A stretch of 64,000 bases of DNA from a virus: the IMG/VR virus record IMGVR_UViG_3300036670_000209, positions 1 through 64,000 of that record, one strand, 5' to 3'. Positions 1-64,000 of this stretch are shown one piece after another (position 1 is the stretch's first letter; each line of letters begins with the position of its first letter). A program made the position numbers and the translations under genes. The notes under the pieces were generated by a model. That model saw only the letters and a program-made list of their open reading frames with translations, was not told the DNA's origin and did not search any database.

Positions 1-323
1 ACCGTGCGTAGCTCACGAGTGCGTTCCAGTGTGTATTTAAATTGTGACACGTATTCATCAGTTTCCACAAACAGTGTCTGGGCCTGCTGCTGAATCTGCT
101 GATCCACAGTGGATGAAATTCTACTGATAATATCAGATACCTCCCGGGCACTGGCATCCAGTACCATCAGCCGATTACTGATATTGCTCAAACCAAATTC
201 ATCCGTCAAATCAGTGAAGGGTAATAATTCATCCTCTGCGGCACGTGTCAAAGAAAATACCGGCGACAGATCAAATACACCTGGTAGTGCATTTTTCAAT
301 GCAGTTAGTTGTCGTAGTTTCAT
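1..323 (-). CDS. Hypothetical protein, 5' part (runs off window), directly downstream of DNA polymerase
   Basis: ATG at 323, 1 nt after the polymerase stop; open frame MKLRQLTALKNALPGVFDLSP... to the window edge. Confidence 0.7.
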   Translation of the reverse strand, partial: MKLRQLTALKNALPGVFDLSPVFSLTRAAEDELLPFTDLTDEFGLSNISNRLMVLDASAREVSDIISRISSTVDQQIQQQAQTLFVETDEYVSQFKYTLERTRELRT

Positions 324-324
324 A

Positions 325-3048
325 TTATTCAAAAGTAAATAAAGATTGATATGTTGTTTTCACATCAGTGAGCTCAGTGAGACGCCAGTTCAACACTCCC
401 AACAGATTTTCTACTTTCTGATTCACGATAGTCATTTCCATGAGGTCATTATCAAAAGGCAAATCCTTGAACCACTGGGGGACCTGTGTGGTATCTGTGG
501 GATAGCCCACACTGGTGAAACCAATGGGATTGGGCTTGAGTTTGCACACAATGGTTTTCATACCATCAGTGATGGAGGTACTGTACATGTCACCGTAGAT
601 ACGTTTAAGGTTATTCCAGTTCATGGCTGCTCGCACATGTCCTGGCATGTTGGCCCGACCTTTTTTACTGTTGGCCTCCTCAGCAGCGTATTTGGTAAGA
701 TTGTTCACACGCTTGGGTGTACCTTTTTCCCAGGCTGGCAGATCAGCAAACCATTGTTTAAAATCCCTGACCTTGTCCACGATCACATCCTTGTCCACAC
801 CAGTGAGTGCATCAGTGAGAATCTTACTCAGGAATTCCTGCACTACCTTGGGGGTGTCGCTGCGTTTAAGATCCAGCCCCATGGCCTTGAGTTTACCCAC
901 CCCAGGTATTACCTTTTTCTTAGCAGCTTTTTCGTCATCATACTGATCCAGTCGCTCTCCTTCGGAGTCATATATCAGTACTGCATATCGCTTCTTGGTA
1001 ATAAACAGACCCTTGATGGCAATCAACTCCCTGCCACCCTGGATAATGGCGCCCATGTCCCTGGGCACATGACACGCACGCTCCATGAATCCTGGGAAAC
1101 TAGCATTTACGTCGTCTGCAATTTTGTCATACAGTTGCACACAAATATCCTTGTTCCATTCCATGGTACCAGCAGCCACTTCGTCACGGATCATGGGCCA
1201 GGCACTAAAATACACGGAATCGGTATCACCATATATCACACTCTGACCCAAATGATTATATTCTCCAGTGATGGCTTGGTTTACAGTGGCATCCATGTGC
1301 CGGGCGATGATCCTGCCCATGAGTGTGGTACTCTGCCCAATACGATGGTCAAAATACCGGCAGCCTGGATTCAGGATAGCACCGTACAAGCTATTTAAAT
1401 TAATCTTCTTGACCAGCTGACGTTTATCCCAGTATTCAATATCCCCGGGGGTAACTGCTGCCTTTTTCTTGGCCTGCATCTCTGTGCGTTCAGCGTACCA
1501 TCTTTCCAGCAATGCTGGGATAATACCCTTCTGGTCGTATTTGAATATGGTTCCATTTGCACTGAGCACCCAGGGCTGATCACCTTCAAATATCAGACTC
1601 CAAACCTCAGCCGCTGGCAGCGTTGAACTACCGCCGCGCTCCCAGTCAATTATGATATCAGTACTATCACCATTCATTACCGCAGTGTATTCCATGCTGC
1701 CAAACAACCCCTCCCAGGCTTCCGCAAATCCTGCCCCCAGAACTCGCTTGCCATTGACTATTTTATTTTCCCTTTTGTTGGAAATATAAGCGTCGGTCAT
1801 CACTGGTCTAAGCTGTCCCACAATGGTCTCTGGGCCCATGTTGAGCGCACGAATAGCCGAGGGATAGAGCGATTTGATGTCAATAGCTCCAATGTATTCA
1901 TGCATTCCTTTTTGTGGGTAAGCAACATAGGCACCTGCGGCTTGCGCTTCCTGCTGATCATCTCTGTTGGGTTTATTTGGTACAATTAGGCCTCTATGGT
2001 GTGCATCGTTGGTAATGGCTTGTTCAGTGACCGCCACTGCGCCCATGGTTGTGGCCAGCAGTACGGTATTATCATGTGCCAGCTCATTGGCCAGATCCAA
2101 AAAGCGAAGTTTTTTATCCAGCCTGCCCAGCAGTGCTGTATCCTGACGATTGTATTCAATAAACTTGGGAAAGTCACGATTGTACAACTGATCCAGGGTA
2201 CCAGAATACGGAGTTTTATGCTCTGATAATTCATACTCTGCAATGGCATCCAGGCTGTAGCTGTGCCGTTCTTCATAGGTGTACTTGCGATATAATTGCA
2301 TGTAGTCCAAATGCACCCGACCAATCAGATCATATGTAATTTGGGTTGCCCCAAACCGTTCAAATTCTCTCATCTTGGGCAGCTGATTCCACAAACAAAA
2401 TTTTCTTGTATCGTTTTTGCTCAGTGTACGAGTCATACGATTCACCAGGTAGGGTATGTCATAGCCCTCACTGTTCCAACCACTGAGAATGTCTGCATCA
2501 TCAATCAGATCCAGGAAAGTCAGCAACATGTCATTTTCGTTGTCAAACAAATAACAATCATCAAATCCTGCACATATTTCCTGTGCAGACTCCCAGCTGT
2601 AGCTCTTGGGCGGCAACACCAGCGTAACCAGACGATCCAGCCAGTCCATGTATATGGAGATGGCTGTGACCTTGTTGAATGGGTCAGTGGTGGGACTGTA
2701 TCCCAGTTCTGGGTGGAAGTCCACCTCAATATCGAAAAATGCAGTCTGTAACTTGGGGCTGGGTCGTCCTATGTAGTTTTCTTCCAGGCAGCGAAACACT
2801 GGCTTGAAGTCACTTTCCCACAGCTTGCTCTTGTCATGCATACGAACTTCCTTCTGGAACTCCTTGCCACTGCGAGTGCTGAATCTACTCACAGGTGTGT
2901 CGTATATGGTACGAAACTTTCCCTTGGGGTCGTCAAAGTAAAAAGTGTAGTTCACTGGGTACTCTGTGTATACCCGTTTACCATCAACTCGTTCCACCAC
3001 ATGGATACGGTCCTTGGTTCTATCTAATAATGCATCAACATAACTCAT
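325..3048 (-). CDS. Family B DNA polymerase (T4 gp43-like) with 3'-5' exonuclease
   Basis: FDIEV (ExoI), GWNSEGYDIPY (ExoII), YNRQD (ExoIII), DIKSLYPS, KINLNSLYG, YGDTDS, KKRY motifs. Confidence 0.97.
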   Translation of the reverse strand: MSYVDALLDRTKDRIHVVERVDGKRVYTEYPVNYTFYFDDPKGKFRTIYDTPVSRFSTRSGKEFQKEVRMHDKSKLWESDFKPVFRCLEENYIGRPSPKLQTAFFDIEVDFHPELGYSPTTDPFNKVTAISIYMDWLDRLVTLVLPPKSYSWESAQEICAGFDDCYLFDNENDMLLTFLDLIDDADILSGWNSEGYDIPYLVNRMTRTLSKNDTRKFCLWNQLPKMREFERFGATQITYDLIGRVHLDYMQLYRKYTYEERHSYSLDAIAEYELSEHKTPYSGTLDQLYNRDFPKFIEYNRQDTALLGRLDKKLRFLDLANELAHDNTVLLATTMGAVAVTEQAITNDAHHRGLIVPNKPNRDDQQEAQAAGAYVAYPQKGMHEYIGAIDIKSLYPSAIRALNMGPETIVGQLRPVMTDAYISNKRENKIVNGKRVLGAGFAEAWEGLFGSMEYTAVMNGDSTDIIIDWERGGSSTLPAAEVWSLIFEGDQPWVLSANGTIFKYDQKGIIPALLERWYAERTEMQAKKKAAVTPGDIEYWDKRQLVKKINLNSLYGAILNPGCRYFDHRIGQSTTLMGRIIARHMDATVNQAITGEYNHLGQSVIYGDTDSVYFSAWPMIRDEVAAGTMEWNKDICVQLYDKIADDVNASFPGFMERACHVPRDMGAIIQGGRELIAIKGLFITKKRYAVLIYDSEGERLDQYDDEKAAKKKVIPGVGKLKAMGLDLKRSDTPKVVQEFLSKILTDALTGVDKDVIVDKVRDFKQWFADLPAWEKGTPKRVNNLTKYAAEEANSKKGRANMPGHVRAAMNWNNLKRIYGDMYSTSITDGMKTIVCKLKPNPIGFTSVGYPTDTTQVPQWFKDLPFDNDLMEMTIVNQKVENLLGVLNWRLTELTDVKTTYQSLFTFE

Positions 3049-3052
3049 AAAT

Positions 3053-3075
3053 TCTCCTAGCGGCTTATGGCCCGC
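3053..3075 (-). promoter_or_regulatory. Stem-loop abutting the polymerase Shine-Dalgarno; candidate translational operator
   Basis: Minus strand GCGGGC-CATAA-GCCGC followed by TAGGAGA and ATG. Confidence 0.4.
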
Positions 3076-3084
3076 GTGCCGTGA

Positions 3085-3384
3085 TTAATTTGACAATTGA
3101 AGTACTAACCGTATGTATGCAAACACATCAATGGTGACCATAAGAGTATAGTTACATACCATACCAAAGCTCTTACGAGTCCAAGCAGCCCATCCAAATA
3201 TCATACACTGTGACATAAACAGGGGATATAGTATGATGAACGGCGGGTGCGGTAAGGTGAGTGCCATGGTAACGGCACATCCTATGCTGGCTGCCCAGGC
3301 AATCAGTTCCATCACAAATCTAAAAGGCCAGGTGGCATAATCCGCCAGTGCCCATTTGTATATATTACCGATCGCAGCCAACAT
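3085..3384 (-). CDS. Small membrane protein (about 3 TM)
   Basis: Hydrophobic 99-aa ORF coupled to neighbours. Confidence 0.7.
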   Translation of the reverse strand: MLAAIGNIYKWALADYATWPFRFVMELIAWAASIGCAVTMALTLPHPPFIILYPLFMSQCMIFGWAAWTRKSFGMVCNYTLMVTIDVFAYIRLVLQLSN

Positions 3385-3674
3385 TATAGAGTTTTACCCA
3401 CTGTTTCCAGGATGGTATTCAGCTCGTCGTGGTCTCGATTGGTTTCACCCAGTTTGGCCTTCTGTGCAATTTTAACTGCACGCTTGAGCAAGGCTGGTTT
3501 AATTTCCAACTCTTCTGCGATGCTTTTGATTGTATCATTGAGCCCTGCGCTGAGGTCTTCAATCTCCCTGAGCACTCGATTGCTATCATTGAACAATTGC
3601 ATCAATTTAATTTTAGCAGCACCGTTGAATGTGCGATTTGCACCTGGGTCATTAGGGGTTTCCTGATCTGTCAT
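3384..3674 (-). CDS. dsDNA-binding protein, T4 DsbA/GapR-like
   Basis: Helical pattern REIEDL..LNDTIKSIAEELEIKPALLKRAVKIA; AGGAG RBS. Confidence 0.55.
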   Translation of the reverse strand: MTDQETPNDPGANRTFNGAAKIKLMQLFNDSNRVLREIEDLSAGLNDTIKSIAEELEIKPALLKRAVKIAQKAKLGETNRDHDELNTILETVGKTL

Positions 3675-3749
3675 ATTAGCTCCTGTGTGTAGTAGTATAT
3701 TATAACAGATATCCGTCAGCGGTGCAAGAGCAATGAGCAGATGTACGAA

Positions 3750-3855
3750 AAATAGTGCTCACTTTTAAGATTCCAGGATTCCCGGCCCGGCCGTCTCGGG
3801 GCAGCAGCCGCCCCACACAAGTAACCACGAAGGTACTAAGGTAGTGTGTTGGTTA
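3750..3855 (-). ncRNA. Candidate structured non-coding RNA of unknown family
   Basis: ORF-free, GC-rich intergenic stretch with hairpin GGGGCGG-CUG-CUGCCCC, just downstream of a TAAATA motif at 3862-3867. Confidence 0.4.
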
Positions 3856-3873
3856 ATATAATATTTATGATAC

Positions 3874-3975
3874 TCACCCTGGGCTGTATGGATTCTTGGG
3901 AGTATCGTATCCATCAGGTTCAGGGTACACTGGGTATTGATTTCCTGGGATGGGTTCTGGTGTGGTCTCGCTCAT
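3874..3975 (-). CDS. 33-aa Pro/Tyr-rich peptide MSETTPEPIPGNQYPVYPEPDGYDTPKNPYSPG
   Basis: AGGAG RBS and TAAATA motif upstream; below ORF-track cutoff. Confidence 0.65.
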   Translation of the reverse strand: MSETTPEPIPGNQYPVYPEPDGYDTPKNPYSPG

Positions 3976-3993
3976 GGTATACTCCTGGTCAGA

Positions 3994-4410
3994 TTATTTA
4001 TCAAAGTCGCTGGGGGCGCTCTGTGCATATAGTCGCATGATCACCCCGGCCTGTGCGTTGGCCTGATTTTCCTCGTCACTGCCAGTTTCGCCACTATCCT
4101 GGTCCAGCTGGTTATTCTCTCGCTGGGACCAGTGTACCAGCTCATGTGCCAGAGTGCGCAGTATATCCACTGGATGCCGGTCTGCCACGGCCACTGATAT
4201 GGCCTGCTGCTGGTCATCGTAGCAACCAAATGATGGTTGACTTCCATGATCATTGGGCATGCGCAAAACTGGCCGGATTTTGGGTATGCTGGTCAGTTGC
4301 AATTCACCAATCGCTATGGGTAGCATGTGCTTGATGGCGCTGAGCACACTGGTCAGGTGCTGTTCATGCTCAGTGGTCACCGATTCGCGTATGATCTCAC
4401 TGGATTTCAT
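3994..4410 (-). CDS. HEXXH metallopeptidase-like protein, putative internal virion protein
   Basis: TLAHELVH plus downstream ENQAN; N-terminus MKSSEIIRE. Confidence 0.65.
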   Translation of the reverse strand: MKSSEIIRESVTTEHEQHLTSVLSAIKHMLPIAIGELQLTSIPKIRPVLRMPNDHGSQPSFGCYDDQQQAISVAVADRHPVDILRTLAHELVHWSQRENNQLDQDSGETGSDEENQANAQAGVIMRLYAQSAPSDFDK

Positions 4411-5510
4411 TTTTTATGTGCCGTTGACACTTTCATGTCATCCTTCTTGGTCACTGGCTGTGCCATGTGGTCCACGTATGGTTTCATGGGGGTATCAATG
4501 GCACCTGGTGTGCGTCGCTGACTGGCAGCAGTGCGGCCAGTCTTGGGAACTGGTGCATAGCGGTTGATGGCCTGATTCACTGACGGCATCTTGGGAGACA
4601 TCTTGGTGGAGGATTCCAGCAGCTGATTCAATTGAGTCATGCCCTGCTCAATCAGCTGACCAAATTGCTCCACGCTCTCACAGTTCCATTTTCTCAGTGC
4701 CAGTGCCTTGCGGGTGGGATCGCCATTGGGCTTTTTCATGGGGCCCTTGTTGCCACCCATTCTGGCACAGAAACTTTTACGACGGCCTGCTGCTTTGCTA
4801 CCTGCTTTGAGTTTGCTGGGCGGTGTGGTCACGGCCTTTTGCAGCTTGCTACCTGGATTGGCTGCACGATAGCTGGCCACTCCCCGATCATTCAATCCGC
4901 CGTTCTTATTCTTACCCTCCTTGCGTTTCCAGGCCTCTGCCTCTGAGATCACGCCACTGGCATCATTGATCATGTCACGCAATCTGGCAACCATGGACTC
5001 TGACATCTGCTGTGGCTCGCGGGACTGGGCACGCGAAATTCCTCGATTACGCCGATCCAGCACTCGCCCAGCAATGTCCTGGTACTCGCCCTGAGTGGCA
5101 TATTTTTTAGCCTGCTGTGCCTGTTCTCTAGCACGTGATCCATAGGACTTGAGTGTTTGTTGCGACAGCTCGTTTAAATCTTCATCAGAAGTCTGATCCC
5201 GCCAGTGTGCATTTTCTTCTAGACCAGCAGTGATCTGCTGCTTGAGTGCCCTGATACTGGATAACTGCTGTTTCACACGATCCATCAGCTGATGATTGCC
5301 GGTATCTGCTGCCTGCTGGCACATATCGCCCAGTTTCCCTAGCAATTGTGCCAGTGCTTGCAACTGCTCCTGGTCTGGCGCACATTGCTCCTGCATGGCA
5401 CCTGGCCGTCCATCCTGTGTTTCGGTGGTAACACCGGGCTGCACCGCTGCAAGATTATTTGCCACCGCGGTGTATGCCTCCTGGAGTCTGGTGAAATCAT
5501 TGATAAACAT
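4407..5510 (-). CDS. Modular putative internal head protein with basic DUF6321-like domain
   Basis: AWKRKEGKNKNGGLN..SYRAANPGSKL..RRKSFCARM..ALRKWNC module; several L/I-x-E sites. Confidence 0.6.
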   Translation of the reverse strand: MFINDFTRLQEAYTAVANNLAAVQPGVTTETQDGRPGAMQEQCAPDQEQLQALAQLLGKLGDMCQQAADTGNHQLMDRVKQQLSSIRALKQQITAGLEENAHWRDQTSDEDLNELSQQTLKSYGSRAREQAQQAKKYATQGEYQDIAGRVLDRRNRGISRAQSREPQQMSESMVARLRDMINDASGVISEAEAWKRKEGKNKNGGLNDRGVASYRAANPGSKLQKAVTTPPSKLKAGSKAAGRRKSFCARMGGNKGPMKKPNGDPTRKALALRKWNCESVEQFGQLIEQGMTQLNQLLESSTKMSPKMPSVNQAINRYAPVPKTGRTAASQRRTPGAIDTPMKPYVDHMAQPVTKKDDMKVSTAHKK

Positions 5511-6766
5511 TATTGGGTCTTTCCTGCTTGCTTTAATAGTGTATTTAGCTGAGGTGCCAGCTGTGGATTACTCAGCGCCTTGGCCACCATGCCATTCAGC
5601 GGTGCAGTGGCAGCCGCGTCAGCATCGGTACTGGTTGCCCCAGGAGTACTGGCTGCTTGCAATGACTTTTGTGCCTGGGCGGGGTCAATATTTGCACCAG
5701 CCGCCTTGAGTCCAGACAGACTACTTTTTAGTGTGTTCTGAGCCTGTGTGGTTTGCTGTGTGGTGGCAGTGACTTGTTTACCAGTGGCTGGCGTAGCAGT
5801 GGATGCACCGGGATTCATTTTCTGATTGGCAGTGGGTACTGACGCTGGCATGGCCTCTGCCACCTGTGCATCCTTGACCAGTCTCAGTGATTGGCCAGGC
5901 ATGTTGTCAGACTGCACACCGTTGTCCAGGTCCACATTGTAGGATTTTGGTGCGCTGGCGTGTGCCCCACGCAGTACTTCCCTGATCCAGCCCAGTTGTC
6001 CGGCATTGGGCCCCTGCACCACGCGCACCCGTTTCTTTAATCCCTTGGCCTCCTCCACCTGACTGGGCACGCAATTGGGTACCTGTCGACCGCCTTTGTT
6101 TTTTGTCCCCAGCTGTCGATAGCCCTTCCAGCAAGCCTCATCCAGGGATTTACTTTTTAGTGCCTGATGCAGTGCATGCTGAAATATGCTCATGAGATCA
6201 TCAGCGGCACCATCACCCCACTCTATGCTTTTGGATAGTGCTCTGGGGCCGTCTGTGCGTATCTGTTGTAGAATATGGTGTATCATCTCACGGGTCACAT
6301 GTGGTAATCCCTCTGGTTCACCTTCTGCCTCGTCCATGCTGTGCTGATCAGTGACAATTTTATCATAATCTGCCATGGTCAGGGTACCCTGGTCACTGAG
6401 TGCAATCAAACGCTCGGTGATATCATGCAGTTCCATATCAGTTTTGGCATCCTCTCTGGCATATTCAAACATGCGTATCAGCAGTGGAATATCCATGCTC
6501 ACTGAATCAGTGCCAGCAGTGCCCTCGCCAAACCGATCGTACTGCTCACTGAGTGACCATTCAATACCCTGCTTCCTGGCATGCTGATCCAGCTCAGCCA
6601 TAAAACTACCAGTGTAGCTTTCTACCAAACGTCGCTGGCCGCCTGGTGCCCCAGAGGGCACTGCTCTTTGCAGCGGCGTGGCGGTCTGATTTTTTTGTTT
6701 CACTGGGGTCTGGTTAGCCTGGATGGAATCCAGGCTGGCCAGTAGTTTACGCATGTTAGACATCAA
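5510..6766 (-). CDS. Modular putative internal head protein
   Basis: Modules separated by LVE/MDE/LDE/VEE/VAE; ACWKGY..GTK.K.GRQVPNCVP module. Confidence 0.55.
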   Translation of the reverse strand: MMSNMRKLLASLDSIQANQTPVKQKNQTATPLQRAVPSGAPGGQRRLVESYTGSFMAELDQHARKQGIEWSLSEQYDRFGEGTAGTDSVSMDIPLLIRMFEYAREDAKTDMELHDITERLIALSDQGTLTMADYDKIVTDQHSMDEAEGEPEGLPHVTREMIHHILQQIRTDGPRALSKSIEWGDGAADDLMSIFQHALHQALKSKSLDEACWKGYRQLGTKNKGGRQVPNCVPSQVEEAKGLKKRVRVVQGPNAGQLGWIREVLRGAHASAPKSYNVDLDNGVQSDNMPGQSLRLVKDAQVAEAMPASVPTANQKMNPGASTATPATGKQVTATTQQTTQAQNTLKSSLSGLKAAGANIDPAQAQKSLQAASTPGATSTDADAAATAPLNGMVAKALSNPQLAPQLNTLLKQAGKTQ

Positions 6767-8907
6767 TATATTCCTTTACCCAGTTTAATTTTCTTCGGTA
6801 ACACTCGATTGCTCACTGATTTGGGTACACCAGTACCTGGTTTGTTGTGCTGGCCGCCCTGGGCGACGCCAGTGGCAACGGCACCACCAGCAGTTCCGCC
6901 AGCACTGGCACTCTCACTAAACTTGCGTACACCATAACCCAGACCCAAATACTGATGCTGTGATCGGGTTAGCTGTTTCATATAATGTTTGGCACATGCG
7001 CTGGCCTCTGCCAGGTTGTCAAACACACGCACTGGCTGTTGGCTGTCTCTGGCGCCCAGGCTGCTGCCTTCACGGAACACACCGTATCGCAAATTGGTTA
7101 GTCTAGACTCAGTCTGCAGACCATTTAAATTTCCACCAGTACCATTGAGCATACCTCCTTGGCCTGGGTCCCCATGCCAGGCATCACCCCCAGTGTCATC
7201 CTCGGCCATGCCCAGTACCTTGTTGCCCTGAGCGTCCAGTCCCCGGGGTACCGGCATACCTGCCACACCACCAGTTTGTGTAATCAGTGGTGCTCCATTT
7301 TCGGTTTCAGCCACCGGCTGAGCCACATGCACTGTTTTGTATGCACCAGTGCGGGTGTTCCTCAGTTGCACATGCCGTCCCGGCACAGGATCTGACTGCG
7401 ATTCCCAGGTTCCGTCGCGAAATAATTTGTTTAGCTGCTCCAGTGAGTAGGATTTATATCCGTAACTATTGGTTGCCTCTGACATGCCCCGATTACCAAT
7501 CTTATCCGCGGCTACTTTTCGGGATGCTGTTCGTTGGTCATCATTTTGTTTTTTCTTGTTTGCCAACCTTTGCGCTAATACTGCGGATTGTTTATCTTGC
7601 TGAGACCTGGGCAGCTTGCCTGTGTTGGTCTTGAATGAATTCTCCAATACACCATCACCTATTACACCTGCCTCTTTTCGCTCTGGCCAACCCCTACCCT
7701 GCTCCCGCCCCATTCGTTTCATTTGTGCAATATATTCAGGGTCTTTTTGTAGTTTTGCAAATGCTTCATCCGGATCATACCACTTGCCTGTTTTACGGTC
7801 TTGCACTTGTTTCTTCTCGCTCTCCGTCATACCTTGCCCAGCATGTTTTTCAGCCGACGCTTCATTGTCAAATACCGAGATATTTCCGTTATGATCACAT
7901 GCTTGATATCTAACTTGTTTTGTGTGTCGGTTCCGGACTTTTCTAACAGTACCCCTCGCTGACAGATTAGTATGAGTGCGAACTTCGTCGTCAGTTGGAT
8001 CAGCACCCTCAGCCATACCTTGCTGACTATTTGAAGTCTGACCAGTAAACATCATAAATGCTTGTTTGGCTGTAATAGGCATACCGTTCTTTAGTTTGAT
8101 CTGATGCTTAGTTGCTTTGTCTTTGGGTAAATTGAATCCGTTGCCATTTTTACCCACTATTACGAAATAATAGTCACCTTCGTCTTTAATATCGGTAACG
8201 CGAGTAAAGCCACGAGAAGCCACGGTCATACCCGGATACTGTCCTCCACCCTTGACATATATTTCCGGAGCCGCAGGTTTATAATCATCCGGATAATGGC
8301 CATCGGTTCTTTCATCGTCAGGAGTTCTACCCTCAGTCACGTCTGGTTCAGATTTAACGGAATTATTTGCGTGTGTGAGCTCTGCTATCTGAGAGTATAC
8401 TGCTGACATCCTGGCGGCCAGTGCCATTTCTCTGGGACCCTGCTCGTGTCGGCCCCGGGCGCGACGCTGCTCTCTGGCCATGCCCAGTTGCCCCAGGATG
8501 GTGTCATATTTCCGTTGCAATGGGGCAATTTTATTATCAGTGCTGGTACTCTCTGCCATGCCAGGCGGCGATGATTTCCCCAGGGCAACATTATCTTCCA
8601 TGATTCCATTCATAAAGTCATCAGCCACGCCCGTATTAAATTCAGGCATCTGCTGATCAGACTGATCGCCGTGTTCCTGATTACACAACTGATCGCAGAC
8701 TGCGGCCACTGTGTCGCAGGACACTGACAGATGTTGGATCACTCCTTGTACCAGTGCTGGGTCCAGGCCCGGTAATGCTGAATGCAATTTTATGGCATTC
8801 TGGGCCAGTGTAAAACAGTGCTCACGGGCCACGTCAATCACATGTCCTAATTCCATGGCATGGGCGTCCTGTGCAATCCCCTCATTGATAAAATCTGATG
8901 GCTTCAT
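6763..8907 (-). CDS. Large modular putative internal head polyprotein
   Basis: MKPSDFINE N-terminus; five GM(A/T/S)E linkers between unrelated short modules. Confidence 0.55.
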   Translation of the reverse strand: MKPSDFINEGIAQDAHAMELGHVIDVAREHCFTLAQNAIKLHSALPGLDPALVQGVIQHLSVSCDTVAAVCDQLCNQEHGDQSDQQMPEFNTGVADDFMNGIMEDNVALGKSSPPGMAESTSTDNKIAPLQRKYDTILGQLGMAREQRRARGRHEQGPREMALAARMSAVYSQIAELTHANNSVKSEPDVTEGRTPDDERTDGHYPDDYKPAAPEIYVKGGGQYPGMTVASRGFTRVTDIKDEGDYYFVIVGKNGNGFNLPKDKATKHQIKLKNGMPITAKQAFMMFTGQTSNSQQGMAEGADPTDDEVRTHTNLSARGTVRKVRNRHTKQVRYQACDHNGNISVFDNEASAEKHAGQGMTESEKKQVQDRKTGKWYDPDEAFAKLQKDPEYIAQMKRMGREQGRGWPERKEAGVIGDGVLENSFKTNTGKLPRSQQDKQSAVLAQRLANKKKQNDDQRTASRKVAADKIGNRGMSEATNSYGYKSYSLEQLNKLFRDGTWESQSDPVPGRHVQLRNTRTGAYKTVHVAQPVAETENGAPLITQTGGVAGMPVPRGLDAQGNKVLGMAEDDTGGDAWHGDPGQGGMLNGTGGNLNGLQTESRLTNLRYGVFREGSSLGARDSQQPVRVFDNLAEASACAKHYMKQLTRSQHQYLGLGYGVRKFSESASAGGTAGGAVATGVAQGGQHNKPGTGVPKSVSNRVLPKKIKLGKGIY

Positions 8908-8930
8908 ATAAAAATCCTGTGTTGTTGTAT

Positions 8931-9206
8931 TTAGTAGAGGTTAAAGGTAGCAGCCGAAGGTTCACCGTCAATGGTTATGTTTTCCATGAAAAATGTACCA
9001 GCCACTGCACCACAATGTTGTATTTGTACCGTATGAACTCCTGGGGGCAATCTAACCTCCATGTGTTCGCATATATAGGCACGATCTGAGTCCCAGATGA
9101 ACCTGCGTTCAGTGAGTAGTTCTCCTGAAACTATTACCCGATAGCTGGGAGGATCCTGACCATCCCACTTGCACCATACATCCACGTCAATGCAGGTATG
9201 TTTCAT
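8931..9206 (-). CDS. Hypothetical beta-rich protein
   Basis: 91-aa ORF, ATGA overlap with upstream gene. Confidence 0.65.
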   Translation of the reverse strand: MKHTCIDVDVWCKWDGQDPPSYRVIVSGELLTERRFIWDSDRAYICEHMEVRLPPGVHTVQIQHCGAVAGTFFMENITIDGEPSAATFNLY

Positions 9207-10147
9207 TTTGTATCCCTGAACAGGTGATTCATATATGACTCAAATACCTGACTTTCCTTGGCCTGAGACTTAAAGTATCCCACCTCGCCCTCATGCTGGG
9301 CTGCGGCGTGGTGGGTGGGGAATGTTCCCAGGTTCTTGCCTTTTTTTGACAATAACCTGAACTCTTTACCGTGTTTGACAATATGTTCCTGCACTGAACC
9401 TCTGCCCAGCTCTGGTGATTGCCCCTCTGCTGTCACTGTGGGAATCTTGTCCAACACACGGCCCACCTCTGGATCATTGCGGCCATACATCTGCACCAGA
9501 TACTCAGCACGACCCTGCGGATCATTGCGCACCTGATTCCACAGTGCCCTGGCCTGGGTGCCGTGTGATGCATCATAACCCTGACCACCAATGGTCACAG
9601 TTTTTAATCTCTCCTCAGCCACTATACAGTAACCATGCTGGTCAGCTGACCCACTGTCATCCAGGGATTTAAAACTCTTGAAGTAGCTGGCTGACCCATC
9701 TTTCTTGATACCATCAGTACCCAATCGTTGAGCATCAGGCGCACCCACTGCCACTATAAAGATGGTGTTGGTTGGATCAAACTGTGCTGGTAATTTATAG
9801 GGGCTCACCACTTCCAGTATTCGGTCCAGTGGTACACCTGCTGCCGTCATGAATACAGTCTTGTTACTGAAGTTGAATGGTGATTTGACTGCATCTGTTT
9901 TGTTGCTGGTGGCGATATACACATGTTCACGCCCAAATCTTTCCTGCAAGCTGCGAAAAACGTCAGCATGCCCCAGATGAAACGGTTGAAATCTTCCTGG
10001 ATACAACACAACCACCTGCAATTGTGCATCCTCCACATACATGCGTTCATCTGGAGATGTATGTTGTGGGCGAACACTGTCGTCAAACCCCTGCTGACGT
10101 ATCTGGTCCACTGCGGTAAAATTCTCGAATAAGTCATTAATAAACAT
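9203..10147 (-). CDS. Cytidylyltransferase-like (HxGH) nucleotidyltransferase
   Basis: YPGRFQPFHLGH, SPFNFSNK, SHGTQAR motifs; MFINDLFE N-terminus. Confidence 0.8.
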   Translation of the reverse strand: MFINDLFENFTAVDQIRQQGFDDSVRPQHTSPDERMYVEDAQLQVVVLYPGRFQPFHLGHADVFRSLQERFGREHVYIATSNKTDAVKSPFNFSNKTVFMTAAGVPLDRILEVVSPYKLPAQFDPTNTIFIVAVGAPDAQRLGTDGIKKDGSASYFKSFKSLDDSGSADQHGYCIVAEERLKTVTIGGQGYDASHGTQARALWNQVRNDPQGRAEYLVQMYGRNDPEVGRVLDKIPTVTAEGQSPELGRGSVQEHIVKHGKEFRLLSKKGKNLGTFPTHHAAAQHEGEVGYFKSQAKESQVFESYMNHLFRDTK

Positions 10148-10182
10148 GTTGTAAGATCCTGTATGGTATTTATTGTCAGGTG

Positions 10183-10219
10183 GCGAAACGCATGCAGCCC
10201 TGGACCCACATGCGTTTGC
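10183..10219. terminator. Intergenic inverted repeat (terminator or stability hairpin)
   Basis: AAACGCATG (10186-10194) / CATGCGTTT (10209-10217). Confidence 0.4.
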
Positions 10220-10238
10220 TTGACTTACCAGTTACTGA

Positions 10239-11147
10239 TCAGGGCGCTTTCTTAGCCTGATGCAGTGCAGCATTCAACGAATCCGGCATGGCGGAATCTG
10301 ATCCAATTTCCAGTCCACCAAAGGTGGGCATCTTGTCCAGGTTACCAGCAAATTCATAATGACCAATATGATTTAATAGAACTTTACCATGTGCCCAAAT
10401 CTCCCCACCCAGCTGTTGCCAGCGACGGCAGAACAACCAATCCTCTGAGAGATAGTGACCTTTTTCGTCAATCTTACAATCAAAGATACTGTACATCATG
10501 GGCTCATACTGCTTGCCCAGACCCACATCGTCCACATATTTGGTTTCAGGATGGGCAGCAATCAACTGCTCATACACCCCACGCTTGAACATGAGGAAGC
10601 CAGTGGCCATGGTATCCACTGTGAACAAATCGCCCTGTACCTTGGTGTGTGGATTTAGATTGATATTGTAGGAGATGGGCAGGGTCTTCTTGGGATACAG
10701 TCCACCAATCACATCCTTGTCACAGGCAATCATACGCAAGGGATCTTCTGGTTGGAATCGTATGTCAGCGTCAATAAAGAAAAAGTGTGTGGCCTTCTCA
10801 TTGGTCATCATCTTGGCCATGAGATTGTTTCGTGCTCGCGTGACCAAACTCTCATTGACCATGGTGTCCAGACTCCATTGCAGGCCCACCTGCTGTGCCA
10901 GTAGTGCAAATCGCAGGAAGCTGGTCATGGTGGGTTCAGAGATCATACCACCATAGCAGGGGATACCTATGTGCAGATGCCATTTACTAAAATCCACTGG
11001 TGTCCCCTGCGGAGTGGTGGACTGTGCGACTGGTTCCTGCTTATTTTTGGCCGCTGCTGCGGCAGCACGAATTGCCGCCACTGCATCGTCGGTGCTCATT
11101 TTAGGCAGGGTAGTAGTGGTTTGTGGGCGTTTAGTTTTCTTTACCAT
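10239..11147 (-). CDS. GT-A fold glycosyltransferase-like protein
   Basis: IGIPCYGG, ESLVTRARN, FFIDADI (DxD), ATGFLM, LSEDWLFC. Confidence 0.8.
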   Translation of the reverse strand: MVKKTKRPQTTTTLPKMSTDDAVAAIRAAAAAAKNKQEPVAQSTTPQGTPVDFSKWHLHIGIPCYGGMISEPTMTSFLRFALLAQQVGLQWSLDTMVNESLVTRARNNLMAKMMTNEKATHFFFIDADIRFQPEDPLRMIACDKDVIGGLYPKKTLPISYNINLNPHTKVQGDLFTVDTMATGFLMFKRGVYEQLIAAHPETKYVDDVGLGKQYEPMMYSIFDCKIDEKGHYLSEDWLFCRRWQQLGGEIWAHGKVLLNHIGHYEFAGNLDKMPTFGGLEIGSDSAMPDSLNAALHQAKKAP

Positions 11148-11161
11148 GTGTTCTTTCTTGT

Positions 11162-11332
11162 TTATTGTTGGTCAATCTCAATCATCACATCAGGGCCCAC
11201 CAGTTCCTGAATTACTGCTTCCAGACTTTCCTGTGCATCGTCGGCCAGCAATGGATTATCAACATTGAGTTGATGGGTTCTAACCATACGGCTAAGAGTG
11301 ATTGTGAGTTGTTGTGTTTGTAGCGTTGCCAT
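11162..11332 (-). CDS. 56-aa hypothetical protein
   Basis: MATLQTQQLTITLSRMV...EIDQQ; AAGGA RBS and TAAATA upstream. Confidence 0.65.
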   Translation of the reverse strand: MATLQTQQLTITLSRMVRTHQLNVDNPLLADDAQESLEAVIQELVGPDVMIEIDQQ

Positions 11333-11357
11333 AGTGAATCCTTGGTTATAGTAGTAT

Positions 11358-12080
11358 TTATTTATTCACGACCACCATCTCCTGGATCCTACTGATAAGC
11401 ACTGGACATATAAGTGATAAAAATGTCATGACCCCCAGATCGTTGCTATTAATATGACCGGGCCAGATATATCCGTGAGTGGCAGCCAGGGAATCCATCA
11501 AACTTTTGGACCCATGTGCAACCACTGGATCCAATGTCTTGAGATACATGTGTAATTGATACTTTTGCTCACTGGTATATATTCCAGTCCTAACATATGC
11601 CTTGTATTTGAATTTATTTTTGCTACCAGTGAGCTGTAGCCCTTCTGCTAATAATGTTTGCTGCTGCTGATTTTCTGGCATGATGATACTGGTCATACTG
11701 GTGTAAAAGGCCGGACCCAGTTCATGTGCCAATCTTTCTATTTGATTGGAGGATTCAGCATACACGAACACCTGCGCCCCATTAATTATAAATTTTACAG
11801 TTGGATTTTTCTCGATAAAGTCATGCATGCTGGACAGCAGAGCAAGGTCCACCTGGCTTGCAAATTCCTGAAAATCTTTTGTATCCCAAAATGAACGTCT
11901 TTTTTCTTTTTCTTTGATCAGCATCAGGTATTCGCTGGGTGGGCGGCCACTGGATAACATCCTAGCACAGGGAAGAAACACACACAGCCGGTATAAATAT
12001 TTTCCATAACTAATTTTTAATGTACGTCGTATCTTGATGTACGGATTTATTTTATTCCAAAATATATGTGTGGTATTCAT
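11358..12080 (-). CDS. Hypothetical protein
   Basis: 240-aa ORF in operon context. Confidence 0.7.
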   Translation of the reverse strand: MNTTHIFWNKINPYIKIRRTLKISYGKYLYRLCVFLPCARMLSSGRPPSEYLMLIKEKEKRRSFWDTKDFQEFASQVDLALLSSMHDFIEKNPTVKFIINGAQVFVYAESSNQIERLAHELGPAFYTSMTSIIMPENQQQQTLLAEGLQLTGSKNKFKYKAYVRTGIYTSEQKYQLHMYLKTLDPVVAHGSKSLMDSLAATHGYIWPGHINSNDLGVMTFLSLICPVLISRIQEMVVVNK

Positions 12081-12096
12081 GTGTATAAATGAGTTG

Positions 12097-14376
12097 TTAC
12101 GCCAGCACTATAAAACCGTGCTCGTCCACTGAGGGCGTGGACTTTCCATCCAGCATCAGCTGAACTGAGAATGTAATCCGATTGTCCACACAGTCAACAA
12201 CTATCAGACTGTTGGCACCAATATTTTCAAACAGTATTTTCCTGGACAGCGGAGTTTTAATTAGATCTGATATCTTACGTTTAACTGGGCGCGCACCCAT
12301 CTTGGCATCGAATCCTTCCTGAATCAGGTGATCCACTGTGGCCTCAGTGACTCTGATTTTAAGCATTTTGTCCAGCATCAGCTCATTTAGCTCTGCAATA
12401 TTCTTGGCCACGATCTTACGCATGCTCAGTCGATCCAGAGTGTTAAACTTGATGATACCATCCAGTCGGTTGCGGAACTCTGGCTTGAAGAAGTTTTTTA
12501 CAGCTTTGTCATCTTCATCAGACTTTTGTAGTTCCCGACCAAATCCAATGTTATTCCGCTCATTTGCCGCTGCACCCAGATTACTGGTTAGTACAATAAT
12601 ACAATTACGGCAATCAGCCTGCTTGCCATTGGACCCAGTGACCATACCCTCATCCATCATGGTCAACAATATGTTGGACACATCAGGGTGAGCTTTTTCC
12701 ACCTCATCAAACAGAATCACTGCATTGGGATTTTTTTCAATGTCACTGATCAGCTTGCCGCCAGCCATGGCACCATCATCATATCCCACATAACCAGGAG
12801 GCGCACCAATCAACTTGGCCACTGTGTGCTTTTCCTGATACTCACTCATATCATAACGCAATAATTTCATGCCCATGTTTTCAGCAATCAGCTTACTAAG
12901 TTCTGTTTTTCCGGTACCACTGGGGCCCAGAAACAGGAAGCTACCAATGGGCTTGTTCAGTTCCTTGAGACCAGCCTTGGCCACGTAAATTTTCTCCAGC
13001 ACATTATCCACTGCGCTGTCCTGGCCATAGAGTTTTTCCTTGATGTCGCCTTCCAGTGTGGTCAGGCTACTACTAGTTTCAACTTGCCCAATCTGATCTG
13101 CGGGAATTTTGGTAAACTTGCTGATAGCATCCACCACATCCTTCTTGGTAATATGAAACACTGTGTTGCGTATGCGCTGACGTGCACAGCAGGTGTCAAT
13201 GATGTCAATAGCCTTGTCCGGTAACTTTTTATCGTGCTGGTATCTGACAGTGAGATCCACTGCTGCATCAATGGCTTCATCAGATACTGTGCCGCCGTGG
13301 AACTTTTCAAATTTATCACGGAGGCCGCGAAGAATTTCCTTGGCCACTGCTGGTGCTGGCTCGTCCACTGTGATACGCTGGAAACGGCGCATGAGTGCGC
13401 GATCCTTGTCAAAGGATTGATTGTATTCTTCCCAGGTGGTACTGGCAATTACCTTGATCTCGCCCTTGCTCAGTGCTGGTTTAATCATGTTGCTGAAGTC
13501 CACGCTACTATTACTGCCACCACCGGCACCGCGCATCTGATGTGCCTCATCAATAAACAGTATGGTTTTGCCCTTGACCTTGAGTGCTTTGAGTACATTT
13601 TGTAGTTTTTCTTCAAATTCACCACGATATTTACTGCCAGCCAGCAAGCTACCAATATCCAGGTTGTATACTGTGTATCCCAGCAAATAGTCAGGTACAC
13701 GGCCCTGTACAATATTCAGTGCAATGCCTTCTGCAATGGCAGTTTTACCCACGCCTGGGTCTCCAACCAGTAGAACATTACTCTTGTTACGCTTGGCCAG
13801 TACCTCAGTGATTTCTTCCAGTTCCTGGTCGCGACCAATCACTGGATCAATCTTATCCTCACGGGCGACCTTGTTCAGATCAGTACAGTATTGCTCCAGG
13901 AATTCATCCACCTGCTCCAGGCTGGCCTGGGTCATGTTAACATCTTCCTTGTAGTTGCGATTATAGTATTCCACCAGCTGCTGGCGATCCATGCCATATT
14001 TGACCATGAAGTAATGGGCATAGCTGTTGACTTCTGCAAAGATGGCCAGATACAGATCAATCAGTTGTATGTGAGTTCGGCCACTGAACAGCACCTGTGT
14101 GAATGCTCGGTTAAAAATACGTTCCAGTGCATGTGTTTTCTTGGGCTCTGATTCAGTGGACTTTACTGCATCGCTCAGTCCCAGCAGATAAACCCTGAGA
14201 TCAGTGGTGATACCCTTTAGGTCCACGCCAAAGCCAAACAGTAGTTCATTGAATGGCTTGTATTGAACTAGTGCCAGAGTCAGATGCTCCACTGTAACAT
14301 ATTCATGTTTGTGCTCCTTGGCCAGTATAGTGGCTTCGGATACGATTTGGTCGATTTCTGGGTTTGTTTGTAACAT
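12097..14376 (-). CDS. clpA: ATP-dependent Clp protease ATP-binding subunit
   Basis: Clp N domain (HEYVTVEHL), two Walker A (GDPGVGKT, GPSGTGKT), FIDEAH, LIGAPPGYVGY, PEFRNRLD. Confidence 0.93.
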   Translation of the reverse strand: MLQTNPEIDQIVSEATILAKEHKHEYVTVEHLTLALVQYKPFNELLFGFGVDLKGITTDLRVYLLGLSDAVKSTESEPKKTHALERIFNRAFTQVLFSGRTHIQLIDLYLAIFAEVNSYAHYFMVKYGMDRQQLVEYYNRNYKEDVNMTQASLEQVDEFLEQYCTDLNKVAREDKIDPVIGRDQELEEITEVLAKRNKSNVLLVGDPGVGKTAIAEGIALNIVQGRVPDYLLGYTVYNLDIGSLLAGSKYRGEFEEKLQNVLKALKVKGKTILFIDEAHQMRGAGGGSNSSVDFSNMIKPALSKGEIKVIASTTWEEYNQSFDKDRALMRRFQRITVDEPAPAVAKEILRGLRDKFEKFHGGTVSDEAIDAAVDLTVRYQHDKKLPDKAIDIIDTCCARQRIRNTVFHITKKDVVDAISKFTKIPADQIGQVETSSSLTTLEGDIKEKLYGQDSAVDNVLEKIYVAKAGLKELNKPIGSFLFLGPSGTGKTELSKLIAENMGMKLLRYDMSEYQEKHTVAKLIGAPPGYVGYDDGAMAGGKLISDIEKNPNAVILFDEVEKAHPDVSNILLTMMDEGMVTGSNGKQADCRNCIIVLTSNLGAAANERNNIGFGRELQKSDEDDKAVKNFFKPEFRNRLDGIIKFNTLDRLSMRKIVAKNIAELNELMLDKMLKIRVTEATVDHLIQEGFDAKMGARPVKRKISDLIKTPLSRKILFENIGANSLIVVDCVDNRITFSVQLMLDGKSTPSVDEHGFIVLA

Positions 14377-14379
14377 GAA

Positions 14380-15252
14380 TTATTCCGCTTTAATTAGTTG
14401 TTTGATGGTGTCCAGTTGTTCCTGCGACAGATTGGTGGGTATTTGGATATTTGCTATGATCAACATGTCTCCCCGGGAGGAGGTTTTGGTATTTACCTGA
14501 TATAGTCCCTGACCAGAAACTTTAAATTTCTGCCCAGGTTGAGTTCCTGCTGGCACGGTTAATTCAAAAGCTTTTCCTTCCAAACTGGAAAATTCCAGTG
14601 TACAGCCTATTATAGCATCCAGTGCACATAAGTCAATGGCCTGAATCAGATTCAGCCCCTGGACCTGAAACTGAGTATGATCACGAATGGTAATCATGGC
14701 CATCAGATCCCCAGCTGCCAGATTTTCAAACATGTGGTCTCCCTGCCCTGTGTATTTGATAACTGTACCTGACAGAGAGCCACGTGGTATTTGTATTTCT
14801 AGTTCCACTGGAGGCTGGCCATTACGCTTGTTCACACGCACAGTTCTGCGCTGATCCAGCAAGGTTTCCTCCAGTGTCAGAGTCAACTGTACTGAGATAT
14901 TGCTATTCTTGCGGCCACCTGCCGGGCGAAACTGCTCAAAAGGGTTCCCCCCACCTGTACCGAAATTAAATCCTTTGAGCAAGTCCTCCATGCCCGGTGG
15001 GTAGGATCTGTTGGCTGACTGATCTGCACCAAAATTAGCATGAGATACAAAAGGATTGCTGCGTGAACGATCATATTGTTCACGCTGCTGCACATCCCCC
15101 AACACTGCATACGCTGCCTGTATACTTTGAAACTTGGCAGTGTCCCCACCTTTGTCTGGGTGATGTAGACTGGCCAGTTTTCTAAATGCTTGTTTGATTT
15201 CATCAGCAGTGGCGCTGGGCTCTATTGCTAGTACATCATAGTAATTATCCAT
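14380..15252 (-). CDS. DnaJ/CbpA-type co-chaperone lacking the zinc finger
   Basis: J domain with HPD (LHHPDKGG), G/F region, DnaJ_C (VPAGTQPG..GQG). Confidence 0.9.
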   Translation of the reverse strand: MDNYYDVLAIEPSATADEIKQAFRKLASLHHPDKGGDTAKFQSIQAAYAVLGDVQQREQYDRSRSNPFVSHANFGADQSANRSYPPGMEDLLKGFNFGTGGGNPFEQFRPAGGRKNSNISVQLTLTLEETLLDQRRTVRVNKRNGQPPVELEIQIPRGSLSGTVIKYTGQGDHMFENLAAGDLMAMITIRDHTQFQVQGLNLIQAIDLCALDAIIGCTLEFSSLEGKAFELTVPAGTQPGQKFKVSGQGLYQVNTKTSSRGDMLIIANIQIPTNLSQEQLDTIKQLIKAE

Positions 15253-15294
15253 GACCTATTGTACGGTAGATCCTGGATAATAGCAAGTCCAGTG

Positions 15295-15558
15295 TTACCG
15301 TTTATTTTTAAATATCTGAGATTGGATGCGATACCAATCATTCCAGGCATCCACTTGCGCTGAGCACAGGTGATACTGTTGATAGTTTTCAGCCACTGTT
15401 CTGGTCAGGTCACTGAGTTTGGTATCCAATGGTACCAATTTAAGACCGGCACAGTTCTGTGTAAGTTCCATGGGTGCCACTGGAAAGGCTGGGTCCACTG
15501 GTAGTACAGTTGCACATCCAGATAGAGCCAGTAAACACAAGATCAATGGTATTTTCAT
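15295..15558 (-). CDS. o-spanin (Rz1-like lipoprotein)
   Basis: Lipobox LSGC, Pro-rich, two further Cys; overlaps the i-spanin end. Confidence 0.75.
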   Translation of the reverse strand: MKIPLILCLLALSGCATVLPVDPAFPVAPMELTQNCAGLKLVPLDTKLSDLTRTVAENYQQYHLCSAQVDAWNDWYRIQSQIFKNKR

Positions 15559-16022
15559 TTGATGGCGCCTGTTGCACTGAGGTTCAACTGTTCCACGCTG
15601 ATGTTCAGCGCAGCGGCGTTCACGGCACGCACCACTGGTGCTGGAATCACACAGGCCGCGTCATACTTGGTTACTTCACGGTCCACATATTGTATCACTG
15701 CGGCGCTCTGTTTGGTAATGTATACTTTCTTTTCCACAATCTTTTCCACCACCAGGGTGTTGGCCTGGGCTGACTCAGTGGCCAGTCTGGCAGCCTCTAT
15801 TCTGGCAGCCTGTACCTTGGCCTCCCAGCCAGCACGCTCAGATATACCTCCCTGCACCCATACCCCAGCAACCAATAACAGCACTGATACCAGTTGTATG
15901 GGCAGCCGCATCTGACTCATCAGTGGTACGGCACCCAGCAGCAGACTGGCCAGCATACCCAGCGCACCTAATACTATCATGCCATGAATCACGTATCCCG
16001 GCAACCAATCCAATATCCACAT
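15555..16022 (-). CDS. i-spanin (Rz-like)
   Basis: N-terminal TM helices, coiled coil, C-terminal Cys; between endolysin and lipoprotein; start at MWILDW. Confidence 0.7.
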   Translation of the reverse strand: MWILDWLPGYVIHGMIVLGALGMLASLLLGAVPLMSQMRLPIQLVSVLLLVAGVWVQGGISERAGWEAKVQAARIEAARLATESAQANTLVVEKIVEKKVYITKQSAAVIQYVDREVTKYDAACVIPAPVVRAVNAAALNISVEQLNLSATGAIK

Positions 16023-16023
16023 G

Positions 16024-16692
16024 CTATGCTCCCAGGACCACCAGGGCCTTGTTATATCTGGCCAGACGGTCAGCCAACCCATTGGTTCCACCATTGATTA
16101 TTTTGGTTACCCTGGTGGTATCTCCCAGATCAGACCATCGATTCAAATCATTGTTTTTCCAGAACCAGCAGGCACTTTCCACAGCGCCCAGCTGGGTTCC
16201 CAGATATGCAGTAACGGCTGTTATGGGCATTTCCACTGAGAATGCAAACAATTGGTAGTTGGCGGCTCCGGTCAACTGGATCAACCCACGACCGCAGTGT
16301 GCCCAGCCATCTCCACTGGATTCATCGCCATTGCCCATGCGATTAGCATAGGTGGCGTTGGCAATTTTTTCCGGTTGCCGTGAAATAGAATTGGCCTTAT
16401 CGTTGGGGGCATAGGGCTTAATAGCTGTGCCAGTGGAATCAGTAATTGCATACCTGTTGGGCCAGGTGTTGGCCAATCCCTGTGCTGAATAATTTAGATT
16501 TTCAACATAGGCAGTAAAATCGTTGGATTCATGCCCAGTTTGTGCAATGAATTGTGCCACACGAATTTTACTGGTGATCTGATATTTTGGCAACATGTCA
16601 CACAGTGCAGTGTACCATTCAGTTGGGTGACGATTATTGTTGATCAGCTGAGCTAGCTGATCATTCGTGAATTTGAAATCGAACTCTGACAT
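16024..16692 (-). CDS. Glycoside hydrolase family 19 endolysin
   Basis: FIAQTGHES, ENLNYSA, GRGLIQLTG..NY, SACWFW, TKIINGGTNGL.DR. Confidence 0.93.
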   Translation of the reverse strand: MSEFDFKFTNDQLAQLINNNRHPTEWYTALCDMLPKYQITSKIRVAQFIAQTGHESNDFTAYVENLNYSAQGLANTWPNRYAITDSTGTAIKPYAPNDKANSISRQPEKIANATYANRMGNGDESSGDGWAHCGRGLIQLTGAANYQLFAFSVEMPITAVTAYLGTQLGAVESACWFWKNNDLNRWSDLGDTTRVTKIINGGTNGLADRLARYNKALVVLGA

Positions 16693-16735
16693 ATTTGATA
16701 CTCCTGGTATCAGGTATTTATGTCAGGTCAGCTGA

Positions 16736-17287
16736 TTAGATTATTCCAGCCCAGCGGCGCAATTGCTCGGTCATCTCGTTTTTTGGTGCCTTGGTATCTA
16801 TTTTGACACCAGCGGCGGCTTTCATGCGATCAATCTCAGATTTGCCAAACTTTCGATTATATTGCTCTCTGCTCAGGGGTATAATTTCTCCCAGCACCTG
16901 CTCAGTGAGATCATAATCAGTACCATCCTTCTGATACCGCACTGTCCAGTCATCCAGCGATTGCTCAGTGAGATTCATCAGATCCTGCATAATACCATGG
17001 ATTTGTCCTGGTAACTCGGCAGTTCGTTCAATCTCCACAAACACTATGTAATCACCATCTGGCATTTCTCCGCCTGAGGTATCACTGTCCAGTATGAAGG
17101 AATAACCTTTTTCAAAGAATCCCATGAGATCCAGTGCTGGCTCCTTGCCGTCCAGTTTGAAACTCAGCACGCATACATCAGAGTCACGTCCCAGTTTACT
17201 CTTAAACTCATCTATGTGCAGGGAAGGAAATACCAGTCTGGTGAGATCTCCTTGTTCCATGCCTTCATTAAACTGTGGGTGCTGCAT
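16736..17287 (-). CDS. Hypothetical phage protein
   Basis: ORF from MQHPQFNE, coupled to upstream gene. Confidence 0.7.
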   Translation of the reverse strand: MQHPQFNEGMEQGDLTRLVFPSLHIDEFKSKLGRDSDVCVLSFKLDGKEPALDLMGFFEKGYSFILDSDTSGGEMPDGDYIVFVEIERTAELPGQIHGIMQDLMNLTEQSLDDWTVRYQKDGTDYDLTEQVLGEIIPLSREQYNRKFGKSEIDRMKAAAGVKIDTKAPKNEMTEQLRRWAGII

Positions 17288-17855
17288 TTGGTTGTCCTTG
17301 TTGTTGTCCTGGTACTGGCACGGGTGATGCGGCCCCGGCCGCATCAGTTCCGTCACCAGCCTTGTATTGTTTCTCATCATCGCCCTGCTCATATGCATTT
17401 TCCACATCTTCCATGTCTATGGTGCCAGTTTCCAGTTCCAGACTACCCTGATGAATTTCCTGCATGAGTTTCTTGGGCATGACAATTTTAACCAACCATA
17501 TGGGTGCTTCACCCTTGCGCGGGACCTTGGAGTTTGGCCGAAAGTCCCCGGGATTCTTGACCTTGATGGGATATTCCAGTGTATCACGCTTGTATCCCAC
17601 CTCGCATCCATAATCCACCAGACGTTCAGCAGCATGTGGGTCTGGCATGAACTTGTAGGGCCACATGAAAGTACAGGTGACAAAGTACTTTTCATATATA
17701 GGACCTTCCACCAGTTCTCCCTGTTTCCAGTTGGCAAAGGCGTATAGGTCCAGTTCGTCCACCACACGTTCAAAATCCATGAGGGTCTTCAACGCACTGT
17801 CAGTTACTGACAGTGTCTTGGAGTTTTCTATTACATCTTTTATATGTTTTGCCAT
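17268..17855 (-). CDS. Hypothetical phage protein
   Basis: 195-aa ORF, TAAATA upstream. Confidence 0.75.
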   Translation of the reverse strand: MAKHIKDVIENSKTLSVTDSALKTLMDFERVVDELDLYAFANWKQGELVEGPIYEKYFVTCTFMWPYKFMPDPHAAERLVDYGCEVGYKRDTLEYPIKVKNPGDFRPNSKVPRKGEAPIWLVKIVMPKKLMQEIHQGSLELETGTIDMEDVENAYEQGDDEKQYKAGDGTDAAGAASPVPVPGQQQGQPNAAPTV

Positions 17856-17902
17856 TGCTTTTAATCCAGTATGTAATATTTATCCAGTGCGCTGCTGCTC
17901 AG

Positions 17903-18961
17903 TTACTGGCGTGATTTGGTGGCAACATTGTCCTTGTATATTGCGTCCACGCCAAATACATTACTGGACCACCACACCAGGTCCTTGAGGGCAGCACGTG
18001 TGGTCAGCTGATACAGGGTAATCATGGCCCGGGTAACTTCAGTGCCCACTAAAAATTCATACTTGCCGTTGGCACGATTAATGGATTCCATGGCCACTGG
18101 GTCAGCCACCAGGTCGCGCAGTGCTTGTCGTAATTTTTCAGTGTTTGGATTACCTGCATTTACCCACAACGATTTTTGCAACACATCCCTCCAATTTTTA
18201 ACCAGCATGTAACTGTTGTACAGCTCTCCGCTGGGGGCCACACCCCACTTGTTGCGATATACTGTTTCAAAAAATACACTGGCTGGATAATTTGTATCTG
18301 CAACCACTTTACCAGTTTTAATATCCAAAACTCCCTCATTGAACCAGGTGCTGTTATATGCCAGCGGTACAAAAAACTTGTTGTATGCAGATGGAGTCTC
18401 ACGCATGACATTCAGCTCACCACGCATGAATGCCAGTCGTCGTTCACTGGCAGACATACCGTTTATAAATTTAACATTTTCTCGATAACACGTGGCATAT
18501 GCGGCAAGATTGGCACGTGGGCCGCACATGAGCAGGGTCATGGCCATCATGTCTGGATTATTACCACTACCAGCAGCAAACTTCACCTGCTGATAGGGGT
18601 CACTATCAGTGCGCTGTCCCACCACCACGGTGATGTTCATGGCACCAATGGGAGACCAGTCTTTGTAGTTATATTTGACATTTTCCAGCAAAAAGCTTTC
18701 TGCATTGCCACCATGCGCCACCATGACCGTTTTATTGTCAAATCTCAAAGTTTCCTGAAATTTGGTGGGTCCTGGAATATCCCTGGCACCGGGTAAATGC
18801 TGAATGTAGATTCTTTCCCCCAGCTTCTTTTCCAATTCTCTGGTAACAATGCTAGCCCACACACTGGTGCCACCGCCAGGTTCCTGTGGTACAATAAAGG
18901 TATAGTCAGCATGGGCTGCCAGGCTGCATGCAGCCAGCAGAGATAATAAATATTTTTTCAT
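17903..18961 (-). CDS. TctC/Bug-like periplasmic substrate-binding protein
   Basis: Signal peptide ending AHA; IVPQEPGGGTS..HLPGA resembles Bug IVPxxxGGxxD..NxPGA; linked to TctA. Confidence 0.7.
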   Translation of the reverse strand: MKKYLLSLLAACSLAAHADYTFIVPQEPGGGTSVWASIVTRELEKKLGERIYIQHLPGARDIPGPTKFQETLRFDNKTVMVAHGGNAESFLLENVKYNYKDWSPIGAMNITVVVGQRTDSDPYQQVKFAAGSGNNPDMMAMTLLMCGPRANLAAYATCYRENVKFINGMSASERRLAFMRGELNVMRETPSAYNKFFVPLAYNSTWFNEGVLDIKTGKVVADTNYPASVFFETVYRNKWGVAPSGELYNSYMLVKNWRDVLQKSLWVNAGNPNTEKLRQALRDLVADPVAMESINRANGKYEFLVGTEVTRAMITLYQLTTRAALKDLVWWSSNVFGVDAIYKDNVATKSRQ

Positions 18962-19191
18962 TTGTGTAGTAGTCCTTGAAATATAAAATAGTCAGCAAAA
19001 AAAGTCAGCTCAGCACCCACAAATAATGCAAAGTAAAATATATACATGGGCGATATATGCGGGCACCTGATTATTATAGCATCGCGTATGGTTTTAATCA
19101 ACCACCAGGCAGCCAAAACTCTCAGTGTGTAGATAATACAGGTTTGAAAAGTGTCCATGAGAAAATAATATAATCCATCCAAAAACTGCAT
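18958..19191 (-). CDS. Small 2-TM membrane protein
   Basis: Hydrophobic, ATGA overlap with tctC-like gene. Confidence 0.55.
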   Translation of the reverse strand: MQFLDGLYYFLMDTFQTCIIYTLRVLAAWWLIKTIRDAIIIRCPHISPMYIFYFALFVGAELTFFADYFIFQGLLHK

Positions 19192-19334
19192 TGTGCCATG
19201 GTTATTACCGCCAGGTACCAGGACCAGCTGTCACCAACCCAACGACGATAAACACTGGCAAATAATAAAACCAGATTGCCAGTTATAAACAGTCTCAAAC
19301 TAACATAGGTCAGGTTTGCTATTAAAAAATCCAT
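19122..19334 (-). CDS. Small 2-TM membrane protein
   Basis: MDFLIANL..., hydrophobic. Confidence 0.5.
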   Translation of the reverse strand: MDFLIANLTYVSLRLFITGNLVLLFASVYRRWVGDSWSWYLAVITMAQCSFWMDYIIFSWTLFKPVLSTH

Positions 19335-19863
19335 GAATTTCCAGGGGTAACCAGGCACCAATCATGCGCTCAGGATGCCACATGATGCCTGCAATTTTAC
19401 CATCAATCCAGGACTCACAGTTGCCCTGATGGTCAGTAACCAGCACTGTGGCGGAAGATGGTGGGGTATTAATATATAGCGTGTGAAAACTATTCAGTGA
19501 AATTTCCTGCCCGTTATACCAGGCAGGGTGTTCAGTGTCCTGGTGCCCGGAAATTTCTCCAACAGTGCCGCCCAGTACGTCAGTGAGTAATAGACAACCA
19601 TGACATACTCCCAGTATGGGCTTACCCAGTTGTAACATGGCAGTGGCCAGTTTGAGCTCCACTGTGCGCCGTATGGCGCTATCATCACCACCAGTGATGA
19701 TAAACATATCCAAATGCTGTGCAAGTTGTAAAAAATCCTGATCTGTCCTGTTGGCCACACAGAAAAGCGTATGATCAACTAACCATGAATACCATCCATG
19801 ATCAATTGAATCATACGCTCTTGATTTATGGTACAGGACTCTTTGTGAGAGTCCTATGATCAT
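19300..19863 (-). CDS. Class I glutamine amidotransferase / PuuD-like (peptidase C26)
   Basis: IITGGDD, PILGVCHG nucleophile elbow, NSFH, WHPER. Confidence 0.88.
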   Translation of the reverse strand: MIIGLSQRVLYHKSRAYDSIDHGWYSWLVDHTLFCVANRTDQDFLQLAQHLDMFIITGGDDSAIRRTVELKLATAMLQLGKPILGVCHGCLLLTDVLGGTVGEISGHQDTEHPAWYNGQEISLNSFHTLYINTPPSSATVLVTDHQGNCESWIDGKIAGIMWHPERMIGAWLPLEIHGFFNSKPDLC

Positions 19864-19866
19864 ATA

Positions 19867-20562
19867 TTACCAGCCGTAGGCTGCTGTGACCAGTGCGACT
19901 GCTGCTGGCACCTCTTGCGTATTTTTGCAACTGATATCAAACAGGTCTCTGCGCATCAGTTCAACCAGTTCTTGCACCCGATTTTGAGATTCAACATCTC
20001 CAACCAGCTGTGTAAGTTTACGGGCACCAATCTTGCTGTGGAATCCCTCATCTCTGGCAATTTTTGCATAGGCACCTGAGATGAATGGATCAGAAATGCA
20101 TTGTGCCATCTGATCCCATACTGCTTCGGCACGGCCCTCGGCCACCAGTTGATATACTGCCAGAGCAGCTGGATCATTGGAGGCCTCATACTTGTCCAGT
20201 AAAGCTGCACCCTTGGCTGAAGGCTTGGCTGCCTCGGCAGCGATGGCCGCGGCCACATCCACTGGCTTGCCACTGATATGTTCAATCACTTCCTTGACCA
20301 AACGAAAGTGAACTGCCTCGTCACGGGCCTGCTGGCTGAGCAGTTGTAATTCCACTGGATCAGTATCCACTGGCATGGCTGCCACCTGACGGCTGAGCTC
20401 TACCATGTTCATTCTCTCATTAACCATACGGCCAGTAAAGTGCTCAATCAGTGACTCCTGTGACGGATTACTATCAAAATATGCTTTGACGTTGATCTTG
20501 GATGCATCAAACAAAGCCTGATTTTCTGCCACAATTTTGGCAACGAATTTTTTTGCGTTCAT
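19867..20562 (-). CDS. Ferritin-like di-iron protein
   Basis: Paired E...DExxH motifs: NER / RDEAVH and AEG / RDEGFH. Confidence 0.8.
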   Translation of the reverse strand: MNAKKFVAKIVAENQALFDASKINVKAYFDSNPSQESLIEHFTGRMVNERMNMVELSRQVAAMPVDTDPVELQLLSQQARDEAVHFRLVKEVIEHISGKPVDVAAAIAAEAAKPSAKGAALLDKYEASNDPAALAVYQLVAEGRAEAVWDQMAQCISDPFISGAYAKIARDEGFHSKIGARKLTQLVGDVESQNRVQELVELMRRDLFDISCKNTQEVPAAVALVTAAYGW

Positions 20563-20662
20563 AAATTTTCCTTGTGAATACTGGCCATTATATCCATACA
20601 TAATTACATTAATATGGCCCAGCTGTAATATTTATGCCTTTGGGTGGTAAATATACCGCATA

Positions 20663-22123
20663 CTATACATAACTGATTTTGGTTTTATTGAAGAATACAC
20701 CAAAAATCACAGCAATAACTATGGCCAACATCAATACCAGGCTGATGGGCCGGTTCAGTAAATCAGTAAACTTGTACAGTGTCAGAAATTGAATCCCAGT
20801 GGATTCAATTCTGGCTGATAGTATGAATCCAATCACCACACATGCTCTGCTGATCTTGGCAAACTTTAGCAACATGCCCAGCAGGCCGCAGGCCGCCAGC
20901 ATGGCATAATCTTCCCAGCCACCAGTGTACTGTGCACAGCTCCAGGTAATAATACCCAGCAATGGTACGAAATAATACTTGAAGGGTATACTGGTAAAAC
21001 TATTTGCATACTTGATGAACCAGATGCTCAGGGCAAAGGTCAATAACAAACTTATTCCAAATCCATAACTCAGTGCATGGAAAAAAGTATTATCAGTGAG
21101 TAACTGTGGCGACCCCATTTCCAAACCCACATACATATATAATGCCATGACCACTACCTCAAAGGGCGCCCCGGGGACACCAAACAGAACAGTGGGAACA
21201 TATGCGGTGGCTTTTTGTGCCATGCCGCTGCCTTCAGCACCCACCACGCCACGCACATTACCCTGGCCGAATGGAATAATATCACGATCTTTGGCGCCGG
21301 CCACGGTCTGGCCATAAGCCAACCAGTCCACTATGGCCCCGCCAACCCCTGGCAGCAGGCCTATGATACCACCAATTAATCCACCACGTATACTGTCCCA
21401 GCGATATTGCCATGCATCCCTGGCACCCTGCACTATCTGTGCCAGTGGATTCCTTGGCGGAGGCACGTGCGCAACTCTGAGAAATAATGCTTGTAGAATC
21501 TCAGGCATGGCCAGTACTCCGCTCATCAGCGTGATAACCTGTATACCATTGGCCAAATAAAACCATCCGCCAGTGAACCGTTCAGCAGTGGTAATGGGAT
21601 CACTACCCACCAGTCCCAAAAATATACCCACACACGCTCCCAGAATTCCACGCATCCAGTAGTTGGAATTGATAAAGCTCACGCTGGTCAGTGCCAGCAA
21701 CATGAACATCAGCATCTCTGGGATGCCAAAATGCAGCACTATTTCAGTATAATAGGGTAGAAAAGCAAATACCAAAACTCCCCAGAGTAAGCCCTGCCCA
21801 CAGCTGGAAAATACCGCAGCACTCAATGCCCTGGCACTTTGTCCCTGCTGAGTCATGGGGAACCCATCCACCATGGTTGCTGCGCTGCCGTTGCCCCCGG
21901 GAATATTCATCACTATGCTGCTGAACAAATCGCCCACACTACAACTGACCACCAGTGCAGTGGTAAATACCACCAGACTATAGGGATCATACCTGAATAG
22001 ATATAAAAAACTATACACAGTGAGTAGTCCAGTACTGGCCCCAGCAATGGGAACCAGACCAAAAATAAATCCGTACAGTGTACCTGCAATCACATAGGGA
22101 AAATAATGTATTAAAAAATCCAT
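20663..22123 (-). CDS. tctA: Tripartite tricarboxylate transporter large permease, TctA family
   Basis: GLVPIAG, NIPG..SAATMVDGFPM..QG, GLLPGVGG, VPTVLFGVPG; polytopic. Confidence 0.88.
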   Translation of the reverse strand: MDFLIHYFPYVIAGTLYGFIFGLVPIAGASTGLLTVYSFLYLFRYDPYSLVVFTTALVVSCSVGDLFSSIVMNIPGGNGSAATMVDGFPMTQQGQSARALSAAVFSSCGQGLLWGVLVFAFLPYYTEIVLHFGIPEMLMFMLLALTSVSFINSNYWMRGILGACVGIFLGLVGSDPITTAERFTGGWFYLANGIQVITLMSGVLAMPEILQALFLRVAHVPPPRNPLAQIVQGARDAWQYRWDSIRGGLIGGIIGLLPGVGGAIVDWLAYGQTVAGAKDRDIIPFGQGNVRGVVGAEGSGMAQKATAYVPTVLFGVPGAPFEVVVMALYMYVGLEMGSPQLLTDNTFFHALSYGFGISLLLTFALSIWFIKYANSFTSIPFKYYFVPLLGIITWSCAQYTGGWEDYAMLAACGLLGMLLKFAKISRACVVIGFILSARIESTGIQFLTLYKFTDLLNRPISLVLMLAIVIAVIFGVFFNKTKISYV

Positions 22124-22126
22124 GAT

Positions 22127-22708
22127 TTATTTAAGAATGGTTACCAAAATATCACTGGTATCAAAGGAAATGGGTGCCACCCGGTGCCCAAAGTTGTCAG
22201 CAATCCAGTCCACTGAAAAATTAGTCCAGCTGAGTTTGTGATCATGTGCGAATTTAAGTAATGCAGCATTTTGTCGTTGTATTTCAAATAACATGGTCAT
22301 GCTGTCCTGATATATATCATATTTGGGGTAGGTTATATTGAACCCACCAGCCTGATGCCACCAGGCATTACTTTCCAGAGTGGGACGATACACCAGCATC
22401 AGCCAATCATCAGGAAAGGCTGCATGAGTCTCTGGTAGTTGATAGGCCCAATCATGACTTTTTATCAATCTGCAGCCAGCATGAGTCAGGTGGGCCTGGT
22501 CAATGTTATCCACGGTCAGATGGGTGTCAAATTCCATGCCGGCACCAAAATATGCACCCTTGTGGCCGCCATAACGATCGTGAGTATAGTCGCGGCCCGG
22601 AGTACGATCACTGGTATTCATTCCGGGTACTAGTTCAATGGTCTGGGCCACTCCACTCCAGCGCGAGCCAGGTACTCCGGTGAAGAAAATTCTATTGGGT
22701 AGGTTCAT
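22127..22708 (-). CDS. Sulfotransferase-like P-loop fold protein
   Basis: FTGVPGSRWS, LIKSH, LVYRP pattern; start reassigned to MNLPNR to avoid antisense overlap. Confidence 0.5.
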   Translation of the reverse strand: MNLPNRIFFTGVPGSRWSGVAQTIELVPGMNTSDRTPGRDYTHDRYGGHKGAYFGAGMEFDTHLTVDNIDQAHLTHAGCRLIKSHDWAYQLPETHAAFPDDWLMLVYRPTLESNAWWHQAGGFNITYPKYDIYQDSMTMLFEIQRQNAALLKFAHDHKLSWTNFSVDWIADNFGHRVAPISFDTSDILVTILK

Positions 22709-22746
22709 AATTGTGTAAATATTGTTAACACGAGTATAACATACAC

Positions 22747-23292
22747 ATGACACAAAATCAACAGCAACTGGATAAATATTTTTCAACAATTTGGAAACAA
22801 AGAAATCGTAATCTGGACCAGTATACCCACACTGGCTGGGCCCTGGCAGATAAAATACAACCCGGTGAATCAGTGGTGGATGTGGGCTGCGGCGATAATC
22901 CATTCAGGGAAATCATACCAAATTTGATTGGTTTTGACCCAGCATTCGTGGAGGCTGACGCACAACTGACCCTGGAGCAATTTACACTGAGTAATCATCA
23001 GATATTTGATGTGGCCCTGTGCCTGGGATCAATAAATTTTGGTGATCGGGAGAATATTGAACGACAAATTGGGCTGGTGGTGGGCATGTTGTCTGCTCAG
23101 GGCAGGATCTACTGGAGATGTAATCCAGGCAGCCAGGACCACGGAAATGTGGAATGTGAAAGTATAATTTTTTATCCCTGGTCCATACCCGAGCATGTGA
23201 GGCTGGCTGATAAATTTGGTTTTGATCTGGTGGACTGCTGCTGGGATACCGGCAACAGAATATATGCCCACTGGCAACGACGCCAGTGCTAG
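22747..23292 (+). CDS. Class I SAM-dependent methyltransferase
   Basis: VVDVGCG, IGFDP, FDVALCLGSINF. Confidence 0.8.
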   Translation: MTQNQQQLDKYFSTIWKQRNRNLDQYTHTGWALADKIQPGESVVDVGCGDNPFREIIPNLIGFDPAFVEADAQLTLEQFTLSNHQIFDVALCLGSINFGDRENIERQIGLVVGMLSAQGRIYWRCNPGSQDHGNVECESIIFYPWSIPEHVRLADKFGFDLVDCCWDTGNRIYAHWQRRQC

Positions 23293-23445
23293 CAGGGCAA
23301 AGGAATACTTATCCTGGGTATTCACTATTATAAGCACATATAATTGACCTGATTTTAGATTGTTAAATACTATTGTGAGCACAGTAGTAATACCCAGGTT
23401 CACAAGGTATTATGCAACTGAGTCACACCTATCAAGGAGACAGAT

Positions 23446-24252
23446 TTGTCAAACAAGCGTACTAACCGTGCTATCGCGCGCAAGCCCAGCCAACAGTCCA
23501 GTAAAAATCGCGACGTTCGCGATCCCCGTGATCTGCATGGAACACGAGGCACAGTGAACCAAAATAATACCATAGATTTGGATAGTTATAGACCACAGCG
23601 CCAGCGCCCGATTATTTTAGTACCCAAATCACGTACTCAGGAAGCGTATTTGGATCTGCTGACTGATGACTCCAAAACAATTGTATTCGCCACTGGCCCC
23701 GCCGGTACTGGTAAAACCATGCTGGCAGTGTTGGCTGCATTGCAGGCACTGCGCACTGGCGAATGCAAGAAGATCATTATCACACGACCAGCAGTGGGTG
23801 TGGACGATGAACAGCATGGATTCCTTCCAGGGGACCTCAATGCTAAAATGGCGCCATGGACCAGACCTATTATGGATTATATACAAGAGTATTACAGACC
23901 CATTGAGATCGAAAAAATGCTAGAAGAACAAACTATAGAGATCTCCCCACTAGCATACATGCGAGGACGTACATTTAAAAATGCCTGGATCATTGCTGAT
24001 GAAATGCAAAATGCCACTCCAGAACAAATGAAAATGTTGCTAACTCGTATTGGCGAAGGCTCCAAAATTGTGGTTACAGGTGACACTCGTCAGGCTGATC
24101 GCAGAGAAAATGATAATGGACTACTAAATTTTAAAAATCTAGTGGGACAATATCAGAACTGTAAATTTGTCAGCGGAATTGAGTTTGGCCAGAAGGATAT
24201 ACAGAGACATCCAGCTGTGGCTGAAATATTGAAAATTTACGGAGAGGTATAA
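23446..24252 (+). CDS. phoH: PhoH-like ATPase
   Basis: GPAGTGKT, ITRPAV, GFLPG, YMRGRTF, DEMQN, LTRIG, GDTRQ, RHP. Confidence 0.95.
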   Translation: MSNKRTNRAIARKPSQQSSKNRDVRDPRDLHGTRGTVNQNNTIDLDSYRPQRQRPIILVPKSRTQEAYLDLLTDDSKTIVFATGPAGTGKTMLAVLAALQALRTGECKKIIITRPAVGVDDEQHGFLPGDLNAKMAPWTRPIMDYIQEYYRPIEIEKMLEEQTIEISPLAYMRGRTFKNAWIIADEMQNATPEQMKMLLTRIGEGSKIVVTGDTRQADRRENDNGLLNFKNLVGQYQNCKFVSGIEFGQKDIQRHPAVAEILKIYGEV

Positions 24253-24285
24253 CTATTGATTACCTACACACAATAAATCAAATTA

Positions 24286-24308
24286 AAGGGGCGTGATGCC
24301 CCTTTTTG
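24286..24308. terminator. Rho-independent terminator after phoH
   Basis: AAAGGGGC-GTGAT-GCCCCTTTTT. Confidence 0.8.
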
Positions 24309-24337
24309 CATAAATAACTTAAAATAGGAATTATATT

Positions 24338-24577
24338 ATGATCGTTGAAACTATAACCGTATGGCCATCACAGGAATTTTTTGACTCAGCAATGCTGACA
24401 TTTAATCAGGATCAATCACAACTGCAGGGCACCAACCTTTCATCAGTGGCTGAGGCTGATGGAACTATTACCCGTATCACTCAGTGGACTGAAGAGCATG
24501 CTGACCTGGCCATGGCCTGGAACCTGGCAAACGGTGCACTATCATCAGTGATATATACCCCTCCTGCTACAGAATAA
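24338..24577 (+). CDS. Hypothetical protein
   Basis: TAAATA at 24311-24316, AGGA RBS. Confidence 0.7.
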   Translation: MIVETITVWPSQEFFDSAMLTFNQDQSQLQGTNLSSVAEADGTITRITQWTEEHADLAMAWNLANGALSSVIYTPPATE

Positions 24578-24707
24578 TTAATCTGCCCGTGTTATCAACT
24601 AAAATATTTCTGTTCAGTAGTTAACAACTGAGTACGAGTATACAGGTAGCACTCTCCCGTGAGATTGGCTAACCATGTGTTTAACACTAAATTAACATAC
24701 CTCTCAG

Positions 24708-25685
24708 CTAGGTCAACATCTGAATGGAATCAATAAACCGGGGAATATAGTTACGAGCATCAATTCCCTTTAGTTTATCTTGTTTACGTAGTTCAGCGAT
24801 ACATTGATCAGCCAATGGATGCCCTGCCAGCACATCAGGGTGGAAGTATTCGGGATAATAAACCACATTGTGGTTAAACTGTAGATGGTTATCATTAAAC
24901 CATTCAATGGTTTCTTTGTGATATAAGACATTTAGATTGCTAATAGTATAGCTAACGCTTAACTGTATTCCCAAACTCCTATAGAGTACTATATTGTCAA
25001 GTAGTACATTCCATTTAAGTGGATATCGTAGGTATTCAAAGACTGATCCCACTCCATCAATACTTAAACAGAAATTTAAGTTTTTAAACTTGGATAGAAT
25101 ATCAATTTGACGTTGATTTATTTTAGTGGATCCATTTGTGACCATGGATATAAAACAGTCGGTATTGTCTGCATGAATCAATTGCTCCAATATTTCAAAG
25201 TTAAGCTTTTCGTAAAGTGGTTCACCACCAACAAAAGTTAGCATTTTAATTTGAGTCAAATCCATGCCAGACAGCGTATGGTCTGGAATCTTCTTTATCT
25301 CAATATGTTTACCATCTAGTGCCGCCCATGCCGAACTAGCAGTTGCATTACACGTAACACAGGTTGAATTACATATGTTACTGGTGTATAATTTAACTAT
25401 TTGTTGAGAATATAAACCTTTTGCACAATCTTTTTTTACAAACTTGATGTCACGATCAGCATAAAAATCATAGGCCTGATTCTTAAGTTGCCTATCGCTT
25501 TCCAATCCTAGATCTTCATTGGCCCAACACTTGTTGCATTCCCTGGGGCGAACATCATTAATAAAGTCTTCACGTATTTGCTCCATGGATCTATCGCTGG
25601 GAGCCATCAAACAACACGGTGTGTCAAACCCAGATTTGTTATATTCAGCACCAAAGAATGGCATCACGCAAAAGTTTTTATCCAT
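24708..25685 (-). CDS. Radical SAM protein with N-terminal twitch/SPASM-like domain
   Basis: CNSTCVTC, GGEP, TNGS, SIDG..EYLRYP; N-terminal PCC..CNKCW. Confidence 0.9.
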   Translation of the reverse strand: MDKNFCVMPFFGAEYNKSGFDTPCCLMAPSDRSMEQIREDFINDVRPRECNKCWANEDLGLESDRQLKNQAYDFYADRDIKFVKKDCAKGLYSQQIVKLYTSNICNSTCVTCNATASSAWAALDGKHIEIKKIPDHTLSGMDLTQIKMLTFVGGEPLYEKLNFEILEQLIHADNTDCFISMVTNGSTKINQRQIDILSKFKNLNFCLSIDGVGSVFEYLRYPLKWNVLLDNIVLYRSLGIQLSVSYTISNLNVLYHKETIEWFNDNHLQFNHNVVYYPEYFHPDVLAGHPLADQCIAELRKQDKLKGIDARNYIPRFIDSIQMLT

Positions 25686-25777
25686 AATATTATTTATTGA
25701 TACTGTTCATACATATAACTTGGTATAGCCACTGGCAAATTTTGAAATCCAACAAACCACCCACAGTGGCGGGACGA

Positions 25778-26395
25778 CTATGTCGCACTGGTTATCAGCT
25801 GAAATATTTCCTTCCAGTTTTTAACCACTGGATATGAGCACACATGATGCATGTTGTGTCCATGTTCTACCAATATGGATTTGAGTCCCAGTGCATGCCC
25901 ACAGTCGGCATTTTCCGCACGATCCTCGATCCAGTACATACCAGTGTCACGATAGGGCGCCAGTGCCTGATCCTTGTCCGCGCCGGTGGCCAGACACACC
26001 ACACTTTCCACGGCATCACCAAACAACTTGCGCAGGTTCATCTCCCGTAACCTGCCAGCATTGCGATCCAGGCTCAGGCTGGTTATGAACCTAAACTGAT
26101 ATCCATATTCTTCATGTAACCGTCGAACATAGTAGGTGGAGTCACGCAGTGCCGGGAGAAAACCAATGGCTGCTGACTCATTGAATTGTTTTACTATTTT
26201 AGGAACCTGCTGCTCACTGAGCCCATGATAACGGTCATGCAGACTATAACTGAATTTACTCAGGTGAGTTTGCTGGTACCCACGCTCAGTGATCCAGCAA
26301 TTAAATGCCCATTCCCAGTCCAGCACCACTCCATCGGCATCAGATAGTATTAATCGGTCTGGTCGGGGCAGTGTATTATTCAATGTCATGTGCAA
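25778..26395 (-). CDS. HAD-superfamily hydrolase (nucleotidase-like)
   Basis: SDADGV, ITS, K, WIED motifs. Confidence 0.8.
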   Translation of the reverse strand: MHMTLNNTLPRPDRLILSDADGVVLDWEWAFNCWITERGYQQTHLSKFSYSLHDRYHGLSEQQVPKIVKQFNESAAIGFLPALRDSTYYVRRLHEEYGYQFRFITSLSLDRNAGRLREMNLRKLFGDAVESVVCLATGADKDQALAPYRDTGMYWIEDRAENADCGHALGLKSILVEHGHNMHHVCSYPVVKNWKEIFQLITSAT

Positions 26396-27800
26396 TCAGT
26401 TCCTGAATCATTAAAATATCATGCGAAAGCATTGCCAGCCGATCCCTGAGTTGTGTGTACTTTTCATGCTCCTGCTGGGTTCCCTGATTCTGTATCAGTT
26501 GCAAGTACATCCCGGCACATTGTTTTTTACATGCATCATATGCACTCTGGGTCAGCAATAGCCTCTCCGTTAGTTTGCTACCATTCATTGTAAATCCTCC
26601 AATATATTAAAAAGTTTGTCCACCAATATACTGAGCCACTCTACCAGATAGGAGAGTGGGAGAACCAGCGCTGATATCAGCAGTATACCCAGTGTGCGCA
26701 ACAGTGAATGTTTCATTTTATTTGCACCAATGCATGTGCTTCCTGTGATTTGATTACCAGTATGTTATAGGTTTGATGATTTACTCTAAAGGGTAAATCC
26801 AGAGTAATGGTTACCATGGGACCTTCCAGCTCACTGACCACTCGATCATTTCCCAGACTTCCCACCCAGCGCACTCCCTGGAATACCCCTGTGACTCTTT
26901 CACCCAACTGCCGTGGTCCCATGTACCTGTTGGCCAAAAACCATTCAGTCTGACTGATCATCAGATCTTGCCCTGTGCAATCATGGTCTCAAACACATTA
27001 AACATCTGTTCAAACTTCATCTGATACAGTGTTTGTAGGCCCAATAGAGCATTACGCCGTTCGTCGTCACTGATGGGTCTGAGGTCAGCCATGCTGGCGA
27101 CTACTTGTAAGTCATCTACTACATTCCAGCAGTGCATGATGGCCTGTTCCAGGGTAAATCTATCCGGTGTTAAATTATTCATGTGTTATACTCATTAGTT
27201 CTCTACAGTAAATTAATTGTTTGTTCATTTCAGTATCGCCATAGCTGGTGATGTTATTCAGTGCATCCAACAACACAATACATTCTGCCAGGTGCATCTC
27301 TGCACCCACTGGAGTGTTATGCTGTTGCAGCATGGCCATTAGTACATTATCCATGCATCGTTTGATAGTAACCTGAGGGGGATTGTATGTCATATGAACT
27401 CCTGAAATGATGGTGGGATTGTAACTACTGAAATCAGGATTTATCGTATCTGGTGAGCAACATCTGATATTGTTGCTCCAGTGCTTTCATGTGATTGTCC
27501 AGGGATTTCTGCTGTGTGTTGCGGTCAGCCTTGGCTGATTGCCATGCATGCCACAGCGCATATGCTTGTGAATTCTTGGCCAACTGGTTGCCGCGGTACA
27601 CTGGTAATTTACTCATGATTCATGTACTGTTCTACATCTTTGAGGATGTCAGTGAGCTCAGTCAGGTTGATCTGTAGCAGTATTTTCATGTTATTTACCG
27701 CAGTGCTTGCTGTGTTGTTATTATCAACCATCTCGTCCAACATGTGTTGCTTGCCTGCAATAGTGCGTATCAGGTTGTCTCTTATGGTTTCAATTTTCAT
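26376..27800 (-). other. Run of small hypothetical genes (26376-26588, 26585-26716, 26713-26961, 26961-27182, 27175-27393, 27434-27616, 27609-27800)
   Basis: Abutting or overlapping minus-strand ORFs. Confidence 0.6.
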
Positions 27801-27950
27801 TTTCTGTGCTCACAATATTCTAGTATGGATTGGGTGGTTTGTATTTGTTTCTGCTGCATACACTGTATTTGACTGGAGTATGGCCGCTCAGTGTACACTG
27901 TGATGCCAGTGCCCTGTTGTGTAAGTGATACCAGCAGCAGAATCCACAAC

Positions 27951-28388
27951 TCAAAGCCCCAGCAGACTTATTTCATCAGCAGTGAGTTTGCCCATGGCCG
28001 CCGCAAACCTGGCCTCACGACATGATTTGGATACCAGGCGTACATATTCACGTTCCACCGCCGCTTCTAGCACGCACAGTGCATTCTTAATGCTGTTGTT
28101 ATAGTACAGGGGAAGATACACATCCAATGAATGTTCAAATTCCCAGGTCATTTTATACTGAAATAAATATCTGCTGTCGGACTGCTGAACCACTGTGAAT
28201 CCCTGATGATTGATATCATGGAATGCATGTATCACTGCCGCCAGGCGGGCAGGGTATTGTTCGGTGAACTTAGCCCATTCAGCATCCAGCTCCAAAAATT
28301 CCACATGTTCACTCAGCTGTTCCTGTTGGGCAGTATCCAGAACCTGTGACACCAATTGATTCAGCGACTTGCTGGTATTATAACTCAT
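27951..28388 (-). CDS. Hypothetical protein, KLTxEExxLLGL C-terminal family
   Basis: Ends GKLTADEISLLGL; TTGACA-17-TACAAT upstream. Confidence 0.7.
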   Translation of the reverse strand: MSYNTSKSLNQLVSQVLDTAQQEQLSEHVEFLELDAEWAKFTEQYPARLAAVIHAFHDINHQGFTVVQQSDSRYLFQYKMTWEFEHSLDVYLPLYYNNSIKNALCVLEAAVEREYVRLVSKSCREARFAAAMGKLTADEISLLGL

Positions 28389-28443
28389 CTGCGTACTCCA
28401 AAAACTGTTGAATAAACTATTGTATATTATAACTGTATGGGTG

Positions 28444-28668
28444 TCAACTGAGCTCGTCGGCTGGAATGATCCGGTACAGGTCATCAATACTCACCAGCAG
28501 CTGCTCCAGTTGCTCACCGTATGCACATATGGGCTGGTCCACTGTCACAGTGTGTTGCACGGCTCCACCAAATTTTACACGACTGTTAACCACCCGGCCG
28601 CTGAAGGGCCAGAGGCCCAAATACATACCGGTAACTTCCATGCCTTCTAGGTCCCAGATCATATGCAT
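28444..28668 (-). CDS. Small SH3-like hypothetical protein
   Basis: WDLEGMEVTGMYLG..SGRV..SRVKFGG. Confidence 0.6.
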   Translation of the reverse strand: MHMIWDLEGMEVTGMYLGLWPFSGRVVNSRVKFGGAVQHTVTVDQPICAYGEQLEQLLVSIDDLYRIIPADELS

Positions 28669-28723
28669 CTCCCTGTGTAATTAACTATTTAAGCCACTAT
28701 TTTACATTAAACCTATTAATGTG

Positions 28724-29119
28724 TCAAACTGGATAAATCACAACAACAGGTTGTTGTTTCTTAACAGCATAGTCATGTGTATACCAGGTACCTCCCCTGG
28801 GTTGCCAGGTTGTTTGCAATGGCACCACTATCAAAAGATCTGTGCTCTCTACAATTTTGCGATCACGCTGCAAATATCCCAGAGGTGGCTCACTGCGATC
28901 GCTAGCAAAATAAGCTCGTAATGCGCTGCTGGTTGGGGGATGACATATAATGGTAAACCCCAATTCTTTGGCCATGATGGCCACCTGATGATCAACACCC
29001 TGACAGTCACCATGATGTAACTCAGCTGGGAGTGGTATGGCAATTAACACCTGATATACCTCCAATAGCTGCTGGTCGCTGGCACCCTGTCTAGTGCCGG
29101 TGATTCCCACTCTGATCAT
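28724..29119 (-). CDS. SLOG-superfamily (DprA/YspA-like) nucleotide-binding protein
   Basis: VGITGTR, LHHGDCQGVD, RD..IV, GGTWYT..YA. Confidence 0.7.
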   Translation of the reverse strand: MIRVGITGTRQGASDQQLLEVYQVLIAIPLPAELHHGDCQGVDHQVAIMAKELGFTIICHPPTSSALRAYFASDRSEPPLGYLQRDRKIVESTDLLIVVPLQTTWQPRGGTWYTHDYAVKKQQPVVVIYPV

Positions 29120-29125
29120 GTGAGC

Positions 29126-30196
29126 TTAAAACGCATAGAAATCAAACTTCTGGCGATTGCTGATCTCGGTGACAATCAGCATTTCGGTGTTTTTCTTGAA
29201 AGTAAACTCGCCCTTGCCACTGTCCATGTGTACAAGATCTTCCAATCCCATGTATATAAAGTGACAGTCGTAGTTGCCAGATTTACTTTTTTCTATGGAA
29301 TATCTCACACTCAGATCATCAGGATTTAGTGGGTTGCCCGACCACTCAGCGGACCCCTCTATCTTGTCCTGGGGCACAGCAACTCCTTTGTGTATCACTC
29401 TCATTGAGTAGCGTTTTCCACCGTCAAACTCCGGTTTGGCATTCAGCATCCTGATTGCCTCCTGAGGAGATTCACTATATCGATTCATTTCTTCACACAG
29501 TGCCTTGAGCATGTCAAAGTTGAATTGTCCAAACATCCTGGAAATCTTATACACGTTCCCCACATGTGACTGATCCTGCAGATTGTCCACACAATACTCT
29601 CTGATAAACTCAGCATCCAGTCCAGTAAAATCCAGCATGTAAAATATTCTACCTGGCCGATTTCGCATGTGTGTGTCTATACGCCATTTGTCATTGCAAG
29701 TTAGCACAAACAGCTTCTTGCTGGGAAACACACCGTCCAGCAGGGTGAGTATGCCTTCCTGATCTTCTTTTTTGTAGACTTTTTCGAATTCATCAAACAA
29801 TATGATCACCGGTTGCTCGATCATTTGAAGAAACGAATTAAATTTGTCCCCAACCCAGGCCGTGTTGATTATAATGGTGGGGATGCCAGTCAATGCAGCA
29901 GTAACAGCAATACTCTTGGCCAGCAGGGTCTTGCCTGATCCTTTTTCCCCGTTCAACATCACACCAGTGGATGATGGGCGGCTCATGAAAGTGTTCAATA
30001 TTCGATCAGTCTGTTTGAGAGTGTCACCATACACCTTGCCAGTGATCGCAAACGAATCAATCTGTTCAAGAAAAAGATTTTCAAACATGTCCTGCTTGAT
30101 CACATAGTTGCCGGCAGGTAACTGGTCGTGTAGATCCAGTGCTTCTTTGGAAGACACCTTGAATGTGTTGCCTGATCGCATGAAATAACTGGACAT
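29126..30196 (-). CDS. AAA+ ATPase
   Basis: GEKGSGKT, ILFDEFEK, LLDG, NRPGR. Confidence 0.9.
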   Translation of the reverse strand: MSSYFMRSGNTFKVSSKEALDLHDQLPAGNYVIKQDMFENLFLEQIDSFAITGKVYGDTLKQTDRILNTFMSRPSSTGVMLNGEKGSGKTLLAKSIAVTAALTGIPTIIINTAWVGDKFNSFLQMIEQPVIILFDEFEKVYKKEDQEGILTLLDGVFPSKKLFVLTCNDKWRIDTHMRNRPGRIFYMLDFTGLDAEFIREYCVDNLQDQSHVGNVYKISRMFGQFNFDMLKALCEEMNRYSESPQEAIRMLNAKPEFDGGKRYSMRVIHKGVAVPQDKIEGSAEWSGNPLNPDDLSVRYSIEKSKSGNYDCHFIYMGLEDLVHMDSGKGEFTFKKNTEMLIVTEISNRQKFDFYAF

Positions 30197-30430
30197 GAAA
30201 TTCTTCCTAATGATTGTTTAACTGTGTATAGTACTTGATAACTAGCAAGAGGTCAACATGTATGCCACTGACCCCGGTCAGTGGGAAACCTGGGCGGACT
30301 GTGCAGTATCTTTTGATTGTGGGCATTTACCACGCAGCCCAACATTTCCACTATGTCGTGTCCACCACCGGTTCGGCGCACCAGGATAGGATAGGTTAAA
30401 TTATCCTGATACGTCGCTGCTAACTGAACT

Positions 30431-31840
30431 TTATTCACACACATTTTTCCGAACCTGTGCAAATGTCATGTCGCGTATCAGCTCACCATTGCGGTACACT
30501 TCCTCCAATGCGCTGGGCATCCAGTCTTCGCGACCACTGAAATATTCACCACGCATGTCACGCATGAGTACCACTCGCCCACGCTTGCTCTGTTTGCCAG
30601 AATCAGTGATTGGGTCCTTGTACACATCCTGCCATTCAAGAGTGGTACCGTTAACCGTGCCACCCCCTTGCTGGGCAGGAATCCTGATTCCAATGGATGA
30701 TGCTTTCATGGCAAACTGCAGAGTGTCACGATTTACCTGTTGCAGCAGAGCACCGCCCTGACCAAACGCAATATTATCTGCACTGAATCCAGCCATTTCC
30801 ATGCAAAATAATATGCTGCGAATGCTGGCATGATTAATACCATCACCCTGCAACACCCGCACCTGGTTCAGCACTCGATAGCCCTTGGCGTTTTTCACAG
30901 AACCAAAGTGTTTTTCCAGTATGTACAAACATTTGACCACCACTTCGCTGGGTTCACCGCTGTCCGGGCGAATTACCACTGTGGCACCACTGTCCAACAC
31001 CTGTTGCTTGAGATCGGTGCCCCATAACCTGCAAGCCTCATAGATGTCATAACTGTCACTCACACAGGCCACCAGTGCCCCTGGTTTGGCATACTGGTTC
31101 AACATGTTGCGATAAGCATCGACCTCATGATCACGACCCCAGCTGGTTACTGTGCTGTGTTCCATTGCAGGTATGCTAAAGCCGGCCACACCAGCAGCAT
31201 AGTACTCACGAGCATACAGCAGGCCAGTAATATTATCCGTGCCCATAAAGTTAACCAGGTGTGCTGCGCCACCGATACCACTACTTTCCATACTAGACAC
31301 GCCACGAGCGCCGAAATCATGCAGTTTGAAATCAATAGTAGATGGATCACCTGTTTTCTCCAATGCGTTGAGTATGAGTTTCCTGGATTCGCGACTGTTG
31401 GTAGCCACTGTGGTGGGATACCAGATGGCACGGAGTATGGCAGTTTCCAGGAAGGATGTGAGCCAGTAACATGCAGGGTCAGTGTTTTCAATGGTTGCCA
31501 GCACATTGCGGGTGGGAATAATGCATCCTTCTGGTGCTGCACGAATCACTACTGGCAGGCGGCCGCCATGTGTATTCAGAATATATTCCCAGCCCACGCG
31601 ATTGAATGGTTCGCCATGAGCAGTGATGATTTCAGCAGCCTGGTCAATGTCCTGCTGTGTGATGGGAGTGCACAGGTATTCCTTGATGAATGCTTGCAGG
31701 CCAAAAAACACAGTGCTGTCCCATTCGCCACCGCGTGCCTCCACATAGGAATACACATATTCAGTGCCTGGGGGATATTGATTGAATTGACTGTATTTGT
31801 AGGAGTCAGAGTTCAGTATGATGTTGTGTGATAGTTTCAT
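30431..31840 (-). CDS. nadV: Nicotinamide phosphoribosyltransferase
   Basis: DSYKYS, FFGLQ, WYPTTVAT, LHDFGARG, PAMEHS, VSDSYD, IRPDSG, QGDGI, KSKRG-like. Confidence 0.95.
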   Translation of the reverse strand: MKLSHNIILNSDSYKYSQFNQYPPGTEYVYSYVEARGGEWDSTVFFGLQAFIKEYLCTPITQQDIDQAAEIITAHGEPFNRVGWEYILNTHGGRLPVVIRAAPEGCIIPTRNVLATIENTDPACYWLTSFLETAILRAIWYPTTVATNSRESRKLILNALEKTGDPSTIDFKLHDFGARGVSSMESSGIGGAAHLVNFMGTDNITGLLYAREYYAAGVAGFSIPAMEHSTVTSWGRDHEVDAYRNMLNQYAKPGALVACVSDSYDIYEACRLWGTDLKQQVLDSGATVVIRPDSGEPSEVVVKCLYILEKHFGSVKNAKGYRVLNQVRVLQGDGINHASIRSILFCMEMAGFSADNIAFGQGGALLQQVNRDTLQFAMKASSIGIRIPAQQGGGTVNGTTLEWQDVYKDPITDSGKQSKRGRVVLMRDMRGEYFSGREDWMPSALEEVYRNGELIRDMTFAQVRKNVCE

Positions 31841-31868
31841 TTTAAAAGTTCCTTTTAATTTTGGTATG

Positions 31869-31925
31869 CCGGACGTCTTTCGTCTGGTCTTGCTGCTAGT
31901 ATAACATATCACTAAAAAATGTCAA
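31869..31925 (-). promoter_or_regulatory. sigma70 promoter and leader hairpin of nadV
   Basis: TTGACA-16-TATACT with TGn; leader CAGCAAG..GACG-AAAGA-CGTC. Confidence 0.65.
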
Positions 31926-31940
31926 CCACCCGGTGCACCG

Positions 31941-33107
31941 TTAAAACTTCCTAATACTATTGGTCAGTCGTTGCAATTGAACCAATTGGGTGGTGTGATC
32001 ACTGACCACAGCATCCAGCTGATCCAATCGCTGCCACTGGTCCTGTGATTTTTGCTCAGGATATTCATGCCCAGTTACCAGTGGTACTTGGCCAATTAAA
32101 CCAAGCATGGCGGCGATATCGCAAATGTGCTCACGCAAGTAGTTTTGTATCTGAGCGTGACCACATACCATGGGTAGATTTTTACTCAGGTGCTGTGATA
32201 GTTCCTCGCCAGACTCGTATTTTCTACACGCATCCTGAGTTACAAATAATTTTCCATCGCTGGATTCATAAACAATTTTCATTTTCATTTTTCCCTCACT
32301 GCATTGATGAATGCCACTGCTTTTTGCTGGTAGTATCCCCGGTCTATTCTTTCCTGTGATACCTGATGATCATGTTCCCACACCACATGCTTGCAGTAGT
32401 CAGATTTTAGTTCTTTCAGATCATCATCACTGATCTGGGCATTGGTATTCTGCTGATCCAGACATAATTCCATGCGGTACATATCAGTATAGTGGTCAAG
32501 GGTTTCTCTAACCAGGGTACTGCCAGTAATAACGGGGGCGATATCCTGCCAATTCCCCCGGGCGCTATCCCACAACAGGATGTCAGGATCACCCTCGATT
32601 GCCACGAGCAAATCCATCAGCTGTTGTTTTTTCATAATATAAATTCTGTGCCGCTATACTAGTTAATATACCAGTATACATTAAACCAATTTATATGTCG
32701 ACTGTGTTCCTGGGCCCAGCGCAGAACTGTACATATCGCACTGTGTGTTGGTGCATGCAAATGACTGTGCACCAGTGCGGGGCGCCCCACAGATACTGCA
32801 CACAGCAGACGGTGATGTCAGCAATGCTGGCGACGCCGGATACATGGGCATATGATCAGTGAAGGTTCCATCTGAGTACATGGTGATGATTCTAACAATT
32901 TGTTTGGGTGTTTTCATTTGATTTTCCTAAATTTTTGTAACATGTGAGGCACACGCTACCGTAACGGGGGCCACCATGACTACTGATGACATTAGTGCAG
33001 TGAGCGCACAGAATAAAAGCCTGAGTATAAACTCTTCCCCTGGGTTGTATTATGGGTTGCCATTCGTGGTCGTCCAGTTTAGAATAACCCAGGATATCCA
33101 AGTTCAT
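31941..33107 (-). other. Four small hypothetical genes (31941-32288, 32285-32635, 32681-32917, 32892-33107), two with CxxC zinc ribbons
   Basis: Coupled minus-strand ORFs. Confidence 0.6.
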
Positions 33108-33331
33108 ATTGGTTTACCAGCAAGGCTGTTCCAAGCCTGAATAATTGCTGTGTTGCCATTTGGTATATTGTCAAAGTCTGCGTGTATGGATATATTCATA
33201 CCACAATTTGAGTCTAATGTTCTTGTACACTCAATGCTCAGAGTTTGCCATGCATTACCATAACACTCCAAACTCCCGGTTGATTCTAGTACAGCAGGAC
33301 TCCCACACATGGCACACGGTAATATTTTCAT
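33104..33331 (-). CDS. Lar-like (restriction alleviation) zinc-finger protein
   Basis: LPCAMCG...C...CG...AIIQAWN pattern. Confidence 0.55.
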   Translation of the reverse strand: MKILPCAMCGSPAVLESTGSLECYGNAWQTLSIECTRTLDSNCGMNISIHADFDNIPNGNTAIIQAWNSLAGKPI

Positions 33332-33334
33332 AGC

Positions 33335-33565
33335 CTAACCTTTTTTATTCCACAAACGATTATTACGCCAGTACACCCACCAAAGAACAGCATTTAATGG
33401 CAGCAGACCCACAGTGCCACTCAACAACACCCAAATAAGCCACAGCAGTTGATTCAACAATCCAACTAACCACGTCTTTGGGTGCATTTTACCGGCCAAC
33501 AAAGTCATCCAGATAGTCACTGCCGATAGCAACCAGGGCATGTATTCCACAAGTAAGTTTGTCAT
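33335..33565 (-). CDS. Small 3-TM protein, weakly PnuC half-transporter-like
   Basis: Three hydrophobic helices, WLVGLLNQLLW, terminal WNK. Confidence 0.4.
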   Translation of the reverse strand: MTNLLVEYMPWLLSAVTIWMTLLAGKMHPKTWLVGLLNQLLWLIWVLLSGTVGLLPLNAVLWWVYWRNNRLWNKKG

Positions 33566-33575
33566 GTTTTATTTT

Positions 33576-33884
33576 TTATGATATGTTGTAGTTTAACAAC
33601 ATTTGATTATTTTTTAAAATTTCTGCAGGTGTTACAGTCATCATTTTTTCTGATCTACCATTTAATATGTAGTCACTCACACTCATTTTTTTATGGTCAG
33701 TGTGTGGTGTATCAGAACACAAAGTCCATTCACGATTGATTGAACTTCTTTTGTGAACATACACAAATATTGATTTTCGTAAATTAAAGTCCGTAAACAA
33801 TTCGGAAGTAATTTTAACTTCTGTTCCATCAGTTCTACACAATATCTGAGAAAATTTTGTATAATTTGATTCAACTATATTCAT
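33576..33884 (-). CDS. Hypothetical protein
   Basis: 102-aa AT-rich ORF. Confidence 0.6.
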   Translation of the reverse strand: MNIVESNYTKFSQILCRTDGTEVKITSELFTDFNLRKSIFVYVHKRSSINREWTLCSDTPHTDHKKMSVSDYILNGRSEKMMTVTPAEILKNNQMLLNYNIS

Positions 33885-33886
33885 AG

Positions 33887-34255
33887 TTAATGCACACTGG
33901 ATAGATAAAAATAGTATCCAACCTCAAATGCGCTGTGGTTGATGTTTTCATTTGAAAAATCATATGGATTTTCCGTTTGAGTAGTCTGATTCATATTTGA
34001 TTTTGCTGCATCATACCCCTCTGCAGACACACGCAAAAACTCTGATCTATACCCGTCAGTGAGAGTTTGGTTGAGACTTGTTTTGCTGCGGTCCAACAAT
34101 GATTGACCCTCAGAAAAACCCATGTCCCATGATTTTTTACATGTATCATCAATATAGGGATTTTTACTTGTTCTTGTGGATTGTCCCTTGCCCACACCCT
34201 GCTCATATGCAGTGGTAATTTTTAATATGTCAAAATCGGTTGGTGTTGAATTCAT
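33887..34255 (-). CDS. Protein with two Rmf/CrpP-like repeats
   Basis: AYEQG..NPY..WDMGF and AEGY..NPY..FEVGY. Confidence 0.45.
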   Translation of the reverse strand: MNSTPTDFDILKITTAYEQGVGKGQSTRTSKNPYIDDTCKKSWDMGFSEGQSLLDRSKTSLNQTLTDGYRSEFLRVSAEGYDAAKSNMNQTTQTENPYDFSNENINHSAFEVGYYFYLSSVH

Positions 34256-34623
34256 CAGATGTTTCCTGTGTTGGATGGCTGTGTTTTTTGTGAACGAAAT
34301 TTATCAAGCTCCAGCAATAGACTGGCTATTGCCACAGGGTTGCATGCTGCAATGTATTGCGCATCATTATGTGCTTGTTTGCTACTTTCTGTTTTATCCC
34401 AGGGAAAATCCCAACTATCCGCAGTGCATGCAATGGGGTAATGTTTGCCATTCACTGCATCAACAATCAGAACACCATCCGCAAAAGTTCCACTGGACCA
34501 TTCACCGGCCCTGGCCAGTGGAAGAAAACTTCTTATGGTTTTTTCAGACTCTGAAATATCTGTGGTTATATTTTTCGTTAAATTAATGGACTCATGAATA
34601 TTCATACTGTTTCCTCTGTGCAT
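34255..34623 (-). CDS. Ead/Ea22-like protein
   Basis: GEW ... DAQYIAACNPVAIASLLLELD. Confidence 0.6.
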   Translation of the reverse strand: MHRGNSMNIHESINLTKNITTDISESEKTIRSFLPLARAGEWSSGTFADGVLIVDAVNGKHYPIACTADSWDFPWDKTESSKQAHNDAQYIAACNPVAIASLLLELDKFRSQKTQPSNTGNI

Positions 34624-34625
34624 TT

Positions 34626-34784
34626 CTAACAGGAATCATCACAGGGCGCGTCGCCACATTCGTCACATAAAACTGGTGACCAGTGACAGCCATGTTGAGC
34701 CACGCCACAAACCGTAGGCTCCCCGCAGGTACCGCATTCACCATCTACCTCAACATCTGGACTGGTCCAACCTTCAGAGCACAT
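34626..34784 (-). CDS. 52-aa Cys-rich peptide
   Basis: MCSEGWTSPDVEVDGECGTCGEPTVCG...CDECGDAPCDDSC; AAGGA RBS. Confidence 0.6.
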   Translation of the reverse strand: MCSEGWTSPDVEVDGECGTCGEPTVCGVAQHGCHWSPVLCDECGDAPCDDSC

Positions 34785-34794
34785 GACAATTCCT

Positions 34795-35425
34795 TTATTG
34801 TATTCTTTTTATAATATTAAAATCAGTTTCCACAGTTTCACCTACTTCTAGATTCATCACGTGATCATTCCAAAACCAACGGTTATCCATGGTGGATCCG
34901 GCAATACCGCCCTCACACAGCCAGAGTGGCGCAGTGTAGCCATTGAATTTGGTCTCTGTGTCGAGTGTGACAAATATAGTACTAGTGAGGGTAAATTCTT
35001 TAAGCATGCGGTGAATCCATATCCAGTTTTTTATTGATTTCATCAATCATCTTTTCAAGATTCTTTGCGAAAACACGACTAAAATTTTCAGCAACTAATG
35101 TGCCGTTATCTAACTGTGAATTGAATACAGTATAACCTCTATATACTGCATGCCCACGTTTGTTATATGTAACTTGATGTTTGTTATCTGTGTTCATATT
35201 TTATACCGGTAAGTTAAGTTGGGTTTCGACACGTTTTTCCAGTATCTGTTGTGATAATGAATTATCTTGAACAGCATACCCTACTTTTAAAATTTTATTC
35301 CATTCTGAAGCAGATAGATAATTTTTATATAAACTCTTAGCTTTGTGCAATGATAAGTCTTTAAACATTACTATACCATCACAGTAATTTACAAACACAT
35401 AATAATTTATTTTGCAGTTTTTCAT
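34795..35425 (-). other. Three small hypothetical genes (34795-35046, 35000-35197, 35201-35425)
   Basis: AT-rich coupled ORFs. Confidence 0.55.
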
Positions 35426-35443
35426 AGCATAGTTTATTTTCCG

Positions 35444-35800
35444 TTAAGGTATTTTTATATCTTTGCATCCTACACAATCTTTACAACCTATGCAATCTTC
35501 ACAATCTTCACAATATTTACAATCTTTGCAACCTATGCAATCTCTGCAAGCTTTGCAATCTTCACAATCTTCACAATCTTCACAAACTTTGCAAACTTTG
35601 CAACCTATGCAATCTTTGCAACCTTTGCAACCTATGCAATCTCTGCAACCTATGCAACCTATGCAATCTTTGCAACTTACGCAACCAACGCATTTAAAGT
35701 TATTACTCTCGTCCATCTTTAAAGCTTGCTGATCAGCGGCTTCCTGCGATATATTAGACTTACCTGTATTGCCGTTATTTGTTTTTTCGCTTGTAAACAT
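35444..35800 (-). CDS. (Cxx)n repeat protein, copy 3
   Basis: Conserved ~37-aa leader, then 26 Cxx units. Confidence 0.75.
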   Translation of the reverse strand: MFTSEKTNNGNTGKSNISQEAADQQALKMDESNNFKCVGCVSCKDCIGCIGCRDCIGCKGCKDCIGCKVCKVCEDCEDCEDCKACRDCIGCKDCKYCEDCEDCIGCKDCVGCKDIKIP

Positions 35801-35803
35801 TGT

Positions 35804-36151
35804 TTATTTTCCTGTTTGACTATCTAAATCTTTGCAACCTATGTGACCCACACAACGCACACAACCTATGCAATCTTTGCAACCTTTGCAACCTATGCAA
35901 TGTTCACAAGCTTTACAATCTACGCAATATGTGCAATCTACACAATATGCGCAATCTGTGCAATCTACGCAATCTACGCAATATGTGCAATCTACGCAAT
36001 CGTTACAGTCTATGCAACCTTTGCAATCGTTGCAACCAACGCAGTTAAAATTCCCACCCTCATCCATTTTTGAAGCCTGTATATCAGCAGCTTCTTGAGA
36101 CATATTAGACTTACCTACATTTCCGTTCTTTGTTTTTTCGCTGATAAACAT
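35804..36151 (-). CDS. (Cxx)n repeat protein, copy 2
   Basis: Same leader, about 23 Cys at 3-residue period. Confidence 0.75.
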   Translation of the reverse strand: MFISEKTKNGNVGKSNMSQEAADIQASKMDEGGNFNCVGCNDCKGCIDCNDCVDCTYCVDCVDCTDCAYCVDCTYCVDCKACEHCIGCKGCKDCIGCVRCVGHIGCKDLDSQTGK

Positions 36152-36154
36152 TGT

Positions 36155-36511
36155 TTATTTCCCTGAGCAACTTATGCGACCTGTACAATCTGCACAATCA
36201 GCGCAACCTATGCAATTTATACAATCTTTACAATCTCTGCAACCTGTACATTCAGCGCAGGTTTTGCAACCTGTGCAATCACCAGAGCTTGAACAATATT
36301 TACAACCTGTGCAAAACCTACACTCAATACAATCCTCGCAATCAGTGCAATTTATACAAGCAGAGCAGGTTTTGCAGTTAATACAGTTAATGCAATCTAT
36401 ACAATTTGTGTTGCCCCCGGAATCCATTAAGTTGGCTCTTGCGTCCGCATCCTTTTGAGTAAACTTGGAAGTTGCTACATTACCATTGGCTGTCATTGTG
36501 CTGATAAACAT
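36155..36511 (-). CDS. (Cxx)n repeat protein, copy 1
   Basis: Related leader, about 25 Cys; start overlaps the RNA ligase stop. Confidence 0.75.
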   Translation of the reverse strand: MFISTMTANGNVATSKFTQKDADARANLMDSGGNTNCIDCINCINCKTCSACINCTDCEDCIECRFCTGCKYCSSSGDCTGCKTCAECTGCRDCKDCINCIGCADCADCTGRISCSGK

Positions 36512-37524
36512 TATTGTGCCCTGAGTAGAAATTTATTGGATATAACCTTGAAGGACACTGCCAGTTGATTGCACTTGTACACCAGCCCCTCCTGCCAGGG
36601 AGCCGGTGTCACTGGCATGCTACTGCGGGAGTCAGCGGCCAGTAACAGTTGGTCCATGGACTCAGTGAGAACTGCGGCTGAGGCAATCACTGGCACATGA
36701 GGCCAGCCCATGTGAGTTACCAGTTGTGTTCGTTGATCAGGAGTCAGATATTCCCCAGCATCTATATCAAAGATATCAAAAATCATGAATGTCTGGCCCC
36801 GCCGGGCATAACGATTGTCCTGGATGTCATTACCAATCAATTCTCCCTGCAAGGCCAGGTTTCTGCCCAGCTGCTCCAGCCCTGATTTCAAATATAATTC
36901 TCCAGCCACACGCCACGGGGTGTTTCCTGGACGGTCAGCCAGTTGCCAGTTGCGGCTGCACACACCAAATAGTCCCTGATTCCAAAACACTGTCATGGAA
37001 CTGCCATCCAACTTCTCAGTGACTTCCCAGGTCAGTGACTGGGTAGTCCACTGTGCTAGTTCCAGGGTCAGGTTCTGTATGCGTTCCTGATCAGTTTTGG
37101 GAATAAAGCCCGGCAATGCGCCTGTGACCTCACCAGCGATACAGGCAGGAATGGGTGCCTCATATTTGAGTATGTTCAGGGATTCTGATACATCATCCCC
37201 CAGCTGGGAATCACCGGGAGCAGTGCATACGGTGATGGGCAGCAGCAGACCCTGGCTCAGCTGGCCCCTGAGTCGAACGGTGCGTAGTCGCTCACCCAGC
37301 ACCTGCTCAAATGTGCGTGGGGCATTTCCACGGCTGAGAAAGGGTGCCAGCTCATGTGGAATCCAGCTGTCAGGTTCTGCATACACCACCAGATCACCCA
37401 GCAGATACTTGTTCACCTGATCCACCACCCACCAGCCGTCCACACGATATGCACAAATCAGGTCAGCGCCAATAATGGGTCGTATCTCAGCAATTTTGCG
37501 TATGGTGGCCATTTTGCGTGTCAT
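36511..37524 (-). CDS. RNA ligase, DRB0094/Rnl5 family
   Basis: N-terminal OB (PIIGAD, LRGQLSQGL), PKTDQERIQN, EKLDGSS, GELIG, EGLV, FKVIS. Confidence 0.9.
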   Translation of the reverse strand: MTRKMATIRKIAEIRPIIGADLICAYRVDGWWVVDQVNKYLLGDLVVYAEPDSWIPHELAPFLSRGNAPRTFEQVLGERLRTVRLRGQLSQGLLLPITVCTAPGDSQLGDDVSESLNILKYEAPIPACIAGEVTGALPGFIPKTDQERIQNLTLELAQWTTQSLTWEVTEKLDGSSMTVFWNQGLFGVCSRNWQLADRPGNTPWRVAGELYLKSGLEQLGRNLALQGELIGNDIQDNRYARRGQTFMIFDIFDIDAGEYLTPDQRTQLVTHMGWPHVPVIASAAVLTESMDQLLLAADSRSSMPVTPAPWQEGLVYKCNQLAVSFKVISNKFLLRAQ

Positions 37525-37577
37525 TTGGATTCCTGGTGTACTAATATAGTGTATTGAATGCAAGGGCGTCAACGTGG

Positions 37578-37784
37578 TCAAGCAATGACATCCAGGTCAA
37601 AATAGTCAGCCATTCTCTGAGCCAGTTGATGACCAGAGCCCTGATCGTCCTGCACAAATTGCATGCATTGCTGTACCACAAGTTGTGTGAACAGAGTCTG
37701 ATCCACGGTTACATGGGTGCCCAATCCACTGATCCAGGATCTACTGGTGGCTTGCTCAGTGAGCATAGAAATATTTGCGTTCAT
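37578..37784 (-). CDS. MNERI/FAELI family, divergent member
   Basis: MNANISMLTEQA...LFTQLVVQQC...DYF. Confidence 0.55.
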   Translation of the reverse strand: MNANISMLTEQATSRSWISGLGTHVTVDQTLFTQLVVQQCMQFVQDDQGSGHQLAQRMADYFDLDVIA

Positions 37785-37866
37785 ATATACCTTGTGTGCA
37801 GTGCCAACGGATGTTTGCTGCGTTATTTAACTTCTGCTACCAGTATACATTAGTGGGATTTGTCTG

Positions 37867-38148
37867 TCAAATACTGGGCAATAGCTGGCTGATCATGTCA
37901 GAAATCACACCATCAATTGCATGATTGTGTGCTATCTGGGCACTTGACTCCATGGTATCCACTGTCAGGTATCGTGCACTGGCAGCAGCCACACACTGGG
38001 CAACTATTAATCGAGCAAACTCCTCCTGGAACAATAGTTCCAGCTCACTGGTGCTGATAATTCGATTGTGTGTGCGGGCCATAACACCAGCCTGGTCGGA
38101 TGAAGTTATCAGCGCCTGATCTGCAAAGTTCCTGATTAATGGTATCAT
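37867..38148 (-). CDS. MNERI/FAELI family, divergent member
   Basis: IRNFADQA...EEFARLIVAQC. Confidence 0.55.
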   Translation of the reverse strand: MIPLIRNFADQALITSSDQAGVMARTHNRIISTSELELLFQEEFARLIVAQCVAAASARYLTVDTMESSAQIAHNHAIDGVISDMISQLLPSI

Positions 38149-38184
38149 ATGATTTCCTATATTATTAATGAGCCACACCGTGCA

Positions 38185-38394
38185 TTATTTCCCCCAGTGT
38201 GCCCATTTGAGTAAAAATACCATGTGATCAATTTCATGGGCGAATCTAATTTCATATGCCTGCTTGGGCCACCAACGGTCCATTGCAGGTGGCCCGTACT
38301 GCTGTTCACACCAGGAAATCAAATCTGCCCAGGGTGCTGTGGTTACTGCCCTGCCACTGATATCACGAGTGCGTACATGCACACGATATTTCAC
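38185..38394 (-). CDS. Small hypothetical protein
   Basis: WC..YG..RW..F..FLLKW pattern. Confidence 0.6.
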   Translation of the reverse strand: MKYRVHVRTRDISGRAVTTAPWADLISWCEQQYGPPAMDRWWPKQAYEIRFAHEIDHMVFLLKWAHWGK

Positions 38395-38894
38395 ATGAAT
38401 TCCACCAGTGTGACCGTGCCGCCAGTGGCACTCATGCGTTGGGCAAAGTTATCCAGCATGGATGTGATTAGTGCAGGATCACCTCCGGCCAGACCCATGC
38501 CAATGTACGGAAATCCAATTCGTTTATCACCATAGGCATGCAGCAGTTTTTGTAGGATCAGTTCAAATGCCACATACTCAAACACATCAGTGCCCTGGCT
38601 CATATGGTATTGAGTATAAGCATTGATGATGATAAAATTATCTTGGTTATCCTGCTGGGGTGTGTTAAACCAGGCATATCCCAGAGTCCAATTGCCCAAC
38701 TTGGCATAGTCACCCCTGGCAGTCATAGCATCAGCCTGTGCTACTTCTGGGTAGCGCGTTCGAATTTCTCGCGCTATACCGCCACCCATGGTATTAAAGC
38801 AATTACATCCTTGTACTATCAGATCAAAGTTCCCCTGTTGGGCCAGATCTAATAAATTACCCTGTGCATGTTGTAGCTTGCTATTTGTTGACAT
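38391..38894 (-). CDS. Macrodomain (ADP-ribose binding/hydrolase) protein
   Basis: GNLL, QGCNCFNTMGGGIA, NAYTQ, PYIGMGLAGG. Confidence 0.88.
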   Translation of the reverse strand: MSTNSKLQHAQGNLLDLAQQGNFDLIVQGCNCFNTMGGGIAREIRTRYPEVAQADAMTARGDYAKLGNWTLGYAWFNTPQQDNQDNFIIINAYTQYHMSQGTDVFEYVAFELILQKLLHAYGDKRIGFPYIGMGLAGGDPALITSMLDNFAQRMSATGGTVTLVEFM

Positions 38895-38944
38895 ATATTA
38901 TTCCAATGGTGGTGATGATTTGTATAAATTGTAGCATGTTTTGT

Positions 38945-39316
38945 TTATGCCGTCAAACCCATATTTTGCAACACTTCCAGCCCCTGCAGCCAGGGTAATA
39001 GATCTGCACCGTGTGTATCATTGTTAAGTATCACCATGACCCTGGCCTGATCCAGGGTCATATCAAAATATTTGATAATATCAGGGCTGGAAAACAGGGC
39101 CATGATAGCATCCTGTGCTGCTGGAATCAGGGTACATCGCTCGGAGTTCCAGGATGCTAGCTCCTCACTATGACGTATGGGATCCTGTGCTGCCATGGTC
39201 TCAAAAAATTCTGTTTTCCACTGATGTTTTGGCAGATCCACTGTGATCTGCAGATGTTTATACAGTTTGATGGCGGTCTGTATTTCTTTGATTCTGGTGG
39301 TATATGTGTGAGTCAT
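38945..39316 (-). CDS. WSHLPNA family, highly divergent member
   Basis: C-cap remnant AQDAIMAL..YFDMTLDQ..LLPWL. Confidence 0.5.
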   Translation of the reverse strand: MTHTYTTRIKEIQTAIKLYKHLQITVDLPKHQWKTEFFETMAAQDPIRHSEELASWNSERCTLIPAAQDAIMALFSSPDIIKYFDMTLDQARVMVILNNDTHGADLLPWLQGLEVLQNMGLTA

Positions 39317-39406
39317 GTGGATTATTGTATAATACAAACACTATAACATCTGACCACCAGCACGTCAACTACACCGGTTCCCATGACCGATCGCCACAGA
39401 TAGTCA

Positions 39407-39769
39407 CTATTCTGGTATCTGGTTCACTGCCAGGTATTGTAACCAAGCCCACAGCAATAATCCCCCAGGATCCTGTTTAAGTGCAATTAACACCAGTGCC
39501 TCCCCACTGGGCATGGTCATGTAACTGGCACATGACTCATGATATACCAGTGCCCACATGGCTGCAATATTAGCTGCGTGACCGTTGGACCGCCTGGAAC
39601 ACTCACTGAATATCAGCAACTGGTCGTTTGATATTGGATGGGCCACATGGTCCCATGTCTCCATGAGTGTGACAAATACCCCGTCGCAGTTATGCGAGCT
39701 AGTTTCCACTGGAAATTGTAGGACTCGATCAATGTGTGCCGAATTGGGCAGGTGACTCCATGCTGTCAT
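39407..39769 (-). CDS. WSHLPNA family member (divergent)
   Basis: MTAWSHLPNSAHIDRV ... ALVYHE.ASYMTM..DP..LL. Confidence 0.75.
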   Translation of the reverse strand: MTAWSHLPNSAHIDRVLQFPVETSSHNCDGVFVTLMETWDHVAHPISNDQLLIFSECSRRSNGHAANIAAMWALVYHESCASYMTMPSGEALVLIALKQDPGGLLLWAWLQYLAVNQIPE

Positions 39770-39797
39770 GATGTTTCCTTGGTTGTTCATGTGACAA

Positions 39798-40283
39798 TTA
39801 TAACACCAGATCTGTGGTTATCGTCTGAATTTCTTCTAAAAAAGTCACATATGGCACCAGTAGAATCGCGGCAGGATCGTCACTCAAAGCACTCCAAATT
39901 TGCAGTTGATCTGCGGTCATGGTCAGGTAGCGGGCACAGTGATCATAGGCAATCAGAGCCAATACTGCATTCCATGCTGCATCCCGTGCTGCGGACCATA
40001 CTGCATGCTGTGCCGCCGTGAGGGTGTTACTTATCACAGGCCATGCGACATCCCATACCTGAGTCTTGGTCACGATCCAAGCAGCTATCCGTGGTGCATC
40101 AGGTATCAGGTAGTTAACTGTTCTCAGAGTCATATCCATGCGCAACGCCATGCTTTCGCTGGTCTTGTCAAGTGTTTCCCTTGCGTGTTGATAGTTGACA
40201 CCGGATGCAGAGAAGGATGATGACATATTGGCTATCACTGCATCAATATGCAGTGCATTGGGCAAGAGAATACATTCAGTCAT
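39798..40283 (-). CDS. WSHLPNA family member
   Basis: LPNALHIDAV; AARDAAWNA; full C-cap. Confidence 0.85.
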   Translation of the reverse strand: MTECILLPNALHIDAVIANMSSSFSASGVNYQHARETLDKTSESMALRMDMTLRTVNYLIPDAPRIAAWIVTKTQVWDVAWPVISNTLTAAQHAVWSAARDAAWNAVLALIAYDHCARYLTMTADQLQIWSALSDDPAAILLVPYVTFLEEIQTITTDLVL

Positions 40284-40717
40284 GATGTTTCCTTTGTTTT
40301 GATGTGCCCCAAGAAAGTCACATAGGGTAGTAATAGCACACTGGCAGGATCTGTGCTCAGTGCACCCCATATTTTCAGTTGATCTGAGGTCATGGTCAGA
40401 TATCGGTCACAGTGATCATGGGCAACTAATGCCAATATTGCATCCCATACCATGTTACTTACTCCGTCACGTGCCACATATCGTGCCACATCCTTGGCTG
40501 TATCCTTCGCTGTACCCAATGCCGCATTCCATGCCGCACTCAAAGCCACATCCCTTGCCGCATCAAATACCGCACTCAATGCCACATTTCTTGCCGCGGC
40601 CCATACCACATCCCTTGTCGCATCGCGTGCTGGCATTGGTCTAATAGGAAACAATTCCACGTAGGTCAACACCTGATCAATATGTGCCGCATTGGGCAAG
40701 TGACTCCATTCAGTCAT
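40280..40717 (-). CDS. WSHLPNA family member
   Basis: Both caps, long A-rich repeat core. Confidence 0.85.
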   Translation of the reverse strand: MTEWSHLPNAAHIDQVLTYVELFPIRPMPARDATRDVVWAAARNVALSAVFDAARDVALSAAWNAALGTAKDTAKDVARYVARDGVSNMVWDAILALVAHDHCDRYLTMTSDQLKIWGALSTDPASVLLLPYVTFLGHIKTKETS

Positions 40718-40745
40718 GATGTTTCCTTGGTTGTTCATGTGACAA

Positions 40746-41156
40746 TTATAACACCAGATCTGTGGTTATCGTCTGAATTTCTTCTAAAAAGGTCACATAG
40801 GGGACCAGTAGAATTGCTGCAGGATCATCGCTCAATGTGCCCCATACCCGCAGTTGATCAGCGGTCATGGTCAGGTAGCGGGCACATTGGTCATAGGCCA
40901 CTAATGTCAGTATGGCCTGTCTTGCTGCATTCCATTGTGACCCCCAGACCACATCTCCTGCTGAATTGCGTAGTGCTTCTTTTTTCACTGCATTCCATAT
41001 ATCATCCCTGGATCGCTCATAAATATTATCCCATACTGCATCTATTGCTGGATTTACTTTCTCTGGCAGTACACCAATTCTGTCGGGATATGCCAGTAAA
41101 GTAGCCAGCACCTGATTGATGTGCACAGCATTGGGCAAGTGACTCCATGCAGTCAT
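40746..41156 (-). CDS. WSHLPNA family member
   Basis: Both caps, mostly non-repetitive core. Confidence 0.85.
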   Translation of the reverse strand: MTAWSHLPNAVHINQVLATLLAYPDRIGVLPEKVNPAIDAVWDNIYERSRDDIWNAVKKEALRNSAGDVVWGSQWNAARQAILTLVAYDQCARYLTMTADQLRVWGTLSDDPAAILLVPYVTFLEEIQTITTDLVL

Positions 41157-41590
41157 ACCTGTTCCTTTATTGCAGCATGTTCAAATAGGGTCACATAGGG
41201 CAGTAACAGCACGGCTGCAGGATCTGCACCCAACGCACACCATACACGCAGTTGATCTGCGGTCATGGTCAGATATCGGTCACTGTGGTCATAGGCAATC
41301 AGGGCCAATATTGCATCCTGCCCACTATCCCATCGTTCCATGTCAACAGGCATATCACTTACGGTATCCCATGCTGCATCCCGCGCTGCGTTCCATGCCG
41401 TATTCTTTGCTGCATCATGGACCACATCCTGCGCCACCTCCCATGCCGCAAAGCGCGGACTCCATTCCGGCTCACCCTCTGTGCTTCTGGTACGTTGATA
41501 GGATGACCCAAATGCATATGAACATACTGCCAAGTCAGACAACACCTGATCAATATGTGCCGCATTGGGCAAATAGTTCCAATCGGTCAT
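41153..41590 (-). CDS. WSHLPNA family member
   Basis: Both caps. Confidence 0.85.
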   Translation of the reverse strand: MTDWNYLPNAAHIDQVLSDLAVCSYAFGSSYQRTRSTEGEPEWSPRFAAWEVAQDVVHDAAKNTAWNAARDAAWDTVSDMPVDMERWDSGQDAILALIAYDHSDRYLTMTADQLRVWCALGADPAAVLLLPYVTLFEHAAIKEQV

Positions 41591-42030
41591 GATATATTCC
41601 TTGTTTGGTCACAACATCCACTGATCGTCATTGCTTCAATACTTTCCAATATGGTCACATAGGAAAGTACCAAGGCGCTGGAAGGATAACCGCTTAACTC
41701 ACTCCACACTTGCAGTTCATCTGCAGTCATGGACAAATAATGACCACTATGATCGTATGCAACCAGTGCCAACGTCACATCCCACATGATCCATCTAGCT
41801 GACCATGTCCATGTGATCAACTTTGACGGCATCGCTGATTCCACTGCCACCAACACTGCATCCCATTCCTTTTCTCTTGATGCTGCTTTGACCGCACGCC
41901 ACGCAGCGTGCTGTATGTCTGTGCCGCATCCTGTGTGATGCACTGCATCAAGATGAGTGGAGAATGCCCCCACTTTAGACATTACCTGATCTATGTGCCG
42001 TGCATTGGGCAAGTGACTCCATGCAGTCAT
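41587..42030 (-). CDS. WSHLPNA family member
   Basis: Both caps. Confidence 0.85.
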   Translation of the reverse strand: MTAWSHLPNARHIDQVMSKVGAFSTHLDAVHHTGCGTDIQHAAWRAVKAASREKEWDAVLVAVESAMPSKLITWTWSARWIMWDVTLALVAYDHSGHYLSMTADELQVWSELSGYPSSALVLSYVTILESIEAMTISGCCDQTRNIS

Positions 42031-42467
42031 GCTGTTTCCTTGTTGATGTTTTCCAAGAAAGTCACATATGGAACCAACAAGATCGCTGCTGGATCTGTGC
42101 CCAGGGCGCTCCAGGCGCGTAGCTGATCTGCGGTCATGGTCAGATATCGGTCACTGTAATCATAGGCAACCAATGCCAATATCGCATCCCGCATCACTAT
42201 GTCGACGATCACCTGCCGTGGCGCATCCCATGCTGCATCCCTTGCCGCACGCCATGCCGTACGCCGTGCCGCATCCCTTGCCGCATCCCTTGCCGCATCC
42301 CACGCCACATTCTTCGCCGCACGCCATGCCGCGCCCGATGGCAGCAAAGCTTGTGCCACCTCTTGTGACACACATGCGGCTGGAATTGGTGTAATATGTA
42401 ACAACCGTATATTGGCTATCACTGCATCAATATGCAGTGCATTGGGCAGGTGACTCCATGCAGTCAT
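42027..42467 (-). CDS. WSHLPNA family member
   Basis: Both caps, AAWR/AARD repeats. Confidence 0.85.
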   Translation of the reverse strand: MTAWSHLPNALHIDAVIANIRLLHITPIPAACVSQEVAQALLPSGAAWRAAKNVAWDAARDAARDAARRTAWRAARDAAWDAPRQVIVDIVMRDAILALVAYDYSDRYLTMTADQLRAWSALGTDPAAILLVPYVTFLENINKETA

Positions 42468-42877
42468 GCCAGTTCCTTTGAGGTATTATGCTCCATGAAA
42501 GTCACATAGGGCAGTAACAGTACGGCTGCTGGATCTGTGCCCAGGGCGCTCCAGGCGCGTAGCTGATCTGCGGTCATGGTCAGATATCGGTCACTGTAAT
42601 CATAGACAACCAGTGCTAGTATCACAGACTGTGATACATCCCATGCTGCACCCCATGACGAATTCCACGCCGCATTCCACGCTGCATCTAATATTGTATC
42701 TCTTGATGCTGCTTGGGCCGCAAGCCATGCCACATCTTGCGCCACATCCTGTACCGCACGCCATGCCGTATGGCCCGCCACACTACATGCTGGCGTCGGT
42801 CTAACATGTAATAACTGTATGTTAATCAACGCCTGATCTATGTGCCGTGCATTGGGCAAGTGACTCCATGCAGTCAT
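42464..42877 (-). CDS. WSHLPNA family member
   Basis: Both caps. Confidence 0.85.
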   Translation of the reverse strand: MTAWSHLPNARHIDQALINIQLLHVRPTPACSVAGHTAWRAVQDVAQDVAWLAAQAASRDTILDAAWNAAWNSSWGAAWDVSQSVILALVVYDYSDRYLTMTADQLRAWSALGTDPAAVLLLPYVTFMEHNTSKELA

Positions 42878-43269
42878 GCCAGTTCCTTTGAGGTATTATG
42901 CTCCATGAAAGTCACATAGGACAGTAACAAGATCGCTGCAGGATCTGCGCTCAGCGCACCCCATACCTGTAGTTGGTCTGAGGTCATGGTCAAATATCGG
43001 TCACAATAATCATAGGCAACTAATGCCAATATCGCATACTGCGCCGCATCTCTCGCCGTATTCCTTGCCGCACTCCACGATGTAGTCCATGCCGCATCTA
43101 GTATTCTATCTCTCGATGCTGCGTTGGCCGCATCTCTTGCCGCATACCATGCCGCAACCACCGCCGCATCCCGCGCCACACTGTGTACTGGTGTAATGAG
43201 CAACGACCGTATATTGGCTATCACTGCATTAATATGCCGTGCATTGGGCAAGTGACTCCACGCGTTCAT
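42874..43269 (-). CDS. WSHLPNA family member
   Basis: Both caps. Confidence 0.85.
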   Translation of the reverse strand: MNAWSHLPNARHINAVIANIRSLLITPVHSVARDAAVVAAWYAARDAANAASRDRILDAAWTTSWSAARNTARDAAQYAILALVAYDYCDRYLTMTSDQLQVWGALSADPAAILLLSYVTFMEHNTSKELA

Positions 43270-43745
43270 ATGTTTTCCTGAGTAGTAGTTGTTATACCAG
43301 TTGTGTTGATCGCGTCACGTAGTTGTAACCAAGTGAGTATTGTTCTCCAGCCCATGGGTTGCGCCAGTGCCAGTATGACTCCTGCGTGCTCCAATCCCAT
43401 GAGAGAATAATCAATCAATGAATCATTGGTAACCAGCAGCATGATCATATCCAGCAACCAGCGGGCTCGCTCCAGGTCAATGTCGTGGTCCCGATCACTA
43501 TCACTTAGATAATAACCACTATCACCTAGATAATAACCCAGTGGGCCGTTCATCTGATGGTCCACTGCTTCACAGATCTGAACTTGCTGTATGGTTTTGG
43601 CATCTCTGCACTGTAGCCAATCATCATCGCACAAACACTGCACATCAATCTGAGGTAGGCTATCCCAGATGTTTGATTTGGACTGCATGAGCTGAATCAG
43701 CTCATCAATCAGCTGGGCGTTGGCCAGATGTGACCAGAATACCAT
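43266..43745 (-). CDS. WSHLPNA family, divergent array-leading member
   Basis: MVFWSHLANAQLIDELI; degenerate C-cap. Confidence 0.6.
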   Translation of the reverse strand: MVFWSHLANAQLIDELIQLMQSKSNIWDSLPQIDVQCLCDDDWLQCRDAKTIQQVQICEAVDHQMNGPLGYYLGDSGYYLSDSDRDHDIDLERARWLLDMIMLLVTNDSLIDYSLMGLEHAGVILALAQPMGWRTILTWLQLRDAINTTGITTTTQENI

Positions 43746-43839
43746 TATTGTGCTTCCAGGTGTATGGCATGACGTACATGCAAATAGGGCATCAGCAGCT
43801 GGTCCAGGTAAACTGCATTGGGCAGCTGACACCAGGCAT

Positions 43840-44856
43840 TCATGATATACACTGGGAAAATGCCAGGCTGGCAATATTCTTACCCTTGGCCTCGCACTGT
43901 ATGTCAAAGTCTTGTGAAAATCCTGCTGCCCAGCGATTCACCGCGTGATTCCAATAATAGTCAGAATGCGCTCGTAATTTCTGACGATTATGCCCAGTGC
44001 CCAGCAGACTGGCCAGATCTGGCCTGACCTCAGGATCATGTGCCACCAGATAGTCCTCACGAGATACCGAATAATGACACGCAGGTCTGACACCTCTCCA
44101 GCTGTCAATAACTCGCCGGACCTGATCGTCCTGGGGATCAATATATTCCCCTTCACGAATCCAATTGTGATGGATATCCATCACAATGGGCACAATGTCT
44201 GCAATTTGCAAGCAGTCACTGAGCCCCCAACTATTTTCTTCGTTTTCTATGGTAATACAATTCCTGGCCTCAGGGCTCAGCTGCTGGTATGCACGTCGGA
44301 TACCATCAGGGCCCTGTTTACCGCTGATGTGCACATTGATCTTAAAGTCTTGAAAAGTTTTGCCGTAGCCCATCCAGCGTGCCATGTCAGCATGATACTC
44401 AAACTCAGCCAGACTACGCTCCACGATACCAGGATTTTCACTGGCCAGTACCACAAACTGTCCTGGATGCATGCTCAGTCTCACATCCAGTGCTCGGGCA
44501 GCCTGCCCCACCCTGGCAAACTCCCTGGCGCAGTATTCACGAACATCGTCACGTTGCCAGAAATAACTCCAATCTCGCTGTGTATACACGGGCAGCTGAT
44601 TGCTGCCCAGCCGCACCATGCGCAGATTGTCCGGCAGGCTGCCCACATACTGCACCAGGTTCAGTGCACTGCCGGTATTATGCACCATGATGTCCCACAG
44701 TCTTTGCTCGGCATCTGCACGTGTCTGTCTGTTTAACCAGGCCACCGTGGTACATTTTTCAGTACGAGCTCGCTGAATTTCTTCCAGTAATTTCACTGGC
44801 TGTGTTTGGTCTGGATGTAAATACTTACAGCAAAATCCCACTCTACCCATGATCAA
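43840..44856 (-). CDS. uvsE: UV damage repair endonuclease
   Basis: GFCCK, RLGS, RLSMHPGQF, NVH, IENEE, DIHH, HYS, HSD, EAKGK. Confidence 0.93.
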   Translation of the reverse strand: MIMGRVGFCCKYLHPDQTQPVKLLEEIQRARTEKCTTVAWLNRQTRADAEQRLWDIMVHNTGSALNLVQYVGSLPDNLRMVRLGSNQLPVYTQRDWSYFWQRDDVREYCAREFARVGQAARALDVRLSMHPGQFVVLASENPGIVERSLAEFEYHADMARWMGYGKTFQDFKINVHISGKQGPDGIRRAYQQLSPEARNCITIENEENSWGLSDCLQIADIVPIVMDIHHNWIREGEYIDPQDDQVRRVIDSWRGVRPACHYSVSREDYLVAHDPEVRPDLASLLGTGHNRQKLRAHSDYYWNHAVNRWAAGFSQDFDIQCEAKGKNIASLAFSQCIS

Positions 44857-44911
44857 CTCCAGTAATATAATTAATAATTCGCAATGTGTACATTATACAC
44901 TATAATGCTGG

Positions 44912-45928
44912 TTAGAAACCAACCAGGTCCTGAATAATTTCATAGTGATCTTCAAAGCACTCGGCACTGTTTATTTCTGCAAAAGGTACCCAACGTGCTC
45001 GTGTGGCATCATCTGAACCTTTTACACGTGGTAAATCACCATCAGGCAACCGAATCAGTTGCACATGGGTGATGATTCTACCACGCGCACTGCGATCTAT
45101 TGCATCATATACCCGGCTGCGTACAATGCTACCACGTAACACTGGTTCAGGTACCCTGATCAGGGTTTCTTCTCTGAGTTCTCGGATAGCTGCATCCACT
45201 ACGGTGTTGTCAGTCTGTGCATTAATGTATCCGCCAGGCAGCGCCCATAACCCACGGCCCGGCTCAGCGCGTCGTTTGATCATGAGCACATGTCCGCTGC
45301 ACACCACCACTGCATCAGCAGTGCTGAATATAGGAGGATACCTGAGCCCAGCATATTGCCGATTATGATCCACGATAAATTCACGCTCCCTGATCACCTG
45401 AGAGTAGTCATCAGTGCGGGCAAAATTCTCCAACCAGTCATGCACTGGCAAGGGTACCACTCCTTTGATGAAATTATAGTTCACCTGGCGTTTGAAATAC
45501 AGGTCCCTGATGTCCACTGCGCTCAGTGGCTGTATACTTTCCACATTCTCGTATGCCCACTGTGGAAACATATCCAGATAAAAGGAACTTTCATCTTTTT
45601 TATGCCCAATCATGCCCACACGGGCACCGGAATGCGCATGTGCGGCCACCAGCTGTTGTACCCTGGTGGCCCAGGCCTGGTTATTGTACAGGCTGTCAGT
45701 GGTGGATTCCACGGAAATATTCAAGCTCAATCCGCCAGTGGCCAGGCGTATCATGTGCGCACGTTCTACAAAAGTAAATGGATTCTTGAATGTTCGGGGA
45801 AGATTTGCACTACCCACCACAATCACCAGTTTGTCACACATGGCGGTTGCTCGCTTGATGATCTCCAGGTGAGCATTGTGCAGTGGTTGGAATCTGCCAA
45901 TAAAAACCAAAACGTCATATTTGTTCAT
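44912..45928 (-). CDS. nadM: Bifunctional NMN adenylyltransferase / Nudix ADP-ribose pyrophosphatase (NadM-Nudix, NatV-like)
   Basis: GRFQPLHNAH, KNPF, GHKKDESSFYL; WALPGG...AAIRELREET Nudix box, SDDA, FEDH. Confidence 0.93.
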   Translation of the reverse strand: MNKYDVLVFIGRFQPLHNAHLEIIKRATAMCDKLVIVVGSANLPRTFKNPFTFVERAHMIRLATGGLSLNISVESTTDSLYNNQAWATRVQQLVAAHAHSGARVGMIGHKKDESSFYLDMFPQWAYENVESIQPLSAVDIRDLYFKRQVNYNFIKGVVPLPVHDWLENFARTDDYSQVIREREFIVDHNRQYAGLRYPPIFSTADAVVVCSGHVLMIKRRAEPGRGLWALPGGYINAQTDNTVVDAAIRELREETLIRVPEPVLRGSIVRSRVYDAIDRSARGRIITHVQLIRLPDGDLPRVKGSDDATRARWVPFAEINSAECFEDHYEIIQDLVGF

Positions 45929-46257
45929 TTTAGTGACTCCTTTGCCAGTTTAAACACCTTCAATGCGGTGTCAGCTGCTATACCTTCAGCCTGGCAGGCG
46001 TGAGTAAATTTCAGAGCTTTTTGCAAATACTCTCCATGAGTATGAGCAAGCCAGTCATCCTGTTTGTTTTTCATCTCATAGAACCATCCGCAACCATCCG
46101 TGTGATTATGAGTACAAAATATACTGTGCAGTGTTTTGGCCAGTTGGTAACGGGGTTCAAGTTTAGCTAATGTGAGCTGTTGCTCAAGATCGGCCAATTC
46201 TCGGGTACGTTTTTTGATTTCTTCTTCAATTTCGAAGAGTGTTAGGGCTGTTGACAT
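45925..46257 (-). CDS. Hypothetical protein co-transcribed with nadM-Nudix
   Basis: Coiled coil + LH..FCTHNHTDGCGWFYE; ATGA overlap. Confidence 0.7.
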   Translation of the reverse strand: MSTALTLFEIEEEIKKRTRELADLEQQLTLAKLEPRYQLAKTLHSIFCTHNHTDGCGWFYEMKNKQDDWLAHTHGEYLQKALKFTHACQAEGIAADTALKVFKLAKESLK

Positions 46258-46286
46258 TGAAAAATCCTTTCAATTAATATCATGTT

Positions 46287-46351
46287 GCGTTGCGTCTATC
46301 GCATTGCTTGCTGTTCCATATCAGTATAACACCAAATTATATATCTGTCAA
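46287..46351 (-). promoter_or_regulatory. sigma70 promoter and leader hairpin of the nadM-Nudix unit
   Basis: TTGACA-17-TATACT; leader CAGCAAG..TGCG-ATAGA-CGCA. Confidence 0.65.
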
Positions 46352-46378
46352 GTGCTGGCACCCAGTGTGACACTGTGA

Positions 46379-46603
46379 TTATTGGTTAACTCCAAAATGT
46401 TTCCTAATCCGTTTTGAACACTCGCTGACTATCGAGCCCCTTGAATCTGACTCGGATACTATCCAACATTGTGTTACACATTCTTCTACAATCAACTCAG
46501 CAAACTTTTTTAACTCTTGTTCGCAATCATCACCTGATTCACTGAACCAAGAATCCATGAATCCGGCCACATCAGCCAGTTGTTTTATTCGTTCATTTAT
46601 CAT
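46379..46603 (-). CDS. MNERI/FAELI/KHFG family member
   Basis: NERIKQLA..LKKFAELIVEEC..IRKHFGV. Confidence 0.75.
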   Translation of the reverse strand: MINERIKQLADVAGFMDSWFSESGDDCEQELKKFAELIVEECVTQCWIVSESDSRGSIVSECSKRIRKHFGVNQ

Positions 46604-47298
46604 GTGGGTTTTCTCAAACTATCAGCAAACCATTCATTCAGATTAGCATTCAGTGCGGGCAAAGTATCCTCATTGAATTCATGCTCGCACTCCGCTCTAA
46701 TCATTCGAAATAATTCAGTGATTCGTTCTGAATGACTAAAACCCTGCGTGACTTCGCGTCGAATAATTCTACGCATGAACCATTGTTCAAAAATATTCAT
46801 TCCTTACTCCTAAAATGTTGTTTGATTTTTGTTGATCCACTGGTGCTCATACTAGATCTTTATCTACACTGTCCATCATTTTTACAATATGGTCATCCAA
46901 TGTAATTTTTCCATCTGTATATTCATATAGATACGCAGTTGGATCATTAATCGTAACGGCCAAATCCTGGTGTACAAAATCGTATTCTTTGAATGTCCAA
47001 GCTGGCAAACTTTTATCATAAACTCGAAAAACATACTTGTCATGCGACCACATGATAACTCCATTGATACCATCTGCACTAGTGTTTGAAATAAGCTTGC
47101 TCATTTTACAAACCTTGGCATTCTATTATGTATGCCATCATAAATGTAGCAGCCCAAACACGGCAACATACCTTCGAGATCATCACTGGAATGACGATCA
47201 ATGAGAGAATGGTCACCATCAACTAGCATATAATATAAACTGGTTGTACCTTCGTCAATCTGCGGTTTAAAAATATGTTCTAGGTCAGTTAGTGTCAT
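46600..47298 (-). other. Three small hypothetical genes (46600-46800, 46847-47104, 47101-47298)
   Basis: Coupled ORFs. Confidence 0.6.
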
Positions 47299-47300
47299 TA

Positions 47301-47495
47301 TTAATCTCCAAAATGTTGTTTGATTTTCTTATTCACAAAGGCATAACGCTCAGTATCAATTAATCCCTCTGCCCATTGTGCCCCAACATCAGCACATTCC
47401 ATCACAATTAACTCGGCGAACTTTGCCAAGTCAATATTGTGCTGAGAATAACTGTGATGGCATTGTGCAGCAAGCTGTAAAATTCGTTCGTTCAT
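47301..47495 (-). CDS. MNERI/FAELI/KHFG family member
   Basis: MNERILQLA..LAKFAELIVMEC..IKQHFG. Confidence 0.75.
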   Translation of the reverse strand: MNERILQLAAQCHHSYSQHNIDLAKFAELIVMECADVGAQWAEGLIDTERYAFVNKKIKQHFGD

Positions 47496-47674
47496 TTATG
47501 TAACCATGTGTTATATGCAATATTCGTACCAATGAGTAGCCAAATGATAGCAAGTCCAGCCTGGCTGTGAAACAAGAAATTTAAACCAGCTGCTGTGTTT
47601 AGTGCACTGACTGTATATCCGATGGGCCTATGATTATGTGATAACCAGTCTGCAACAAAGATAATTTTATTCAT
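47492..47674 (-). CDS. Small 2-TM protein
   Basis: Hydrophobic, coupled. Confidence 0.55.
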   Translation of the reverse strand: MNKIIFVADWLSHNHRPIGYTVSALNTAAGLNFLFHSQAGLAIIWLLIGTNIAYNTWLHK

Positions 47675-48152
47675 TTTTAATTCCCAAATGTGTTGCCAGC
47701 TGCTGCTCTGGTTTGCTGATATGGTTTAATATCAGCTGTATATAATTTGCCAACAGTATTGCCGCAGGGTCATTTTTAAGCAGCCCCCAGGGCAGTAGTT
47801 GGTTGGCGTTCGCTTCCAGATAGTCAGATGCATGGTCCCATATCAGTATGGCTTGCATGGCATCCACTATGATCACACTGCTGAAGTTCACTATACTATC
47901 ATGATATGCCTGGAACTCGTTACTGAACATACGTTCCACACGTATTTGACGCAGTTGCCACCAAACTTTGTGCTGGGCGCTAGTTTCCGGCTGCTGGCGT
48001 ACCAGTGCCACCATCAACTCCCGGGCACCAGCCAACTGATGCAGATCCACTGCACCAGGATCAATGGAGGGCACCACCGGTGCATTCTGCATATGTTCCC
48101 ACATGTTTTCAAGTATTGCACTGTTGGGTTGTTGTGTAAATATTGGCTTCAT
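47667..48152 (-). CDS. WSHLPNA family, divergent solitary member
   Basis: QPNSAIL N-cap remnant; DAMQAILIWDH..YL..NQL..W..DPAAILL; TTGACA-17-TATACT upstream. Confidence 0.65.
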   Translation of the reverse strand: MKPIFTQQPNSAILENMWEHMQNAPVVPSIDPGAVDLHQLAGARELMVALVRQQPETSAQHKVWWQLRQIRVERMFSNEFQAYHDSIVNFSSVIIVDAMQAILIWDHASDYLEANANQLLPWGLLKNDPAAILLANYIQLILNHISKPEQQLATHLGIKNE

Positions 48153-48461
48153 ATGGTGTGTTTGATGGACTGATACCAGTATACAGTAAAGCGACATACC
48201 TGTCAAACTCCAGATCATAGCATGTTAAACAGTGCTGGCATGTAGTAAAAATAGGTAAATAACATCCAAATAGCCATCCATCTCTGTTGCCGGCCCTGGC
48301 AATATTCACGATAGGTCAATAGCACCAAGGAAATATAAATCACATGAGGAATTAATAATTTGATTATCATCTGGGTACTCATAGCAGTGGGCATGGTTAT
48401 TTAATTGGCAGGCCATGTGCAGGCTGAGCGAACATGGCATCTGGTTTCGTAAGTGGAATTT

Positions 48462-48800
48462 TTAAAAGGCAATGCCATCTGTCCACTCGGGAGGTGGTAT
48501 AAATTGGGGTGTGAGCGGGCCTTGCCAATTGGGGTCGCTCCAATTGTCAAAAACCTGATTGTATGCCGAGTTTGTGCTGTGTGACGGGCAGCGCAGTCGA
48601 TCCTGATCTTCACTGAGCTTGCGCATGGTATCAATCATACTGTAAGGGTGCCAGGCATCCCAAATGGTAACATGGCCATCACAGTAGGTACCATCCCATG
48701 CACCATTGATCACCCAAAAATCAAAATCATCGGGTGATCGTGATCGGTTCACTATGACCAACAGCAGGGGACGATGTGGCAGTCCCAACATCAGTCTCAT
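48462..48800 (-). CDS. Hypothetical protein
   Basis: 112-aa ORF, FDFWVINGAWDG. Confidence 0.6.
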   Translation of the reverse strand: MRLMLGLPHRPLLLVIVNRSRSPDDFDFWVINGAWDGTYCDGHVTIWDAWHPYSMIDTMRKLSEDQDRLRCPSHSTNSAYNQVFDNWSDPNWQGPLTPQFIPPPEWTDGIAF

Positions 48801-48894
48801 GGTTCAATTCCCATGTGTTGGCTGATGCTGTCAATCAACCCGCTGTGATCCACATCAGTTTTCAAGTGATCAGCCAGCTGTTGTATTAGATTGC

Positions 48895-48978
48895 TCACTG
48901 GTCAAGTGCCAAGTGGTCGATGTTATCTGGTACCTGATTCAGGTATGCAGCGTTGGTCAAGTGGTTATGATCTGTCAT
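48895..48978 (-). pseudogene. Truncated WSHLPNA family remnant (27 aa)
   Basis: MTDHNHLTNAAYLNQV...; ATGA-coupled to previous copy, early TGA. Confidence 0.55.
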
Positions 48979-49433
48979 GTTGCCTTTGTTTGTATTGATT
49001 GTGCTTGCGTCAAGTGTGCTGGTACCCCCAGGGCGTTTGCAGTTCCCATGAAAGTTACGTAGGGCAGCAATAGCACACTGGCAGGATCTGCGTTTAACTT
49101 ACTCCAAACAGCCAGGTGATCTGAGGTCATGGTCAGATATCGGTCACAGTGATCATAGGCGATCAGGGCCATTATTGCATCTCTTGCTGCATCCCTTGCT
49201 ACACTCACAGCAGCCACCTCCCAGGTTACATCACGTAGCGCATTACGCGCCGCGCGCTTTGCTGAAATCCATGCGGCATCCCGTTCCGCATTCCACAACT
49301 CACCCCAGGCCGCATTCCAAGCCGTATTCCTTGCCGCATCACACGCCGGTATTGGTCTAATAGAGAACGACTGTATGTGGGCCAATACCTGATCAATATG
49401 CGCCGCATTGGGTAAATGACTCCATGCAGTCAT
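48975..49433 (-). CDS. WSHLPNA family member
   Basis: Both caps. Confidence 0.85.
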   Translation of the reverse strand: MTAWSHLPNAAHIDQVLAHIQSFSIRPIPACDAARNTAWNAAWGELWNAERDAAWISAKRAARNALRDVTWEVAAVSVARDAARDAIMALIAYDHCDRYLTMTSDHLAVWSKLNADPASVLLLPYVTFMGTANALGVPAHLTQAQSIQTKAT

Positions 49434-49870
49434 GCTGTTTCCTTTGAGGTAGCAGGTTCCATGAGGGTCACGTAGGGCAACAACAAGATTGCCGCCGGTT
49501 CTGTGCTCAACTTACTCCAAACAGCCAGTTCGTCAGCAGTCATGGTCAGATATTGGGCACTGTGGTCATAGGCAATCAGGGCTATTATCACATCCTGTGC
49601 CGCATCCCATGCCACATCCAATGCCGCATTCCATGCCACATCCCCCGTTACGGTCAGCACCAGTGCACTGTATACCGCACGCCGCGCCGCGCACCATGCT
49701 GCATCTTGTGACACCTCTTGTACCCCATCCTGTGCCGCACGCCAGGCCGCATTTTGTGCCACCTTTTGTACCACATGTTCGGTTGGCATTGATCTAATAG
49801 AGAACGACCCCAAGTTGGCTATCACTGCATCAATATGCAGTGCATTGGGCAAGTGACTCCATGCAGTCAT
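49430..49870 (-). CDS. WSHLPNA family member
   Basis: Both caps. Confidence 0.85.
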   Translation of the reverse strand: MTAWSHLPNALHIDAVIANLGSFSIRSMPTEHVVQKVAQNAAWRAAQDGVQEVSQDAAWCAARRAVYSALVLTVTGDVAWNAALDVAWDAAQDVIIALIAYDHSAQYLTMTADELAVWSKLSTEPAAILLLPYVTLMEPATSKETA

Positions 49871-50280
49871 ACTGGTTGCTCGGTTGTGGAGTGTTCCAAT
49901 AGGGTCACATAGGGCAGTAGTAGGATTGCCGCTGGATCTGTGCCCAGGGCGCTCCAGGCGCGTAGTTGATCTGCGGTCATGTTCATGTATCGGTCACTGT
50001 GGTCATAGGCAACTAATGCCATTATTGCATCTTGTACCGACCGCCATGCCCCATGCCACGCCACATCCCATGCCACATTCCATGCCGCATCCCATGCCGC
50101 ATCCCATACCACATCTCTTGATGCCGCCTGCGCCGCACCCCATGCCGCATCACGTGCCACATCCCATGATGCACGCCATGCCGCATCATGTGCCGGCATT
50201 GGTCTAATAGAGAACAACTTCATGTTGATCAATGCCTGATCTATGTGCCGTGCATTGGGCAAGTGACTCCATTCCGTCAT
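49867..50280 (-). CDS. WSHLPNA family member
   Basis: Both caps, AAWD repeats. Confidence 0.85.
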   Translation of the reverse strand: MTEWSHLPNARHIDQALINMKLFSIRPMPAHDAAWRASWDVARDAAWGAAQAASRDVVWDAAWDAAWNVAWDVAWHGAWRSVQDAIMALVAYDHSDRYMNMTADQLRAWSALGTDPAAILLLPYVTLLEHSTTEQPV

Positions 50281-50714
50281 GCTGTTTCCTTGGTTGTGAT
50301 GTGTTCCAATAGGGTCACATAGGGCAGTAACAGCACACATGCAGGATCCGCACCCAACGCACTCCATACCTGTAGTTGATCTGCTGTCATGTGCATGTAT
50401 CGGTCACAGTGGTCATAGGCGATCAGGGCCATTATTGCATCTTGTGCCGACCGCCATGCCACATCTTGCACCACATCTATTGCCGCGTTCCACGCCGCAT
50501 CCCATGCCCCATTCCATGCCACATCTCTTGATGCCACCAGCGCCGCGTTCCACGCCGCGTTCCACGCCGCGTTCCACGCCGCGTCTCGTGCTGTACGCCA
50601 TGCCGCACGCCATGCTGCATCATGTGCCGGCATTGGTCTAATAGAGAACGACTCCAAGTTGGCCAATACCTGATCTATGTGCCGTGCATTGGGCAAATGA
50701 CTCCATTCCGTCAT
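50277..50714 (-). CDS. WSHLPNA family member
   Basis: Both caps; tandem 12-bp AAWN units at about 50541-50586. Confidence 0.85.
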   Translation of the reverse strand: MTEWSHLPNARHIDQVLANLESFSIRPMPAHDAAWRAAWRTARDAAWNAAWNAAWNAALVASRDVAWNGAWDAAWNAAIDVVQDVAWRSAQDAIMALIAYDHCDRYMHMTADQLQVWSALGADPACVLLLPYVTLLEHITTKETA

Positions 50715-51124
50715 GCTGTTTCCTTGGTTGTGATGTGTTCCAATAGGGTCACATAGGGCAGTACTAGGATTGCCGCTGGATCCGTACCCAACGCGCCCCA
50801 TATTTTCAGTTGATCTGCGGTCATGGTCAGATATTGGGCACTGTGGTCATAGGCAACTAATGCCATTATTGCATCTTGTGCCGATCGCCATGCCACATCC
50901 CATTCCACATCTCTTGCCGCGTTCCACGCCGCATTCCATGCCGCATTCCATGCCACATCTCTTGATGCCGCCTGCGCCGCATCCCATGCCGCATCTCGTG
51001 CTGTACGCCGTGCCGCACGCCGTACAGCATCATATGCCGGCATTGGTCTAATAGAGAACAACTGCGTGTTAATCAATGCCTGATCTATGTGCCGTGCATT
51101 GGGCAAATAACTCCATTCCGTCAT
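50711..51124 (-). CDS. WSHLPNA family member
   Basis: Both caps. Confidence 0.85.
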   Translation of the reverse strand: MTEWSYLPNARHIDQALINTQLFSIRPMPAYDAVRRAARRTARDAAWDAAQAASRDVAWNAAWNAAWNAARDVEWDVAWRSAQDAIMALVAYDHSAQYLTMTADQLKIWGALGTDPAAILVLPYVTLLEHITTKETA

Positions 51125-51546
51125 GCTGTTTCCTTTGAGGTAGCATGCTCCAAGAAAGTCACATATGGAATCAACAAGATCGCAGCGGGATCCTCGTTCA
51201 GAGCACCCCATACCTGTAGTTGGTCTGAGGTCATGGTCAAATATCGGTCACAATAATCATAGGCAACTAATGCCAATATCGAATACCTTGCCGCAGTCCG
51301 TGCCGCATCCAATGCCGCACTCCACGATGTAGTCCATGCCGCATCCAATTCCGCATACCATGCCGCATCTCTTGCCGCATACCATGCTGCATCTCTTGCC
51401 GCAGCTATTGCCGCATCCAATGCCGCAGCTATGATCTCAGCCTGACACGTTTGATATGCCCTGCTGGCTTCAGTGGGATACGAGTGTAAGTTGGCTATCA
51501 CTGCATCAATATGCCGTGCATTGCGCAAGTGACTCCATTTGGTCAT
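51121..51546 (-). CDS. WSHLPNA family member
   Basis: Both caps. Confidence 0.85.
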   Translation of the reverse strand: MTKWSHLRNARHIDAVIANLHSYPTEASRAYQTCQAEIIAAALDAAIAAARDAAWYAARDAAWYAELDAAWTTSWSAALDAARTAARYSILALVAYDYCDRYLTMTSDQLQVWGALNEDPAAILLIPYVTFLEHATSKETA

Positions 51547-51572
51547 ATTGTTTCCTTTGAGGCAACGAGTGG

Positions 51573-51938
51573 TTACAGGCCCAGTAGCTGGCGTTCTTCA
51601 TCAGTGAGTTTGGCCAGCGCACCAGCTTTGAGTTTGAGTAAACGACTGGCCTCTGCTGCTTTTTGCTCCTTGTACTCCACTGCACGATCCAAGTCAAACA
51701 GATCCAGGTCTGACTTCACGCTCCATTTGGAACTGATTAGAAAAGCATCACCGCACTGATCGTCAAGATCCTCAAGGTAGAAATCCGAGCCTCTGACACT
51801 GAGCTCAATGTACACTGCACCTGCACGATCCAACACTCCCATCATGCGCATGATATAAGTGTCTCGGTCCAGCTGTTCAACCTGAGTGTGCACTGAGTCA
51901 TTGCGCTGTGCTCTTTGTGCTTGGGTCTCTTTTGTCAT
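51573..51938 (-). CDS. Hypothetical protein, KLTxEExxLLGL family
   Basis: MTKET...YIMRMM.V..RA...ALAKLTDEERQLLGL; paralogue of 62280-62648. Confidence 0.75.
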   Translation of the reverse strand: MTKETQAQRAQRNDSVHTQVEQLDRDTYIMRMMGVLDRAGAVYIELSVRGSDFYLEDLDDQCGDAFLISSKWSVKSDLDLFDLDRAVEYKEQKAAEASRLLKLKAGALAKLTDEERQLLGL

Positions 51939-52009
51939 CTTGTGCTTTCTATTGCGGCTGTTTATGTGTTGATTATAGCACAGTTGAATAACCCTGTCAA
52001 CCGGCGGGT
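51939..52009 (-). promoter_or_regulatory. Repeated early promoter/leader cassette
   Basis: TTGACA..TATAAT-CAACACATAAACAGC..AGAAAG; ACCC-N11-GGGT around -35. Confidence 0.8.
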
Positions 52010-52011
52010 CT

Positions 52012-52401
52012 TTAATTTTTATAAAGTGTAACTGATTGTGGATAGGGCACACTCTCATTGGCCTGTATTATTACCATTTTGCCTTCAACTTCAAAAACCA
52101 CATACATATAATGTTTATCAGAACGGATTTTTCCACTCTGTTCACTATACCCCTCTGGCTGAAAACTTACAAACTTACCGACGACACGTTCATTTTTAAA
52201 AACTTGTGTTTCTTGATTAGTCAAGTGGTAGCTGACACCGTAAACAATTAAGCAACAAATGGTTGAAATGAAAAAGTATCCAAAGAACTCAGAAGGTTCA
52301 TTTGAAAATACAATCACCAAGAAAATAATGCAGAATGCAAAGACAAACCAAAAGCCTGTATGGTCTGGTGTAATAGTTTGCAGTGGGTTGATGGTATACA
52401 C
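52012..52401 (-). CDS. Membrane protein (2 TM + soluble domain)
   Basis: Own promoter cassette at about 52402-52465. Confidence 0.7.
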   Translation of the reverse strand: MYTINPLQTITPDHTGFWFVFAFCIIFLVIVFSNEPSEFFGYFFISTICCLIVYGVSYHLTNQETQVFKNERVVGKFVSFQPEGYSEQSGKIRSDKHYMYVVFEVEGKMVIIQANESVPYPQSVTLYKN

Positions 52402-52461
52402 AGTGTACTTTCTAGTCTGTTGCTGTTTATGTGTTGATTATAGCATATTTGGATAATCCTG

Positions 52462-52719
52462 TCAAACGATCAGCAATGCTTCAATGTCTGCTTCGCCGCC
52501 CTGATCAAACCGCACATACTCTTTTCCATTGTAGCCAGCAGTGACCTTGAGTCCAGGCGCACTGATCACTGTGGTATATCCTTCATCCATTAACTGGATT
52601 GTAACCTGTTCACGGCACCAGGTATCCACTGTCCAGCCAGCGCCTATGGTTTGATAATCACGTGGCTCGTGGAATTCAGGAGTTTTGACCATGTTGATCA
52701 ACATTTGGATGTTAGTCAT
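52462..52719 (-). CDS. Hypothetical protein
   Basis: Own promoter cassette at about 52720-52783. Confidence 0.7.
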   Translation of the reverse strand: MTNIQMLINMVKTPEFHEPRDYQTIGAGWTVDTWCREQVTIQLMDEGYTTVISAPGLKVTAGYNGKEYVRFDQGGEADIEALLIV

Positions 52720-52792
52720 ATCATTTGCTTTATTGCTATGTGTTAATTATAACACTTTCAGATAACCCAGTCAATCGTAGGGTCTTTAGTTC

Positions 52793-53011
52793 TTATACTG
52801 TATAAGTGGCACCGTAAGCAATGCCAGCTATGATAGTGGCAACCAAGAAACGTAGTACAAAACTGTCAGCAGGTTTATGGTCTACAATTTCAGCCAACTG
52901 TTTGGCTGTAGACGTAAGACCTCGCACAGCTAAATACACCACATACACAATACAAATTAATAGTCTCAGATCATCTACTGGAATATGTTCCATTGGATTA
53001 ATAGTGATCAT
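52793..53011 (-). CDS. Small 2-TM protein, N-terminus related to 52012-52401
   Basis: MITINPMEHIP vs MYTINPLQTIT; cassette at 53012-53084. Confidence 0.65.
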   Translation of the reverse strand: MITINPMEHIPVDDLRLLICIVYVVYLAVRGLTSTAKQLAEIVDHKPADSFVLRFLVATIIAGIAYGATYTV

Positions 53012-53083
53012 GTGTTGCTTTCTACTGTGTTGCTGTTTATGTGTTAATTATAACACGTTTTCGGGACCTGGTCAATCCAAGGG

Positions 53084-53944
53084 TTGTTCCTCGACTGCTT
53101 CAAACCATTCTGTTTTAAATGGATTGTCATTATTAGCCGATTCAGCAAATTGGTCTGCTTCAACTTCTGTGGCAAACTGAGCTACTTCATTTCTGAGTAC
53201 CTCATCATAATCTCTAACGCAATGTTTTACGATCCACATATAATTTCCCAATTCTCAAAATTTACATTCTATATTTTGGCCACACCAAATTCTTTCAACT
53301 GCACCTTTAATTCCCGTTTGTTTTACTGTATCTACGTTATTATATACAGTTGACCCAATAAAAATATAAAAGCAAACAATTCCAACAAAAATTACTGAGG
53401 CAATAATCGCTAGTACCCGAAACAATATATTAAACAAACTGAAACCTTGATCAAGTTTATTGCGATTAAATTTTTTTGTGTTAAACATTTCCCAGTGCTT
53501 TCCAGCCGTAACGACTCGCAAAAATCTCTGCATCACTGCGCAGTTGATATTCCCGAACACACTTGGTCATATAACATTCAATCTGGCGAATAGTGTCAAA
53601 CTTGAGTTCACGCACTGTGACCACATATTTTGGATATTCTTTTGTACCTGGATATATATTTGCTATAAACTTTTTCATGATATAAACTTAATAATTATTG
53701 AGACCCAGCAGCTGGCGTTCTTCAGGTGTAAGTTTGGTTTCTTTTGCCATATTGCACTTGATTAGTCAATTTTTAATTTTGCAGTCATTCTTCGCAAATT
53801 TTCTTGAGCCGTCTTGGTTATCGACTCGGACAATGATTGATTATGAAAATGTGAATGATTCTTGCGCAACAAATCATAACAACTATTGAGCCTAATTTTT
53901 GACTCAATAGATTCAATCTCTTTGTTTAAATTATCTGGTTTCAT
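53084..53944 (-). other. AT-rich run of small hypothetical genes, including a 20-aa mini-ORF at 53688-53750
   Basis: ORFs 53255-53560, 53481-53678, 53762-53944. Confidence 0.5.
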
Positions 53945-54000
53945 AATAAGCCTTTGTTGATAGTTTATTATAACATAGTGATAACAAAAGTAAACTTATT

Positions 54001-54354
54001 TCATAATTTCTTAACAGTGAATTCGTGTCCAAGAACATAATACTGGTCATTATCCGAGTCACACCCATAAAGAAATGTTGATGTACCAATATACAGATCT
54101 TCACCTATGCTGAATTTTCTCCAATATTCATCATCACCACAGCATGCGCGTACTGAGCAATCTTCCAGAGCAAGATTAAATAACTCATTTTCTATGCTTT
54201 TGCTTAATTCTTCTAATGCTTCACCAGAGTTGATTACGGGTTTCTTACTTAATTCATCTAACTTGCGATTCAAAACCCCAAGTTTACACGTTAGTTCAAA
54301 AATATTATATTCGAGTTCTTGTTTATTCACTGTGCATCTGCAATCATAGGACAT
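54001..54354 (-). CDS. Hypothetical protein, paralogue of 57112-57513 and 57586-57951
   Basis: C....CG.DEY..F.IG..LY.G ... HEFTV. Confidence 0.65.
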   Translation of the reverse strand: MSYDCRCTVNKQELEYNIFELTCKLGVLNRKLDELSKKPVINSGEALEELSKSIENELFNLALEDCSVRACCGDDEYWRKFSIGEDLYIGTSTFLYGCDSDNDQYYVLGHEFTVKKL

Positions 54355-54635
54355 TGTCCGGTCATGCTGGCTGAGACACTGTTTGGACAAATCCAACCAG
54401 ATTGTTTTTTAATATCAAAATGTTTTACTATATCACTATTCAACCAAGAGGCAGTTTCTTGTGTGTTGCGTCCAAGGTCAATGGATTCACCCATAGTCGC
54501 ATTTACAACATCTAAACAGTCTTTTATAATTAGCTCTGCAAAATGTTCTATTGCGGCTCTCTGAACTGGACCGGTTTTAAAGAAGTCTGCAATACGTTCA
54601 TTGCATTGTGCTATTTCTTGTATTCGTTCGTTCAT
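54327..54635 (-). CDS. MNERI/FAELI/KHF family member
   Basis: MNERIQEIA..HFAELIIKDC..IVKHF. Confidence 0.7.
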   Translation of the reverse strand: MNERIQEIAQCNERIADFFKTGPVQRAAIEHFAELIIKDCLDVVNATMGESIDLGRNTQETASWLNSDIVKHFDIKKQSGWICPNSVSASMTGQCPMIADAQ

Positions 54636-54696
54636 GACAATATTCCAATTAATATTATGGTTAAACCGATTACTATTAACCATTTACACCAGTTGA

Positions 54697-54903
54697 TTAT
54701 TCAACTCCAAAATGTTTCTTGATGTGCCAGCATGGGTGAATACCATCTTTGGATTCCGGCACAGTATCTGGTAACACATCAGAAACTACATCTAGACATT
54801 CCTGAATGATCAATTGGGCGAACCTTTCATACACCGTGTCGTTAGGCAGTGCGACATAATGCACACCAGCCTGTTCCAATAGGTCTCGAATTTGTTTGTT
54901 CAT
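54697..54903 (-). CDS. MNERI/FAELI/KHFG family member
   Basis: MNKQIRDL..RFAQLIIQEC..IKKHFGVE. Confidence 0.75.
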   Translation of the reverse strand: MNKQIRDLLEQAGVHYVALPNDTVYERFAQLIIQECLDVVSDVLPDTVPESKDGIHPCWHIKKHFGVE

Positions 54904-55060
54904 CAGTAGCACTCCTCAAGAATGACATTGTGACCTAGATGCTCTAACAGGTTCTTGATACCTTGTGTGCCCAGGTCTTCATCATTGTGATCCCAACTGA
55001 AAGTCTTACCATCTACCTTCACTGTCCATCCGTCACAGTGTTGCTCAATTTCAATATTTT

Positions 55061-55294
55061 TCATTCTTCAACTCCAAAATGTTTCCTGACCACAGCCACA
55101 CCTTCATCGACATCATTATAGTGCAGTACAATGTTGGTGCATTCTTTAACAATCAACTCAGCGAATTTTTCCAATCCGACACCTTTAGTATAAACAATCT
55201 TTTCAATACCTGTTGCTACTGGAATATACCAATCAGAATCATCCAGAAATTTACATCCAGCCTGTTCAGCAAGTTTTTGAATTCGCTCATTCAT
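55061..55294 (-). CDS. MNERI/FAELI/KHFG family member
   Basis: MNERIQKLA..LEKFAELIVKEC..RKHFGVEE. Confidence 0.75.
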   Translation of the reverse strand: MNERIQKLAEQAGCKFLDDSDWYIPVATGIEKIVYTKGVGLEKFAELIVKECTNIVLHYNDVDEGVAVVRKHFGVEE

Positions 55295-55369
55295 AATTTA
55301 ACTCCTATTATATTTCAGTTTATATATTAATTATAACACAATTAAACAACTGTATCAAGCCTAAAGTTT

Positions 55370-55992
55370 TTACCAGGTAACCTGAATGTAAGGCAGCATC
55401 TTAAGCGTAACTTCTTCATCCATGCTTTTGAATCCTCCGCCAATCCGTGTCTCTCGATATGAGATTTTAAACTCATACCCCAGCTGTTTCATTTCTTGTT
55501 CAATTGATCTTTGCAAGGGAGTAAACTCTGCTGAATAAAATGACTCAGTCACAACCCTAAATTCCACATGATATGGAAGGGCTATATCTAACCAAATTTC
55601 GGATTTACCTAGACTAGCAGCAATGCTAATTTTTTCTCCAATCTGCTGTATCCGTTTGGTCATGATGACATGACTGGTTTCAACTGCTGCACGTGCTTGC
55701 TGTGCTGTGATCATCATGTGTTCCTTTGTTGTGATTGGCATTGGCAGGACAGTCAGGGGTAGTAATCAACATCCACTGCATCTACTTCATAATACATATT
55801 ACGTCCTGCAATAACCATGGCCTCAATCTCTGTGTAACCCAGTGGTGAACTCATCAGTTGGCGAACATGTTTAGCCTGGCTGGCGCTGCGTAACTGCTCG
55901 CACTCAGCGAATGCCCTGGCTTTTGATGTGTAGCCTTTGACCACCTCATAGCCCAGGTCAATTATTTCACACACCAACCACACGGTGGTCAT
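55370..55992 (-). other. Two hypothetical genes (55370-55741, 55753-55992)
   Basis: Coupled ORFs. Confidence 0.6.
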
Positions 55993-55994
55993 GA

Positions 55995-56258
55995 TTAAAC
56001 TCCAAAGTGTTCGTTAATATCCATCTCAGCAGTGGCCATTGCTTCATCTACATTACATTCATCATCAATGGCTTGATTCTTTCTTTTAGAGACAATACTA
56101 ACACATTCAGCCACAATCAATTGGGCGAACCGTTCAATAGATGCCATCCGAATGTCAATAGGAACTCTATACCCATCTGGTGCATTAACTGTATATAAAT
56201 GTACCATATAACCATGCAAATGACTATCTATACACATTTTTCTAATTTGTTCGTTCAT
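55995..56258 (-). CDS. MNERI/FAELI/KHFG family member
   Basis: MNEQIRK..ERFAQLIVAEC..INEHFGV. Confidence 0.75.
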   Translation of the reverse strand: MNEQIRKMCIDSHLHGYMVHLYTVNAPDGYRVPIDIRMASIERFAQLIVAECVSIVSKRKNQAIDDECNVDEAMATAEMDINEHFGV

Positions 56259-56473
56259 ACTTCAACTCCAAAGTGTTTCACAATTTTCCAATAGGGATGA
56301 GCACCTTCTTTGGATTCTGCCGCATCATCATCATCGGACACATCCTCAGACACAACATCCATACATTCTTGAATGATCAACTGGGCGAATTTTTCTAGTT
56401 TAGTGGGAATACCCTCTGGATTGTATGTTGGCAACCCAGCCTCATGAGCAAGGTCTCGAATTCGTTGGTTCAT
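56255..56473 (-). CDS. MNERI/FAELI/KHFG family member
   Basis: MNQRIRDLA..LEKFAQLIIQEC..IVKHFGVE. Confidence 0.75.
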   Translation of the reverse strand: MNQRIRDLAHEAGLPTYNPEGIPTKLEKFAQLIIQECMDVVSEDVSDDDDAAESKEGAHPYWKIVKHFGVEV

Positions 56474-56538
56474 GTGTTGCTTTCCGGTGTGTTGCTGTTT
56501 ATGTGTTAATTATAACAAAGACCCTGTCAACTGATGGG

Positions 56539-56968
56539 TTATTCCGACTCCCATGAATCTGTTACTAGATCGTATTTGTTTTCGCTGTGATAGCTAGCAT
56601 ACGCGTAATCAGCAGCCTTACCGGGTGTGTCGCCATACCCGCAAATTTGGTAGACAGTCATGGTTTTACTGTCTTTGAACGTCAGGAACGCTCGATAATC
56701 CTCATCCTGAATTTTTTCTTGAACTTCAATACTAATAAAATGTATCATTTCATTCTCCGTGGATCATTACAAGAACCTTACCAGCCATTTCTGGATATTT
56801 ACGCTGATGAAGTGGATCACGGTAGTCCAGGGTATAACAGCATTCAATGTCCACTGACTGCATGGTCATATGGGTTTCATAACCACGTGATACTTGAACA
56901 CCGCATTCTACTTCAGCATCTTGTGGGAGTGTTTTCATCCATTCAATCATTTGTGCTACTGTTGTCAT
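56539..56968 (-). other. Two hypothetical genes (56539-56748, 56750-56968)
   Basis: Behind promoter cassette at 56969-57041. Confidence 0.65.
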
Positions 56969-57577
56969 GCGTTGCTTTCTGGTGTGTTGCTGTTTATGTG
57001 TTAATTATAGCATAAAACAAAAACCCAGTCAAGTTTCGGGTTATTGCGCACCAAGGTATTTCTTGATTTTGGTTACTATGAACATGTCCTGGCCCAGCGG
57101 CCAGGACGCTGTTACCTGCCAGGGCCAATGGCTCTGGTGCATGGAGTGGGCAATTCGTTGGCATCCAGAAACACCAAACTCACGTTAAATTCGTGATCGT
57201 CAATGAAGTAGTAGGTTTTATCGTGTCTGTTGTATTCAAAGCTAGCAACACCTTCATACAAGGTTTCACCCACATAAAATTGTTTTGAATATTGGGCTAG
57301 ACCACAATTGTATGAGCCTTCACAGGCTTGTTCAGCAAGTGCATACAGCTCACCGTGTATCTTAAGTGTAGCATCTTCCAAGCTTTGGAACACATTGTTC
57401 TTGGGATCCTGATTGAAATTGTTCATCTGAAAATTCCAGATCGTCAGCTCAGCTGACACGCGATCAATGTTGTCTTGGATTTCTTGCCTGGATAGTGTGA
57501 CTTTATTCATCATGCGTTGCTTTCTGGTGTGTTGCTGTTTATGTGTTAATTATAGCATAAAACAAAAACCCAGTCAA
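56965..57577 (-). repeat. 68-bp identical direct repeat (56965-57032 and 57510-57577): promoter/leader cassette flanking one gene
   Basis: TCATGCGTTGCTTTCTGGTGTGTTGCTGTTTATGTGTTAATTATAGCATAAAACAAAAACCCAGTCAA twice. Confidence 0.9.
57112..57513 (-). CDS. Hypothetical protein, tandem paralogue
   Basis: DPKNNVF..ACEGSYNCG..YSKQFYVGETLYEG. Confidence 0.75.
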   Translation of the reverse strand: MMNKVTLSRQEIQDNIDRVSAELTIWNFQMNNFNQDPKNNVFQSLEDATLKIHGELYALAEQACEGSYNCGLAQYSKQFYVGETLYEGVASFEYNRHDKTYYFIDDHEFNVSLVFLDANELPTPCTRAIGPGR

Positions 57578-57585
57578 ATTTCGGG

Positions 57586-57951
57586 TTATCCAACGCCAGA
57601 GTATTTTTTGATTTTGCCCACAGTAGTCACGGGCACCAAATTCACCGTGAATTCATGTGCAACAATATAATAATAGGTCGTCTGGTTGTATTTAAATTTT
57701 GATATGCCCTCGTACAGAGTACTGCCCACATAAAATTGCTTGGAATATTCATCCTGACCGCACCCATGAGCCCCACTGCATGCTGCTCCGGCAATTGAAT
57801 ACAACTGGTCTCCGATCAGTGCGCTGGCTATTTCCAGGGTGTCATAGACATTATTCTTGGGATTTTTTTCAAAATCCACATCATAAGTGGTACAATCCGC
57901 CAGCGCACTGCTGTCTGTACAAATGTTATTTTGAATTTTTTGTTTGCTCAT
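57586..57951 (-). CDS. Hypothetical protein, tandem paralogue
   Basis: NPKNNVY..ACSGAHGCG..YSKQFYVGSTLYEG. Confidence 0.75.
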   Translation of the reverse strand: MSKQKIQNNICTDSSALADCTTYDVDFEKNPKNNVYDTLEIASALIGDQLYSIAGAACSGAHGCGQDEYSKQFYVGSTLYEGISKFKYNQTTYYYIVAHEFTVNLVPVTTVGKIKKYSGVG

Positions 57952-58766
57952 TTTTTAAAATTATTTTAATCATTTGATATAAGATTGCAGCGTTCCAGGG
58001 ATTATCCACACAAATCTTTTGCATATTTATTATATCAGCTTCTGCGATTGTGGGCTCATGTTCTATTAACAGTTCACGGACAATTTCTTCGTTTAGTATT
58101 GCGTTCACATCTGGCGTGGTTGGTTTCATACTGTGGGCTTTCTCAGACTTGCATTAAACCATTCAGTTAGATTTGAATTCAATGTGGCAATGGTGATCTG
58201 ATCCACTGGTGGTCTGATAGTTCTATGGTCTCGTGTGATTCGAGTGTGGTCAATTTTCATTTTTACTTCCAAATAATCGATAAGTGAACTACCAGTTCCT
58301 GAGTAGCAATATCAGCGGCGCACAACATATCAATACCAAATATAATATCCAAATCATACGCCGTGCTGCGATTATTTTTTTCTGTGTTTCAAACATCAGC
58401 AGCATGTAGGTCACAGCATTTAGTATTAATACCAAAATTATTAGTAGTAGTTGTCCGTGGTCCATGAGATCCTCCTGTTAACTGATACGCTGCGGCCGTG
58501 GTTGCCCTGTCAGCTGCAACTGAAAAATATTATAAGCCCAGGTGCTACAGGCGATATTTGGCTAGCACACTGACGGCCAAATCCACTGAATCAATCTGAT
58601 CAGTTATCTCCAGTTGCATCAGCTGGATCAGCAGCTGGCATTGCTGCTGATGCTCCGGGAGCAGGCTGGCTATAAATATGTCCACCCGCGTTTTATTTTC
58701 CATTTGCCAGATTATCTGGCAAAAAAGTTGCTGCAAGCGTGTGAGTCCATTCAGTGTGATATCCAT
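57926..58766 (-). other. Small hypothetical genes (57926-58129, 58545-58766 and shorter ORFs between)
   Basis: Minus-strand ORFs. Confidence 0.5.
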
Positions 58767-58822
58767 GATTTCTCCAGTATATGTTGATTGTAATGCAGTG
58801 CAGTTTATAAGTCAAACCAGGT

Positions 58823-59251
58823 TCAGTGTTTTTTGTTCAGTGCAAGCTGTACACACACCATTGGGTATAGCAGGCTGCCAGCTGGGGTGGGGTTTAGTAT
58901 ATTCCATACCACCAGCTGATCAGGCGTCAGGTTCAGGTACTGCCCACAATTATCATATATAATCAGTGCCAATAGTATGCCCTGTATCGCAGCCCAGGTA
59001 TAATTATTAACCCGTATCCCATGTTTTTCCAGCATGTTCACGTGATTTTGAATTTTGACCATCATGGTGATCCAAACGTGATTACGCCGTCCATCCCAGA
59101 GTACACTGTGTGCAGCCGACCACGACACGTCCCATTCACTTCCCAGGTGGCTAAAACTCCAAACTGAGTCCCATGCCGGTGTCTCTGGGTCCAAACTGTT
59201 CAGCAGCTGGTTAATATGGGCTGCGTTGGGCAGGTGACTCCATGCTGTCAT
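58823..59251 (-). CDS. WSHLPNA family member (divergent core)
   Basis: MTAWSHLPNAAHINQLL..ILLALIIYDNC..YL.LTPDQL. Confidence 0.8.
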   Translation of the reverse strand: MTAWSHLPNAAHINQLLNSLDPETPAWDSVWSFSHLGSEWDVSWSAAHSVLWDGRRNHVWITMMVKIQNHVNMLEKHGIRVNNYTWAAIQGILLALIIYDNCGQYLNLTPDQLVVWNILNPTPAGSLLYPMVCVQLALNKKH

Positions 59252-59315
59252 GCTGTTTCCTTGGTTGCTATGCGTCAATTATAGCAGAATTCATTAACCC
59301 AGTCAACTGTGGGGG
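59252..59315 (-). promoter_or_regulatory. Consensus sigma70 promoter embedded in the 3' end of a family gene
   Basis: TTGACT-17-TATAAT, leader ..AACCAAGGAAACAGC-ATG. Confidence 0.8.
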
Positions 59316-59732
59316 CTTTACCGTTTCCAATAGAGTCACATATGGAATCAATAAGATCGCAGCGGGATCGTCGCTCAAAGCACCCCATACAGCCAGATGA
59401 TCTGCGGTCATGGTCAGATATCGGTCACTGTGATCATAGGCAACCAATGCCAATATCGCATTTAATGTCGCATCCCACAGCACGATGTCAACGGTCACCT
59501 GCTGTGACGCATCCCATGCCGGCCCCGATACCACATCTCTCACCACACCCCATGCCGCACCCAATGCCTCAGCTCTCGCTGCGACACATGCCACATCCCT
59601 GGCCACATCCCAGTAGGCCGTCGCCAGCCCAACCAAAGACTTTTTGGCATCTGATCTATCTGGAAACGATCGCAAGTGGGCCAGCACCTGATCAATGTGC
59701 CGTGCATTGGCCAAGTGACTCCATTCAGTCAT
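59268..59732 (-). CDS. WSHLPNA family member
   Basis: Both caps. Confidence 0.85.
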   Translation of the reverse strand: MTEWSHLANARHIDQVLAHLRSFPDRSDAKKSLVGLATAYWDVARDVACVAARAEALGAAWGVVRDVVSGPAWDASQQVTVDIVLWDATLNAILALVAYDHSDRYLTMTADHLAVWGALSDDPAAILLIPYVTLLETVKPPQLTGLMNSAIIDA

Positions 59733-60160
59733 GATGTTTCCTTTGAGGTGGCATTTTCCAAGAAAGTCACATAGGGCAGTAATAGGATCGCTGCGGGATC
59801 ATAGTTCAATGCACACCATACGCGCAGTTGATCTGCGGTCATGGTCAAATATTGGGCACAATGGTCATACACAACCAATGCCAATATCGCATTCAATATC
59901 GCATCCCGCATCACTATGTTGACGGTCACCTGCTGCGGCGCATCCCATGTCACATCCCATGCCGCATCCAACGCCACATCCCTGGTCTCGGTCAGCACCA
60001 GTGCGCCGTACACCTCACACCGCGCCGCGCGCGATGCTGCATCTTGTGCCACCTCTTGTGACACACATGCGGCTGGTATTGGTCTAATAGAGAACGATCT
60101 TATGTTGGTCAATACCCAATCTATATGTGCTGCATTGGGCAGGTGACTCCATGCAGTCAT
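59729..60160 (-). CDS. WSHLPNA family member
   Basis: Both caps; mosaic core. Confidence 0.85.
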   Translation of the reverse strand: MTAWSHLPNAAHIDWVLTNIRSFSIRPIPAACVSQEVAQDAASRAARCEVYGALVLTETRDVALDAAWDVTWDAPQQVTVNIVMRDAILNAILALVVYDHCAQYLTMTADQLRVWCALNYDPAAILLLPYVTFLENATSKETS

Positions 60161-60558
60161 ACTGGTTCCTTGTTTGTGGAGTGTTCCAAGAAAGTCACGT
60201 AGGGCAGCAATAGAATTGCCGCTGGGTCGTTGCTCAATGCACCCCATACCCGCAGTTGATCAGCGGTCATTGAAAGACAAGGGGCACAGTGATCGTAAAC
60301 AATCAGGGCCAGCAGTGCATCCCGCCACGTGCTATTAGCGGTACATGATGATGTGTATAATGTGGCGTCCCATATCAGGTGTCTTTTTGTATCCAATATT
60401 GCCCTCCTTGCTGAAACTCTGGCTGCGTCCGTTGCCTCTTGTCTTTCTGCACTCCAGCGCGTATTGCTGGACTCATGGTGAGTACTGGGATATGCTGTTA
60501 GGTTGGATCGCACCAAGTCAATATGTGCTGCATTGGGCAAGTGATTCCATCTATTCAT
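60157..60558 (-). CDS. WSHLPNA family member
   Basis: MNRWNHLPNAAHID; C-cap. Confidence 0.85.
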   Translation of the reverse strand: MNRWNHLPNAAHIDLVRSNLTAYPSTHHESSNTRWSAERQEATDAARVSARRAILDTKRHLIWDATLYTSSCTANSTWRDALLALIVYDHCAPCLSMTADQLRVWGALSNDPAAILLLPYVTFLEHSTNKEPV

Positions 60559-61048
60559 ATGTGTCTCTTGGTTGTTCATGTGTTGATTGCAACATCGGAT
60601 CAATTGGCTGTGTCTTGATGTTTTCTAATAAAGACACATAGGGCAGTAACAGCACACATGCTGGATCATCACTCAAGGCACTCCACACTCGTAGTTGATC
60701 TGCGGTCATGGTCAAATATCGGACACTGTGGTCATAGGCAATCAGTGCCAATATTGCATCCTGTACACTGTCCCATACACTATCCCAAATCGCCCTGCGT
60801 GCATCATAACGAGTCATTGTGGCACGAGAGACCAATTGGCACTGGGCGATTACCGCTGCTCTTGCACCATGCCGCAATGCGTCCCGTACTGCTTGCTGAG
60901 CCACTGACCATGCTGACTCCCGTGCCAACCAATTCCACTCCTGTTGCTTTGAAAAGAGTGGCGGGATAGATGCAATAGTAAACGATCGCAAGTAGGATAT
61001 CACCTGATCTATATGTGCCGCATTGGGCAAGTGATCCCATGCCGTCAT
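60551..61048 (-). CDS. WSHLPNA family member
   Basis: Both caps. Confidence 0.85.
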   Translation of the reverse strand: MTAWDHLPNAAHIDQVISYLRSFTIASIPPLFSKQQEWNWLARESAWSVAQQAVRDALRHGARAAVIAQCQLVSRATMTRYDARRAIWDSVWDSVQDAILALIAYDHSVRYLTMTADQLRVWSALSDDPACVLLLPYVSLLENIKTQPIDPMLQSTHEQPRDTYE

Positions 61049-61500
61049 GCCAGTCGCCCGGGGGTAGCATGTTCCAAGAAAGTCACATAGGGCAGTAACA
61101 GCACACCGGCTGAATCATCACTTAGGGCAGCCCACACTTGAAGTTCATCTGCGGTTACGGTCATGTATCGGTCACTGTGGTCATAGGCAATCAGGGCCAT
61201 TATTGCACCCACGGCTGCTCTCCAAGCTTCTCTTGGCGTATCTCTTGCCACATCCCGTGCCACATCCAATGCCGCATCCAATGCTATAATCCTTCCCATG
61301 GACCATATCGTATTAAATGCTGTATTAAATGCTGTATTCAATGCTGTATTCAATTCCGCAAGCTCTAAAAGTACAGCTGGCGCAACCACCTGTTTTTTGC
61401 CATGCACGGGTGACATAATGAATTCAGAGCAACACAACGGTATACCGGTCAGCACCTGGTCAATGTGTGTAGCGTTGGGCAAGTGACTCCATTCCGTCAT
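61045..61500 (-). CDS. WSHLPNA family member
   Basis: Both caps; NTAL/NTAF 4-residue repeats. Confidence 0.85.
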   Translation of the reverse strand: MTEWSHLPNATHIDQVLTGIPLCCSEFIMSPVHGKKQVVAPAVLLELAELNTALNTAFNTAFNTIWSMGRIIALDAALDVARDVARDTPREAWRAAVGAIMALIAYDHSDRYMTVTADELQVWAALSDDSAGVLLLPYVTFLEHATPGRLA

Positions 61501-61847
61501 ATTGATGTTGCCCCTATCATTGGCCCGTACGATTTTAGCCAGGGCAGCAGCAGGCGCCCGGCTGCGCAGTCGCTTAGCTCAATTATGATGGTTGCGCGGT
61601 CAATGGTCATGGAGTGGTATTTCTGACAGGTCGGGTCCATGATCAGTGCAACCAGTGCACACTGAATGATCACATTCTTTTCAATGTTGGGCACTGTGTC
61701 CCACATGCTGTTGAATCGTTTTTGCTGCGGCCAATCAAGTTCATCACGAGCATCCAGATACACGTGGTATGTGTCTGAGCAATACCATCGTGAATTGCAT
61801 GTGTTGCTTGACATTATCACTTGTTCTATGAGTTCTTGATTGTTCAC
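61497..61847 (-). CDS. WSHLPNA family, highly divergent array-leading member
   Basis: ALVALIMD.TC.KY.SMT.D...AAG.LLLPWL C-cap remnant. Confidence 0.5.
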   Translation of the reverse strand: MNNQELIEQVIMSSNTCNSRWYCSDTYHVYLDARDELDWPQQKRFNSMWDTVPNIEKNVIIQCALVALIMDPTCQKYHSMTIDRATIIIELSDCAAGRLLLPWLKSYGPMIGATSI

Positions 61848-62016
61848 AATAAGCCTACTGTTGATTTACTTGTTTGACTTGTATTTTAGCACAGGGTGTG
61901 AGCTAGGGCAGCAGAGATTTTCCCACTGAGTATGATCAAACAGCATCTGGCCTGCGCCACAATTGATCCATGGTATTCAATCAAATTGGAATACATTACC
62001 AGCAGTACCACCGTGG

Positions 62017-62241
62017 TCATGCTAAATTCTTCTTCATTCTGCGTAATTCTTCAGCTAGTACCGTAAAATTAGAGCTCATGTAAGAATATGCCTCTGCCCG
62101 TTTTGCACATTCTTCTACAATCAATGCAGCGAACTCTTCCAATTCAAATTCAGTAAATAATATTGCATTGCGGCGCCCCAGGCCCATTACGCCACTTGCT
62201 GCACCCACTTGTTGCGTCAGTTGCTCAACCAGTTTATTCAT
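62017..62241 (-). CDS. MNERI/FAELI family member
   Basis: MNKLVEQL..LEEFAALIVEEC. Confidence 0.65.
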   Translation of the reverse strand: MNKLVEQLTQQVGAASGVMGLGRRNAILFTEFELEEFAALIVEECAKRAEAYSYMSSNFTVLAEELRRMKKNLA

Positions 62242-62279
62242 TATTTTAATCCAAAATGTTGATTATTTTAATATGGTGG

Positions 62280-62648
62280 TTACAAGTTTAAACTCTTGCA
62301 TTCTTCAGATGTAAGTTTGGACAGTGCAGTGGCTTTTAGTCTTATTTTATCCAGATAACATTTTTCTGCATATTCTTCTTCCTTGTATGTTACATGTGTT
62401 TCCAACTTGGCCAAATCCAAATCTGCCGGTTGGCTCCACTCCGCATACAGTGTAAAAACTCTGTTACGATCTTTATTATCATGGAGACGAAACACACCAT
62501 TTTTAACAGTCAAAACAAAATTAAAATTATCAGCCCTTTCAAATACCGCCATCATGCGCTTGACATATGTATGTTGGGCAACTGACAATTTATCCAGTCT
62601 ATCTGTTTCTTCATGCACTGCGCTGTGCACCTTGGATTCTTTAACCAT
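62280..62648 (-). CDS. Hypothetical protein, KLTxEExxL.L family
   Basis: Paralogue of 51573-51938; promoter cassette at about 62649-62711. Confidence 0.75.
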   Translation of the reverse strand: MVKESKVHSAVHEETDRLDKLSVAQHTYVKRMMAVFERADNFNFVLTVKNGVFRLHDNKDRNRVFTLYAEWSQPADLDLAKLETHVTYKEEEYAEKCYLDKIRLKATALSKLTSEECKSLNL

Positions 62649-62742
62649 GACGTGCTCCTGATATAATGCTGCTTATGTGTTAATTATAGCATTATCTGAA
62701 TAAACTGTCAATTTCCAAAGTTAAAGTGGCTGCACTGATCAA

Positions 62743-63159
62743 TCATTTACCAATGGATGTCCGCAGATCCACATAGGGTAGAATCGCTTCTGGCTTAAAG
62801 GTTACCCGATAGTTATACACCCCCACTTGAAGTGCATCCTGTTGTTCCACAAAATAGGTCACATTATCTGATAGACCCAGGAAATGTTTTTTGTAGCTAT
62901 CTGCTGACGTTTTGCAAGTAATAGTGATCTGCCGTGGCTTGTCCTGGTTTCCCAGACTACACAGTCCTTCAATGGTAAGCATATAACCACCAGTGATACC
63001 ATTGTAGAATACCACACGGCGGTTGACTTCAAAGTTGTCAGCGGCCTTGCTGAGATTAGCACTGGCCATGTCGGCATCAGTGCATGCTGGTAACAGCAAC
63101 AGGCTGGATGTAGCCAGTAAAAGAGCAACTGATGTTTTGAGCATGTTGGATGTTTTCAT
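62743..63159 (-). CDS. Phage lipoprotein
   Basis: Lipobox LPAC; ADNFEVNRRVVFYNGITG..IEGLCS..YKKHFLGLSDNVTYFVEQ. Confidence 0.8.
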   Translation of the reverse strand: MKTSNMLKTSVALLLATSSLLLLPACTDADMASANLSKAADNFEVNRRVVFYNGITGGYMLTIEGLCSLGNQDKPRQITITCKTSADSYKKHFLGLSDNVTYFVEQQDALQVGVYNYRVTFKPEAILPYVDLRTSIGK

Positions 63160-63179
63160 AGTTTTTTCTTGGAAGTAAT

Positions 63180-63662
63180 TTAGGTATTATCGCGGGTATA
63201 CGGGAATGACAGGGTGGCAGCCCAGTGCATGGCATGACGTACTGCCAGACTGGCCAGTTGCTCAAAGGTCAAATTTTGTGTGTTGTGTTCCATGCCATGC
63301 ATAAGAAAGTTGCTGGCAATTTCCTTTTCCTGGTCAGTTAGGTAGCTAACCACTGGCGGCGCAGGTACAGGGGGCGGTACACTGGCGCCACACTGAGCAG
63401 CAATTTCATCCATGGTACTTAACTTGAGCCGGGTGGGTCGTATACCCTCCAGGGAAGTGGTTGCATTGCAGCCATCACTGAATTCTATCTGCACCCAATC
63501 ACCAGCCTCAGTGACACCCTGTGCGATCACTGAGCCAATCAGTCCCACGTATTCTTCAAAATAGGTGGCGTCGTCAGCCCAATCCGAGCCGTCCTCCAGT
63601 GATAGGCTTTCCAGGACTCGCAGGTCCACATGCAGTAGTTCGGCTTTATATTTTTTGGTCAT
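63180..63662 (-). CDS. Hypothetical protein
   Basis: AAGGA RBS and sigma70-like promoter upstream. Confidence 0.65.
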   Translation of the reverse strand: MTKKYKAELLHVDLRVLESLSLEDGSDWADDATYFEEYVGLIGSVIAQGVTEAGDWVQIEFSDGCNATTSLEGIRPTRLKLSTMDEIAAQCGASVPPPVPAPPVVSYLTDQEKEIASNFLMHGMEHNTQNLTFEQLASLAVRHAMHWAATLSFPYTRDNT

Positions 63663-64000
63663 GTGTTTCCTTGTTGGTTGTGATGATTGTACACTGATAC
63701 ACCCTGGTGGGTCAATCACTAACTATCAACGGTTAAGAAACATAACCAGCAGGCAGCCCAGTGCCACCACAGTGACAAAGGTGATCACCACCAGTGCGCT
63801 GCTCATGCGCTGTCGAATTTTTTCTGGTCCATGGTTCATATTATGTGTGCCCTGTTGAATTAGTTTGAATATGGAAAGTGCGTCCCCTACTGCTACCTGG
63901 TGTTCGGTGCAGTGGGCGTGCAGTTTTTGTGCACTTATCAGGTATTGTCCCTGAATGGCCGGTGACCAGTCACTGTGATTTTTGCTACATACCAGTGCAT

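Follow-up and report, generated by a model that had tools for sequence, protein, structure and literature searches.

The window analysed here comprises the first 64,000 nucleotides of a 103-kb virus record (IMG/VR record IMGVR_UViG_3300036670_000209), which represents ~29% of the genome of a ~350-kb phage. It carries 25 intact, diverged paralogues of one small helical protein, all encoded on the minus strand. The loci were located in the whole record by tblastn with one copy as the query (E-values from 5e-93 to 2e-3) and all lie inside the window. No internal stop is present in any of the 25 copies, where the initial annotation had described nearly all frames as intact, and its division of the family into three arrays, a solitary copy and a remnant was reproduced with matching coordinates. 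With gene starts reset to the ATG of the N-terminal cap (N-cap), the proteins are 116-165 aa long.

Array 1 (38945-43745, minus strand) contains 11 genes. It begins directly after uvdE with a divergent gene of 159 aa (43266..43745) that is 23% identical to a typical copy, and continues with eight canonical copies (39798..43269) at 42874-43269, 42464-42877, 42027-42467, 41587-42030, 41153-41590, 40746-41156, 40280-40717 and 39798-40283, with an ATGA overlap at seven junctions. It ends in two divergent terminal copies (39407-39769 and 38945-39316; 26-29% identity) in which the C-terminal cap (C-cap) is still recognisable. A solitary divergent copy at 47667-48152 (minus strand; C-cap match with E 7e-9) has its own promoter at 48206-48178. 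Array 2 consists of six canonical copies on the minus strand (48975..51546) with a tandem period of 410-434 bp and an ATGA overlap at every junction; its genes lie at 51121-51546, 50711-51124, 50277-50714, 49867-50280, 49430-49870 and 48975-49433. The stop of the last of these is overlapped by the remnant, a 27-codon ORF on the same strand with only an N-cap-like start (48895-48978). The seven copies of array 3 (58823-61847, minus strand) are found at 61497-61847 (divergent), 61045-61500, 60551-61048, 60157-60558, 59729-60160, 59268-59732 and 58823-59251, the last being divergent and preceded by its own promoter at 59306-59278. The described coupling of the genes was confirmed, in that a 4-base ATGA overlap is present at 17/22 intra-array junctions and the ribosome-binding site AAGGAA precedes most copy starts. 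The proposal that the most divergent copies sit at array ends holds for arrays 1 and 3, where they are 22-38% identical to a typical copy, but not for array 2, whose ends are canonical.

The arrays are set in a region of small multi-copy genes. Array 2 is headed by a 121-aa gene (51573..51938, minus strand) with a 12/12 sigma-70 promoter at 52000-51972, and the array 3 operon by a 122-aa gene (62280..62648, minus strand) with a 12/12 sigma-70 promoter at 62711-62683; these two genes are paralogues (38% identical, E 5e-23). The presumed operon of array 1 has its upstream part at 43840..46351 (minus strand), with a promoter at 46351-46323, which is followed by a 110-aa gene and by the genes for NMNAT-Nudix (44912-45928) and UvdE (43840-44856). 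Directly downstream of array 1 lies a macro-domain gene (38391..38894, minus strand) that matches a DarG model (3e-6), phrog_335 (2e-38) and Pfam Macro (1e-3). With a NAMPT gene also nearby, the proposed neighbourhood of NAD genes was found to be present; NAMPT and NMNAT-Nudix together form the NARP2 pair (bioRxiv 10.1101/2024.02.11.579819). The coding strand has eleven near-consensus sigma-70 promoters (at least 11/12 matches) where 0.83 would be expected, and early transcription of the arrays, which the initial annotation had assumed, is plausible on these grounds.

Both cap motifs were recovered as first described. The N-terminal motif, W-x-x-L-P-N-A-x-x-I-D, is nearly invariant and the C-terminal module spans ~55 residues; between them lie three helices built of 4-residue units, x-A-[W/R]-[D/N], with W or R predominating at the third position and D or N at the fourth. 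Tandem Repeats Finder, the repeat family D1 and autocorrelation, the last giving a period of 4 for Ala and Trp, agree with the 12-bp periodicity claimed for the core and with the claim that its length changes stay in frame, in 4-residue steps. Conservation at the AA positions, and variability between them, also holds in 248 metagenomic members. The core varies in the two non-Ala-Ala positions of the unit, in unit number and in the linker. In the same 248 members, conservation peaks in the first 14 residues; N9, D14 and D101 are conserved in 94-99% of members, His6 in 79% and His12 in 82%, with L, Y, N or D in place of the histidines elsewhere. With conservation strongest at this end, the functional element, such as a tag or site, could reside in the constant part instead of the variable one.

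Two AlphaFold models (pLDDT 86.8 and 88.7; pTM 0.84 each) share one eight-helix fold despite their different cores, in agreement with the single helical scaffold suggested earlier, and the N-terminus is placed inside this fold with pLDDT 94-96. With Foldseek, neither PDB nor BFVD yielded a significant match to the models, a pdb_via search contributed nothing further, and sequence-profile searches of PDB matched no chain.

The initial annotation had recognised no characterised family with this architecture, and other searches agreed. Scans of the window copies and their metagenomic relatives with Pfam, NCBIfam and PADLOC returned nothing meaningful, and neither set matched ankyrin, TPR, HEAT, LRR or other Pfam repeats; the observed period is 4 residues, compared with the 24-40-residue unit of catalogued repeats. 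PHROG 8332, a family of unknown function, is matched by the core only (profile positions ~130-226 of 248), and this match is considered largely compositional because the antisense strand scores too. No fusion to an informative domain and no longer form of the family was found; the 2936-aa protein P0241, considered as such a form, proved to be a spurious repeat match. No RVT_1 match to a reverse transcriptase is present in the record (~29% of the genome), and variation is spread across many paralogues rather than over a template/variable pair as in diversity-generating retroelements.

Clustering of the metagenomic members at 50% identity gives no fewer than 690 clusters. No relative turned up in prokaryotes when 185,579 species genomes were scanned twice. 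GenBank phages gave no match to megablast of the region or to tblastn with three different members, and profile searches of the cultured jumbo phages Phosso, Atu_ph07, Vibrio 2.275.O, fHe-Yen9-04, 121Q and G were likewise negative. Tandem copies number 1-9 on other viral contigs, and 29 family matches lie on a single 78-kb viral fragment, so large expansion is not unique to this phage. This is an uncharacterised family confined to viruses, and its members are small, cytoplasmic and all-helical.

The copies share on average 58-74% DNA identity, with a maximum of 91% over the C-cap. It is unlikely that the expansion is an assembly artefact, because the average identity is this low and similar arrays occur on independent viral contigs. 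The comparison of caps and core proposed in the initial annotation showed purifying selection on the caps (dN/dS 0.17-0.24) at a synonymous divergence near saturation (median dS 0.83 and 1.01), and from these two results it follows that each copy has long been maintained as a working gene. The core is less constrained, with pN/pS of 0.6-0.75; in most close pairs the C-cap has 0.26-0.44. Core pN/pS never exceeds 1, so relaxed constraint and diversifying selection explain the core equally well. By the first 120 nt, a gene's nearest paralogue is usually not the one nearest by C-cap, and the identities in the two segments are correlated at only 0.15; judged by these alignments, the genes are mosaics whose paralogues exchange segments by recombination. 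Contigs with 99-100% identical flanks differ in copy number (4 versus 2), and amplification has proceeded by tandem duplication into translationally coupled operons.

The reading we prefer, with a probability of about 45%, is that the 25 paralogues are protein binders or inhibitors that form a diversified set. The operons would be transcribed early by the host RNA polymerase from the consensus sigma-70 promoters. In the protein, the Ala stripe would pack the helices against each other, and the W/R and D/N positions, which sequence periodicity suggests are solvent-facing, would together present a variable surface for binding. Steps of 12 bp, gained or lost by slippage or unequal exchange, would change helix length with the fold unbroken. 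Each paralogue would then neutralise or redirect another host protein, host defence factors being the most likely targets, and the constant caps would serve either in fold stabilisation only or in docking on a common partner. A more specific version, which we regard as doubtful, is a combinatorial binder library for the early neutralisation of many host defence proteins. Here the surface of 4-residue units would be diversified by 12-bp slippage and block exchange between paralogues, and the caps would perhaps dock on one effector, e.g., the Clp-type ATPase encoded by the phage itself (12097-14376). Such a library would parallel, in a virus, the capped variable-repeat immune receptors, and its scaffold would be a new protein fold.

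It was also considered that the conserved caps (N9, D14 and D101, with H6 and H12 in ~80%) form an enzymatic or ligand-binding site and that the core tunes specificity or stability; the site could, for instance, confer a nuclease-like activity akin to that of the PT1 toxin fold, or serve as a pocket in which a nucleotide signal is sequestered. Besides the conservation of N9, D14 and D101 and the adjoining NAD-salvage and macro-domain genes, the argument for such a site comes from a wide structural alignment against PDB with VIA-align, in which 8OWS_A was the best chain for both models. For the first model, 110 residues were aligned with Z 5.4 and rmsd 3.6, the next match at 4.8 leaving no stand-out; for the second, 104/122 residues were aligned with Z 7.9 and rmsd 3.0, the next match being at 4.3. 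Nearly the whole chain is thus covered, but Z lies below the level that the tool treats as meaningful for helical proteins and sequence identity is 8%. The papers on 8OWS do not state which protein is chain A (bioRxiv 10.1101/2021.10.19.465003); its length agrees with that of the 119-aa PT1 DNase domain (Table S9), from which we tentatively infer that it is the PT1 toxin. The catalytic histidines of PT1 are H44 and H48. The histidines of the present family are not invariant and, at 79-82% conservation, are unfit for a His-dependent nuclease. In addition, the arrays do not lie in a toxin-immunity locus, and 25 nucleases without interleaved immunity genes would be odd. Taken together, a constant site as the seat of function seems unlikely.

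Somewhat less probable again is that the arrays are genome filler, or an accordion remnant, produced by tandem duplication into spare capsid capacity and with little individual function for most copies. The precedent is found in phages G and 121Q, whose tandem arrays of >30 similar genes were read as expansion driven by duplication (Hua et al. 2017, PMC5646251), and the different copy numbers of near-identical contigs and the one truncated remnant would fit as well. The present arrays resemble those of G and 121Q as a large tandem expansion of one small gene in phages of ~350-500 kb, but they belong to another protein family, and their copies are deeply diverged, mosaic and distributed over three operons. 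The family profile found nothing at E<=0.1 in the 121Q and G records (KM507819 and JN638751). Applied in this way to other viral records, it does recover members. Against filler stand the 25/25 frames kept intact at near-saturated synonymous divergence, the low dN/dS of the caps, the retention of ribosome-binding sites and translational coupling, and the maintenance of the family in hundreds of diverged viral lineages.

The internal proteins of T4 offer another precedent, since they are encoded at a polymorphic locus that includes the anti-restriction protein IPI*. By analogy, the family could be virion-associated or injected, with the first 14 residues as a targeting or processing signal (cf. 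the capsid-targeting sequence of T4) and the variable body as payload. The extreme N-terminus is indeed the most conserved part, but it lies within the predicted fold, the C-cap is conserved too and the promoters are of the host sigma-70 type and not of the late type, so this role is quite improbable. A function at the level of DNA or RNA, in which protein-binding sites or recombination hotspots would matter and the reading frames be secondary, is very improbable: ~11 kb of dense 12-bp periodic DNA would suit it, but the DNA repeats are only 60-75% identical, third-codon positions have diverged with amino acids retained, and the frames are intact and encode confidently predicted folds.

The set of diversified binders or inhibitors can be compared with several known systems. 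Ankyrin/F-box proteins of poxviruses occur as many paralogues in which a variable stretch of helical repeats is joined to a constant terminal module. Similarity to the ankyrin expansions of poxviruses and giant viruses is by function only and includes, besides these features, a location in accessory regions and a copy number quick to change under host pressure; 'genomic accordions' have been proposed for large eukaryotic DNA viruses (cited in PMC13359090). Unlike the 33-residue helix-turn-helix module of those proteins, the unit here is of 4 residues within helices and matches no known repeat. Variable lymphocyte receptors, which are capped LRR proteins, are comparable by analogy only, in their constant caps, variable unit number and block exchange between copies; the present proteins are all-alpha and not an LRR solenoid, and their diversity lies in the germline, between paralogues, and is not of somatic origin. 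Imm5_like and Imm5 proteins are small, helical and rich in Ala, Arg and Trp, as is this family. They are putative immunity proteins, many of them in phages (Pfam PF21805 and PF14423). Viral Imm5_like clusters were among the nearest named clusters by language-model features (0.79-0.83), at scores that shuffled proteins also reach. Their HMMs had no match in the 103-kb record at E<=10 and matched 0/112 family members at E<=1.

Even without a function, the family merits a database entry, being abundant, virus-specific, confidently folded and without a match to any known domain. If the paralogues bind different host factors, they would be, for a single phage, one of the largest sets of anti-host proteins known, and the at least 690 clusters without annotation would hold many new candidate anti-defence proteins. 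As natural scaffolds the proteins, at ~140 aa, would be compact, and their variable positions would follow a simple code that can be read. Large phages would moreover be seen to adapt in the manner of large eukaryotic viruses, through amplification and shuffling of a single binder family.

The virus record is 103 kb long, the window being its first 64 kb, and CheckV rates it 29% complete, so the genome should be roughly 350 kb. The nearest relatives of the family-B DNA polymerase that it encodes are in Sinorhizobium phage Phosso (48%), Agrobacterium phage Atu_ph07 (44%) and the Eneladusvirus group. With one helical-repeat copy as query, tblastn found 25 places in the whole record, all on the minus strand, all within the window and none with an internal stop. 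Once gene starts were reset to the N-cap ATG, these were resolved into array 1 (38945-43745, 11 genes), a solitary copy (47667-48152), array 2 (48975-51546, 6 genes) and array 3 (58823-61847, 7 genes), with a remnant of 27 codons beside array 2 (48895-48978), in which the N-cap-like start alone is kept. Both caps described in the initial annotation are seen in the alignment of the copies, and the proposed coupling was borne out, ATGA overlaps being present at 17 of 22 junctions and AAGGAA preceding most starts. The most divergent copies had also been placed at array ends; this holds for arrays 1 and 3 (22-38% identity) but not for array 2.

The 19 canonical copies are nearly saturated in synonymous divergence: median dS is 0.83 for the N-cap and 1.01 for the C-cap, with dN/dS values of 0.24 and 0.17, respectively. 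Hence, the copies are old, individually maintained genes; recent duplication, junk DNA and misassembly do not account for them. At the DNA level, copies are on average 58% identical in their first 120 nt and 74% identical in the C-cap. In the closest pairs, pN/pS is 0.60-0.75 in the core and, in seven of eight pairs, 0.26-0.44 in the C-cap, which indicates that the core is less constrained; as its values stay below 1, relaxed constraint would account for them as well as diversifying selection.

For most copies, the nearest paralogue by the first 120 nt differs from that by the C-cap and often belongs to a different array. For example, the two copies that end at 43269 and 51546 are 91% identical in the C-cap and 61% in the N-terminal part. 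This discordance, together with the weak correlation of N-terminal and C-cap identity (0.15 over 171 pairs), supports block exchange between copies. Whole operons were duplicated too, since arrays 2 and 3 are each led by a consensus promoter and a paralogous minus-strand gene (51573-51938, 121 aa, and 62280-62648, 122 aa; 38% identity, E 5e-23). These lead genes matched no known family beyond a weak PHROG 5370 match at the C-terminal end. Two IMG/VR contigs with flanks 99-100% identical carry four and two family copies (L008:8482-10221 and L011:9279-10171), reflecting either real array-length polymorphism or assembly collapse.

A 12-bp periodicity was found in nearly all copies by Tandem Repeats Finder and a repeat search. 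In the encoded proteins, Ala and Trp return every four residues, their co-occurrence at lags 4, 8 and 12 being 2.0-4.2 times the frequency-based expectation, and the core unit is x-A-[W/R]-[D/N] in window copies and metagenomic relatives alike. The canonical core has 57-84 residues, and in array 2 core lengths differ by multiples of four (63, 67, 71; 64, 72). In an alignment of 248 members from outside the window, the paired Ala positions are conserved at 60-79%, unlike the two positions that separate them; the Ala stripe would thus form a packing face, leaving the other two unit positions exposed.

Two copies with unlike cores were modelled with AlphaFold on deep alignments (pLDDT 86.8 and 88.7; pTM 0.84 in either case), and each was predicted to fold into the same set of eight helices. 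Foldseek searches of the PDB and BFVD found nothing. In an exhaustive VIA-align search, the top chain for both models was 8ows_A, which, judged by its length, should be the PT1 DNase toxin domain (119 aa) rather than its immunity protein. The Z values, 5.4 for the first model and 7.9 for the second (rmsd 3.0 over 104 of 122 residues; runner-up 4.3), are under the level that VIA-align takes as meaningful for helical proteins. Identity is 8%, and the histidines of the family are not invariant (about 80% conserved in the 248 members); the likeness may serve as a lead only.

No family in Pfam, NCBIfam or PADLOC matches the helical-repeat proteins. PHROG 8332, of unknown function, was rejected as a homologue, as it matches the repeat core only and the antisense strand as well. 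Among the metagenome candidates scored there were 816 family matches. In a separate search, at least 690 clusters at 50% identity had E≤1e-3 (375 of these E≤1e-10); members are nearly all 100-200 aa long, and no fused forms were found. Clusters in the ESM Atlas are 87-96% viral, and two scans of 185,579 prokaryotic species genomes found no member. GenBank phages gave no tblastn match, and the family profile found nothing in Phosso, Atu_ph07, Vibrio phage 2.275.O, fHe-Yen9-04, 121Q or G. In IMG/VR, at least 75 further loci carry 1-9 tandem copies within 12 kb. One fragment of 77,705 bp, rated 20% complete (the contig behind loci L048, L070, L075, L095 and L096), has 29 profile matches in several clusters and is an independent expansion of equal size; another, of 31 kb, has 13. 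The expansion in the window is therefore extreme, not unique.

The stretch from 38 to 64 kb contains eleven sequences that agree with the sigma-70 promoter at 11 or more of 12 bases, all on the coding strand and all with 17-bp spacers, against about 0.83 expected on both strands together. Minus-strand promoters lie upstream of array 3 (62711), its last gene (59306), array 2 (52000), the solitary copy (48206) and the NMNAT-UvdE-array 1 block (46351), with no terminator-like site between them and the arrays. From this sequence pattern, it is reasonable to infer that the arrays are transcribed early by the host polymerase. A minus-strand cassette, consisting of TTGAC(A/T), a 17-bp spacer with TG, TATAAT and a conserved stretch of leader, about 35 nt long, ahead of the ATG, is repeated eight times (51957-52009, 52422-52474, 52731-52783, 53032-53084, 55315-55367, 56989-57041, 57534-57586 and 59263-59315) and looks like a mobile early-promoter module.

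The arrays neighbour genes for NAMPT (30431-31912) and, 13 kb from it, a bifunctional NMNAT-Nudix protein (44912-45928, minus), which form the NARP2 pair of an NAD+ reconstitution pathway (bioRxiv 10.1101/2024.02.11.579819). The UvdE UV endonuclease gene (43840-44856, minus) separates the NMNAT gene from array 1, and immediately downstream of array 1 is a DarG-like macro-domain protein (38391-38894, minus; phrog_335 2e-38, DarG model 3e-6), which may be an enzyme that counters host defence by removing ADP-ribose. Related phages also have the helical-repeat family among the same small multi-copy genes. One such family, of 64-87-aa proteins (46379-46603, 47301-47495, 54697-54912, 55061-55294, 55995-56258, 56255-56473 and 62017-62241), mostly has a central F-A-x-L-I-V-x-E-C and a C-terminal K-H-F-G-V, the last member having the central motif only; it is abundant near helical-repeat genes in related viral contigs too. 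Three paralogues of 121-133 aa (54001-54396, 57112-57513 and 57586-57951) share a Y-S-K-Q-F-Y-V-G...L-Y-E-G block and matched no family. Elsewhere, the window encodes a two-ring Clp/Hsp100-type AAA+ ATPase with a Clp_N domain (12097-14376), a TctA tricarboxylate transporter subunit (20663-22123) and a 138-aa protein (62743-63159) with a lipoprotein-type signal peptide and a Pfam Phage_VG64 match (5e-51), labelled recombination directionality factor by PHROG 478.

Tandem gene arrays are already known from large phages, those of G and 121Q comprising more than 30 similar genes (PMC5646251; repeated in the review PMC13282480), and gene amplification has been discussed as an adaptive route for large viruses (PMC13359090). 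The likeness to G and 121Q lies in the large arrays, although the family profile has no match in either. What is new is the family and its four-residue unit architecture, and possibly its fold. We hold with high confidence that these small helical proteins, in which constant caps enclose a variable middle made of repeated units, form an abundant and uncharacterised family specific to phages, and equally that in the window the family has grown to 25 maintained copies, in probably early operons, that recombine with one another. As to function, the main rival view is that the invariant caps do the work, whether as a site or as a tag, the variable core not being the active part; this view stays in play because the first 14 residues are so highly conserved. 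The favoured reading is that the proteins are binders engaged in an arms race against the host. It is suggested by the stable scaffold, the surface variable in sequence and length, the number of paralogues maintained, the exchange of blocks, the instability of copy number, the probable early expression and the anti-defence genes nearby, and is tentative, with a probability of roughly 0.45.
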